NCBI RefSeq assembly: GCF_036588685.1
Contig: NC_086384.1
Span: forward strand, 59,272,001 to 59,336,000
Length of the DNA stretch: 64,000 bases
Direction of reading: 5' to 3'
From: Mytilus trossulus
Lineage: Eukaryota
Below the pieces are notes generated by a model. That model was given only the letters and a program-made list of their open reading frames with translations, did no database searches and had not been told where the DNA came from. Each line of letters starts with the position of its first letter. Position 1 is the first letter of the stretch. Below, one piece after another: positions 1 to 64,000 of this stretch. Position numbers and translations under genes: made by a program.

Positions 1-18
1 TACAATCACAGATTCTAT

Positions 19-940
19 ATGTTATGTTTTATTATATTTATGTTCTCTAAAATGTTAAAAAATTGTAAGATTTTTCCGTTTGCAATCTACTTTATTTTAT
101 TGTTTGAGACAATAAATGGAACTTCTCCGACCGGTTGTAGTTATGACAGCGCCTATTCATCAACAGGGATATATACTTGTATATTTGGAAGCTACGCGGA
201 ACCTTTGACTTACTCAGCTTTTTCAAGTCCACTTCCACAAAGACTGAAGATCACGAATTTAAACGGAAACTTGCCAGCCAGTGGAAGTGCATTTTCGGGA
301 TTCTCAAGTTTTACCTCTGGTTCGTTCGACAGAAATTACCCAGCTCACCTCGAACTTGTCTGTACAACGTCAGGTTCGTTAACTCTTACAACGAATACTT
401 TCACCGATATGAGTTATCTACAGGAAGTTAAGTTTTCTTATTGTGACATAGTTTCCTTATCGAATGGCATGCTAGGACCATTCGGAAGTCTGAACTCATT
501 GATATTTGAACACGGATCTATAGCGTCTTATTCGGCAGACTTTTTAACATCTGTTACGATAGAATCACTTGCTGTTGCTGAACCTAAGGGAGAACTTATT
601 GTGAAGGATTGTTCGATTACTCCAACTACAATACCAGCAGGTGTGTTCGACGGACAAACATCGATACGATCAATACAATTAGTGAAAGCTGGGGTTACAT
701 CTATTGATGCTTCAGCGTTTAGTCTGACAACTCAGCTTAATTATATATCTCTGGTCGACAATTCTATTACGTCATTGGAGAGTAATCTTTTCACAAGTAT
801 TAAAAGTCTGTCGTCCATTGATCTAGGTGGACTTCCATATGACTGTTCCTGTTCAAATTTAGACGTTCTAACGTATTCTAGTGAAAACTCTGTAAAACTG
901 CCGTCTGATTTAATCTGTAACACACCAGCCAGTTCTCAAG
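19..940 (+). CDS. LRR-TM gene 1, exon 1 (signal peptide + LRR ectodomain + LRRCT); start could be ATG 19, 40 or 52
   Basis: ORF 19..966. Hydrophobic N-terminus, PTGCSYD...YTC cap, LxxLxLxxNxI repeats and PYDCSC...LICNTP LRRCT. Phase-1 donor CAAG|GTATGT at 940/941 matches the donor position in all paralogs. Confidence 0.85.
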
Positions 941-1335
941 GTATGTTTATTATTAAAAAAAAATGAAATTCGTAAGTAATATCATTCAAGTGTTAACCTT
1001 ATCTTTAAAAACAACATTCGTAAAAAAAAAAATCTTGTGAAATAGTGATGGAGCGTAAGCTGACAAAAATATATTTTACTTTGAAATATCCTGTTATCTG
1101 TATTGAAACTTACTCAGGTAGTCTAGAAATAAGGGGGAAAACCAAGCCTGAAATGGGTGTCATCAAAGTTTGTTCTTGGATAAATCAGATCTTTGTTCTC
1201 TTCATAAGCGCACATATTTGATAGTAAATATAAAATTTCTTATGATTAAAAACAAACACTGTTGTTCGGAATATCAGGACAGGTACAACAATATTTGAAG
1301 TTTTGTATAAATGATTATAAATGGTATTTTTGTAG

Positions 1336-1392
1336 ATAAAAAAGCTACAAAGTTTTACGCTGAGACCTGTGCTACAGTGTCAAGTTGTTCAG
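1336..1392 (+). CDS. LRR-TM gene 1, exon 2 (DKKATKFYAETCATVSSCS)
   Basis: ttttttgtag acceptor and CAG|GTAAAT donor; 57 nt, phase 1-1; homologous to exon 2 of the paralogs. Confidence 0.85.
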
Positions 1393-1828
1393 GTAAATAC
1401 AGATTTTGCTTTCTTTCAAAATTAATTGTTTATTTTACCGGTATATCCTGATCTGACTGATCAACTGATTTTTGTTGTTGTTGATTTTATGCTGAACTGT
1501 AACACCACTAACCAAGGTAATAGAGATGATTGAATGCCCCAAAAAATTTATCCCCGCGATAGCCGATTATCAGTTGTCTATGACTTATAAGAATATCCGT
1601 CCGTTTTACTAATTCATTGTTTGTTTTAATGTTTGAGATAACTTTCAGCACTATTTCCTAATATCTACAACAGCATCACTTCTCAGAATAGGGTACAATG
1701 TATGAACCAAAAGCATGATTTATACTTATTGATTTTATTGTTGATGTGTTAAACTTTAGCTTGAAAAAGAAATCTACTTTGATTTAAGCTGTGGTCGAAT
1801 TTTAATATTTACTTTAATTTGATTGTAG

Positions 1829-2061
1829 GTTTGTCTTGTTATACTGCGATAGAAATCGTAGGATTCGTCTTACTAGGCCTAGCATTAATTGTCGCTTGTG
1901 TTGCCTTGGCAATGATTTGTCATGCAAAGCGACAAATAACTTCTGCTGCAATATCATCCAGGAGAAGACGACCAAATAGATGGTCAAAAATGAAAAATGC
2001 CATGAGAGCTACAAATCGTGGTCGTCGAGGAGAAAAACCACCAATGAAATCCAAGTATTGA
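1829..2061 (+). CDS. LRR-TM gene 1, exon 3 (TM helix + basic cytoplasmic tail)
   Basis: Acceptor gattgtag at 1828 is in frame. TM segment IVGFVLLGLALIVACVALAMIC; stop at 2059-2061; AATAAA at 2209. Confidence 0.8.
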
Positions 2062-3487
2062 GGTTATATGAAAATGAATGAATTCAAGGAAATTTTCTGA
2101 TTTCCTTCATAAAGTAATCAAGGCATATTGATGCATGTACAATGTATCAATTGGAACAATACAATATTTAAAAAATCACGTTTATTTATTTAATCTTTAA
2201 TTCATGTCAATAAACATGGCGGTTTTGTTTTGTGTATTCTGTATTGAATTAGAGACGATGCGAGTAGTTGATGTCATCCAAACAGTACTATTTAATTGAA
2301 CTAACTGTTGAAGAAAATACACTTTATTTCAGCTTCCTTTGAATCCGATACGTCTCTGAAATAGAACCGGCTTCTTCAGGTGCCCTCGAAATGAATAAAA
2401 AGCCAAAATTAACGCCAGATAAAAGTCAATTCACCTTTTACTGTGTTTTAAAAAAAATCGAATTTCACAAACTGATGTATGGTGGTAACTCCAATGACAC
2501 TATTTAGTAACACTATTGACATTTTTAGTAATGGATGTTATACTATATAATTTGAGATTTTTAAGTCTAAGAAGTATTGTTTCATCTTTTACTTTTGCTC
2601 GGTGTTCTTGATTTTGTGTGCAAAACTTAAAAGTAAATTTTGAAATGTGATGTCAATGGTGATTCTTATTGTGTCATTAGAGTTACTGAAGGGTCAGTGG
2701 TGTTGCTATATAGAAATGCGACATTTTTTGATTTTTTTTCATAAATAAAAGTGTTGTTAGGTCGTATACGAAGGATTAGGTATATTGTTATCATTGAATC
2801 TTATACATGCTACATATATTTAAGTGTATTTCTTAGTGTTCACAACTGCAATGCATAATTAAGACAGCCATTTTTTTACGACTATGTATTCTGAAATTTC
2901 TGTTTGAATAGAATGCACAGCTATATGAATAATGTCACACGTCGTAATTTAACAAATTGGAACAGTTGTTTGATATTTAGAACCTAAATGTATGTTTTGA
3001 ATTGGTTACACCATTGCCACGATTCTATCAAAGGATGACCTAAAATTGTTAAAATTGAAGGAACTCTTAATTTTTCCCATTGCATATTTCTGAATATCGT
3101 TGCTACAATGCACCATATTAAAGAATAGAGGGACACATTTAAATGTTTAAAACAATGACATCATTTTTTACAATATTATCCCTTCGAAATTTTGCACTTG
3201 TTTTGATAATGACCAATGTACAAAACAGTAAACGCGATATTTAAATTGACTTTTTTTACTGTATGATCAACTTAATTCATAACATATATTTAAAATAATG
3301 AGTTAATATGATAATCCATGTTAATCCGACTAAACCTTTTTATAATATTCCACAAGATGTTAGCCTCAACTATTTTACTGAACAGCCATTGACATATTTT
3401 AGATATGGATTCATAAATGTTTATGTACATTATTTGATTGTTGGAAGCAGTTTTTGTAGAACCAACTTGTGTTTTCAGTTTTTTACG

Positions 3488-4364
3488 ATGAAACCAAACA
3501 TCAATGTATTGACTGTTCTACTGTTTCTTCTACTGATCAACTTTTCCTCGAGTGCTCATCCCACCGGGTGTTCCTATGATGGCACATTAGCCTCAACTGG
3601 ACTATATACTTGTGATTTAGGAAGTTACACTGCACCTCTCGCCTACAGTTCTTTCTCCAGTCCTCTCCCACAGAGATTGAAGATCACTGGTGTAACAGGA
3701 ACATTTACCTCTCAATTGTCAGGATTCTCCAGCTTCTCTACTGGATCCTTTGACGCCAATTATCCAGCAAGCCTCGAACTGGAATGTTTGTCGTCTAATT
3801 CGTTAACGTTATCTAGTGTCTCCTTCACAGATATGGGCTATCTCCAGGAAGTTAAATTCAGTTTCTGTAACATAGTATCATTGACTACCGGGATGCTGTC
3901 TCCATTTGGAACACTCAATTCCTTACGATTTGAAGGGGGTTCTATTGCTTCATATTCAAATAGCTTTCTAACTGGACTCATAGTGGAACCCGTGTCATCA
4001 ACTCCAGAACCGAAAGGAGAGCTTGTAATTAAAGATTGTACGATTACCCCGACGTCCATACCATCCGGGACATTTGACGTTTTGACAACAGTGAAGTCCA
4101 TTCGTGTAGAGAACGCCGGTGTCACAGCTGTTGACAGTTCACTATACAACCTGGCTGTGGCTGTAAATGACGTATCTCTGGCAGATAACTCTATAACCAC
4201 TCTAGACAGTGGTATATTTAGCAGCCTGAAAGGACTATCTGATATAAACCTTGACGGGATACCGTATGATTGTACTTGTACCTCCCTAGCATTTCTACAC
4301 TCTTTGTCACAGAACTCTATCCGCTCGGCTGGTCCCATCTGTAATACGCCAGCTGCCTATCAAA
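3488..4364 (+). CDS. LRR-TM gene 2, exon 1
   Basis: MKPNINVLTVLLFLLLINFSSSA signal peptide; close paralog of gene 1; donor CAAA|GTAAGT, phase 1. Confidence 0.88.
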
Positions 4365-5052
4365 GTAAGTAACATTGCATAAACTTCTCTTTTTAAATTC
4401 AACTTGTTTCAAGTCAAAACACTATTATAACCAACAGTAATTTTTTGTAAAAAAACTTCAAATTTAAGAAGACCTAAACATTGCCGAAAATATACACACT
4501 AGTGTTGTTTCATTTATATGTGTAGTTCTTCTCTTTCTGTGTATGTTTGTATTTGTGTGTGCCTCTCCAATATGAGTGCATTTGCAAATACATTATTTTT
4601 TTATTGTTATTCACATTAATTCAACAGATTTAACATTTGTGTAAACAAATATACAATATATCATATAGCTTCTATACACCTGTTTAATTTAAAGTTTCAA
4701 AATCATAGTTTAAAAAGTTGGTCACGGAAAGAAAAAAGTAAAAAACTATAAAAGGATTTCATAATGATCTGAAAACAATAGCCGTACACAATCCTATGCA
4801 CAATAATCAGTAAACTGATACATCATTTAAGTGTAGAAAATAGTAAACATGACTTTAGCAGAAACTCAACAAAGAATCTATGCATTTTCAAGGTCTTTTT
4901 ATCTTTACCGACAGCGGGGTGTTTTTTTATTTTTTTCAGGAGTGATATTTGATTGTTTACTCTCTTAACATTCAGTTTTTTACATTCATTTTTTTTCAAA
5001 TTGAATCGTGCATTGATTGTGTATGAATCTGAAGTGTAATTTTTTATTGTAG

Positions 5053-5109
5053 ACAAAAAAGCGACAAAATACTATGCAGACTCGTGTGATCTAAGTGTCA
5101 GCTGTGCAG
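5053..5109 (+). CDS. LRR-TM gene 2, exon 2 (NKKATKYYADSCDLSVSCA)
   Basis: tttttattgtag acceptor and CAG|GTTAGA donor; 57 nt. Confidence 0.85.
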
Positions 5110-5554
5110 GTTAGAATATTACAATAACATGAAGTATTTTATTACAGTAACATACTCGATGCAATGACAAAAGAATCTGAAATAAAGTTTTACTTTCTCC
5201 TCTGGTAAATATTTCATGAGTAAATGGAAAATCAGCCTTTACATTTTTGAAGGTGTGTATGAATACGATAATACAAGAGAATCCCGGATTAAAAACACAG
5301 AAAGTAAAACCGGGCGTTTTAGAACATTGTAAAAGTAGCTTACTATTATTAATATAGTATAATTATCAGATTGTCATTTCTTGATGTTTTAACATTAATA
5401 TTTTAAAAAACATCTTTACATTCACTAAGTACACGGGGAAAAAACCAGTTCAAATGTAAGCTTACATGTAATATAAAAACTATATTAACAAGACTGTTGG
5501 AGCAACTAATTTTAGTATAAACTTATTGTCGAATTGTTAATAATGAATTATATA

Positions 5555-7719
5555 GTATGATATAAGAGTACCTTCATGTTTAGATATAGCCATAGGATCA
5601 ACCTGTATGACTGTGTATGTTATCAGTTTACCTTTATGTTTAGATATAGCCATTGGATCAACCTGTATGACTGTGTATGATATTAGTGTACCTTTATGTT
5701 TAGATATAGCCATTGGATCAACCTGTATGACTGTGTATGATATCAGTTTACCTTTATGTTTAGATATAGACATTGTATCAACCTGAATGACTGTGTATGT
5801 TATCAGTTTACCTTTATGTTTAGATATAGCCATTGGATCAACCTGTATGACTGTGTATGTTATCAGTTTACCTTTATGTTTAGATATAGACATTGTATCA
5901 ACCTGAATGACTGTGTATGTTATCAGTTTACCTTTATGTTTAGATATAGCCATTGGATCAACCTGTATGACTGTGTATGATATCAGTTTACCTTTATGTT
6001 TAGATATAGCCATTGGATCAACCTGTATGACTGTGTATGTTATCAGTTTACCTTTATGTTTAGATATAGACATTGTATCAACCTGAATGACTGTGTATGT
6101 TATCAGTTTACCTTTATGTTTAGATATAGCCATTGGATCAACCTGTATGACTGTGTATGATATAAGTTTACCTTTATGTTTAGATATAGCCATTGGATCA
6201 ACCTGTATGACTGTGTATGTTATCAGTTTACCTTTATGTTTAGATATAGCCATTGGATCAACCTGTATGACTGTGTATGATATCAGTTTACCTTTATGTT
6301 TAGATATAGCCATTGGATCAACCTGTATGACTGTGTATGTTATCAGTTTACCTTTATGTTTAGATATAGACATTGTATCAACCTGAATGACTGTGTATGT
6401 TATCAGTTTACCTTTATGTTTAGATATAGCCATTGGATCAACCTGTATGACTGTGTATGATATAAGTTTACCTTTATGTTTAGATATAGCCATTGGATCA
6501 ACCTGTATGACTGTGTATGTTATCAGTTTACCTTTATGTTTAGATATAGCCATTGGATCAACCTGTATGACTGTGTATGTTATCAGATTACCTTTATGTT
6601 TAGATATAGCCATTGGATCAACCTGTATGACTGTGTATGATATAAGTTTACCTTTATGTTTAGATATAGCCATTGGATCAACCTGTATGACTGTGTATGT
6701 TATCAGTTTACCTTTATGTTTAGATATAGCCATTGGATCAACCTGTATGACTGTGTATGTTATCAGTTTACCTTTATGTTTAGATATAGACATTGTATCA
6801 ACCTGTATGACTGTGTATGTTATTAGTTTACCTTTATGTTTAGATATAGCCATTGGATCAACCTGTATGACTGTGTATGTTATTAGTTTACCTTTATGTT
6901 TAGATATAGCCATTGGATCAACCTGTATGACTGTGTATGATATCAGTTTACCTTTATGTTTAGATATAGCCATTGGATCAACCTGAATGACTGTGTATGT
7001 TATCAGTTTACCTTTATGTTTAGATATAGACATTGTATCAACCTGTATGACTGTGTATGTTATCAGTTTACCTTTATGTTTAGATATAGCCATTGGATCA
7101 ACCTGTATGACTGTGTATGTTATTAGTTTACCTTTATGTTTAGATATAGCCATTGGATCAACCTGTATGACTGTGTATGATATCAGTTTACCTTTATGTT
7201 TAGATATAGCCATTGGATCAACCTGAATGACTGTGTATGTTATCAGTTTACCTTTATGTTTAGATATAGACATTGTATCAACCTGTATGACTGTGTATGT
7301 TATCAGTTTACCTTTATGTTTAGATATAGCCATTGGATCAACCTGTATGACTGTGTATGTTATTAGTTTACCTTTATGTTTAGATATAGCCATTGGACCA
7401 ACCTGTATGACTGTGTATGTTATCAGTTTACCTTTATGTTTAGATATAGCCATTGGATCAACCTGTATGACTGTGTATGATATTAGTGTACCTTTATGTT
7501 AGGTATAGCTATTTGATCAACCTGTATGACTGTGTATGATATTAGTGTACCTTTATGTTTAGATATAGCCATTGGATCAACCTGTATGACTGTGTGTGAT
7601 ATCAGTTTACCTTCATGTTTAGATATAGCCATTGGATCAACCTGTATGACTGTGTATGATATTAGTTTACCTTTATGTTTAGATATAGCCATTGGATCAA
7701 CCTGTATGACTGTGTATGA
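5555..7719 (+). repeat. 60-bp tandem array of the gene 2 intron2/exon3 acceptor junction, 36 acceptor copies
   Basis: Unit tatcagtttacctttatgtttag|atatagccattggatcaacctgtatgactgtgtatga. AG ends at 5583+60n up to 7443, then 7502, 7562, 7622 and 7682. The last copy runs into unique exon 3. Confidence 0.95.
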
Positions 7720-7933
7720 GCTTGTTGGTAGTATTCTAAGCTTTGTTACCCTAGTGTTAGCGGCAGTAGCACTGGTTATCATTTGCCACACCCGACGTCA
7801 GCTCATGGCAGCAACCTCTAACCTGGAAAAGAACAGGAACAGTGGATGGTCTAAAGCCAAGGAGGCTATGGATACTAATAGATCCATCAAACCTCCAATG
7901 AAAGGATCACAGGCTGTACATGGTTGGGGATGA
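7683..7933 (+). CDS. LRR-TM gene 2, exon 3 (DIAIGSTC + TM + tail)
   Basis: Frame of ORF 7526..7933. TM segment LVGSILSFVTLVLAAVALVIIC; tail homologous to gene 1 (WSK.K.AM.TNR..KPPMK); AATAAA at 8025. Confidence 0.85.
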
Positions 7934-8286
7934 GATCTAAGTGACAGCATGGATCCATAGGTGTCAGTGGTACGACATGGACTAATCGAAACTATATGTT
8001 TTAATTTGATATAAAGTAAATGGAAATAAAACATGTATTTGAACTATATTATGTAATTGTATAGTATGTTTTTTTTAAATTAGCGTAAAAACCCGTTATA
8101 GAATTTTGTTTCCCAAAATTAGGAAAGTATCACACGTGGTCAAGATCCCAAAATTAACGCACATATTTAAATAACAAACATAAAAAGGGTCGAAAGATAC
8201 CAAAGGGGCATTTAAGAGCATTCTATACAGTTCCTATCTCATGATGATTTTATTACAAAAATTTACATACGAGCTATGTTTTACCC

Positions 8287-9170
8287 AAATAAAGGCAACA
8301 GTAGTATACCGCTGTTCAAAACTCATAAATCCATGGACAAAAAACAAAATCGGGGCAACAAACCAAAACCGAGGGAAACGCATTAAATATAAGAGGAGAA
8401 CAACGACACAACACCGAAACGCAACAGCACACAGAAACGGACCAAGCAACAGACAATACACCACGAGAATAACAAATATAACATCAAAACCAAATACATG
8501 AATATGGGATAGACAAGTACCGTGCCACGTCTTATCTCAAAAATAAGAGAAAACAGAAACGACTCAACGTTAAAATGCAACACACACACAGAAACGAACA
8601 ATATTATAACAATGGCCATCTTCCTGACTTGGTACAGGACACTTTTAAAGGGGAATAAAAGTGGTGGGTTGAACCTGGTTTTAAGGCATGCCAAACCTCG
8701 CACTTTAATGGCACAGTTAAATATAACATTGAAATGAAAACAAAATATTACAGGACTACAATACAAATAAAAAGCAGAACATATTAGACAAAGAAAAGCA
8801 TGATTAATAGATAACAAAAAGCATCAGGTTTAAAATTCAATACGCCAAAAACGCGTCTAGTCCACACGAGACTCACCAGTGACGAAAAAAATACAAAATT
8901 GTACAGCACTGAAGATCAAAAGTTGAAAAGGTTTTGCCAAATACGGCATTGTTTGTATGCCCAGGATAAGAACATTCATATTATATAAAACAATTCACAC
9001 TATTGCAAACAGTAAATTTTAACAAATGAATATGAAAGAGATATACATAATGAAACTGAAGTAAAAACTAATTACAGAAAACTAAACCCGAATACATAAC
9101 GCCCAGATCGAAAGTGAAAAAAGTACAAAGTTGTACAGCACTGAAGATCAAAAGTTGAAAAGGTTTCCCA
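8287..9170 (-). mobile_element. Interspersed repeat, probable non-autonomous Penelope-like fragment carrying a degenerate hammerhead (8842-8884)
   Basis: Reverse complement of 8842-8884 (cgtcactggtgagtctcgtgtggactagacgcgtttttggcgt) aligns with the hammerhead-bearing repeats at 28871 and 30022. Boundaries approximate. Confidence 0.45.
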
Positions 9171-10059
9171 AGTGTTTCAAGCATTTAATAAAAGATATAC
9201 CTTCATATTTGCAACTTATTTTCGAAAATGGTAAAAATGTATTATGTTGTTAATGACATTTTCTCTACCTTTTTATTACATTTATTAGTTTTAAATTGTT
9301 ATCTTAAAAGTTTTAAACGGGTGCTCGTGGGCAAATAACACCATTTCTAAAATCTAGAAAGAAAGCAGCGAAATATATTAGAATCAAACCAAAACAGAGA
9401 AAAACAAAATTAGGTTACAATTAATTACATTATAAACAAAACCAAAAACAGAAAAAAAAAACATAATGATGTTACAACTAATAACATTTACAACAACTCA
9501 AAACAGGTTATGAGACAACAGTTGTCAGGACAAACAACCCTCATCTCTCCTTGTATCAACAACCACAATCATTCTCTTCTTGTCAGTCTAATATCAACAA
9601 CCACACTCATTCTCTCCTTGTCGGCCTTATATCAACAACCACAATCATTCTCTCCTTGTCGACCTTATAACAACAACAAACTGTTTGTATCATTGTGCTG
9701 GTTAGTCCAATATCAACACGTACAGTTAGCGTTCCTAACATTCTGAACTGATAGACTGCAATGTTGCAGAAATCCGATTCATTTGAACTGTTTTGGATAG
9801 TGTTTCATTGGCAATCTAACAAAATCTGCTTGTTTTATATGAAGACAAAACATTTAAAAGGACCTTGATAGCTGTGAAATTATATTATCCGTCAAAAAGC
9901 TAAAAATGTCTCCGTGTTTTGCCAATATTTAATCCAAATGTTGCTCTATTGTTTCGTTCAAACATCATTAATATCATTAATGGCCTGTGCATTCTCTTTG
10001 TCGGTTAACATTTAATTAACTTAAAGGTTTAGTGTCTGTGCATGAATCAAGTCTATATA

Positions 10060-10500
10060 TAAGGTATATTTTCGTTCGTATACTTGATATTTTTGGAGGA
10101 ATGAGTCGATACTGTGTTATATTTTCAAGTTTATTTTTCTCGACAAGGACCAATATCCAACGTACATTTTTTTGTACTTATGAATTCTCGGTATGCTTAT
10201 GAACGCAATTTATGTATTACTGGTACAATTATTAAACCAGGGATATCGTTACCATAAATAACTTATAACCTTTACTAAATTTTTCAAAAGATATAAAGAT
10301 TTGGTTTTGAAGTTTGGTTGTACCTGTAAAAAACTTATTTCAAACGAGATAGCACATCCTCATTGTTGTTTACCGTGCCCAAAAATTTAGAAATGATTCA
10401 TGTAAACTTGTCGCTCCTTTAAATAAACTTATTCTAAAAGGTTACCAAATCAATACTTTAATAAGATCATTGAATATTGTTTTTATTGGTATAAAATTAT
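10060..10500 (+). pseudogene. Degenerate Penelope-like retroelement RT C-terminal fragment (second copy at ~13910-14350)
   Basis: ttattaaaccagggatatcgttaccataaa reads LLNQGYRYHK*..TFTKFF, a motif I recognise from Penelope-like RTs; many stops and frameshifts. Confidence 0.5.
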
Positions 10501-10859
10501 ATTAATTTTGTTATATACATATCATGGATCTACAATCTGTCGATACCTGTAATTTGACATTGCACAAGGTCATGGTTTTCTCTGGTTGTTTATGACGTCT
10601 TTACACTAAATCCATTGGATGTTGGATGTGTACGGATTGATAGTTTAGTCTTAGATGCATGATATTTTTTTTTATTAATATGATAGTGGCTTAGAACTAG
10701 ATGTCAGATTACTGCGAGTACACTCAGATCTGTTCATTTTGTCTTTTGCTGTCGGGATGTATAAGTACCCGGCCACGTCCACTTGTAGTTTTGTCCATCT
10801 GATGAGTTAAGCCTTTTTCAACTGATTTCAACTGATTTTTATAGTTCGTTCTTATGATG

Positions 10860-11218
10860 TACTGTTATACCCCTGTCCCAGGTTAGGAGGAGGGTTGGGA
10901 TCCCGCTAACATGTTTAATCCCGCCACATTATTTATGTATGTGCCTGTCCTAAGCCAGGAGCATGTAATTCAGTGGTTGTCGTTTGTTTATGTGTTATAT
11001 ATTTGTTTTTCGTTCATTTTCTTATATAAATAAGGCCGTTAGTTTTCTCGTTTGAATTGTTTTACATTGTCTTATCAGGGCATTTTATAGCTGACTATGC
11101 GGTATGGGGTATACTCATTGTTGTAGACCGTACGGTGACCTAAAGTTGTTAATGTATGTGTCATTTTGGTGGGTTAACAGTTGTCTCATGGGCAATCATA
11201 CCACATCTTCTTTTTTAT
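10860..11218. mobile_element. Abundant interspersed repeat family A (SINE-like/non-autonomous); other copies ~11927-12125, 14710-15070, 15779-15980, 25110-25420, 44951-45180, 53810-53930, 55744-56085
   Basis: Recurrent ...aaaaaagaagatgtggtatgattgccaatgagacaac...ggtcaccgtacggccttcaac... in both orientations. Confidence 0.75.
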
Positions 11219-14200
11219 ATTTTATATTATGAGGATTGTTACGTTATATAATAACGTTACTCTCTGTATTACTGATCATTCTTGCAATTTACCTGTAAGT
11301 TTTAACTTTTAGTGGAAAATGCTTTATTTCAGGGGTAATAACTCAGGTTTACTGATTTTTCTGACATTTTAAGGTAAATGTCGTGCTGAATATTTTTGCA
11401 ACTTGCATTTTAAATGCAGATGACACTTACATTCAAAAACTGAAAAAAAGATGTTGTTTAACGGACAAATAAAACATACTCAAAGATATGTCTACGGATT
11501 TTTACTACTTTGCAAGTTCATGGCATCTGCATTCTGTATTCTGTGTCCTTTCTACCAATATAGGGACACCTTCAGAATGAAGTCAAGAATATCCTTTCAC
11601 CAGTAGAATGTTATAAATTAAAAGTATCCAACCACCAATATAATATGTATAACGATGTACAGCTATTTACAATTGTCGGTATACATGTATCTCTATACCA
11701 ATATCACACACGTTCTCGTCTATACAATTTAGAAATGAGTCATTAGATAGCATGAGATTTGCAGTGTACACAACCATTTTCTTAAATAAAACTGTGCTCT
11801 TAAATCATTTTCTCTATATTTTTTCTGCATCTTGTTGTGATGATTTTTTTGGGTGTTTTATATGTTATCCTTGAGTTTTAATTCACAGTCAACAACTGTT
11901 TTACATTGAAAAAAAAATATAGATATAAAAAAGAAGATGTGGTATGATTGCCAATAATATAACAAGTTACCATAATGACACATAAATTAACAACTTTAAT
12001 CGGTCACCGTACGGCCTTCGACAATGAGCAAAGGCCATACCACATAGTTCGCTATAAAAGGCCCCAAAGTGACAATGTAAAACAATCCAAACGAGAAAAG
12101 CTAACGGCCTTATTTCTATAAAAAAATTAAGTCTTTATTGCCACAATAAGACATCCAACTGTAGGGCATTAGCTAAAACCCCGTTGTAACTTAATTCTTT
12201 CCGCTCCTTATTTTAAATAGCCTTTCTGATTAATAAGAAAGGATTTATGAAGGGGAACCTCTTCAATAGACATACATGACTGATACTGTATTCATCCTCA
12301 TTACAAACTGTTTGCAATATAGATGCTCACTAAGTTAGAAATACAGCAAATTCTGTCAATCTGCAAAAACTACTTAGTACATGTATCAATCACTGGAGAA
12401 AAACACTTAGTACGTGTATCAATCACTGGAGAAAAACACTTAGTACGTGTATCAATCATTGGAGAAAAACGTTTGAGCTGAAGATAATTTACAGATTTTA
12501 AAATTATTTTATAAACTTGGTATGATTGCAAAAGTCACAATTATCTTTAAAAGATAAACAAACTATTGAATGTAACTTTAGATCATTGTTCAGCCTTCAA
12601 CAATGAGCATAATCCACACCACACCTGAAAGTAAGCTTAACAGAACCTACACGTAGCTGCCATTCAAAAGAGGAAACCTACTGCTTTTTTTGCCAACATC
12701 AGACATAGTACAAAAATAAGTTAAAACCAACCAAGACTATAGATTATGTCAGAGACAGTAATTTTAAGACGAGACAGAGTTTCTTTTAAAAGAGGGACAG
12801 TCAAGCTAATAAATCCAAACAAAAACTGACAACGCCATGGCTAAAAAAGGACAAATAGACCAATAGCAGTAGACATGATACAACAGGCCAATTGCGTGTA
12901 ACGAATAGGCGAACACAGAGACTCGAAGCGTCTGCATTTTGCAAAATTCTAATCAAATCCCCTACTTTTTCAACTTCAATACTGTAATGTCATACATACT
13001 TTTGAAATGACTTTAATGTGATTTGATAACAATGAATAACAACCTCTAGCCATAACTAGAATGTATACCTAAACAGGTCATTTTCGATATAAGGAGTTTA
13101 TCTACTTAAACATTTTAATGTACATGAAAAACTACAATTATTTAAAATTAATTCTGAAACAACACGATTCTATTGTTTATTTAATCTCTCATATTGAGGT
13201 GTATTTTTTATTAAATATTATCTTTTATATATATTATATTATCAAACAACCCTCATCTCTCCTTGTATCAACAACCACAATCATTCTCTTCTTGTCAGTC
13301 TAATATCAACAACCACACTCATTCTCTCCTTGTCGGCCTTATATCAACAACCACAATCATTCTCTCCTTGTCGACCTTATAACAACAACAAACTGTTTGT
13401 ATCATTGTGCTGGTTAGTCCAATATCAACACGTACAGTTAGCGTTCCTAACATTCTGAACTGATAGACTGCAATGTTGCAGAAATCCGATTCATTTGAAC
13501 TGTTTTGGATAGTGTTTCATTGGCAATCTAACAAAATCTGCTTGTTTTATATGAAGACAAAACATTTAAAAGGACCTTGATAGCCATATATTAGGTAGAG
13601 TCACCAAAAAAAACCCGCAGCTTTAAATTTTTAAAGATAAATGATGACCCTCCTCCTCAAACTCGAAAAATGTTGAAACAAATATCTGTATATATCTATT
13701 AACGGTCTACTTTTAAGATAAAACTGTGAAATTATATTATCCGTCAAAAAGCTAAAAATGTTTCCGTGTTTTGCCAATATTTAATCCAAATGTTGCTCTA
13801 TTGTTTCGTTCAAACATCATTAATATCATTAATGGCCTGTGCATTCTCTTTGTCGGTTAACATTTAATTAACTTAAAGGTTTAGTGTCTGTGCATGAATC
13901 AAGTCTATATATAAGGTATATTTTCGTTCGTATACTTGATATTTTTGGAGGAATGAGTCGATACTGTGTTATATTTTCAAGTTTATTTTTCTCGACAAGG
14001 ACCAATATCCAACGTACATTTTTTTGTACTTATGAATTCTCGGTATGCTTATGAACGCAATTTATGTATTACTGGTACAATTATTAAACCAGGGATATCG
14101 TTACCATAAATAACTTATAACCTTTACTAAATTTTTCAAAAGATATAAAGATTTGGTTTTGAAGTTTGGTTGTACCTGTAAAAAACTTATTTCAAACGAG

Positions 14201-17200
14201 ATAGCACATCCTCATTGTTGTTTACCGTGCCCAAAAATTTAGAAATGATTCATGTAAACTTGTCGCTCCTTTAAATAAACTTATTCTAAAAGGTTACCAA
14301 ATCAATACTTTAATAAGATCATTGAATATTGTTTTTATTGGTATAAAATTATATTAATTTTGTTATATACATATCATGGATCTACAATCTGTCGATACCT
14401 GTAATTTGACATTGCACAAGGTCATGGTTTTCTCTGGTTGTTTATGACGTCTTTACACTAAATCCATTGGATGTTGGATGTGTACGGATTGATAGTTTAG
14501 TCTTAGATGCATAATATTTTTTTTTATTAATATGATAGTGGCTTAGAACTAGCTGTCAGATTACTGCGAGTACACTCAGATCTGTTCATTTTGTCTTTTG
14601 CTGTCGGGATGTATAAGTACCCGGCCACGTCCACTTGTAGTTTTGTCCATCTGATGAGTTAAGCCTTTTTCAACTGATTTCAACTGATTTTTATAGTTCG
14701 TTCTTATGATGTACTGTTATACCCCTGTCCCAGGTTAGGAGGAGGGTTGGGATCCCGCTAACATGTTTAATCCCGCCACATTATTTATGTATGTGCCTGT
14801 CCTAAGCCAGGAGCATGTAATTCAGTGGTTGTCGTTTGTTTATGTGTTATATATTTGTTTTTCGTTCATTTTCTTATATAAATAAGGCCGTTAGTTTTCT
14901 CGTTTGAATTGTTTTACATTGTCTTATCAGGGCATTTTATAGCTGACTATGCGGTATGGGGTATACTCATTGTTGTAGACCGTACGGTGACCTAAAGTTG
15001 TTAATGTATGTGTCATTTTGGTGGGTTAACAGTTGTCTCATGGGCAATCATACCACATCTTCTTTTTTATATTTTATATTATGAGGATTGTTACGTTATA
15101 TAATTACGTTACTCTCTGTATTACTGATCATTCTTGCAATTTACCTGTAAGTTTTAACTTTTAGTGGAAAATGCTTTATTTCAGGGGTAATAACTCAGGT
15201 TTACTGATTTTTCTGACATTTTAAGGTAAATGTCGTGCTGAATATTTTTGCAACTTGCACTTTAAATGCAGATGACACTTACATTCAAAAACTGAAAAAA
15301 AGATGTTGTTTAACGGACAAATAAAACATACTCAAAGATATGTCTACGGATTTTTACTACTTTGCAAGTTCATGGCATCTGCATTCTGTATTCTGTGTCC
15401 TTTCTACCAATATAGGGACACCTTCAGAATGAAGTCAAGAATATCCTTTCACCAGTAGAATGTTATAAATTAAAAGTATCCAACCACCAATATAATATGT
15501 ATAACGATGTACAGCTATTTACAATTGTCGGTATACATGTATCTCTATACCAATATCACACACGTTCTCGTCTATACAATTTAGAAATGAGTCATTAGAT
15601 AGCATGAGATTTGCAGTGTACACAACCATTTTCTTAAATAAAACTGTGCTCTTAAATCATTTTCTCTATATTTTTTCTGCATCTTGTTGTGATGATTTTT
15701 TTGGGTGTTTTATATGTTATCCTTGAGTTTTAATTCACAGTCAACAACTGTTTTACATTGAAAAAAAAATATAAATATAAAAAAGAAGATGTGGTATGAT
15801 TGCCAATAATATAACAAGTTACCATAATGACACATAAATTAACAACTTTAATCGGTCACCGTACGGCCTTCGACAATGAGCAAAGGCCATACCACATAGT
15901 TCGCTATAAAAGGCCCCAAAGTGACAATGTAAAACAATCCAAACGAGAAAAGCTAACGGCCTTATTTCTATAAAAAAATTAAGTCTTTATTGCCACAATA
16001 AGACATCCAACTGTAGGGCATTAGCTAAAACCCCGTTGTAACTTAATTCTTTCCGCTCCTTATTTTAAATAGCCTTTCTGATTAATAAGAAAGGATTTAT
16101 GAAGGGGAACCTCTTCAATAGACATACATGACTGATACTGTATTCATCCTCATTACAAACTGTTTGCAATATAGATGCTCACTAAGTTAGAAATACAGCA
16201 AATTCTGTCAATCTGCAAAAACTACTTAGTACATGTATCAATCACTGGAGAAAAACACTTAGTACGTGTATCAATCACTGGAGAAAAACACTTAGTACGT
16301 GTATCAATCATTGGAGAAAAACGTTTGAGCTGAAGATAATTTACAGATTTTAAAATTATTTTATAAACTTGGTATGATTGCAAAAGTCACAATTATCTTT
16401 AAAAGATAAACAAACTATTGAATGTAACTTTAGATCATTGTTCAGCCTTCAACAATGAGCATAATCCACACCACACCTGAAAGTAAGCTTAACAGAACCT
16501 ACACGTAGCTGCCATTCAAAAGAGGAAACCTACTGCTTTTTTTGCCAACATCAGACATAGTACAAAAATAAGTTAAAACCAACCAAGACTATAGATTATG
16601 TCAGAGACAGTAATTTTAAGACGAGACAGAGTTTCTTTTAAAAGAGGGACAGTCAAGCTAATAAATCCAAACAAAAACTGACAACGCCATGGCTAAAAAA
16701 GGACAAATAGACCAATAGCAGTAGACATGATACAACAGGCCAATTGCGTGTAACGAATAGGCGAACACAGAGACTCGAAGCGTCTGCATTTTGCAAAATT
16801 CTAATCAAATCCCCTACTTCTTCAACTTCAGTACTGTAATGTCATACATACTTTTGAAATGACTTTAATGTGATTTGATAACAATGAATAACAACTTCTA
16901 GCCATAACTAGAATGTATACCTAAACAGGTCATTTTCGATATAAGGAGTTTATCTACTTAAACATTTTAATGTACATGAAAAACTACAATTATTTAAAAT
17001 TAATTCTGAAACAACACGATTCTATTGTTTATTTAATCTCTCATATTGAGGTGTATTTTTTATTAAATATTATCTTTTGACCTTATTATTCAAAACTATT
17101 TTAATTTTACCACTGTGCCAATATTTCACTTAATCGGATTTAAATGGATTTATGTGAATTTTATACCCTAACCTTTAAAGAAATGATTTTTTAATGTATT

Positions 17201-17258
17201 GCTTTCAATATGGCGGAATATTTCTTCAAAAGATAGTAAGCTAGTTATAACAAAAACA

Positions 17259-18135
17259 ATGGGTATTCATTTTTGTGTTCTGTTTGTTATATATGTTTTG
17301 TCATCAGCATCCGGGGACCCTACCGGTTGTACATATGATGCATCGACAATTTTATTCACCTGTAACGCAAGAAGTTGGAGTTTGCCTCTTGTATTTTCTG
17401 ACTTTACAACTGCGCAGCCGCAAAGACTGATGCTGAAAGATGTTGATGGCGAAATCTCAGCAAGTGCACCGAATGGACCGGCATTTTCTGGATTCAGTAG
17501 TATTAACACTGCAACTTTTGACCCAGACTATGCGCCAGCCCTGTATATCATGTGTTATTTCGGAGGGCAGTTAATTTTGGACAAAGACGCGTTTGCCGAT
17601 TTCAGTTACGTTGAGGAAGTCAAAATCATAAACTGTGATATTCTATCTATTCCAGTTGAAGCATTCTCTTACTTTGGAGATGTCAACATATTCCACATCC
17701 AAGGCGGATCCATTTCTAATATGGTGGCTGATAGTTTCAAAAATCTGAACGTAAATCGAATGACAACAGTACCGAATCCTAAGGGAGAGTTCGCAATTAT
17801 TAACTCAGAGCTGACGTCCGGTGCATTGGCGTTCGGAGCATTGTTTAATATGCCAAATATTGAACGAGTGCTGATTGAAAACGCTCACCTATCAACAGTA
17901 ACATCCGACATGTTCTATGCTTTATCAAAGTTAAATTATGCTTCCCTGAATTATAACACGTTTACAACCATCCCGAACAACATGTTTGCCAATGTGTTTG
18001 GCCTTGCCTCAGTAGATATGTATGGCATCAGCTGGGACTGTTCCTGCGACAACCTCTGGTTCTTGGACTATCTATCAGAGAACAATATCACTATGAATGG
18101 CGACATAGTCTGTAGCACTCCTGTTGATTACGAAC
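17259..18135 (+). CDS. LRR-TM gene 3, exon 1
   Basis: MGIHFCVLFVIYVLSSASG signal peptide, DPTGCTYD cap, LRRs and WDCSCDNLWF...IVCSTP; donor GAAC|GTAAGT, phase 1. Confidence 0.9.
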
Positions 18136-18159
18136 GTAAGTTACATTATTAAATTAAAA

Positions 18160-18462
18160 TTGAAAATGGAAATGGGGAATGTGTCGAAGAGACAACATCC
18201 CGACCAAAGAAAAAAACAACAGCAGAAGGTCTACAACAGATCTTCAATGTAGTGATAAATTTCCGCACCTGGAGTCGTCCTTCAGCTGGCCCCTAAACAA
18301 ATATATACTAGTTCAGTGATAATGAACGCCATACAAATTTATTTCCAAATTGTACACAAAAAACTAAAATTAAAGCAAAACAAGACGAACAAAGAATTGG
18401 GACGGTCGCAAAAATGCGGCGGGTTTCAACATGTTTATGAGGTCGCAGCCCTCCCCTATACC
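18160..18462. mobile_element. Interspersed repeat family B fragment; other copies ~34790-35475 and ~41540-41672 (reverse), ~56697-57315
   Basis: Shared attgagaatggaaatggggaatgtgtcaaagagacaac...ggaggcgtccttcagctggcccctaaac. Confidence 0.75.
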
Positions 18463-18473
18463 TCTGATGAACA

Positions 18474-21400
18474 CCTGTTGATTACGAACGTAAGTGACAT
18501 TGTATGCAGCACTCCTGTTGATTACGAACGTGAGTGACATTGTATGTAGCACTGACATTTTCTGAAGCACTTCTTATGATTAGGAGAGTAAGAGACAAGG
18601 TATGTAGCACTCCTATTGATAACAAACGAAAGTGACATTGTCGGTAGCACTCCTGTTGATTACAAATGTAAGTTACATTGTCAGTAACACTCCGGTTGAT
18701 TACGAACGTAAGTGACATTTTCTGTAGCACTCCTGTTGATTACGAATGTACGTGACATTGTATGTAGCACTTATGTTGATTACGAACGTAAGTGACATTA
18801 TCGGTAGCACTCCTGTTAATTACGAACATAAGTGACATTGTATGTAGCACTCCTGTTGATTACGAACGTAAGTGACATTGTATGTAGCACTGCTATTGAT
18901 TACGAACGTAAGTGAAATTGTATGTAGCACTTATGTTGATTACGAACGTAAGTGACATTATCGGTAGCACTCCTGTTAATTACGAACATAAGTGACATTG
19001 TATGTAGCACTCCTGTTGATTACGAACGTAAGTGACATTGTATGCAGCACTCCTGTGGATTACGAACGTAAGTGACATTGTATGCAGCACTCCTGGTGAT
19101 TACGAACGTGAGTGACATTGTATGTAGCACTGCTGTTGATTACGAACGTAAGTGACATGGTCTTTAGCACCCCTGTTGATTACGAACGTAAGTGAAATTG
19201 TATGCAGCACTCCTGGTGATAACGAACGTGAGTGACATTGTATGTAGCATTCCTGTTGATTACGAACGTAAGTGACATTGTATGCAGCACTCCTGTTGAT
19301 TACGAACGTGAGTGACATTGTATGTAGCACTGACATTTTCTGAAGCACTTCTTATGATTAAGAGAGTAAGAGACAAGGTATGTAGCACTCCTATTGATAA
19401 CAAACGAAAGTGACATTGTCGGTAGCACTCCTGTTGATTACAAATGTAAGTTACATTGTCAGTAACATTCCTGTTGATTACGAACTTAAGTGACATTTTC
19501 TGTAGCACTCCTGTTGATTACGAACGTACGTGACATTGTATGTAGCACTTCTGATTACGAACGTAAGTGCAATTATCGGTAGCATTCCTGTTGATTACGA
19601 ACGTAAGTGACATTGTCTGTAGCACTCATGTTGATTACGAACGTAAGTGACATTGTATGTAGCACTGCTGTTGATTACGAACGTAAGTGACATTGTATGT
19701 AGCACTGCTGTTGATTACGAACGTTAGTGACATTGTATGCAGCACTCCTGTTGATTACGAACGTAAGTGATATTGTATGTAGCACTGCTGTTGATTACCA
19801 ACGTAAGTGACATTGTCTGTAGCACTCCTGTTGATTACGAACGTAAGTGACATTGTATGTAGCACTCATGTTGATTACGAACGTAAGTGCAATTATCGGA
19901 AGCATTCCTGTTGATTACGAACGTAAGTGATATTGTATGTATCACTGCTGTTGATTACGAACGTAAGTGACATTGTATGTAGCACTGCTGTTGATTACGA
20001 ACGTAAGTGACATTGTATGTAGCACTCATGTTGATTACGAACGTAAGTGACATTGTATGTAGTACTCCTGTTGATTACGAACGTAAGTGACATTGTATGT
20101 AGCACTGCTGTTGATTACGAACGTTAGTGACATTGTATGCAGCACTCCTGTTGATTACGAACGTAAGTGCAATTATCGGTAGCATTCCTGTTGATTACGA
20201 ACGTAAGTGACATTGTCTGTAGCACTCCTGTTGATTACGAACGTAAGTGACATTGTATGTAGCACTCATGTTGATTACGAACGTAAGTGCAATTATCGGA
20301 AGCATTCCTGTTGATTACGAACGTAAGTGATATTGTATGTAGCACTGCTGTTGATTACGAACGTAAGTGACATTGTATGTAGCACTGCTGTTGATTACGA
20401 ACGTAAGTGACATTGTATGTAGCACTCATGTTGATTACGAACGTAAGTGACATTGTATGTAGTACTCCTGTTGATTACGAACGTAAGTGACGTTGTATGT
20501 AGCACTGCTGTTGATTACGAACGTTAGTGACATTGTATGTAGCACTCATGTTGATTACGATCGTAAGTGACATTGTATGTAGCACTCATGTTGATTACGA
20601 ACGTAAGTGCAATTATCGGAAGCATTCCTGTTGATTACGAACGTAAGTGATATTGTATGTAGCACTGCTGTTGATTACGAACGTAAGTGACATTGTATGT
20701 AGCACTGCTGTTGATTACGAACGTAAGTGACATTGTATGTAGCACTCATGTTGATTACGAACGTAAGTGACATTGTATGCAGCACTCCTGTTGATTACGA
20801 ACGTAAGTGACATTGTATGTAGCACTGCTGTTGATTACGAACGTTAGTGACATTGTATGCAGCACTCCTGTTGATTACGAACGTAAGTGCAATTATCGGT
20901 AGCATTCCTGTTGATTACGAACGTAAGTGACATTGTCTGTAGCACTCCTGTTGATTACGAACGTAAGTGACATTGTATGTAGCACTCCTGTTGATTACAA
21001 ACGTAAGTGACATTATCGGAAGCATTCCTGTTGATTACGAACGTTGGTGTCATTGTATGTAGCACTGCTGTTGATTACGAACGTAAGTGACATTGTATGT
21101 AGCACTCCTGTTGATTACGAACGTAAGTGACATTGTATGTAGCACTCCTGTTGATTACGAACGTAAGTGAAATTGTATGTAGCACTCCTGTTGATTACGA
21201 ACGTAAGTGAAATTGTATGTAGCACTCCTGTTGATTACGAACGTTAGTGATATTGTATGTAGTACTCCATTTGATTACGAACGTAAGTGAAATTGTATGT
21301 AGCACTCCTATTAAATACCTCCGTAAGTGATATTGTATGTAGAACTCCTGTTGATTAAGAAATTAATTTATATTGTCGTTAGCATTCCTTTTGAGTACGA

Positions 21401-21688
21401 ACGTAAGTTACAATGTCTGTATCATTTTGGTTAATTACGTTAGCAAGTTAAATTGTATGTAGCACTCCTGTTGATTACGACCGTAAGTGACATTCTCTGT
21501 AGCACTCCTGATGATTTCGAACGTAAGTTACATTGTCGGTAGTACACTCGCTGATTACGAAGGTAAGTTACATTGTATGTAGCACTCTTGATGATTACGA
21601 ACGTTAGTGGCATTGTATGTAGCACTCCTGTTGATTAGGAACGTAAGTGAAATTGTCGGTAGCACTCCTGTTGATTACGAACGTAAGT
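18474..21688 (+). repeat. 40-bp tandem array of the gene 3 exon1/intron1 donor junction, ~80 copies
   Basis: Unit gacattgtatgtagcactcctgttgattacgaac|gtaagt versus the true exon end gacatagtctgtagcactcctgttgattacgaac|gtaagt (18102-18141). Confidence 0.95.
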
Positions 21689-21959
21689 CTCCAAAGTTGT
21701 ACCGGTACTTTAATGTATTGTACAGCTAACTATGTCTTGTTCCATACATTTGCTTTTAAGCACACGTTAGAGAAAAACGTTACCTGTATTCAACAAGGAA
21801 ATGATTTACCTTGATACATATAAATATAGATACAAATATGATTATCAATCAGGTGATAAATAAAGGTCAGCACACGTTATCCACTTGCCACATTTATGCA
21901 ATATTGTATATACATTGCCACTGTTGATAAAACATTTCATCGCTACTATTCTCTTTCAG

Positions 21960-22025
21960 ATAAACGTGCAACAAAGTACAACTTGGACACTTGTGTTACA
22001 GATGGGGTGTGCGGTAAAATAACAG
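21960..22025 (+). CDS. LRR-TM gene 3, exon 2 (HKRATKYNLDTCVTDGVCGKIT)
   Basis: ttctctttcag acceptor and CAG|GTAAAG donor; 66 nt. Confidence 0.85.
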
Positions 22026-22424
22026 GTAAAGTCTATGGGTTTTATGAATTTTAATAAAAGCAGATTTTAGGTATACACCAATAGTACAGAAAACCCAACA
22101 ACAAAATGACGAAAAGTGTCTATGTTTTAAAATATTGCTTGCAAGACTAAAATCAATCTATGAACTATTTCAACTAAACAAGAAAAACAGGATGGATATA
22201 AAAAAAAAATAGGCTTTTTAAAAGATTGGACATAATGTGATGATAAAACAGACGCGATCGAATCCAGGATTTGATTTTGATTGATCGGGTGGGTTCTCCG
22301 TTATAAAAACACCGCAGACAATTTTAAATTTAAGTTACATTTGTAGTCCTCTTTTATTTGGAAGACGTCAGATGCTCTCCCTTTTGAATCAACGCTTGTA
22401 CAGTTATATCCAATAACGTTGAAC

Positions 22425-24007
22425 TATGTCGGTTCTTGTAATATATTGTTTTCTACAAACTCTCAGATACATTTTGTTTTTACTAGGTATTGCTATTGGT
22501 AGTATGTCGGTACTTGTAATATATTGTTTTCTACAAACTCTCAGATACATTTTGTTTATACTAGGTATTGCTATTGGTAGTACGTGTGTGAGTATGTAAT
22601 ATATTGTTTTCTACAAACTCTCAGATACATTTTGTTTTTACTAGGTATTGCTATTGGTAGTATGTCGGTACTTGTAATATATTGTTTTCTACAAACTCTC
22701 AGATACATTTTGTTTATACTAGGTATTGCTATTGGTAGTACGTGTGTGAGTATGTAATATATTGTTTTCTACAAACACTCAGATACATTTTGTTTTTACT
22801 AGGTATTGCTATTGGTAGTATGTCGGTACTTGTAATATATTGTTTTCTACAAACTCTCAGATACATTTTGTTTTTACTAGGTATTGCTATTGGTAGTATG
22901 TCGGTACTTGTAATATATTGTTTTCTACAAACACTCAGATACATTTTGTTTTTACTAGGTATTGCTATTGGTAGTATGTCGGTACTTGTAATATATTGTT
23001 TTCTACAAACTCTCAGATACATTTTGTTTTTACTAGGTATTGCTATTGGTAGTATGTCGGTACTTGTAATATATTGTTTTCTACAAACTCTCAGATACAT
23101 TTTGTTTATACTAGGTATTGCTATTGGTAGTACGTGTGTGAGTATGTAATATATTGTTTTCTACAAACACTCAGATACATTTTGTTTTTACTAGGTATTG
23201 CTATTGGTAGTATGTCGGTACTTGTAATATATTGTTTTCTACAAACTGTCAGATACATTTTGTTTTTACTAGGTATTGCTATTGGTAGTATGTCGGTACT
23301 TGTAATATATTGTTTTCTACAAACACTCAGATACATTTTGTTTTTACTAGGTATTGCTATTGGTAGTATGTCGGTACTTGTAATATATTGTTTTCTACAA
23401 ACTCTCAGATACATTTTGTTTTTACTAGGTATTGCTATTGGTAGTATGTCGGTACTTGTAATATATTGTTTTCTACAAACACTCAGATACATTTTGTTTT
23501 TACTAGGTATTGCTATTGGTAGTATGTCGGTACTTGTAATATATTGTTTTCTACAAACTGTCAGATACATTTTGTTTTTACTAGGTATTGCTATTGGTAG
23601 TATGTCGGTACTTGTAATATATTGTTTTCTACAAACACTCAGATACATTTTGTTTTTACTAGGTATTGCTATTGGTAGTATGTCGGTACTTGTAATATAT
23701 TGTTTTCTACAAACTGTCAGATACATTTTGTTTTTACTAGGTATTGCTATTGGTAGTATGTCGGTACTTGTAATATATTGTTTTCTACAAACACTCAGAT
23801 ACATTTTGTTTTTACTAGGTATTGCTATTGGTAGTATGTCGGTACTTGTAATATATTGTTTTCTACAAACTGTCAGATACATTTTGTTTTTACTAGGTAT
23901 TGCTATTGGTAGTATGTCGGTACTTGTAATATATTGTTTTCTACAAACACTCAGATACATTTTGTTTTTACTAGGTATTGCTATTGGTAGTACGTGCGTG
24001 AGTATGT
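22425..24007 (+). repeat. 78/80-bp tandem array of the gene 3 intron2/exon3 acceptor junction, 20 acceptor copies
   Basis: Unit tgtaatatattgttttctacaaactctcagatacattttgtttttactag|gtattgctattggtagtatgtcggtact. AG ends at 22486, 22564, 22644, 22722, 22802, 22880, 22958, 23036, 23114 and 23194, then every 78 bp to 23974. Confidence 0.95.
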
Positions 24008-24276
24008 TCGAGCTGATTAACTACATCCTCTTGTTAATCACACTGGTCATCTCCTGTGCAGCTCTTGGTCTTATTATCCACACTAAGCGGCAAGTCAGTG
24101 ACACCATAGAACCAAACAAGCCTGAACAATCACCTAGCAGGAACACGAGCCAAAACAGAATTGCGGGAAATCAACGAGAGCCGCCATCTTTAGAAGAATT
24201 ACAAGCTGGTCCGTTGCCTAGGAAACAAACTGGAGCTACTATCAGTAACATGGATTCCATAGATACGGAAGCGTAA
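23975..24276 (+). CDS. LRR-TM gene 3, exon 3 (GIAIGSTC + TM + tail ending DTEA)
   Basis: Frame of ORF 23134..24276. TM segment LINYILLLITLVISCAALGLII; AATAAA at 24465. Confidence 0.85.
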
Positions 24277-27224
24277 TCAACGAAGTGCATGTATAGCTAT
24301 AAAGTATTCGTTTCAAAGTTAACGAAAATATCATAATATAAAGTAAAGAATTTGTAATATATTTCATTTCTAAGTTGTTTTATTTATTTCTTTTACTGTA
24401 TGTGATTGTATTTTGTATGTATTGCCCTCTCGTTTCACATGTAAATGAGACGGAGCGTTTTTAAAATAAAGCATATTGTAACTTGTATATTGAGTATAAA
24501 AATTCAAATAAAAATACAGAACAATGGAAAAAGGTTGATTTTTCGTTGCATATTAATTTGCATGGTTTTGGTTTGGATAAAAGCGAATTATCAAAGTTAA
24601 ATAGAATACTGGTTTCTTATTGACTTTTAGGCAGATTTTGTCAAAACCTCAAATTCAAAATATCACGATCATGAAAATCACAAATATTTTCTTCAATCAA
24701 CGACATTTTAGTTCTCCCGAAAATACCTAAGTCTATCGCTATGGGAATATGTTATTTGTATTTGTTCGTTACCATTAATTGCAGTTTTTATTTTACGAAT
24801 TCGTTTTTCAGATGTTGTTTGTAATTATATTCTGTTTGAGATTCAAGTGTTGTTACATAATTATGTACTTCTCTTAGGCTAAGGAAAATATTAGGTTTTA
24901 ACAAGTTTGCTAGTGAAATAGTTTTTGCAGCTTCAATTAAGTTTTACGTGAAATTCAATGTCGATCACCTGCAGTCACCTATCTTTATAAGTATGTTTTA
25001 AACTTTTTTCTTCTTCAAACGCGATGGCAATTAAATAACATATTTGTTTTCTTTTGGTAATAGTACACAAACGCTTAGTGTGATACCCGTCTTCAAATAA
25101 ACATCATTTTTAACCCCGCTACATTATTTATTTATGTGCCTGTCCCAAATCAGGAGCCTTTAATTCAGTGGTTGTCGTTTGTTTATGTGTTACATATTTG
25201 TTTTGGGTTCATTTTATTTTTTACATAAATAGGGCCGTTAGTTTTCTCGTTTGAATTGTTTTACATTGTCTTATCGGGGTCTTGTATAGCTGACTATGCG
25301 GTATGGGCTTTGCTCATTGTTGAAGACCGTACGGTGACCTATAGTTGTTAATGTTTGTGTCATTTTGGTCTTTTGTGGATAGTTGTCTCATTGACAATCA
25401 TGCCACATCTTTTTTTTATATCAGTTTAATGCATTGACCGAGTGATTTATTGTTTGTATTAACGCCACTATTTAGCTTAACGTGATGGTAAATTTGGAGT
25501 GCTCGACGATTACCAACGACACTCGGCAGAAAAACCTATATTCCTATTCAATTAAGATCCATGACATTTCGGTTATAGACCTTAAACCGATGAAGATTTA
25601 ATTGATGCAAATGTAGAAAGAAACTGGGAATTTTACCAACACTGGGCAGGTAAAGAGCCTCAATGATGTTCCTGGTTTTTTTTTCAGGAAATAGTTTTGA
25701 TCGTGATAGGCCGAGGGTTAGACTACTTTTGAGTCGAACTAACAATTGGTATTTGCTGCTTCTACGATAAGCACGATACACCAAGTAGTAAGAGTACATT
25801 AAGACTGATTCGAATCATAAAATCTGATCAGTGTGTACGTCTAGTACAAAACAGGGTTCATACTCCTATCGCAATAACATGTTCTGCTTCTAAATACGTA
25901 TACCTAACAAAGTATTTGATTTGCGATTTGACGTTAAAATCCGTCAATCATCGCCATACAAGATATTACTCCACAGCAAGTTTCCTTCATGGATTTTTTT
26001 TTTATACATTTGATGTTTATGTTACACATTTGTTTGTCATTTTAAATCCGTTTAAACTTTCTCTTTATGTCTTGAAATGAAGTCAAATACGTTTTATTCA
26101 ACTGAACTTTTGGAAACTATCGATCTCAATTCTTCTTCTTTTAGTATTTAGTTTTTATACCGTACATAATAAAACGGTAGTAACACATAAGTAGACAAAG
26201 GTAGACAAAAGTAGGACTGAGTTATATGCAATGAATAAGACAGGTTTCCGTCGCAGGGAACCGTGTAAAATTTGTTTGACGAAAACTCAAGTAGTATATT
26301 TGATGGCGATATACTCCATTTAACAAAATTATAGGATACGTAATTTGTAAATTAATATCATATCAATAATGTTTTATTTGGAAATTACAGTCAAATGGTT
26401 CAAAACATAAAGTATAGCACATAATTAAAACAACAATAAAGAATAACAATATTTCACATATCAAGTTTGCACCTGTTTAAAGAAGTAACCAAAAATTAAG
26501 TGATTTTCGTTTGTTGATTTTACTCATAAGTGTTTCTTGATTTTTCATATAGATCAGACCGTTAGTTTTTCTGTTTGAATGGTTTTAACACCAGTCATTA
26601 TTTTGCACTTTATAGCTTGATGTTCGGTGTGAGCCGTCGCTCCGTGTAGAGGCCGTAGCATGACCTGTAATGGTTTACTTTTACAAATTGTGGCTTAGAT
26701 CAGGAGAGCTGTGTCATTGGCAACCATATAACACTTAAATTTTATACATGTCTGTTACTTATTTTCGCAACTCCATTTCCATTTCCGTTTCAAAATATAT
26801 TTTGTTGTTACTATTCGAAGTTTAGAACGGTTTGGTTTTAAAATTTGATTCCTTTAATAAGTAAAAAGTTCTCTATTCTATATGATATTTGTTTAGCTAT
26901 AACATAATGTTGAACTGTGTGTATATATGGACGAAAATTTGTTCAACTTACTTTTTTACAAAGGAAAATAAAAAAAAACCACCCACTTGGTTATACTAGT
27001 TGTTACAACAATTTACCGGTATCATATCGTGTATTACTATTTAATCTTACATGTTCAAATGATTAAAATAGTAGGTTAAAATGGTAATCGGATAAAGCGG
27101 TAATCCAAATCCATTCACTAAACCAAATCAATGGAGGCATTCTTCATACACAGTATTTACCCCACAATTGGATGATACAATGTGGATCAGTTATAAAACT
27201 ATCAGGAAGTGAAAAGGACAAAAC

Positions 27225-28086
27225 ATGTATTCCACACTAGTGGTGTGTTTATGTTTCTGTGCGCTTACACCGTTGTCTGCACTTCCTGTTGGCTGTACTT
27301 ACGATTCAACTCAAATTCTCTACACGTGTAGTGCACGAAGTTGGTCTTTGCCTTTGGCGTACGCTGACTTTGACAGCGTAGAACCACAGCGAATAGTTTT
27401 GGAAGAACTATCTGGAACAATAGCAGCAAATACGTTTTCTGGATTCACGAGTATCAACACGGCAAACTTCGATTCAAAGTATGTTCCAAGTCTTTATATG
27501 ATATGCTATGCAAACTCTGATATAATCCTTGACAGCGCTGCGTTCACTGATTTCTCGTTTATCGACGAGGTTAAGATTATCGATTGTGGATTATTATCGA
27601 TTCCATCGGATGTGTTTTCAGGATTTGGCGATGTTAATTTGTTTCATATCACCGGTGGATCCATCACTAACATGCATCCTGATGGTTTCAAAGGACTAAA
27701 TGTGAAAAAGATGACACAATACAGTGATCCTCTCGGAGAATTCGCCATTATAAACTCACGAGTCGTAGGCAGTACAATGGCCACCGGGGCTCTGTTTAAT
27801 TTGCTTGAAGTGGAGCGAGTGCGCCTTGAACGTGCACATTTAATGGTGCTTCAGGCTGACATGTTTTCTGCTCTGAAAAAGTTGAAGTATATTTCTCTAA
27901 ATGACAACATAATGACCAAGCTGGAGGGTAATATGTTCACTGGTCTAGATGCTCTGTCTCACGTGGATTTGTACGGAATCAGTTGGTTCTGTACGTGTGG
28001 TTATCTCTGGTTCTTAGAGTATTCCAAAGAAAATAACATCACCATTGGCGGGGATATTGTTTGCCAAGACCCAGCTGATTATTTAA
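27225..28086 (+). CDS. LRR-TM gene 4, exon 1
   Basis: Signal peptide MYSTLVVCLCFCALTPLSA; paralog of gene 3; donor TTAA|GTAAGT, phase 1. Confidence 0.9.
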
Positions 28087-28571
28087 GTAAGTTATCCTTT
28101 TATTCTTCTATTTTTATGTAGATACATTTCAAAAAGGATTTTTATTATATAAGTAATCTTAAAAAGAGGCACGGCATAACGTCGTGATATTACAGGTATC
28201 TTTGTTTGTCTGAAGTTATAGAAGAAGTATGCCACAAGAAACTAACCATCAACCAGAAACTCATTCGTATAGTGTTGCGATCGTCGGTAGCAAACTTCTG
28301 TCCACTTGGTAAAACCAATCTGGAACTATCGTATATCATGTAAAATGATGTGAAATGTGCATCCCCTTTTTCAAATATTCATATAAAAAGTGGCAGATCG
28401 GATGTAGTGTTATATCACAACTCTCCATCAGACAACAAATGACATAGAAGTTATAGGTCATCGTGGAATTCTTTTTTGTCTACATACGATATTTGTGACG
28501 CATTAGTGACATACATTTGTAATTTATCCGGCTATCAGCTGTTTTTCATCAATATTTTTTTTTTATTTCAG

Positions 28572-28637
28572 ACAAGAGAGCTACAACTTACTACCAGAGC
28601 ACGTGTGTAGAGTATATCGTGTGCGATGGTCAAATCG
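28572..28637 (+). CDS. LRR-TM gene 4, exon 2 (NKRATTYYQSTCVEYIVCDGQI)
   Basis: Poly-T...ttcag acceptor and TCG|GTAAAT donor; 66 nt. Confidence 0.85.
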
Positions 28638-28870
28638 GTAAATATATTATTTGTTCTTCGTGCCATGTGACCGGAAACTACGTTTGTAATAGGGCATGTT
28701 TTAAAAATGTTAATGAAGTTTAATTTAGAATTTTTGAAATACTAATTAAGGCTTTTCAACCTCAGGCATAGATTACTTCAGCTGTATTTGCCAAAACTTT
28801 TAGGAATTTTGGTCCTCAATGTTCTTCAACTTCGTACTTTATTTGGCCTTTTAAACTTTTTTGGATACGA

Positions 28871-28914
28871 GCGTCACTGATGAGTATTGTCTAGACGAAA
28901 CGCGCGTCTGGTGT
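28871..28914 (+). ncRNA. Minimal type I hammerhead ribozyme motif (one stem II mismatch) within a Penelope-like repeat fragment (~28716-28960)
   Basis: gcgtca CTGATGA gtat-tgtct-agac GAAA cgcgcg TC tggtgt. Confidence 0.6.
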
Positions 28915-29646
28915 ATATACAAAATTTTAGTCCTTGTATCTATGATGAGTTTATTTAATATAAGAACAGAGAATGCAAAAAATCTATAATAGAAAAATAA
29001 AGGACTTCTATGACACAAAATCAGTACATGCACAGCAAAAAAAAAAACCACACAGGCGGCAAAGAAACAGAGCGCACTTTTATTGCTGTTCTTAATCTTA
29101 AAGATTCAGTGATTCTTCAACACGCGGCAAAACAACTCTCACCTCACTACAAGTTTAAATGACCCCTACAGGTAGCACCTGTTTAAAAGGAATTTGTTGA
29201 AAATGATTAGATGGATATAGGAAGATGTGGTGTGAGTGCCTATGAGACAACTCTCCATCCCAATAACAATTTAAAAAGTAAACCATTATAGGTTGATGTT
29301 TACTTTCAGTTGTCCTTCCCATGTTACCGAATATAACTTATGTAAGAGTACATTTGTTTTAAAAATCAAAGTAAAAAACGTAAGTGTAAGTGGTCTCTGT
29401 CTGTTTTAAATGAACACTAAATTTCCTACTTAAAACTGTTATTTTTTAGTTTGTTTTCTACTTGAAATTTAACACAAGTATCATATTTGAAGAAAACACT
29501 TTCACCTCAGTAAATTTTGCATAATTATACGAGAGTCACAAATAGTAAGTTTAAATTTAATTTCTTATTTTTGAAGAATTATATTCTATAGAAAACCCCA
29601 TTTTGATGTAAAACAAGTAAAAAGTATAAGTTTTTAATCTGATTGG

Positions 29647-29936
29647 TTTTTATCCACCACCTACGATAGAAGAAGGGAATTATGTTTTCTGGTCTCTGCG
29701 TCCGTTCGTCCGTCTGTTATTTTGTCCGTCTGTCCCGGTTCAGGTTAAAGTTTTGCTCGATGTAGTTTTTGATGAAGTTGAAGTCCAATCAACTTGAAAC
29801 TATGTAGTACTACATACATGTATGTTCCGTATGATATTATCTTTTTAATTTTAGTTTTAACCTCAATTTCACGGTCCACTGCACATAGAAAATGATAGTG
29901 CGAGTGGAATATCCGTGTACTGGACACAATCTTGTT
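29647..29936 (+). mobile_element. Helentron-associated (HINE/DINE-1-like) non-autonomous element; duplicate at ~32698-32955
   Basis: tttttatcc.. start, GTCC-type microsatellite (cgtccgttcgtccgtctg), and 3' hairpin gtgt-actgg-acac followed by tcttgtt. Confidence 0.5.
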
Positions 29937-30021
29937 ACCGTTTGTTCTAATGTTGTAGCTACACCGCTGTATAAGAAAATGATACCCACCAGTGACTTAA
30001 CTAAACCAGGTTTTGATATGA

Positions 30022-30065
30022 GCGTCACTGATGAGTCTTATGTAGACGAAACGCGCGTCTGGCGT
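30022..30065 (+). ncRNA. Minimal type I hammerhead ribozyme motif with intact core; predicted cleavage after C30059
   Basis: Stem I gcgtca/tggcgt, CUGAUGA, stem II gtct-tatgt-agac, GAAA, minimal stem III with palindromic GCGC loop, GUC triplet. This is the layout known for Penelope-associated minimal hammerheads. Confidence 0.75.
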
Positions 30066-30439
30066 ATAAAATTATAATCCTGGTACTTTTGATAACTATT
30101 TAGGGGAAGGTTAGAAAAAAAGAAAAACAAAATTTTTATAGATAAAACTGGGTTTTCTGTAAACTACTGAACACTGGAATCCTTTTTTTTCCAGTGTTAG
30201 TAGATAATGCAATTACTCAGATAACATATTTTTTTATTTTATTTTAATATAAAATTGCGATACATGTATCTACATAGTAAATGTATCAATGCTAAACTAA
30301 TTGAAAGTTCAAAGCTATTTCATTTTGTACATGTCGTACTGCTACATAAATAGAGTTTTACAAAACCTGTATCTTCAGGTATATTTTGTACTGCCACATA
30401 ACCAATGTTGTTTTACACATCCTATTGTTGTATCTTCAG

Positions 30440-30858
30440 GTATAGCGATGGGCGGGAGTTGTATGACACTGGTACACATGCTGACTTATGGCTTCACTCT
30501 GATTGTTTGTATTTTATCATGTGTAGCATTTGGTTTGACTGTCCATTCATACCGGAAAGCTAAAGCTGCCGGGCTGCTTGAAAAAAATGAAGAACCCAGA
30601 CAAGGCCGAAAGTTAAGTGGTTCTACGTGGAACAAGATCGATGATGATGGTTCAAAAAGGAAATCCGGCAGGGATCCAAATAGAAGACGCGATGAGAATC
30701 AAACAGAACGACTGCAGGACAGACGAACACGAGAACCCTATGATCGAAGCCATGACAGACGAGCACGCGAACCATCTGACCGCTCAGAACGAAGGGTATC
30801 ACAGAATATCATTAGATCGCCTAGGTCGGATCCATCGATCCATAATTTTGATTTTTAG
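30440..30858 (+). CDS. LRR-TM gene 4, exon 3a (TM + Arg/Asp/Glu-rich tail ending NFDF)
   Basis: tatcttcag|GT ATA GCG ATG GGC; TM segment MLTYGFTLIVCILSCVAFGLTV; AATAAA at 31037. Confidence 0.85.
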
Positions 30859-31129
30859 GTCGGTCTTTAAAATTTTACTTCTAAAGTAGCAACAGGAATT
30901 TTAAGCTTGACATTTAGCTACGATGAAACATTTGTTGTTTATTAGTAAATACATCATGTACATTTAAAATATTTTTGTTTTAGCATATATTTGTAAATCT
31001 ATTACTGATCAAACGTATTCTGAAATCATCAAAATGAATAAAATAAAAGTAACATGTGGTGTATAATGAGAGCAAGTAAATGACACAGGTAGCCAACATA
31101 CTTTAATAGCTATGCTTATAAGCTATAAA

Positions 31130-31885
31130 TGGATAATTGACTCAGGCAATCTTATACTATTAGTTGATAACATCCACGTCATTTGGTCTGTGGTGGATAA
31201 TTGTCTCAGGCAATCCGCTAGTTTATAACATCTTCGTCATATGGACTGTGGTGGATAGTTGTCTCAGGCAATCTGCTAGTTGATAACATCAACGTCGTTA
31301 GTTTATGTGGTGGTTAATTGTCTCAGGCAATCCGCTAGTTGATAACATCAACGTCATATGGACTATGGTGGTTAATTGTCTCAGGCAATCTGCTAGTTTA
31401 TAACATCAACGTCGTTAGTTTATGTGGTGGTTAATTGTCTCAGGCAATCCGCTAGTTGATAACATCAACGTCATATGGACTATGGTGGTTAATTGTCTCA
31501 GACAATCTGCTAGTTTATAACATCAACGTCGTTTGGTATGTGGTGGATAATGGTCTCAGGCATTCCGCTAGTTGATAACATCAACGTCATATGGACTGTG
31601 GGGGATAGTTGTCTCAGGCAATCTGCTAGTTGATAACATCAACGTCATTTGGTCTGTGGTGGATAATTGTCTCTGGCAATCCGCTAGTTTATAACATCTT
31701 CGTCGTTTGGACTGTGGTGGATAATTGTCTCAGACAATCTTACAGTTGATATCGTCTTCGTCATTTGGTCTGTGGTGGATAATTATTTAAGGCAATTATA
31801 TAGTGTATACCGTCTTCGTCCTTTGAACTGTGATGAATAATTGTCTCAGGCAATCTTACAGTTGATATCGTCTTCATCATTTGGG
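31130..31885. repeat. 58/59-bp tandem repeat (~13 copies); duplicate at ~34010-34735
   Basis: Unit gtggataattgtctcaggcaatccgctagttgataacatcaacgtcatttggtctgtg. Confidence 0.9.
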
Positions 31886-33310
31886 ATATTGAAAATCCCA
31901 TGTTTTTATAATTCAAATTGCAAAATAAATATGAAAGTAACTGTAGAAAACCAATGAAATTATTGAATCCCATGTAATTCTGCACATTTTGGTTATATAC
32001 ATGATATTGTAGCTCTTGTTTGAGGCAGCGGCGGATTTGCAAATGAGTGTTTTGCAAATTAAAAGTGTCCAGTGTTTATGATACAAAATAGAAATAAAAA
32101 GGATTAGGGGGTATCCATCTATGATACAAAATAGAAATAAAAAGGATTATCCATCTATGATACAAAACCAGTACATACACGGTAAAAACCCCACAAAAGC
32201 GGCAAAGAAACAGCGCGCACTTTTATTGCTGTTCTGAATCTTAAAGATTCAGTGATTCTTCAACACGCGGCATAACAACTCCAACCTTACTACAAGTTTA
32301 AACGACCCCTACAGGTAGCACCTGTTTAAAAGGAATTTGTTGAAAATGATTAGATGTTTACTTTCAGTTGTCCTTCCCATGTTACCGAATATAACTTATG
32401 TAAGAGTACATTTGTTTTAAAATCAAAGTAAAAAACGTAAGTGTAAGTGGTCTCTGTCTGTTTTAAATGAACACTGAATTTCTTTCCTACTTAAAACTAT
32501 TATTTTCTAGTTTGTTTTCTACTTGAAATTTAACACATATATCATATTTGAAGAAAACACTTTCACCTCAGTAAATTTTGCATTATTATACGAGAGTCAC
32601 AAATAGTAAGTTTAAATTTCTTATTTTTGAAAATTAGAATAGCCGGTATCCTTTTGATGTAAAACAAGTAAAACGTATAAGTTTTTAACCTGATTGGTTT
32701 TTATCCACCACCTACGATAGTAGAAGTTTTCTGGTCTGTGCGTCCGTTCGTCCGCCTGTTCTTTCTCCGTCTTTACCTGTTCAGGTTAAAGTTGTTGCTC
32801 GAGGTAGTTTTTGATGAAGTTGAAGTCCAATCAACTTGAAACTATGTATGCAGGTTCAGTATGATATATTCTTTTTAATTTTAGTTTTAACCTCAATTTC
32901 ACGGTCAACTGCACATAGAAAATGATAGTGCGAGTGGGATATTAGTGTACCGTGTGTTCTGATGTTGTGCTGCTACACCGCTGTATAAGAAAATTATACC
33001 CACCAGTGACTTAACTAAACCAGGTTAGGGGAAGGTTATAAAAAAATAGAAAACCAAAATTTATATAGATGAACAAGGTATTCTGCATACTACTGAACAC
33101 TGGAATCTTTTTTTATTCCCATTGTTAGTATATATTGCAATTGCTACTCGCTCAGATAACATATATGATTTTAATATAAAATTGTGATACATGTATCTAG
33201 TTATTGTATCAATGATAAACTAATTGAAAGTTCAAAGCTATTTCATTTTGTACATTTTGTACCGCTACAAAACAAATGTTGTTTTACAAATCCTACTGTT
33301 GTATCTGCAG

Positions 33311-33729
33311 GTATAGCCATGGGAGCGAGTTGTATGACACTGGTACACATGCTGACCTATGGCTTCACTCTGATTGTATGTATTCTATCATGTGTAGCAT
33401 TTGGTTTGACTGTCCATTCATACCGGAAAGCTAAAGCTGCCGGGCTGCTCGAAAAAAATGAAGAACCCAGACAAGGCCGGAAGTTAAGTGGTTCTACGTG
33501 GAACAAGATCGATGACGATGGTTCAAAAAGGAAATCCGGCAGGGATCCAAATAGGAGACGCGACGAGAATCAACCAGAACGACGACAGGACAGACGAACA
33601 CGAGAACCCTCTGATCGAAGCCATGACAGACGAGCACGCGAACCATCTGACCGCTCAGAACGAAGGGTATCACAGAATATCATTAGATCGCCTAGGTCGG
33701 ATCCATCGATCCATAATTTTGATTTTTAG
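33311..33729 (+). CDS. LRR-TM gene 4, duplicated terminal exon 3b
   Basis: gtatctgcag acceptor; intact ORF with 4 aa differences from 3a; AATAAA at 33917; no exon 1 or 2 lies between 3a and 3b. Confidence 0.7.
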
Positions 33730-35475
33730 CTCCGTCTTTAAAATTAAACTGCTAATTACAGATAGCCCTAGGAATTTCAAGCTTGACATTTAGCTACTAT
33801 AAAACATTTGTTGTTTATTAGTAAATATATACATCATGTACATTTAAAATATTTTTGTTTTAGCATATATTTGTAAATCTATTACTGATCAAACGTATTC
33901 TGAAATCATCAAAATGAATAAAATAAAAGTAACATGTGGTGTATAATGAGAGCAAGTAAATGACACAGGTAGCCAACATACTTTAATAGCTATGCTTATA
34001 AGCTATAAATGGATAATTGACTCAGGCAATCTTATACTATTAGTTGATAACATCCACGTCATTTGGTCTGTGGTGGATAATTGTCTCAGGCAATCCGCTA
34101 GTTTATAACATCTTCGTCATATGGACTGTGGTGGATAGTTGTCTCAGGCAATCTGCTAGTTGATAACATCAACGTCGTTAGTTTATGTGGTGGTTAATTG
34201 TCTCAGGCAATCCGCTAGTTGATAACATCAACGTCATATGGACTATGGTGGTTAATTGTCTCAGACAATCTGCTAGTTTATAACATCAACGTCGTTTGGT
34301 ATGTGGTGGATAATTGTCTCAGGCATTCCGCTAGTTGATAACATCAACGTCATATGGACTGTGGGGGATAGTTGTCTCAGGCAATCTGCTAGTTGATAAC
34401 ATCAACGTCATTTGGTCTGTGGTGGATAATTGTCTCTGGCAATCCGCTAGTTTATAACATCTTCGTCGTTTGGACTGTGGTGGATAATTGTCTCAGACAA
34501 TCTTACAGTTGATATCGTCTTCGTCATTTGGTCTGTGGTGGATAATTATTTAAGGCAATTATATAGTGTATACCGTCTTCGTCCTTTGAACTGTGATGAA
34601 TAATTGTCTCAGGCAATCTTACAGTTGATATCGTCTTCATCATTTGGTCTGTGGTGGATAATTGTCTCAGGCAATCATATCGTTGATACTGTCTTCGTCA
34701 TTTGGTCTGTGGTGGATAATTGTCTAAGGCAATCACAAAGGTGATACCATATATAGTTACGATTCTGATGTCAGGTCATTAAAGATTGGATTTTAGGCGT
34801 TGATATTGATTCATTTAGTGGGTCTTTGTATCGGAACTAAAACATTTATTTAAAGACCAGTTGTTGGCATGACACGGGTTATGTTCTTCTCATATATTTT
34901 GTGATGGTATGATACTCAACCCCTCACGGGGAGGATTGTGCCTGATATTCATATGATGAAGACATAATTTTTCAATCAGTTTAATTGAAGTCTGGAGCTG
35001 GCATGTCAGTAAACTGCTAGTAGTCTGATGTTATTTATGTATTATTGTCATTTTTTTTCTTTGGTTACATCTTCTGACATCAGACTCGGACTTCTGTTGA
35101 ACTGAATTTTAATGTGCATTTTGTTATGCGTTTACTTTTCTGCACTGGGTAGAGGTATAGGGGGAGAGTTGAGATCTCAAAAGCATGTTTAACCCCGCCG
35201 CACTTTTGGTCCTGTCCCAAGTCAGGATCCTCTGGCCTTTCTTAGTCTTGTATGATTTTAAATTTTAGTTTCTTGTGTACGATTTGTAGTTTATTATTGC
35301 GTTCATTACCACTGAACTACAGTAGTATATATATTTGTTAAGGGGTCAGCTGAAGGACGCCTCCGAGTGCGGGAATTTATCGCTGCATTGCAGACCTGTT
35401 GGTGACCTTTTGCTGTTGTCTGCTATATGATCGGGTTCTTGTCTCTTTGACACATTCCCCATTTCTATTCTCAAT

Positions 35476-38400
35476 TAAACACATAAACCATGACCAAACC
35501 AATACACATAAATCATGATCAAACCCCCACACATAAACCATGACCAAACCAATACACATAAACCATGACTAAACCAATACACAGAAACCATGACCAAACC
35601 AATACACATAAACCATGACTAAACCAATACACATAAACCATGACCAAACCAATACACATAAACAATGGCCAAACCAATACACATAAACCATGACTAAACC
35701 AAAACACATAAACTATGGCCAAACCAATGCACATAAACAATGGCCAAACCAATACACAGAAACCATGACTAAACCAAAACACATAAACTATGGCCAAACC
35801 AATGCACATAAACCATGGCCAAACCAATACACAGAAACCATGACCAAACCCCCACACATAAACCATGACCAAACCAATACACATAAATCATGATCAAACC
35901 CCCACACATAAACCATGACCAAACCAATACACATAAATCATGATCAAACCCCCACACATAAACCATGACCAAACCAATACACATAAATCATGATCAAACC
36001 CCCACACATAAACCATGACCAAACCAATACACATAAATCATGATCAAACCCCCACACATAAACCATGGCCAAACCAATACACATAAACCATGACTAAACC
36101 AATACACATAAACTATGGCCAAACCAATGCACATAAACCATGGCCAAACCAATGCACATAAACCATGGCCAAACCAATACACAGAAACCATGGCCAAACC
36201 AATACACATAAATCATGGCCAAACCAATGCACATAAACCATGGCCAAACCAATACACAGAAACCATGGCCAAACCAATACACAGAAACCATGGCCAAACC
36301 AATACACATAAACCATGACTAAACCAAAACACATAAACTATGGCCAAACCAATGCACATAAACCATGGCCAAACCAATACACAGAAACCATGACCAAACC
36401 CCCACACATAAACCATGACCAAACCAATACACATAAATCATGATCAAACCCCCACACATAAACCATGACCAAACCAATACACATAAATCATGATCAAACC
36501 CCCACACATAAACCATGACCAAACCAATACACATAAATCATGATCAAACCCCCACACATAAACCATGACCAAACCAATACACATAAATCATGATCAAACC
36601 CCCACACATAAACCATGGCCAAACCAATACACATAAACCATGACTAAACCAATACACATAAACTATGGCCAAACCAATGCACATAAACCATGGCCAAACC
36701 AATGCACATAAACCATGGCCAAACCAATACACAGAAACCATGGCCAAACCAATACACATAAATCATGATCAAACCCCCACACATAAACCATGACCAAACC
36801 AATACACATAAATCAAGATTAAACCCCCACACATAAACCATGGCCAAACCAATACACATAAACCATGACTAAACCAATACACATAAACTATGGCCAAACC
36901 AATGCACATAAACCATGGCCAAACCAATACACAGAAACCATGGCCAAACAAATACACAGAAACCATGGCCAAACCAATACACAAAAACCATGACCAAACC
37001 AATACACAGAAACCATGCCCAAACCAATACACAGAAACCATGGCCAAACCAATACACAGAAACCAGGGTTAAACAAATACACAGAAACCATGGCCAAACC
37101 AATACACATAAACCATGACCAAACCAATACACAGAAACCATGGCCAAACCAATACACAAAAACCATGGCCAAACAAATACACAGAAACCATGCCCAAACC
37201 AATACACAGAAACCATGGCCAAACCAATACACAGAAACCAGGGTTAAACAAATACACAGAAACCATGGCCAAACCAATACACATAAACCAGGGTTAAACA
37301 AATACACAGAAACCATGGCCAAACCAATACACATAAACCATGGCCAAACCAATACACAGAAACCATGGCCAAACCAATACACATAAACCATGGCCAAACC
37401 AATACACATAAACCATGACCAAACCAATACACATAAACCATGGCCAAATCAATACACAGAAACCATGGCCAAACCAATACACAGAAACCATGGCCAAACC
37501 AATACACATAAACCATGACCAAACCAATACACATAAACCATGGCCAAATCAATACACAGAAACCATGACCAAACCAATACACAGAAACCATGACCAAACC
37601 AATACACAGAAACCAGGGTTAAATCAATACACATAAACCATGACCAAACAAATACATATAAACCATGGCCAAACCAATACACAAAAACCATGGCCAAACC
37701 AATACACAGAAACAATGGCCAAACCAATACACAGAAAACATGGCCAGACCAATACACATAAACCATGGCCAAACCAATGCACAGAAAACATGGCCAAACC
37801 AATACACATAAACAATTGCCAGACCAATACACATAAACCATGGCCAAACCAATACACAGAAACCATGGCCAAACCAATGCACAGAAACCATGGCCAAACT
37901 AATACACATAAACCATTGCCAGACCAATACACATAAACCATTGCCAGACCAATACACATAAACCATGGTCAAACCAATGCACAGAAACCATGGCCAAACT
38001 AATACACAGAAACCATGGCCAAACCAATACACAGAAACCAGGGTCAAACCAATACATATAAACCATGACCAAACCAATACACAGAAACCATGGCCAAACC
38101 AATACACAGAAACCATGGCCAAACCAATACACAAAAACCATGGCCAAACCAATACACAGAAACCATGGCCAAACCAATACACAGAAAACATGGCCAGACC
38201 AATACACATAAACCATGACCAAACCAATGCACAGAAAACATGGCCAAACCAATACACATAAACAATTGCCAGACCAATACACATAAACCATGGCCAAACC
38301 AATACACAGAAACCATGGCCAAACCAATGCACAGAAACCATGGCCAAACTAATACACATAAACCATTGCCAGACCAATACACATAAACCATTGCCAGACC

Positions 38401-38648
38401 AATACACATAAACCATGGTCAAACCAATGCACAGAAACCATGGCCAAAGTAATACACAGAAACCATGGCCAAACCAATACACAGAAACCAGGGTCAAACC
38501 AATACATATAAACCATGGCCAAACCAATACACAGAAACCATGGCCAAACCAATACACAGAAACCATGGCCAAACCAATACAAATAAACCATGGCCAAACC
38601 AATACATATCAAACATGGCCATACCAATACACATAAAACATGGTCAAA
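35476..38648. repeat. 25-bp minisatellite (~125 copies) upstream of gene 5
   Basis: Unit aaaccatggccaaaccaatacaca(t/g), with variant blocks. Confidence 0.95.
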
Positions 38649-39413
38649 CAAGGTTTACAACGACGATGAAATTATAGGTGAAAATAAATATCAACACACA
38701 GGAACAGACATGTTAGACAATAAACAGTGATTACGCTCAAAATGCAGAAAGAATATAGCGAAAAGAATTTTACTCTGATCCTTCATTTTAGAGGGAACAA
38801 AACACACACAAATTGTTCGTATTTTACCAAAACGTAATTTATTTTGAATTTTGTATGCATAATTTGGTAATGGTATGATTACCTCTGCCTTTTAAAGTCA
38901 GGAGCCTGTTATCAAGTGGTTGTTGATTGCTGAATGCAACATTTGATTTTAGTATATACTTATAGTATTAACCATATCGCTGTCAAATAATTTGTTCACA
39001 TTCCATCATGCCAGAGCCTTTGGTTTTGCTCATTGTTGAAGTTCATACGGACTTAATTGTCCCTATTGGCAGTCCAAGTTGTATCCATTGACGGCCTTTT
39101 TAGATTTGTAGGTATTTTATAGCTGATTAGTCGGTATAGTCACGGTATGGCCATCAACAACAAGCAAAGCCGTCACCACATAGTCAGCTATACAAGGTCC
39201 ATATGCCAATATAAAGTTATAAATTTAAATCTTTGCCTATAAATGTGTATCTTGATAATCCGCATTAAACTAATTACTAGGACATAATTAATACTCGAGT
39301 CTTTATAGTTTCTTTGGATTAAAATTTCAAGTTTCAAAAATAGATTTATATATGACTTGAACAACAATACACAGTGACATACTACGCGTGGTTTGTGAAA
39401 TACAGTTTTATAT

Positions 39414-40284
39414 ATGATGGAATTGTCATATATTGTAACACTTCTATGTCTACCATCAATATTCTCTGATCCAACAGGATGCACTTACAACGCAGACACA
39501 GTACTTTACACTTGTAATGCCAGACTTTGGGCACTTCCGTTAGTATTTTCCTCCTTCACTAATCAACCACAGAGACTGTTGCTGAAAGACGTTGATGGAG
39601 AACTTCCGGCGTCTGCTCCTAACGGTCCAACATTTACAGGATTTAGTGCAATTGACACTTCATTGTTTGACATCAGATTTCCAGCGTCATTCCACATCAT
39701 GTGCTTTGCGAACACAAGTCTAATCATATTTAAGGACACATTTCAAGATTTAGGATTTATTGACGAGGTGATCATTCAAGACTGTAATATTTTATCACTT
39801 CCGGTGCAAGTATTTTCGTATTTTGGTGAGGTAAACTCGTTTATCATACAAGGAGGGTCAATAAACAATATGGTGGCAGATAGCTTTAATGGACTTGACG
39901 TAAAACCAATTCCAGCTTCACTGACCCCAAAAGGAGAATTCGTATTACAAAATACCCAGGTTATATCTCAAAGTTTAGCGTTTGGAGTTTTCTATAATAT
40001 ATACAATGTAACAACTATGGTACTCGACAACATCGACATAACGTCAATTACCAAAGACACGTTTTATGCTAATCCATATCTGACAAATTTAACAATCAGT
40101 AACAACAATATAGCTAGTCTCCCTAGTCTACTGTTTGGATCATCGCATTCATTGGAGTTCCTGTCCTTTTGGGGTTTGCCATGGATTTGTACTTGTAGTG
40201 ATCTCTGGATTGTCCCTTACGTCATCAACAACAATATAACCCTGTACGGAGACTTGATATGCTCATCACCCGTAGCTCAATCTA
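39414..40284 (+). CDS. LRR-TM gene 5, exon 1
   Basis: Signal peptide, DPTGCTYN cap, LRRs and WICTCSDLW...LICSSP; donor TCTA|GTAAGT, phase 1. Confidence 0.9.
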
Positions 40285-41761
40285 GTAAGTAAAATTATTA
40301 GACAAGTATAAAAACATATACTGAAATATGATAGGTCAATAGTTAAAGTCGAGATTCGTGGCCAAAACCCACCGTAGACGATATCTGATACTATTAATTG
40401 TAAGCCCTACCGGTTAAGAACTATATGTTAACATTCAGTCTGGCAGTCCGTTTGTCGGTCTGTCATGCTTGAATTTTCTGGAGATTTGTTTCACTGATAT
40501 CAATAAAACTGTACAATGAGACAAATCACGGGTTTTCTTCTGGGTGAGTGGTTTCTGTAGAAGTTTGCAATCGTTTGACGCAGGAAATTAATGTTTTGTA
40601 CTTTTGTAGATAGTTGTCTCATTAGCAATCATACCATATCTCCTTATGTTAAAAAAGATATTAATAACTTGATCATATGGTAAAAATAAACAGATCGAGT
40701 CTGGCATTCGTTCAACTTGAGTTTTTACCCTAAGACATGATGGAAGATTACTTGAATATTTTTCTATAATGAATGTAAGTCCTGAAGATCAGTATGCAAA
40801 ACCAAATACATTTCAAAAGAACAGTATAACTACATGTAAACTAGAATGATTGCGGACATGAAAGGCTAAAAGAGGGAAAAGAAGTGGACTAATGGTTACC
40901 TAGGTCTATTACTTAAAGGAAATAGTACTTATAAAAAATAAGTACTTACGGAATTCGAATCACTAGACGATATAAAGATCCTAATGTCTTATTCATAGTA
41001 CCACTGACATGCTTATATGAATTCAAACAAATAATGTGTTCATCTTTCGAGCATTAAAGTCATAAGAAACCTCAAATTAAAAAAATAATGCATATGTTTT
41101 TTTGTCACTCAACTTATGTACATACATAAAATTCTTTAATTTGTTCATATTTAGAAGAAGTTTCCTTTATTTTAATTGCTTCCAGGAAGCAATTCCCCGA
41201 CATGATTTCCTTATGCAAAGTAACCTCAGTGTGACCCATCTCGTAAAAATCTGGTGATCGCAATACGCATGGATGTCCTTAAAAAAACTATTACCTGATT
41301 GTACATGTTAAGACACGTGTTCAATATCCATACTTTTTTATTGATTGTTGACAAACAGGTGACAATCGTTAACATTTGTCTTCAAAACACGAACTTTAAT
41401 TACCTGTCATATTTTTACAGCAACACTGACCGATTGAAAAAAAAATGACGATTATACGAAATTTATGCGAAAAAATGATAAAATCGTGCACAGAAGACTA
41501 AGTTTATGATATTTGTATGCATTGTATATATCTGTTTAGAGTCCAGCTGAAGGACGCCTCCGGGTGCGGAAATTTCTCGTTACATTGAAGACCTGTTGGT
41601 GACCTTCTGTTATTGTTTTTTTATGGTCGGGTTGTTGTCTCTTTGATACATTTCCCATTTCCATTCTCAATTTTATTGGTTCAAGAATTGGAATAACATT
41701 ATTTTTCAACGGTCACTCGTTTCATATGACTTATGTATTCAGATTTTTTTGTATATTTTAG

Positions 41762-41827
41762 ATACAAAAGTGACGTCATATTATGCAGCCAATTGTTTGA
41801 ACTATGATGTATGTCAAGGAGAAGCAG
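41762..41827 (+). CDS. LRR-TM gene 5, exon 2 (NTKVTSYYAANCLNYDVCQGEA)
   Basis: tattttag acceptor and CAG|GTTTGT donor; 66 nt. Confidence 0.85.
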
Positions 41828-44800
41828 GTTTGTTTCGTTGATCTACTATTTAAAGTACAGTTTCCAAACTATGATGTATGTCAAGGAGAAGCAGGTTTGT
41901 TTCGTTAATCTACTATTTAAAGTACCGTTTCCAAACTATGATGTATGTCTAGGAGAAGCAGGTTTGTTTCGTTGATCTACTATTTAAAGTACCGTTTCCA
42001 AACTATGATGTATGTCTAGGAGAAGCAGGTTTGTTTCGTTGATCTACTATTCAAAGTACCGTTTCCAAACTATGATGTATGTCAAGGAGAAGCAGGTTTG
42101 TTTCGTTAATCTACTATTTAAAGTACCGTTTCCAAACTATGATGTATGTCAAGGAGAAGCAGGTATGTTTCGTTGATCTACTATTTAAAGTACCGTTTCC
42201 AAACTATGATGTATGTCAAGGAGAAGCAGGTTTGTTTCGTTGATCTACTATGTTAAAGTACCGTTTCCAAACTATGATGTATGTCAAGGAGAAGCAGGTT
42301 TGTTTCGTTGATCTACTATTTAAAGCACCGTTTCCAAACTATGATGTATGTCAAGGAGAAGCAGGTTTGTTTCGTTGATCTACTATTTAAAATACCGTTT
42401 CCAAACTATGATGTATGTCAAGGAGAAGCAGGTTTGTTTCGTTGATCTACTACCGTATAGCGGGTTATTTTCGCGGGTGTAAAATTTCGCGATTTTCATT
42501 GAACAAGGTATACGAAATATTTTAGCGGTTATGATTTTGGCGGATGAAAACTTTTATTTATACCTTTGCATGTACACCTTTAATTTCGCGGAATTTATTT
42601 TGGCGATTTTCTTCTATCCCCGAAAATAAGCGAAAATTTACACCCCCGCGAAAATAACCCGCTATACGATATTTAAAGTACCGTTTCCAAACTATGATGT
42701 ATGTCAAGGAGAAGCAGGTTCGTTTCGTTGATCTACTATTTAAAGTACCGTTTCCAAATTATGATGTATGTCAAGGAGAAGCAGGTTTGTTTCGTTGATC
42801 TACTATTTAAAGTACCGTTTCCAAACTATGATGTATGTCAAGGAGAAGCAGGTTTGTTTCGTTGATCTACTATTTAAAGTACCGTTTCCAAACTATGACG
42901 TATGTCAAGGAGAAGCAGGATTGTTTCGTTGATCTACTATGTTAAAGTACCGTTTCCAAACTATGATGTATGTCAAGGAGAAGCAGGTTTGTTTCGTTGA
43001 TCTACTAAGTTAAAGTACCGTTTCCAAACTATGATGTATGTCAAGGAGAAGCAGGTTTGTTTCGTTGACTACTATTTAAAGTACCGTTTCCAAACTATGA
43101 TGTATGTCTAGGAGAAGCAGGTTTGTTTCGTTGATCTACTATTTAAAGTACCGTTTCCAAACTATGATGTATGTCAAGGAGAAGCAGGTTTGTTTCGTTA
43201 ATCTACTATTTAAAGTACCGTTTCCAAACTATGATGTATGTCAATGAGAAGCAGGTATGTTTCGTTGATCTACTATTTAAAGTACCGTTTCCAAACTATG
43301 ATGTATGTCAAGGAGAAGCAGGTTTGTTTCGTTGATCTACTATGTTAAAGTACCGTTTCCAAACTATGATTTATGTCTAGGAGAAGCAGGTTTGTTTCGT
43401 TAATCTACTATTTAAAGTACCGTTTCCAAACTATGATGTATGTTAAGGAGAAGCAGGTTAGTTTCGTTGATCTACTATGTTCAAGTACCGTTTCCAAACT
43501 ATGATGTATGTCAAGGAGAAGCAGGTTTGTTTCGTTAATCTACTATTTAAAGTACCGTTTCCAAACTATGATGTATGTCAATGAGAAGCAGGTATGTTTC
43601 GTTGATCTACTATTTAAAATACCGTTTCCAAACTATGATGTATGTCAAGGAGAAGCAGGTTTGTTTCGTTGATCTACTATGTTAAAGTACCGTTTCCAAA
43701 CTATGATGTATGTCAAGGAGAAGCAGTTTTGTTTCGTTGATCTACTATTTAAAGCACCATTTCCAAACTATGATGTATGTCAAGGAGAAGCAGGTTTGTT
43801 TCGTTGATCTACTATTTAAAGTACTGTTTCCAAACTATGATGTATGTCAAGGAGAAGCAGGTTTGTTTCGTTGATCTACTATTTAAAAGTACCGTTTCCA
43901 AACTATGATGTATGTCAAGGAGAAGCAGGTTTGTTTCGTTGATCTACTATTTAAAGTACCGTTTCCAAACTATGATGTATGTCAAGGAGAAGCAGGTTTG
44001 TTTCGTTGATCTACTATTTAAAGTACCGTTTCCAAACTATGATGTATGTCAAGGAGAAGCAGGTTTGTTTCGTTGATCTACTATTTAAAGTACCGTTGCC
44101 AAACTATGACGTATGTCAAGGAGAAGCAGGTTTGTTTCGTTGATCTACTATGTTAAAGTACCGTTGCCAAACTATGATGTATGTCAAGGAGAAGCAGGTT
44201 AGTTTCGTTGATCTACTATGTTAAAGTACCGTTTCCAAACTATGATGTATGTCAAGGAGAAGCAGGTATGTTTCGTTGATCTACTATGTTAAAATACCGT
44301 TTCCAAACTATGATGTATGTCAAAGAGAAGCAGGTTTGTTTCGTTGATCTACTATTTAAAGTACCGTTTCCAAACTATGACGTATGTCAAGGAGAAGCAG
44401 GTTTGTTTCGTTGATCTACTATGTTAAAGTACCGTTTCCAAACTATGATGTATGTCAAGGAGAAGCAGGTTTGTTTCGTTGATCTACTATGTTAAAGTAC
44501 CGTTTCCAAACTATGATGTATGTCAAGGAGAAGCAGATTAGTTTCGTTGATCTACTATGTTAAAGTACCGTTTCCAAACTATGATGTATGTCAAGGAGAA
44601 GCAGGTTAGTTTCGTTGATCTACTATGTTAAAGTACCGTTTCCAATCTATGATGTATGTCAAGGAGAAGCAGGTTAGTTTCGTTGATCTACTATGTTAAA
44701 GTACCGTTTCCAAATTATGATGTATGTCAAGGAGAAGCAGGTTTGTTTCGTTGATCTACTATTTAAAGTACCGTTTCCAAACTATGATGTATGTCAAGGA

Positions 44801-44927
44801 GAAGCAGGTTTGTTTCGTTGATCTACTATTTAAAGTACCGTTTCCAAACTATGATATATGTCAAGGAGAAGCAGGTATGTTTCGTTGATCTATTTTATGT
44901 TTCAGTACCGTTTCAAAGCTGTGATGC
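41800..44927 (+). repeat. 67/68-bp tandem array of the gene 5 exon2/intron2 donor junction, ~43 copies
   Basis: Unit aactatgatgtatgtcaaggagaagcag|gtttgtttcgttgatctactatttaaagtaccgtttcca. The first copy is the real exon end; donors fall at 41827, 41894, 41961 and onward. Confidence 0.95.
42453..42669. mobile_element. 217-bp MITE with TA target-site duplication (Tc1/mariner-type)
   Basis: TIRs of ~38 bp (ccgtatagcgggttattttcgcggg... / ...cccgcgaaaataacccgctatacga). Flanking TA at 42451-52 and 42670-71; the empty site is seen in neighbouring units. Confidence 0.9.
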
Positions 44928-45664
44928 TTAGAAAAAACATATTTCAATATAAAAAAGAAGATGTGGTATGATTGCCAATGAGACAACTATCCACAAAAGA
45001 CCAAAATGTCACAAACATTAACAACTATCCACAAAAGACCAAAATGTCACAAACATTAACAACTATAGGTCACCGTACAGCCTTCAAAAATTAACAAAGC
45101 CCTTACCACATAGTCAGCTATAAAAGGCCCAGATAAGACAATGTGAAACAATTCAAACGAGAAAACTAACGGCCTTATGTATCTAAACACGTTGAAAGTT
45201 GTAATCATTTGTTATGGAACAAAAATGTATGACTTTAATTGATTATCATTAAGATGCAGTTACCGTCATCAAATAAAAATCACAAATACAATGACGAGAC
45301 AGCAAGAAAATAATAATGTAGAAAGATAATTGATTTGAAATTGTATGCTAAATGGTCAATGACAAATATTTCATGTAGAGTCAGGACGAGAGAACTTAGC
45401 AATGAATCCATTTTGGTGTTTTGAATAATGACTTGACCGGGATGTAAGGTTAACTAAAAGCTAAATGTACATCCTGAACAGCCATATATAAACCCCTTTT
45501 TAGTATCGGAAATGGGAGAGTAAATACTCTACAATTTGGGTAGAAAGGTTAGCATAGCATGTTATAATTATCCTCGTTGCATGTTGTACAATTTAACGAA
45601 TAAACAATCACATGTTTGAAATTACAGATTGTCAGTTGACAACTCTATATCTCACCTTTATATT

Positions 45665-48600
45665 GATTTATTGACGTGTGTGTACGCTCCCTGATTTATT
45701 GACGTGTGTGTACGCTCCCTGATTTATTGACGTGTGTGTAAGCTCCCTGATTTATTGACGTGTGTGTACGCTCCCTGATTTATTGACATCTGTGTACGCT
45801 TCCTGATTTATTGACGTGTGTGTACGCTCCCCGATTAATTGACGTGTGTGTACGCTTCCTGATTTATTGACGTGTGTGTACGCTCCCTGATTTATTGACG
45901 TGTGTGTAAGCTACCTGATTTATTGACGTGTGTGTAAGCTACCTGATTTATTGACGTGTGTGTAAGCTCCCTGATTTATTGACGTGTGTGTAAGCTCCCC
46001 GATTAATTGACGTGTGTGTACGCTCCCTGATTTATTGACGTGTGTTTAAGCGACCTGATTTATTGACGTGTGTGTAAGCTACCTGATTTATTGACGTGTG
46101 TGTAAGCTCCCTGAATTATTGACGTGTGTGTAAGCTCCCTGATTTATTTACTAGTGTGTAAGCTCCCTGATTTATTAACGTGTATGTTACCTACTTGATT
46201 TATTGACGTATGTGTAAGTTCCCTGATTTATTGACGTGTGTGTACGCTCTCTGATTTATTGACGTGTGTGTAAGCTCCCTGATTTATTGACGTGTGTGTA
46301 AGCTCCCCGATTTATTGACGTATGTGTAAGTTCCCTGATTTATTGACGTCTGTGTACGTTCCCTGATTTATTGACGTCTGTGTATGTTCCCTGATTTATT
46401 GACATCTGTGTAAGCTCCCTGATTTACTGACGTGTGTGTAAGCTCCCTGATTTGTTGACGTGAATGTTACCTCCCTGATGTATTGACGTGTGTGTAAGTT
46501 ACCTGATTTATTGACGTGTGTGTAAGCTACCTGATTTATTGACGTGTGTGTAAGCTCCCTGATTTTATTGACGTGTGTGTAAGCTCCCCGATTAATTGAC
46601 GTGTGTGTACGCTCCCTGATTTATTGACGTGTGTGTAAGCTACCTGATTTATTGACGTGTGTGTAAGCTCCCTGAATTATTGACGTGTGTGTAAGCTCCC
46701 TGATTTATTTACTAGTGTGTAAGCTCCCTGATTTATTAACGTGTATGTTACCTACTTGATTTATTGACGTATGTGTAAGTTCCCTGATTTATTGACGTGT
46801 GTGTTCGCTCCCTGATTTATTGACGTGTGTGTAAGCTCCCTGATTTATTGACGTGTGTGTAAGCTCCCCGATTTATTGACGTATGTGTAAGTTCCCTGAT
46901 TTATTGACGTCTGTGTACGTTCCCTGATTTATTGACGTCTGTGTATGTTCCCTGATTTATTGACATCTGTGTAAGCTCCCTGATTTACTGACGTGTGTGT
47001 AAGCTCCCTGATTTGTTGACGTGAATGTTACCTCCCTGATGTATTGACGTGTGTGTACGCTCCCTGATTTATTGACGTGTGTGTAGCTCCCCGATTTATT
47101 GACATGTGTGTACGCTTCCTGATTTATTGACATGTGTGTAAGCTTCCCGATTTATTAACGTGTATGTTACCTCCCTAATTTATTGACGTATGTTTAAGTT
47201 CCCTGATTGATTGACGTGTGTGTTACCTCTCTGATTTTTTGACGTTTGTGTAAGCTCCCTGATTAATTGACGTGTGTGTAAGCTCCCTGATTTGTTGACG
47301 TGAATGTTACCTCCCTGATGTATTGACGTGTGTGTACGCTCCCTGATTTATTGACGTGTGTGTAAGCTCCCTGAATTATTGACGTGTGTGTAAGCTCCCT
47401 GATTTATTGACGTGTGTGTAAGCTCCCTGATTTATTAACGTGTATGTTACCTACTTGATTTATTGACGTATGTGTAAGTTCCCTGATTTATTGACGTGTG
47501 TGTACGCTCCCTGATTTATTGACGTGTGTGTAAGCTCCCTGATTTATTGACGTGTGTGTAAGCTCCCCGATTTATTGACGTATGTATAAGTTCCCTGATT
47601 TATTGACGTCTGTGTACGTTCCCTGATTTATTGACGTATGTGTATGTTCCCTGATTTATTGACATCTGTGTAAGCTCCCTGATTTACTGACGTGTGTGTA
47701 AGCTCCCTGATTTGTTGACGTGAATGTTACCTCCCTGATGTATTGACGTGTGTGTAAGTTACCTGATTTATTGACGTGTGTGTAAGCTACCTGATTTATT
47801 GACGTGTGTGTAAGCTCCCTGATTTGTTGACGTGAATGTTACCTCCCTGATGTATTGACGTGTGTGTAAGTTACCTGATTTATTGACGTGTGTGTAAGCT
47901 ACCTGATTTATTGACGTGTGTGTAAGCTCCCTGATTTATTGACGTGTGTGTAAGCTCCCCGATTAATTGACGTGTGTGTACGCTCCCTGATTTATTGACG
48001 TGTGTGTAAGCTACCTGATTTATTGACGTGTGTGTAAGCTCCCTGAATTATTGACGTGTGTGTAAGCTCCCTGATTTATTTACTAGTGTGTAAGCTCCCT
48101 GATTTATTAACGTGTATGTTACCTACTTGATTTATTGACGTATGTGTAAGTTCCCTGATTTATTGACGTGTGTGTACGCTCCCTGATTTATTGACGTGTG
48201 TGTAAGCTCCCTGATTTATTGACGTGTGTGTAAGCTCCCCGATTTATTGACGTATGTGTAAGTTCCCTGATTTATTGACGTCTGTGTACGTTCCCTGATT
48301 TATTGACGTCTGTGTATGTACCCTGATTTATTGACATCTGTGTAAGCTCCCTGATTTACTGACGTGTGTGTAAGCTCCCTGATTTGTTGACGTGAATGTT
48401 ACCTCCCTGATGTATTGACGTGTGTGTACGCTCCCTGATTTATTGACGTGTGTGTAGCTCCCCGATTTATTGACATGTGTGTACGCTTCCTGATTTATTG
48501 ACATGTGTGTAAGCTCCCCGATTAATTAACGTGTATGTTTCCTCCCTAATTCATTGACGTATGTTTAAGTTCCCTGATTGATTGACGTGTGTGTTACCTC

Positions 48601-50277
48601 CCTGATTTATTGACGTTTGTGTAAGCTCCCTGATTAATTGACGTGTGTGTAAGCTCCCTGATTTGTTGACGTGAATGTTACCTCCCTGATGTATTGACGT
48701 GTGTGTACGCTCCCTGATTTATTGACGTGTGTGTAAGCTCCCCGATTTATTGACATGTGTGTACGCTTCCTGATTTATTGACATGTGTGTAAGCTCCCTG
48801 ATAAATTGACGTGTGTGTAAGCTCCCCGATTTATTGACGTGTGTGTAAGATCCCTGGTTTATTGACGTCTGTGTAAGCTCCATGATTTATTGACATCTGT
48901 TTAAGTTCCCTGATTTATTGACCTGTTTGTATGATCTCTGATTTATTGACGTCTGTGTAAGCTCCCCGATTTATTGACGTGTGTGTAAGCTACCTGATTT
49001 TTTGACGTGTGTGTAAGCTACCTGATTTGTTGACGTGAATGTTACCTCCCTGATGTATTGACGTGTGTGTACGCTCCCTGATTTATTGACGTGTGTGTAA
49101 GCTCCCTGATTTATTGACGTGTGTGTAAGCTCCCTGATAAATTGACGTGTGTGTAAGCTCCCCGATTTATTGACGTGTGTGTAAGCTCCCTGGTTTATTG
49201 ACGTCTGTGTAAGCTCCATGATTTATTGACATCTGTTTAAGTTCCCTGATTTATTGACCTGTTTGTATGATCTCTGATTTATTGACGTCTGTGTAAGCTC
49301 CCCGATTTATTGACGTGTGTGTAAGCTACCTGATTTTTTGACGTGTGTGTAAGCTCCCTGATTTATTGACGTGTGTGTAAGCTCCCCGATTTATTGACGT
49401 GTGTGTAAGCTCCCTGGTTTATTGACGTCTGTGTAAGCTCCCTGATTTATTGACGTGTGTGTAAGCTCCCCGATTTATTGACGTGTGTGTAAGCTCCCCG
49501 ATTTATTGACGTGTGTGTAAGCTTCCTGATTTATTGACGTGTGTGTAAGCTCCCCGATTTATTGACGTGTGTGTAAGCTACCTGATTTATTGACGTTTTT
49601 GTAAGCTCCCAGATTTATTGACGTCTGTGTAAGCTCCCTGATTTATTGACGTCTATGTAAGCTACCTGAATGTTACCTCCCTGATGTATTGACGATTTAT
49701 TGACGTCTGTGTAAGCTCCCTGATTTATTGACGTGTGTGTAAGCTCCCTGATTTATTGACGTGTGTGTAAGCTCCCTGATTTGTTGACGTGAATGTTACC
49801 TCCCTGATTTATTGACGTCTGTGTAAGCTACCTGATTTATTGACGTGTGTGTAAGCTCCCTGATTTATTGACGTGTGTGTAAGCTTCCTGATTTAATGAC
49901 GTGTGTGTAAGCTCCCTGATTTATTGACGTGTGTGTAAGCTCCCTGATTTGTTGACGTGAATGTTACCTCCCTGATGTATTGACGTGTGTATACGCTCCC
50001 TGATTTATTGACGTGTGTATACGCTCCCTGATTTATTGACGTGTGTGTAAGCTCCCTGATTTATTGACGTGTGTGTAAGCTCCCTGATTTATTGACGTCT
50101 GTGTAAGCTACCTGATTTATTGACGTGTGTGTAAGCTCCCTGATTTATTGACGTGTGTGTAAGCTCCCTGATTTATTGACGTGTGTGTAAGCTCCCTGAT
50201 TTATTGACGTCTGTGTAAGCTACCTGATTTATTGACCTGTGTGTAAGCTCCCTGATGTATTGACGTTTTTACGCTCC
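45665..50277. repeat. 28-bp minisatellite (~165 copies) in gene 5 intron 2, ending ~40 bp before the exon 3 acceptor
   Basis: Unit gatttattgacgtgtgtgtaagctccct, with repeated higher-order variant blocks. Confidence 0.95.
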
Positions 50278-50318
50278 ATCGTTTTTTTGTTTTATTCCTA
50301 TACATCAATTTTTTTCAG

Positions 50319-50938
50319 GTTTCGCCTCGTCTAACACGTGTGTAAAGGCAGTTGACATGGTAACGTACATATTGGCTGTACCTATAATAACTTTCACTGT
50401 TATAAGTTTAGTATGTATCACACAGTTGTTACTGTATGTTAAGAGAAATGAACAATTTATTCGTGAAATGATAGAAGTTCCAAACATTGATACACGAGAA
50501 GATAAGTTTGCAAAAGCATTAGCGGCAAAAATAGCAAAAAATGAAGAAACTACAGAAAACCGAAGCTTTTCGCATAATTGGTTAGGTGCCAAACGGAAGC
50601 TTATGATAGCAAGAGCCTTGTCGAAAAAGATTACTGCTAACCAATCAGATAATACTTTACCTGAGCATACAAAGCAATGGACTAACCAATCAAACAACCC
50701 GTTACATGGGGATACACAACAATGGAATGAATCATCCCAAGAGGTATATAGTGATAACGAATCAGATATAGAAGATTATGATGAGGACTATGAACTGCAG
50801 GATCTATCAACTTTACGAGGAGAAAGACTAACAAAGGCTCTGGAAGAAAAGATATTACGAGATTTAGAAAATATTCCTGTTGTTTCAGGTATTTGGGTTG
50901 CTGCCCCAAAGGGAGGTAAATCTGGACTTGAGTTTTAA
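50319..50938 (+). CDS. LRR-TM gene 5, exon 3 (GFASSNTC + TM + long tail with acidic patch, ending GLEF)
   Basis: ttttttttcag acceptor is in frame with ORF 50357..50938. TM segment YILAVPIITFTVISLVCITQLLLY; AATAAA at 51023. Confidence 0.85.
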
Positions 50939-51182
50939 TATTGTACACTAAAACAAAATCAACCAACAGTATGAATGTTCCAAATCATAATAAGTGATTA
51001 TCTTCTTGGATTTATTGATACTAATAAAATATATGTAAATCTTCATTGTATACTAATAAAAAAATTATAAATAAACTACTTCAGAAAATAAATTATTATT
51101 GTTCACCTTTGGAAATCACCAAAAAGGTAAAGTTGTTTTTTCAACTTTGCATTTAGTTGGCTTTTTAACTTTTTTGATCTGA

Positions 51183-51228
51183 GCGTCACTGATGTGAGTC
51201 TTATGTAGACGAAACGCGCGTCTGGCGT
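51183..51228 (+). other. Disrupted hammerhead motif (CTGATGTGA, 2-nt insertion) in a Penelope-like fragment
   Basis: Otherwise identical to 30022-30065. Confidence 0.55.
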
Positions 51229-52588
51229 ATAAAATTATTATCCTGGTACTTTAATTTTGATAACTATTTATAACTTTTGTTTATTTATGATACCAAAACA
51301 TACCAAAGGCATATTTAAACTCATCTGAGAGGGTAAAAAACAAACTGATAACGATCGATACATTGAGAAAAAACAAAAATAACGGTACAAACAACCGTCA
51401 CTGTACACAAACCACAACATAAAAAACTATAAAATAAGCACAAATTCAACCGGATTGGGTCATCACAGATACCCCGGAAGGGTAAGCAAATCTTATTCAT
51501 TTTAAGGAATGACAGTTATGTTTTTTTCTATCAATGAAGAAATCACATTAAAAATGTGTTGAACACTGAATAACGCGCGAAGCTGGTTGTTTTACAGTGT
51601 TCACCACATTTTTTTAAATGTTATTTCGAATAAACAGAAGAGAACATAAGTCATTCCTTATAATTTAATTAAAAATTCCATTTTAAACCGTAGAAAATCA
51701 TGAAGAAACGTTGATGACGTCACGGTCACATGCCTAAATTATGTTTATGGGCTGATAACCAAATAACGTCAGCCAATCAGAAGACGCATTACATCCAAAA
51801 TTAAATTATTATGAATTAAATTTACTCTAAAATATATAAAAACTGTGGTTGTTTGCGCTAGATTTAATTGTATATACATGTAAAGCCAGTAGGGTAGTAG
51901 GATTGCCAATGAGACAGGCATATACCGACCAAACTTCAAATGAAGTGGATGTAAGCCATTGTAGGCAAGCGTACCGTATTTAAACAATAAGTAAACCCAC
52001 ACCGTATTGTAGGCCCCAACATAAAGAATGTGAAAATATTTAATCGAGAAAAGTTAAACTAACGGATATTTTATTACAAAAAAAAAGAAGAAAAAAACAA
52101 TTTACGAAAAACAAATACTACAGACATGAACCAACGACCAACCGCTGAACTACAGGTGCGGTTAAGGTGCAGGAAATGCTTACCCTTCCGGAGCACATGA
52201 TTTCAATCCCGATTTTATTGGAGTTCGTGTTGTTTCTTTATTATTGATAACTTTTGATTTAAACGTTCTTTGGTTTTGTGATTTTTTTTTTACTCCTTGG
52301 TTTTGATTGTTATTGTCTATAGTCACATAAAAATGAATGTGAGACCAACCCTCCTCTTAACATGGAAAGTAAGAACATACTAAAAAAACGAGTTGGATAA
52401 AATTACAAAGAAATCTCAAAAAAAGAAGAGTGGACGTGGACGGGTACTTATACATCCCTCAAGACAAACAGACACTTAACACAGATCTGATAAACTTAGT
52501 ACCCGCTTTTTTTTACAACTATCAAAACCATCTTAGACCTAAATATTAATCACTACACATCCAACATCCAATGGATATAACATAATAT

Positions 52589-53806
52589 AACTAGAGGCAC
52601 TCAAGAGTCTGTGTCGCTCACCTGTTACTGTATTTACTGATGCCAATCATCTTGGTTGGTAGGTGGGGTCCTTAGACACTTTTTTAAATAGATACCCTAG
52701 TAATAATTGTGGCCAAGTTAGGTTGGATTTGGCCCATAGTTTTAGAAAAGAAGATTTTTTGTACAAGTTACAAAAATGACGAAAAGTTGTTCAATATTGA
52801 CTATAAAGGGCAATAACTCCTTAAGGGGTCCTCTTACAATTTTGATCATGTTGACTTATTTGTAAATCTTACTTTGCTGAACATTATTGCAGTTTACAGT
52901 TTATCTCTATCTATAATAGTATACATGAAAATAACCAAAAACTGCAAAATTTCCTTAAAATTATCAATTTAAGGGCAGCAACCCAACAACGAGTTGTCCG
53001 ATTTATCTGAAAATTTATTCTGATGGATATTTAAATCTTGAGAGATTTGCCCAAATGTCTTAGTTTCAAAGATATAAATCAAAAACTGCATTTTACCACT
53101 GTGTTCTAATTTTAGCCATGTCGGCCATTTTGTTTGGTAGGCGATGTCATCGAACACATTTTTTAAACAATATACCACAATGATAATTGTGGCCAAGTTT
53201 GGTTAAATTTGGCCATGTAGTTTAAGATAAGAAGATTTTTTTACAAGTTACAAAAAATGACGAAAAGTTGATAAAAATTGAGGGCAATAACTCCTTAAGG
53301 GAATGACTGACAATTTTAGTCTTGCTGAATTATTTGTAGGTCTTACTTTGCTGAACATTATTGCTGTTTACAGTTTATCTCTATCTATTATAGTATTCAA
53401 GATAATAACCAAAAACTGCAAAATTTCCTTAAAATAACCAATTCAGGGGCAGCAATCCAACAACAGGTTGTCCGATTCGTCTGAAAATTTCAGGGCAGAT
53501 AGATTGACCAGATTAACAAATTTATCTCATGTCAGATTTGCTCTAAATGCTTTGGTTTTTGAGTTATAAGCCAAAAACTGCATTTTACCCCTATGTTCTA
53601 TGTTTAGCCATGGCGGCCATCTTGGTTATTTGGCCGGGTCACCGGACACATTTTTTAAACTAGATACCCCAATGATGATTGTGACCAAGTTTGGTTAAAT
53701 TTGGCCCAGTAGTTTCAGGGTAGAAGATTTTTGTAAAAGTTTACGGACGACGGACGCAAAGTGATGAGAAAAGCTCACTTGACCTTTCAGGTCAAGTGAG
53801 CTAAAA
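52589..53806 (-). mobile_element. Helentron-type non-autonomous element with internal ~480-bp tandem units
   Basis: Terminal hairpin gctcacttgacc-tttca-ggtcaagtgagc followed by taaaa; (GGAC/GAC) microsatellite; gctcacct subterminal motif near the other end; internal repeats containing tggccaagtttggttaaatttggcc. Confidence 0.65.
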
Positions 53807-54825
53807 AAAAAGGAGATGTGGTATGATTAACAATGAGACTTCATTCCACAAGAGACCAAATGACACAGAAATTAACAATATAGATCACCGTACGACCGTC
53901 TACAATGAGCAAAGCCGATACCGCATAGATGGCATTAACAGTCAGAGAAACACATTAAGATGATAACACAATATTGACTGCTGTACCCCTTTTTTTGACA
54001 TTTTTACTCTTTGAGCATGTTTGTTTTGTTCATGCATCGTTGACAATGTAATGGAATTTGATGCAACTGGCATACAAGTGAGGGGTTTAGCTAGCTATAA
54101 AACCAGGTTCAATCCACCATTTTCTACATTAGAAAACGCCTGTACCAAGTCAGGAATATGACAGTTGTTATCCATTCGTTTGATGTGTTTGGACTTTTGA
54201 TTTTGCCTTTTGATTTTTGATTTTCCTTTTTTAATTTTTCTCGGAGTTCAGTATTTTTGAGTTTTTACTTTTTACATTACCATATGCAAATTATGGCGCG
54301 CAACTTGTATACTTTTTGATTGTTGATCAAACTGGATTTGTTTATGTATGTCATGAATAGTCACAATATAAGAGGATTTTCTGACGTCCAGTGGCAAACA
54401 TTCCATTTATATGCCCTAATTTAAATTATTTCGACCTGCATACTTTAAGATGGTTTTATTTGCTTATTTTTTAAATTATTAAATCGGTAATAACGATAAT
54501 CCAAAACCATTATATGCTGGATTATAATTTGGCCGATTTAATCAGATAAATGCAATTATAGGATTATGGTGCTACCCTGAATTCAACTTATAATAGGTCA
54601 GAAACAGTTAAAACCCATATAATTCTGAAGAGAAACCTTAAAGTACATCACACATCTTACTGTTTATACACGACTACTAGAATCTTGTACAGGATTATGT
54701 ACCTTAAACTTGACTTAGATAGATCTGAAACAAGTTAACCAAAATTATAAAGAAATACTAAAAGTACATCCCACATCTGATTGTGTAATACTGGAATTAT
54801 TCTATTTTATGGTAAAAGAAATGAA

Positions 54826-55693
54826 ATGAGTTTTGGATGCATTTTGATACTTTTATATCTGCCTGGTGTTTTACTAAATCCCGTCGGCTGTTCCTATGAT
54901 GCTACTAATGTACTTTACACGTGTAATGCACGATACTGGTCTCTGCCTCTGCTGTTTAGTGACTTCACAACACAACCGCAACGTATTGTATTGGTAGATG
55001 TCGCAGGGGAACTACCGGCTACTGTACCAAATGGACCAACTTTTAGTGGGTTCAGTTCAACAAATGCTGCGCTCTTTGACGGAAGATTTTCTCCGTCTTT
55101 GCAGATAATGTGTTTTGAAGATAGCGATTTGATCATGTTCATGGACACGTTTGTCGATTTTGATTGGCTAGACGATGTGATTATTACTGACTGTAACATA
55201 CTGTCTCTACCTGTTCAAGTGTTCTCTCATATTGGTGATGTTAACTCGTTTACAATTGAAGGAGGCTCTGTAAATAACATGGTGGCAAACAGCTTTCAAG
55301 GATTAAATGTTAAGAAAATCACAACTGCGCCGACGCCAAAGGGATCATTTACAATACGTAACAGCCAAATTACTTCTGGGCAGCTAGCACCTGGCGCTCT
55401 TTTTAACATTAACAATGCCACAACCATAATCCTCGAAAATAACCACATTACAACAATAGGAAGTGATACATTTCAGGGCGTGCCACAATTATATAACCTT
55501 ACGCTTAGTTATAACGACATTACAAGTATTCCTGAATCTATATTCACAAACCTGCATGCTTTGGAACACGTGACCATTTGGGGAGTTCACTGGGATTGCA
55601 CGTGTGATAAACTCTGGTTTATACCTTACGCCTCTGACAACAATATAACTGTAAACGGCGATATCGTGTGTTCTACACCAGCAGGATATAACA
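54826..55693 (+). CDS. LRR-TM gene 6, exon 1
   Basis: MSFGCILILLYLPGVLL signal peptide; closest to gene 5; donor AACA|GTAAGT, phase 1. Confidence 0.9.
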
Positions 55694-56459
55694 GTAAGTT
55701 CGTAGTTCACAAGCAACATAACCGATCTGCATAATATAACATATAAAAAAGAAGATGTGGTGTGGTTGCCAATGAGACAACTATCCACAAAAGACCAAAG
55801 TGACACAGACATTAACAAATATAGGTCACCGTACGGCCTTCAACAAAGAGCAAAGCCTATACCGCATAGTCAGCTATAAAAGGCCCCGATAAGACAATGT
55901 AAAACAATTCAAACGAGAAAACTAACGGCCTTATATATGTAAAAAATATGAACTAAAAACAAAAATTTAACACATAAACAAACGACAACCACTGAATTTA
56001 CAGGCTCCTAACTTGGGACAGGCACATATATAAATAATGTGGCGGGGTTAAACATGCTAGCGGGATCCCAACCCTCTCCCTAACTGGACAAAAATACAAG
56101 TGGACGTGGCCGGGTAACATACATTCGGTTGCTTCAAACCTACTATCTGTGTAATCTATACAATCAGAGTTTTCCACGTTGGTTACATGTGTACACACGT
56201 CAATTACACAACAACCCGACAACGGTTCCGAGAAGCGTTCCACTTACATTGTATATCTTCTATGATCACAACAAATTAAGAGGAGGAAACCATCAGCCTG
56301 GTCCACGGGAAAATCAATATGGCAAAAATCAACCACCGACTTCAATCAAATCACAGGCTCCTGACTTGTGACAGGCACATTCGTCATTTGACTGTCTCAT
56401 AAATAGGTATAATTTGTAATCAAATTTGAATTTAATTTTATGTTGTTAAATATTTCCAG

Positions 56460-56519
56460 ATACAAGGGCCTCGTCCTTTTATCAGAATAACTGTGTATTG
56501 CCATGCGATGGAAAAATTG
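56460..56519 (+). CDS. LRR-TM gene 6, exon 2 (NTRASSFYQNNCVLPCDGKI)
   Basis: tatttccag acceptor and TTG|GTAAGA donor; 60 nt; homologous to the other exon 2s. Confidence 0.8.
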
Positions 56520-57486
56520 GTAAGAACATTAACTGTAAAGAATTGATAGGGTTCTATAATAAAGTGAACTTTATGTAATATGAAAATAAACAACTTTATT
56601 GCAAAAAAAAAAACGAAACCCTGACGGGTTAAAATGCAAACATACATGACATAGTACATTGTATACACAGTGACAAGAAACATAATACATGATTAAATTG
56701 AGAATGAAAATTGGGAATGTGTCAAAGAGACAACAACCCGACCAAATAAAAAAACAACAGCAGAAGGTCACCAACAGGTCTTCAATGTAGCGAGAAATTC
56801 TCGCACCCGGAGGCGTCCTTCAGCTGGCCCCTAAACAAATATATACTAGTTCAGTGATAATGAACGCCGTACTAATTTCCAAATTGTACACAAGAAACTA
56901 AAGTTAAAATAATACAAGACTAACAAAGGCCAGAGGCTCCTGACTTGGGACAGTCGCAAAAATGCGGCGGGGTTAAACATGATTGTGGGATCTCAACCCT
57001 CCCCCTATACCTCTAACCAATGTAGAAAAGTAAACGCATAACAATATGCACATTAAAATTCAGTCCAAGAGAAGTCCGAGTCTGATGTCAGAAGATGTAA
57101 CCAAAGAAAATAAACAAAATGACAACAATACATATTATTAAATAACAACAGACTACTAGCAGTTAAGTGACAGCTCCAGACTTCAATTAAACTGACTGAA
57201 AGATTATGATTTCATCATATGAACATCAGGCACAATCCCTCCCGTTAGGGGTTTAGAATCATACCATCATAACATATATGAGAAGAACATTACCCGTGTC
57301 ATGCCAACAACTGTTTTAATGTTTTAAAAAAGTGAAGTTGATATTAATAACATATATCTTTATGTATATATATATAATAATTGACCAATGTGGACCTTAC
57401 TTTAACCTATAATGGTTTAATTTTTAAATTGTTATTTGGATGGAGAGTTGTCTCATTGGCACTCACACCACATCTTCCTATATCTA

Positions 57487-58200
57487 CTTATTTTCGCAAT
57501 TCCATAGATTGCGTAATATAGTCTACAACACTAGACAAAATATCTTTATTTGGGATCTAGAATAGTTATAAGTTTAGAGTTTGAGTCAAGCTGGTTAAAA
57601 TTAGGATAATTGGTTTTAATTGCATTTCTAAGGCAATGAAGGAAAAAGTGTTCCTCATCATCTAAAATTTTACAAACTATGCACAGTCTGTGTTCTCTTT
57701 GAATTTTTTTATAACGTCCTAAATCAATTTCCAAATTATGATCACTTATAAGTAATTTTGTTAAAAGCTAAAGATTATTTAAATTGTTTAGATTGTGCAA
57801 GTAGTCCTCGAATTTAATTTCATTTTAAAGTTTACTATAAAGATAAAGTTTTGAACTGTTATCAATATTTGAAAGTTTTTCAAGAGTGATGTTATTATAC
57901 TTTTCCTTCACGTCAATATGTTTTAAAAAAAATTTGAGTGAATTTTTTATAAGTTTAAAAGGTTTATCAAAATCAACATATTTTTCTTCATCAATATTAA
58001 ATTCTTTGAAAATATGCTTGACAAAAGTGTACCAAGTATATATTCCATCTTCAGATATAGACTTATTTACTGCAAAAAAGGGTTATGGCAGTTTATTCTA
58101 CAAAAATATAATAAAACTTGAGTTTTAATAAAGGAGTCAAGTGGAAATCGTCCTAACTCAGACTTTGCAGCTGTGTTAAATTGTTGATTTCTTAAAACAT
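57487..58200 (-). pseudogene. Degenerate non-LTR retrotransposon (LINE) ORF2 C-terminal fragment
   Basis: LEIDLGRY..IQREHRLCIVCKILDDEEHFFLHC is a CCHC zinc-knuckle motif typical of LINE ORF2 ends; frameshifted. Confidence 0.7.
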
Positions 58201-60239
58201 ATTGAACGTCAAGTAAAATCACATCAGCTGTCGATCTTTAAGATGGCATTAACTATTCAGAATTGAAATTGATAACGTTTTAGAACGGTCGAGAACTCTA
58301 GATTTTCTGACGTCAGAATATATTTGCATAGTAATTTCCAAAACACAAGGCTAATACGGCCTTGAAAAACTGACCAATCGACTCAATGAACTACAATGCA
58401 TTGTGGGCTACCACGAGTAAACTACTACTTAAAACACGTGGTGTTAGTGGGAAAACAGTCAATTAATATATTGTCTGGGACTCTCATTACCAAAGTTTTT
58501 ATTCTGCAAATATATTTAATGTAAAATATATAACATAATCTTCAATTTGCATGCTCAGATTAAAAAATATTGTTTATTGGCTTCACGATTCGACTTTCTT
58601 TTTCGCCTTGCAAAAGTAGTTGAACCAGTGTTGTGCATTGTTATGAATATTGAACCAGCATTAGTTTCACGACATGACACAGTGAAATAGCCAATGAAGT
58701 GACCACTGTCCAGTAAGAAAATCATTTGAGCTCTTTTAAACCTGTTTATCATATATTTAGTACAAAATACAGCTATTTTGTATATCTAATAAAGGTTCTT
58801 TTTTCCAGTCTGTATCACCTACCCCGTATCGCATGGCTAAACCCGTATCGCATGGCTAAACCCGTATCGCATATACCCCGTATCGCATACCTTTTTTTTT
58901 TTTTTTTTATTTAACTAAAGTCAGTTTTTTTGGGTTTTTTTTGCTTAAGAATTTTTTTTCTAAAAATAGGTAATTTTTTGGAATGACGTCATTGTTTGGT
59001 ATATAACGTCTTACTTTACACCAGTAAGTTTGTCTCATGGGTAATTGTGTTTTATCGCTGTTGTTTTGTTGCTTCTGGTGGACAAAGGCGGCCGTACATT
59101 GACCTATGTTTTACTTTTTTCAAATTGTTATTTGGATGGAGAGTTGTCTCATTGGCACTCACACCACATCTTCCTATATCTACTTATTTTCGCAATTCCA
59201 TAGATTGCGTAATATAGTCTACAACACTAGACAAAATATCTAAATACATGAAATCTCTGTGCCATCATCAAACATGTTAATGGCTATATATCGGGTAATT
59301 CAAACCCTTTTTTTCTTCGCATAGAAACAACTCTTCGTTAATCTGAGCATGGAAGTAATACTTTATATCACGAACTATAAATGAAGATACACAAAATGAA
59401 AAACTAAGCGAAATTGTGAATCCCGCATCGCACGAAAAAATGTGTTGTATTTCAGTAAATAACACGTGTTCGTGGTTGATTGTAAACACGTAGTAGTCCA
59501 TCATGCATTGTGACTCATTTACTGGATTGGTCAAAAACCGAGGTAAAATAAATTGCGTCACATGTAAATAAACAATTACATGTGCGAGAACATAAGTATG
59601 CTAATTTATGCATTTCCATATAAGGTAGTGGTCCTGACCTGTTAAAGAATAGAAAAGTCTTCATCACAGGTGACTATCTTTTAGCGGGGTAATTTTGTGT
59701 GCATTAAATTTGCGCGCATTTTGAGTTTATTTTCTTTACGTTTGCGCGCATAAATGAATTGGTAATGCGAGCGAATGTAACGTACATGTGTACATGTATG
59801 TAATCCATATTGCTGGTATACAATATATCTTGGTCAAACAATAAATGGTATATAGTTTGATAATTACAAATTAGGGAATTATGTTATCTTTAATATGTCC
59901 TACTTTCCAGTCCGATTTGATGCGGTTACATCTGGCTATTGGTACTTTACGGAACGGAACGGAACGGAACAGAATTTCATTTAAGGTATCCAAAGGGGGC
60001 ATTTATCAAAATTTCGAAAAATCTTTAAAACAAAACAAACTTTAAAATTTTACGGTTTTCCATATACAAATAACACAAATGTATACTTAATCTCATCTTC
60101 ACAGGTGAAATGTGCAATAATGTATAACATCGGGAACTATTCTGTAAATGAATATGTCGGATTGTCCTGATAAATTATCATGAAATTAACGCATTTGCAA
60201 GTCATGCATTATGATATCTAGACTGACCTCACGTCGTCC

Positions 60240-62460
60240 TTTCCGACGATGATTAGAAACATTGGTTCTGATTTTAACTTTTTAAATTTATTATTCCGTT
60301 CCGTTCCGTTCCGCAAAGTACCAATTGCTCTGAGGAATTGGTATTTAACGGAATCGAACGGAAACAGACATCTTTAATGTAATTAAAGCAGTATGATAAA
60401 AAAAAATTGTCTGACACCTCTTTTTGCATAAGTGGTATGTGTTTTAGATAGCATTTTCGACTTGATCAATAATAAAAAATTTAACATAAAGGCAGGTTAC
60501 ACAAAAAGTCTTTCTCCTTCCATCGGTAATTATATTTTAAAAAAGAGGCCTACAACAGCCCGTTCCGACGATGATTAGAGACAGTGATCAAGTTGAATCT
60601 GATTTAAACTTTTTAATTTATTATTCCGTTCCGTTCCGTTCCGCAAAGTACCAATTGCTCTGAGGAATTGGTATTTAACGGAATCGAACGGAACCAGACA
60701 TTTATAATGTAATAAAAGCAGTATGATAAAAAAAAATGTGTCTGACACCCCTTTTTGCAGAAGAAATAAGTGTTTTAGATAGCATTCCCGACCAGATAAA
60801 TAATTAAGAATTTAAAACAAAGGCAGCTTAGACAAAAAGTCTTATTCCTTCCATTGGTAATTATATTTTTTAAAAGAGGCCTTCCACCTCTCGTGCCGAC
60901 GAGGATTAGAAACAGTAATCAAGTTGAATCTGATTTAAACTTTTTAAATTATTATTCCGTTCCGTTCCGTTCCGCAAAGTACCAATTGCTCTGAGGAATT
61001 GGTATTTAACGTAATCGAACGGAACCAGACATTTATAATGTAATAAAAGCAGTATGATAAAAAAAAAATGTGTCTGACACCCCTTTTTGCAGAAGAAATA
61101 AGTGTTTTAGATAGCATTCCCGACCAGATAAATAATTAAGAATTTAAAACAAAGGCAGCTTAGACAAAAAGTCTTACTCCTTCCATTGGTAATTATATTT
61201 TTTAAAAGAGGCCTTCCACCTCTCGTGCCGACGAGGATTAGAAACAGTAATCAAGTTGAATCTGATTTAAACTTTTTAATTTATTATTCCGTTCCGTTCC
61301 GTTCTGCAAAGTACCAATTGCTCTGAGGAATTGGTATTTAACGGAATCGAACGGAACCAGACATTTATAATGTAATAAAAGCAGTATGATAAAAAAAATG
61401 TGTCTGACACCCCTTTTTGCAGAAGAAATAAGTGTTTTAGATAGCATTCCCGACCAGATAAATAATTAAGAATTTAAAACAAAGGCAGCTTAGACAAAAA
61501 GTCTTACTCCTTCCATTGGTAATTATATTTTTTAAAAGAGGCCTTCCACCTCTCGTGCCGACGAGGATTAGAAACAGTAATCAAGTTGAATCTGATTGAA
61601 ACTTTTTAATTTATTATTCCGTTCCGTTCCGTTCCGCAAAGTACCAATTGCTCTGAGGAATTGGTATTTAACGGAATCGAACGGAAACAGACATCTATAA
61701 TGTAAATAAAGCAGTATGATAAAAATTTGTCTGACACCTCTTTTTGCATGAGTGGTATGTGTTTTAGATAGCATTTTCGACTTGATCAATAATAAAAAAT
61801 TTAACACAAAGGCAGGTTACACAAAAAGTCTTTTTCCTTCCATCGGTAATTATATTTTAAAAAAGAGACCTTCAACAGCCCGTTCCGACGATGATTAGAG
61901 ACAGTGATCAAGTTGAATCTGATTTAAACTTTTTAATTTATTATTCCGTTCCGTTCCGTTCCGCAAAGTACCAATTGCTCTGAGGAATTGGTATTTAACG
62001 GAATCGAACGGAAACACGACATCTATAATGTAATAAAAACCTGTTCTTTATATTCCTTATAAATTTTCTATTTGTAGACTGCCTACGGATTTATATTGCT
62101 CTTATGGGACCCGAGATTAAGGGGGCCAATGGGGGGGGGGGGCCTGAAAAAATATATTTGTTTTTTATTTCAAGTCCGATATTGATGAGTTTTTTTACAT
62201 TAAATTCCTGATAAAAAGCCATGCCTGACGAGCATTTTTCACATTGCACGTTCCGCAAAGTACCAATTGGTCTGATGAATTGGTATTTAACGGAATCGAA
62301 CAGAAACAGACATCTACAAATGTAATAAAATCAGTATGACAAAAAAAGGCTGACACTTCTTTTTTTGAATGAGTGGTAATTGTTTTAGACAGCATTCTCG
62401 ACCTGATCATTAATAAATAATTTAACACAAATGCAGGTTACCCAAAATCCATCCATTCCT
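60240..62460. repeat. ~330-bp tandem repeat (~6 copies, two subtypes) containing (TTCCG)n; inverted partial copy at ~59937-59975
   Basis: ttattccgttccgttccgttccgcaaagtaccaattg recurs at ~60291, 60621, 60952, 61284, 61614 and 61941. Confidence 0.9.
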
Positions 62461-62856
62461 TATTATATTTTAAAATTTTCGGGAAAAAAAATGATGAAAT
62501 GGGCAAAAAAGAGTTGTCGTTAATTATTAAAGTTCGGAATGAGTTGCTACATTTGTATGTCTAAAGTAATGTTGATCCTCTTGGAATTCATTTGAAGGTA
62601 AGTTTTAAATTGTGCTAATGAATATCATGCATGTGTATTTAAGTTAAAAAAAAATGAAAAAAATGTCTTGAATAAAAACAAAGCTCTCGTCAATTATACC
62701 CGGCGTCATTACAGTGGTTACAAATGAAAATATCAAAATCAATTTTTATTAGATTAGAAGTCCGCAACTTTGACAATATACAGTGCGAATGACATAAGCT
62801 TTAAATGTAGAAATACAAGCGTACTTAAACTATGACAGTGTCAATTTTTTAATTAC

Positions 62857-63042
62857 TGTAACGGTTATTGGGTTCGGGATTGTGTACTTGTTTTTATGTT
62901 GTTCGTTCTATAAATAAAGTTTGAGTACCGCAGACGTCTTTTTGTCACAGCCAAGCTTTTTGTAGATCTCTGCTATTTGTGGTGCCAAATAGGACCACGT
63001 TGCTTGAGAAATGTTTCAGGCATCACACTGGTGTCAGAAGTG
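62857..63042 (+). mobile_element. Possible 5' LTR (TGTAAC...CACA, 62857-63027) plus tRNA-Leu primer-binding site of a Gypsy/Mag-type retrotransposon
   Basis: TG...CA ends and an internal AATAAA; TGGTGTCAGAAGTG at 63029-63042, one nt after the CA. No second LTR in the window. Confidence 0.45.
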
Positions 63043-64000
63043 TCGACTATTGTGAATTTATTCGACTGAGAAGTTTGGAAATTCATCGGAAAGTTGCCAG
63101 TTTGGAAAACCACGTGAGTCGACGATTGGGCGATCCAGAAGCGGATCCCCGTCAATCACAACCCAAACATAATTATTCCGGTGAGATCGTATGATTTTTA
63201 TACTTTAAATACTGAAAATTGTTTTAATTTTACAAAAAATTTAGCTGACGAAAATTTGCATTTGAAAAAAAATAATTCCGGTGGCTCCGACCTCGTCACC
63301 AAATTACCGGACATACAAAAACATTTTTATTTTTTATTTTATTTTAGTTAAGATTTGCATTTTGTATCATAATAATTTGCATATTTTTAGACTGTTTCAT
63401 GTAATACGTGTTTTTTAAGTATTACAGATCGAATTTAGAAAATAAAGGACTTATGAGTGAAACTGTTCTACACAACTATCTCAGGTCTATTCCACTCGTC
63501 ATCACACAAAAGACAAAATATTAATTTTCACCTGCTAAGAGACGGGCTTCATCCTAAAAGAATATGGGCACAAAAGTGGTTTAGAAGATTACCACTTGAC
63601 ATATGCCAAGAGTATTGGTTAGATAGGGAATCATTTTCAGTTCACGTCGATCCACAGGATTGAAAATTACAATCTTTTATAAATTGCAATTTAATAATAA
63701 ACATGAATGACGATACAGTAGTAGAGACGGAATCTGATCGAAAAGTCAGCGAAGATTCCCCGCCAAATGGTGATCAGTTGGGCATAAAAATGCTTAACGT
63801 GTTAGAAAGAATGGGGAACGACATGGGAACCTTGGCTGACACCATGACATATGTTTAGAAAACAGGATGAGGTTTCTGCCAATACAATGCAGCTACTCTA
63901 CCAACAAAGTAGAAGTATAGAAGAATTGAACAATACGTTTTTGCAGAACCGGGAGACATCGAAATCCGACATTAAGAGCACAGGAACTAATACTTCCGGT

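What the first reader, a model, noticed from the sequence alone, without database searches (positions are those of the whole stretch)
5555..50318. Recurrent, independent amplification of splice junctions into tandem arrays across an LRR receptor cluster
Seen: five arrays in four paralogs are exon/intron boundary sequence amplified in tandem, each with its own unit. They are gene 2 acceptor (36x60), gene 3 donor (~80x40), gene 3 acceptor (20x78/80), gene 4 acceptor (2x~61) and gene 5 donor (~43x67). Every one flanks the juxtamembrane part of the protein (end of exon 1, exon 2, start of exon 3), and most units keep their AG or GT. The units are unrelated to each other, so they arose separately. 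Inference: this may be an undescribed VNTR-based splice tuning system, in which decoy or alternative splice-site ladders set the ratio of membrane-bound, stalk-extended, secreted and NMD-degraded receptor, with copy-number variation giving fast allelic diversity. Alternatively it may be a mutational process targeted to splice junctions. I cannot search the literature, so novelty is unverified.
Basis: partly seen in the sequence, partly recalled or inferred. Interest (0 to 1): 0.92.

Follow-up and report, generated by a model that had tools for sequence, protein, structure and literature searches.

The report
Splice-junction minisatellites in mussel LRR genes
Several introns in a cluster of mussel receptor-like genes hold long tandem arrays copied from their own exon/intron junctions, but the mRNA is still spliced normally, so this is a dense example of the already described "mirage" minisatellites and not a new splice-tuning system.

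Summary
The units of the g2 acceptor (60 bp), g3 donor (40 bp), g3 acceptor (78 bp) and g5 exon-2 donor (67 bp) arrays are copies of the gene's own junction. The g4 "array" is only a short two-copy relic. Three more donor arrays lie in paralogs just upstream, giving 7 arrays in 11 genes.

A second copy of the whole cluster on contig C39, probably the other haplotype, has all seven arrays at different copy numbers (for example 77 vs 234 and 20 vs 58).

The "tuning system" reading is not supported:
- Spliced contigs from four runs join the true first donor of g3 to exon 2 and then to the last acceptor copy.
- Orthologous Mytilus proteins carry only the canonical joints.
- The GT in the copies is conserved no better than other unit positions.

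The kind is already described: "mirage" minisatellites in amphioxus, and the human F7, CBS, LMNB2 and PDGF junction VNTRs.

What stays unexplained is the excess of arrays at junctions (binomial p about 1e-4 to 8e-3). A milder excess shows genome-wide: donor-motif arrays are 2.4 to 2.6 times their reversed controls.

This scan had already noted junction arrays in unrelated genes of the same genome.

The parts
3488..4364 (+). g2 exon 1 (signal peptide, LRRNT, LRRs, start of LRRCT); phase-1 donor A|GTAAGT after 4364
   Evidence: ORF and Pfam LRR_8; sequence; M. galloprovincialis orthologue P0014 is 96% identical
5053..5109 (+). g2 exon 2 (57 nt, two Cys, end of LRRCT)
   Evidence: Sequence with AG|..|GT; the peptide NKKATKYYADSCDLSVSCA is present in P0014 and near-identical in P0018
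5555..7718 (+). g2 acceptor-junction minisatellite, 60 bp x36; the last copy is the real acceptor (AG 7681-7682). 13 junction copies (about 17 units by TRF length) in the C39 copy
   Evidence: TRF; sequence; 35/35 copies keep AG
7683..7933 (+). g2 exon 3 (DIAIGSTC.., TM helix, short tail, stop)
   Evidence: matches P0014 and P0018
17259..18135 (+). g3 exon 1; the real donor GAAC|GTAAGT lies after 18135
   Evidence: RNA joint 18135|21960 in 4 runs; M. edulis orthologue P0010
18155..18470 (.). Dispersed repeat (SINE/MITE-like) inserted between the real g3 donor and its array; absent from the C39 copy
   Evidence: Very high depth of many unrelated contigs; in C39 the array abuts the donor, with spacing 40 x232
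18474..21688 (+). g3 exon-1 donor-junction minisatellite, 40 bp x~77-80; 234 copies in C39
   Evidence: TRF; 71/77 copies keep GT; no RNA contig lies on it
21960..22025 (+). g3 exon 2 (66 nt)
   Evidence: RNA contigs and joints; peptide HKRATKYNLDTCVTDGVCGKIT in P0010
22425..23992 (+). g3 acceptor-junction minisatellite, 78/80 bp x20; the last copy is the real acceptor (AG 23973-23974). 58 copies in C39; 282 codons are open upstream in the exon frame
   Evidence: TRF; the RNA joint lands on the last copy
23975..24276 (+). g3 exon 3 (GIAIGSTC.., TM, tail, stop)
27225..28086 (+). g4 exon 1
   Evidence: M. californianus orthologue P0001 is 95% identical
28572..28637 (+). g4 exon 2 (66 nt)
   Evidence: peptide NKRATTYYQSTCVEYIVCDGQI in P0001
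30368..30444 (+). g4 acceptor region: two copies of TGTATCTTCAGGTATA 61 nt apart (a relic or chance duplication, not an array); exon 3 starts at 30440
   Evidence: Sequence; not called by TRF
39414..40284 (+). g5 exon 1
41762..41827 (+). g5 exon 2 (66 nt); donor CAG|GTTTGT
   Evidence: Sequence
41800..44926 (+). g5 exon-2 donor-junction minisatellite, 67/68 bp x43-46; 28 copies in C39
   Evidence: TRF
45664..50266 (+). 28-bp x164 minisatellite in g5 intron 2, not demonstrably junction-derived; 52 copies in C39
   Evidence: TRF; it shares only ACGTGTGT with the exon-3 start
50319..50938 (+). g5 exon 3 (TM and tail)

Best explanation
These are 'mirage'-type minisatellites: intronic tandem arrays seeded by a short tandem duplication that happened to span an exon/intron junction.

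The genes form a cluster of 11 old paralogs in a Mytilus genome. Each has three exons and encodes an LRR ectodomain, a TM helix and a short tail.

Shown:
- The real junction is always the outermost copy, the first for donor arrays and the last for acceptor arrays.
- The dominant g3 mRNA uses exactly those outer sites, so each array is removed as part of the intron.
- Copy number differs 1.3- to 3-fold between the two copies of the cluster, and mobile elements have landed in some arrays on one copy only.
- The splice dinucleotides in the inner copies decay like the rest of the unit.

Inferred:
- The seed duplications arose by slippage between microhomologies. Examples are GTATGA for g2, TATGT for the g3 acceptor, and TAGC or ACAT for the 40-bp donor units.
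- Expansion and contraction came by unequal exchange or replication slippage.
- The arrays are tolerated because site choice depends on position. The spliceosome takes the first donor after the exon, and it takes the acceptor that is followed by the real terminal exon, as shown experimentally for human F7.

Not explained: why arrays in these introns are so often anchored on junctions. I take this as a bias in where seeds arise or survive, not as evidence of function.
For: - Units equal the gene's own junction. There are seven such arrays in 11 paralogs.
- Both cluster copies carry all seven arrays, at different copy numbers: 81/30, 19/15, 8/6, 77/234, 43/28, 35/13, 20/58.
- C12 and C39 pair 1:1 at 94-99.6% aa identity, while the paralogs are only 33-55% identical to g4.
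- Spliced contigs in 4 runs from 4 studies show only 18135|21960 and 22025|23975. No contigs lie on the arrays except one 108-nt piece at depth 5 against 40.
- Orthologue proteins have canonical joints.
- GT retention in copies roughly tracks the square of per-column identity, with no consistent excess.
- Donor periods of 40, 67 and 92 are not multiples of 3, so inner donors cannot give in-frame products.
- Precedents behave the same way: amphioxus mirages on both donor and acceptor sides are length-unstable between haplotypes and leave splicing unaffected (PMC3087553, PMC3902484). In human F7 only the most upstream donor is used whatever the repeat number (PMC1557585).
Against: - Junction anchoring is far above random placement (P = 8e-5 to 8e-3). 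A purely neutral, uniform model does not predict this.
- Both acceptor arrays have periods that are multiples of 3 (60, 78) and are open in the exon frame for 3 and 11 units, as expected if upstream acceptors were sometimes used. The chance that both periods are multiples of 3 is about 1/9.
- RNA evidence comes from assembled contigs of one gene (g3). Contigs drop rare isoforms and cannot be linked to array length.
- No RNA evidence was obtained for g5, gA, gB or gC.
Confidence: 0.7

Rival explanations
1. Functional VNTR splice-tuning system. Ladders of decoy or alternative sites set the ratios of normal, stalk-extended, secreted and NMD-degraded receptor, and copy number gives allelic diversity.
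For: - Copies keep near-consensus sites, and AG is kept in all copies of both acceptor arrays.
- Acceptor units are in frame and partly stop-free.
- Copy numbers differ strongly between alleles.
- Arrays are concentrated in one receptor-like cluster.
- One 108-nt contig inside the g3 acceptor array appears in one run.
- In human IFI 6-16 and CBS the two proximal pseudo-sites are used (PMC1557585).
Against: - Only canonical joints appear in 4 runs and in 4 orthologue models.
- Decoy GT shows no extra conservation.
- Donor units are out of frame and contain stops.
- The would-be inserted peptides are hydrophobic intron-derived sequence, not stalk-like.
- The same kind of array was noted by this scan in unrelated housekeeping-type genes (unchecked), and donor-motif arrays are enriched genome-wide.
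- An immune role for this family is not established.
Confidence: 0.08
2. A junction-targeted mutational process. Something coupled to transcription, splicing or exon chromatin makes short tandem duplications arise preferentially at exon/intron boundaries in this genome. The cluster is a hot spot because it is highly polymorphic and recombinogenic. This is compatible with the best explanation and would account for its unexplained part.
For: - 7 of 8-11 intronic arrays are junction-anchored.
- AGGTAAGT arrays give 900 matches against 382 for the reversed motif, and 9 against 2 distinct arrays on contig C1.
- AGGTATGT gives 2834 against 1097.
- TTTTCAGG gives 435 against 256.
- Amphioxus authors also call the generating mechanism unclear and the phenomenon possibly general (PMC3087553).
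Against: - The genome-wide enrichment is modest, counted per match and not per array, and rests on three motifs.
- No mechanism is known.
- A selective filter could contribute: wholly exonic seeds are removed while junction-spanning seeds survive, and seeds may arise more readily in exon-like sequence.
Confidence: 0.35
3. Few ancient arrays inherited through gene duplication and kept homogeneous by concerted evolution, instead of seven independent births.
For: gA and g3 lie on opposite sides of the deepest split of the family, yet both have a 40-bp unit with the same 23-nt exon plus 17-nt intron split. Homologous junctions are hit repeatedly.
Against: - Periods differ at homologous junctions: 40/92/40, 42-43/67 and 60/78.
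- Each unit matches its own gene's present junction, with many exact 25-mers, although the exon ends have diverged about 50% between paralogs.
- Four or five paralogs (gD, g1, g4, g6; g7 only partly seen) have no array.
Confidence: 0.1
4. The arrays, or their sizes, are assembly artefacts.
For: Long near-identical arrays are hard to assemble. No DNA reads were laid on them here. The amphioxus paper reports a mis-assembled mirage (PMC3087553).
Against: All seven arrays appear in two independently assembled copies of the cluster. They have internal variant structure and polymorphic TE insertions.
Confidence: 0.03

Closest known systems
'Mirage' minisatellites of amphioxus (Adh3, globins BflGb6/BflGb9, troponin C, PGBD5; Canestro et al. 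2002 as cited in PMC3087553; PMC3902484)
   Same: [quoted passage not shown] Many units keep AG/GT, regular splicing is unaffected, and copy number differs between haplotypes. The generating mechanism is unknown.
   Different: The mussel arrays are in a mollusc and are far larger (up to 234 copies and 9.4 kb, against a few copies). Units are shorter (40-92 bp). Seven arrays are concentrated in one 11-gene cluster.
Human junction-spanning intronic VNTRs: F7 IVS7 37-bp, IFI 6-16, CBS IVS13, LMNB2, PDGF (PMC1557585)
   Same: The first monomer spans the exon/intron boundary, so identical pseudo-donors follow the real one. The arrays are polymorphic in copy number. The authentic, most upstream site is used.
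   Different: The human cases are single genes, on the donor side only, with 5-25 copies. In IFI 6-16 and CBS two proximal pseudo-sites are also used, which contigs could not assess here.
Variable internal tandem repeats at exon-intron boundaries of human segmental-duplication paralogs (De Grassi & Ciccarelli 2009, PMC2812944)
   Same: Boundary-overlapping repeats occur in polymorphic groups of paralogs.
   Different: The human repeats change exon/intron structure between recent paralogs and often have transcript support for both forms. Here the paralogs are old and the mRNA structure is unchanged.
Intron creation by tandem duplication or tandem arrays (Rogers model; Zhuo et al. 2007, title seen in the reference list of PMC2891723; Hellsten 2011, PMC3265369)
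   Same: Duplicated AG|GT-bearing segments supply extra splice sites. The g3 acceptor units begin GT and end AG.
   Different: I found no new intron or exon here. The arrays sit inside pre-existing introns.
Coding stalk VNTRs of LRR receptors such as platelet GPIb-alpha (from my own knowledge)
   Same: Both are copy-number-variable repeats between the LRR domain and the TM helix of an LRR protein.
   Different: Those repeats are exonic and translated. These arrays are absent from RNA contigs and from orthologue proteins.

Membership tests
Junction-spanning intronic minisatellite ('mirage' / F7 IVS7 type) | Head-to-tail array of 10-150-bp units inside an intron | tested here: met
   TRF: periods 40-92, 8-234 copies. 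The introns were defined by RNA joints and orthologue proteins.
Junction-spanning intronic minisatellite ('mirage' / F7 IVS7 type) | The outermost monomer is the real exon/intron boundary, so units hold exon sequence plus a splice site | tested here: met
   Exact 25-nt junction copies occur in every array. In g3 on C12 a later TE separates the real donor from the array, while in C39 they abut.
Junction-spanning intronic minisatellite ('mirage' / F7 IVS7 type) | Copy-number polymorphism between alleles | tested here: met
   C12 against C39 copy numbers differ for all seven arrays. That C39 is the allelic haplotype and not a recent duplicate is inferred.
Junction-spanning intronic minisatellite ('mirage' / F7 IVS7 type) | Regular splicing is maintained and inner copies are silent | tested here: met
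   For g3, canonical joints only in 4 runs. For g2, g3 and g4, canonical orthologue models. Not tested for g5, gA, gB, gC. Rare isoforms are not excluded.
Regulatory splice-site VNTR (tuning system) | Inner sites are used, with isoform ratios depending on copy number | tested here: not met
   No inner-site joint in 4 runs. Dependence on copy number could not be tested.
Regulatory splice-site VNTR (tuning system) | Splice signals in the copies are conserved above the unit background | tested here: not met
   Anchor-independent GT retention of 0.50-1.00 tracks the squared column identity of 0.54-0.93. Acceptor values in C39 are unreliable because of length variants.
Coding VNTR stalk | Repeat units are present in mRNA or protein | tested here: not met
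   Depth is zero on the arrays in RNA contigs, and no repeat units occur in P0001, P0010, P0014 or P0018.
LRR-TM proteins (bivalve family auto-named 'reticulon-4 receptor-like' or 'slit homolog-like') | LRR repeats with Cys-capped ends, a single TM helix and a short tail | tested here: met
   Pfam LRR_8/LRR_5 on exon 1 of g1-g5. A hydrophobic 20-25-aa stretch followed by a basic residue (K/R/H) is in exon 3. Homologues of about 400 aa occur in Mytilus, Pinctada, Argopecten and Saccostrea. Function and any immune role were not tested.
Recursive splice sites | A juxtaposed 3' and 5' splice site (AG|GT) used stepwise | not tested
   g3 acceptor copies read AG|GTATTG, a weak donor, while g2 copies read AG|ATATAG. 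No intermediates can be seen in contigs.

The most novel reading that the evidence does not exclude
Mussel genomes may have a process that seeds minisatellites preferentially on splice junctions, coupled to transcription, splicing or exon chromatin. It would have hot spots in polymorphic receptor-gene clusters. The resulting allele-specific arrays of tens to hundreds of U1 or U2AF binding sites would measurably change expression, for example through low-level decoy use with NMD, U1 recruitment or intron length.
Probability: 0.15. Interest if true: 0.7.

Novelty: new member of a known kind. Interest (0 to 1): 0.38.

Why it matters
- It takes a proposed new regulatory system off the table and places the structures in a described class.
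- It records that this class occurs in a mollusc, on both donor and acceptor sides, at sizes of up to 234 identical donors. These sizes make a natural stress test of position-dependent splice-site choice.
- The density (7 arrays in 22 introns of one cluster) and the milder genome-wide excess of donor-motif arrays suggest a junction bias in how minisatellites arise. That question has stayed open since the amphioxus reports.
- In practice, such arrays mislead gene predictors and assemblers. They could also serve as hypervariable markers in Mytilus.

Tried and rejected
- Coding stalk repeats: rejected. Arrays are absent from RNA contigs and orthologue proteins.
- Backup donors that rescue a mutated site: rejected. 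Donor periods of 40, 67 and 92 shift the frame.
- The 28-bp array as a junction derivative: it shares only an 8-mer with exon 3, so I do not claim it.
- The C39-only 50-bp x64 array as a junction array of this family: it has no single-copy source in C12, so it is left as a note.
- Hammerhead ribozyme in g4 intron 2: a CUGAUGAG...CGAAAC motif is visible, but Rfam gives no hit at the gathering score.
- Checking genome-wide arrays for an upstream exon: not possible.
- First conservation test: discarded because finding units by the junction motif biased the core columns. It was redone with a remote anchor.
- Spliced protein models were not joined. Only exon 1 was searched, by reference.
- No complex or structure prediction was needed.
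Full report
**What the window is.** It is AT-rich (about 34% G+C) and 33% tandem repeat. On the + strand it carries six paralogous genes. In each, exon 1 encodes a signal peptide and an LRR ectodomain (Pfam LRR_8/LRR_5 on g1-g5). For the five genes completed in the window, a 57-66-nt exon 2 carries two cysteines and exon 3 encodes a TM helix and a short tail. Every exon-1 donor read at the nucleotide level is phase 1.

The window is G000:C12:59272001-59336000 of a 1.3-Gb assembly, and the cluster has 11 paralogs on C12. The best named relatives are uncharacterised Mytilus proteins at 95-96% identity. Relatives of about 400 aa at 33-38% identity occur in Pinctada, Argopecten (auto-named 'reticulon-4 receptor-like 2') and Saccostrea. 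The organism is therefore a Mytilus. An immune function is not established. Only exon 1 was searched, by reference, and I built no joined spliced model.

**The observation.** Reading the sequence shows that the units are copies of each gene's own junction:
- g2 acceptor, 60 bp: 23 nt of intron end plus 37 nt of exon-3 start.
- g3 donor, 40 bp: TAGCACTCCTGTTGATTACGAAC|GTAAGT and following bases.
- g3 acceptor, 78/80 bp.
- g5 exon-2 donor, 67/68 bp: 28 nt of exon plus 39 nt of intron.

Counting matches to the 25-nt junction gives 35, 77, 20 and 43 copies. GT or AG is intact in 35/35, 71/77, 20/20 and 40/43.

The g4 '2x61' is only a 16-nt repeat with a little more similarity upstream. I do not count it as an array.

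Upstream of the window the same cluster holds three more donor arrays: gA exon 1 (40 bp, 81 copies), gB exon 2 (42-43 bp, 19 copies) and gC exon 1 (92 bp, 8 copies, split by a MITE). These match two earlier first-reader notes. In all there are seven junction arrays in 11 genes.

**Is it more than chance?** Without their arrays these introns are only about 300-900 nt long. A random 40-90-nt seed duplication would therefore span a junction about 20-25% of the time. Observing 7 junction arrays among 8 to 11 intronic arrays gives P = 8e-5 to 8e-3. The bias is real but less extreme than it first looks.

**A second copy of the cluster.** Contig C39 carries all 11 genes in 1:1 correspondence at 94-99.6% aa identity, whereas the paralogs are only 33-55% identical to g4. 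Unique flanks are 86-98% identical. I read C39 as the alternative haplotype; a very recent segmental duplicate is the other possibility. All seven arrays are present there with the same units but different copy numbers:

| Array | C12 | C39 |
|---|---|---|
| gA exon-1 donor | 81 | 30 |
| gB exon-2 donor | 19 | 15 |
| gC exon-1 donor | 8 | 6 |
| g3 exon-1 donor | 77 | 234 |
| g5 exon-2 donor | 43 | 28 |
| g2 acceptor | 35 | 13 |
| g3 acceptor | 20 | 58 |

The dispersed repeat that separates the real g3 donor from its array in C12 (18155-18470) is absent in C39, where the array abuts the exon. The contiguous 92-bp array in C39 suggests the gC MITE is also C12-only. The arrays are thus real, older than the split of the two copies, and turn over fast. 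Non-junction arrays (28 bp, 25 bp, 38 bp) vary just as much.

**Splicing.** I laid contigs of four runs (three organism codes, four studies) on 18061-24050. Each run has one contig that joins 18135|21960 (GT..AG) and 22025|23975 (GT..AG). That is the authentic first donor, then exon 2, then the last acceptor copy. These joints show the contigs derive from spliced RNA.

No contig lies on either array, except one 108-nt piece in one run at depth 5 against 40 for the mRNA contig. That depth is pooled over about 20 near-identical units. Contigs drop rare variants, so minor isoforms are not excluded.

Independent support comes from annotated orthologues. M. edulis P0010 (g3), M. galloprovincialis P0014 and M. 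californianus P0018 (g2), and M. californianus P0001 (g4) all show the canonical exon1|exon2|exon3 joints and no repeat units.

**Are the decoy sites maintained?** My first test was biased, because it found units through the junction motif. I repeated it with an anchor on the far side of each unit. GT retention was then 0.87, 0.87, 0.50, 0.75, 0.89, 1.00, 0.93 and 0.78. The squared column identities were 0.79, 0.82, 0.54, 0.69, 0.83, 0.89, 0.93 and 0.93. There is no consistent excess. In gA the G of GT is the most variable core position.

Donor periods of 40, 67 and 92 shift the frame. Acceptor periods of 60 and 78 are in frame, and the frame is open for 56-66 codons (g2) and 282 codons (g3) upstream of exon 3. 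However, the encoded peptides are hydrophobic intron-derived sequence, and two multiples of 3 arise by chance about 1 time in 9.

**Origin.** Unit boundaries coincide with short microhomologies between the exon side and the intron side. Examples are GTATGA for g2, TATGT for the g3 acceptor, TAGC for gA, and ACAT or TAGC for g3. This fits slippage-type seed duplications followed by unequal exchange, which is an inference.

Different periods at homologous junctions, units that match each gene's own diverged exon end, and old paralogs all argue for mostly independent births. The shared 40-bp period and 23+17 split of gA and g3 is a caveat.

**Beyond the family.** Earlier notes of this scan report junction arrays in unrelated genes of the same genome, including TRAPPC1, MPRIP, a cyclase and an EGF-exon gene.

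My own test was a whole-genome pattern search for three copies of a motif spaced 20-50 nt apart, except TTTTCAGG at 30-60 nt:
- AGGTAAGT gives 900 matches against 382 for the reversed motif. On contig C1 that is 9 distinct arrays against 2.
- AGGTATGT gives 2834 against 1097.
- TTTTCAGG, which is acceptor-like, gives 435 against 256.

These are match counts, not array counts, so they are rough. They point to a modest genome-wide excess, with this cluster far denser at 7 arrays in 22 introns.

**What is known.** The kind is described.
[quoted passage not shown] They are length-unstable between haplotypes, do not disturb splicing, and have an unknown generating mechanism (PMC3087553, PMC3902484).
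- In humans, minisatellites whose first monomer spans an exon-intron boundary are listed for F7, IFI 6-16, CBS, LMNB2 and PDGF. For F7, experiments show that only the most upstream donor is chosen whatever the repeat number (PMC1557585).
- Boundary repeats in human segmental-duplication paralogs are also reported (PMC2812944).
- I found no report for molluscs.

**Verdict.** The 'undescribed splice-tuning system' is not supported. The best reading is large, fast-evolving mirage-type minisatellites that are spliced out with their introns. It is a new member of a known kind. It is notable for its size, for having both polarities, and for its density in one cluster.

Noticed in passing
window 30301-30858 and 33184-33729 (with 58-bp arrays at 31161-31867 and 34041-34734): A tandem duplication of about 2.9 kb repeats g4 exon 3 (TM plus tail, near-identical ORFs) together with its downstream 58-bp array. 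g4 therefore has two alternative terminal exons, or one is a spare copy.
   Followed up: no
L029:3104-6300 (C39:2459104-2462300): A 50-bp x64 array is present only in the C39 copy, upstream of g7 exon 1. Its unit reads TTTGTTTAG|30 nt|GTAAAAGT, like a whole micro-exon with both splice sites. No single-copy source exists in the C12 region.
   Followed up: partly
window 18155-18470: A SINE/MITE-like element has very high RNA-contig depth from many genomic copies. It is inserted right behind the real g3 donor in C12 but is absent in C39.
   Followed up: partly
window 28860-28925 and 30010-30070: Two copies of a hammerhead-like core (CTGATGAG...CGAAAC) sit in g4 intron 2, reminiscent of the retrozyme or Penelope-type elements of bivalves. 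Rfam gives no match at the gathering score.
   Followed up: partly
window 57216-57280 (-): Rfam SECIS_1 match at 39.1 bits (gathering score 35), on the strand opposite g6 within its presumed long intron 2. No selenoprotein gene was looked for.
   Followed up: no
C12:59241087-59241905 (+) vs C39:2378540-2379406 (-): The segment with paralog gB and its exon-2 donor array is inverted in C39 relative to C12. The gA-gB spacing is 13.5 kb against 31.7 kb, and the extra C39 sequence is full of degenerate tandem repeats (TRF periods 49-498 bp, mostly ~120-240).
   Followed up: no
window 9554-9677 and 13266-13389: The 38-bp repeat has 3.3 copies at two places of a duplicated segment in C12, but 39 copies in one array in C39 (C39:2403008-2404497).
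   Followed up: no
window 60267-62038 and C12:59340119-59342238: Two arrays of a ~330-bp unit (330 bp x5.4 and 332 bp x6.4, the second in reverse orientation) lie inside what appears to be a ~14-kb g6 intron 2. The only TM exon found for g6 is at C12:59342954, 2.2 kb before g7 exon 1.
   Followed up: partly
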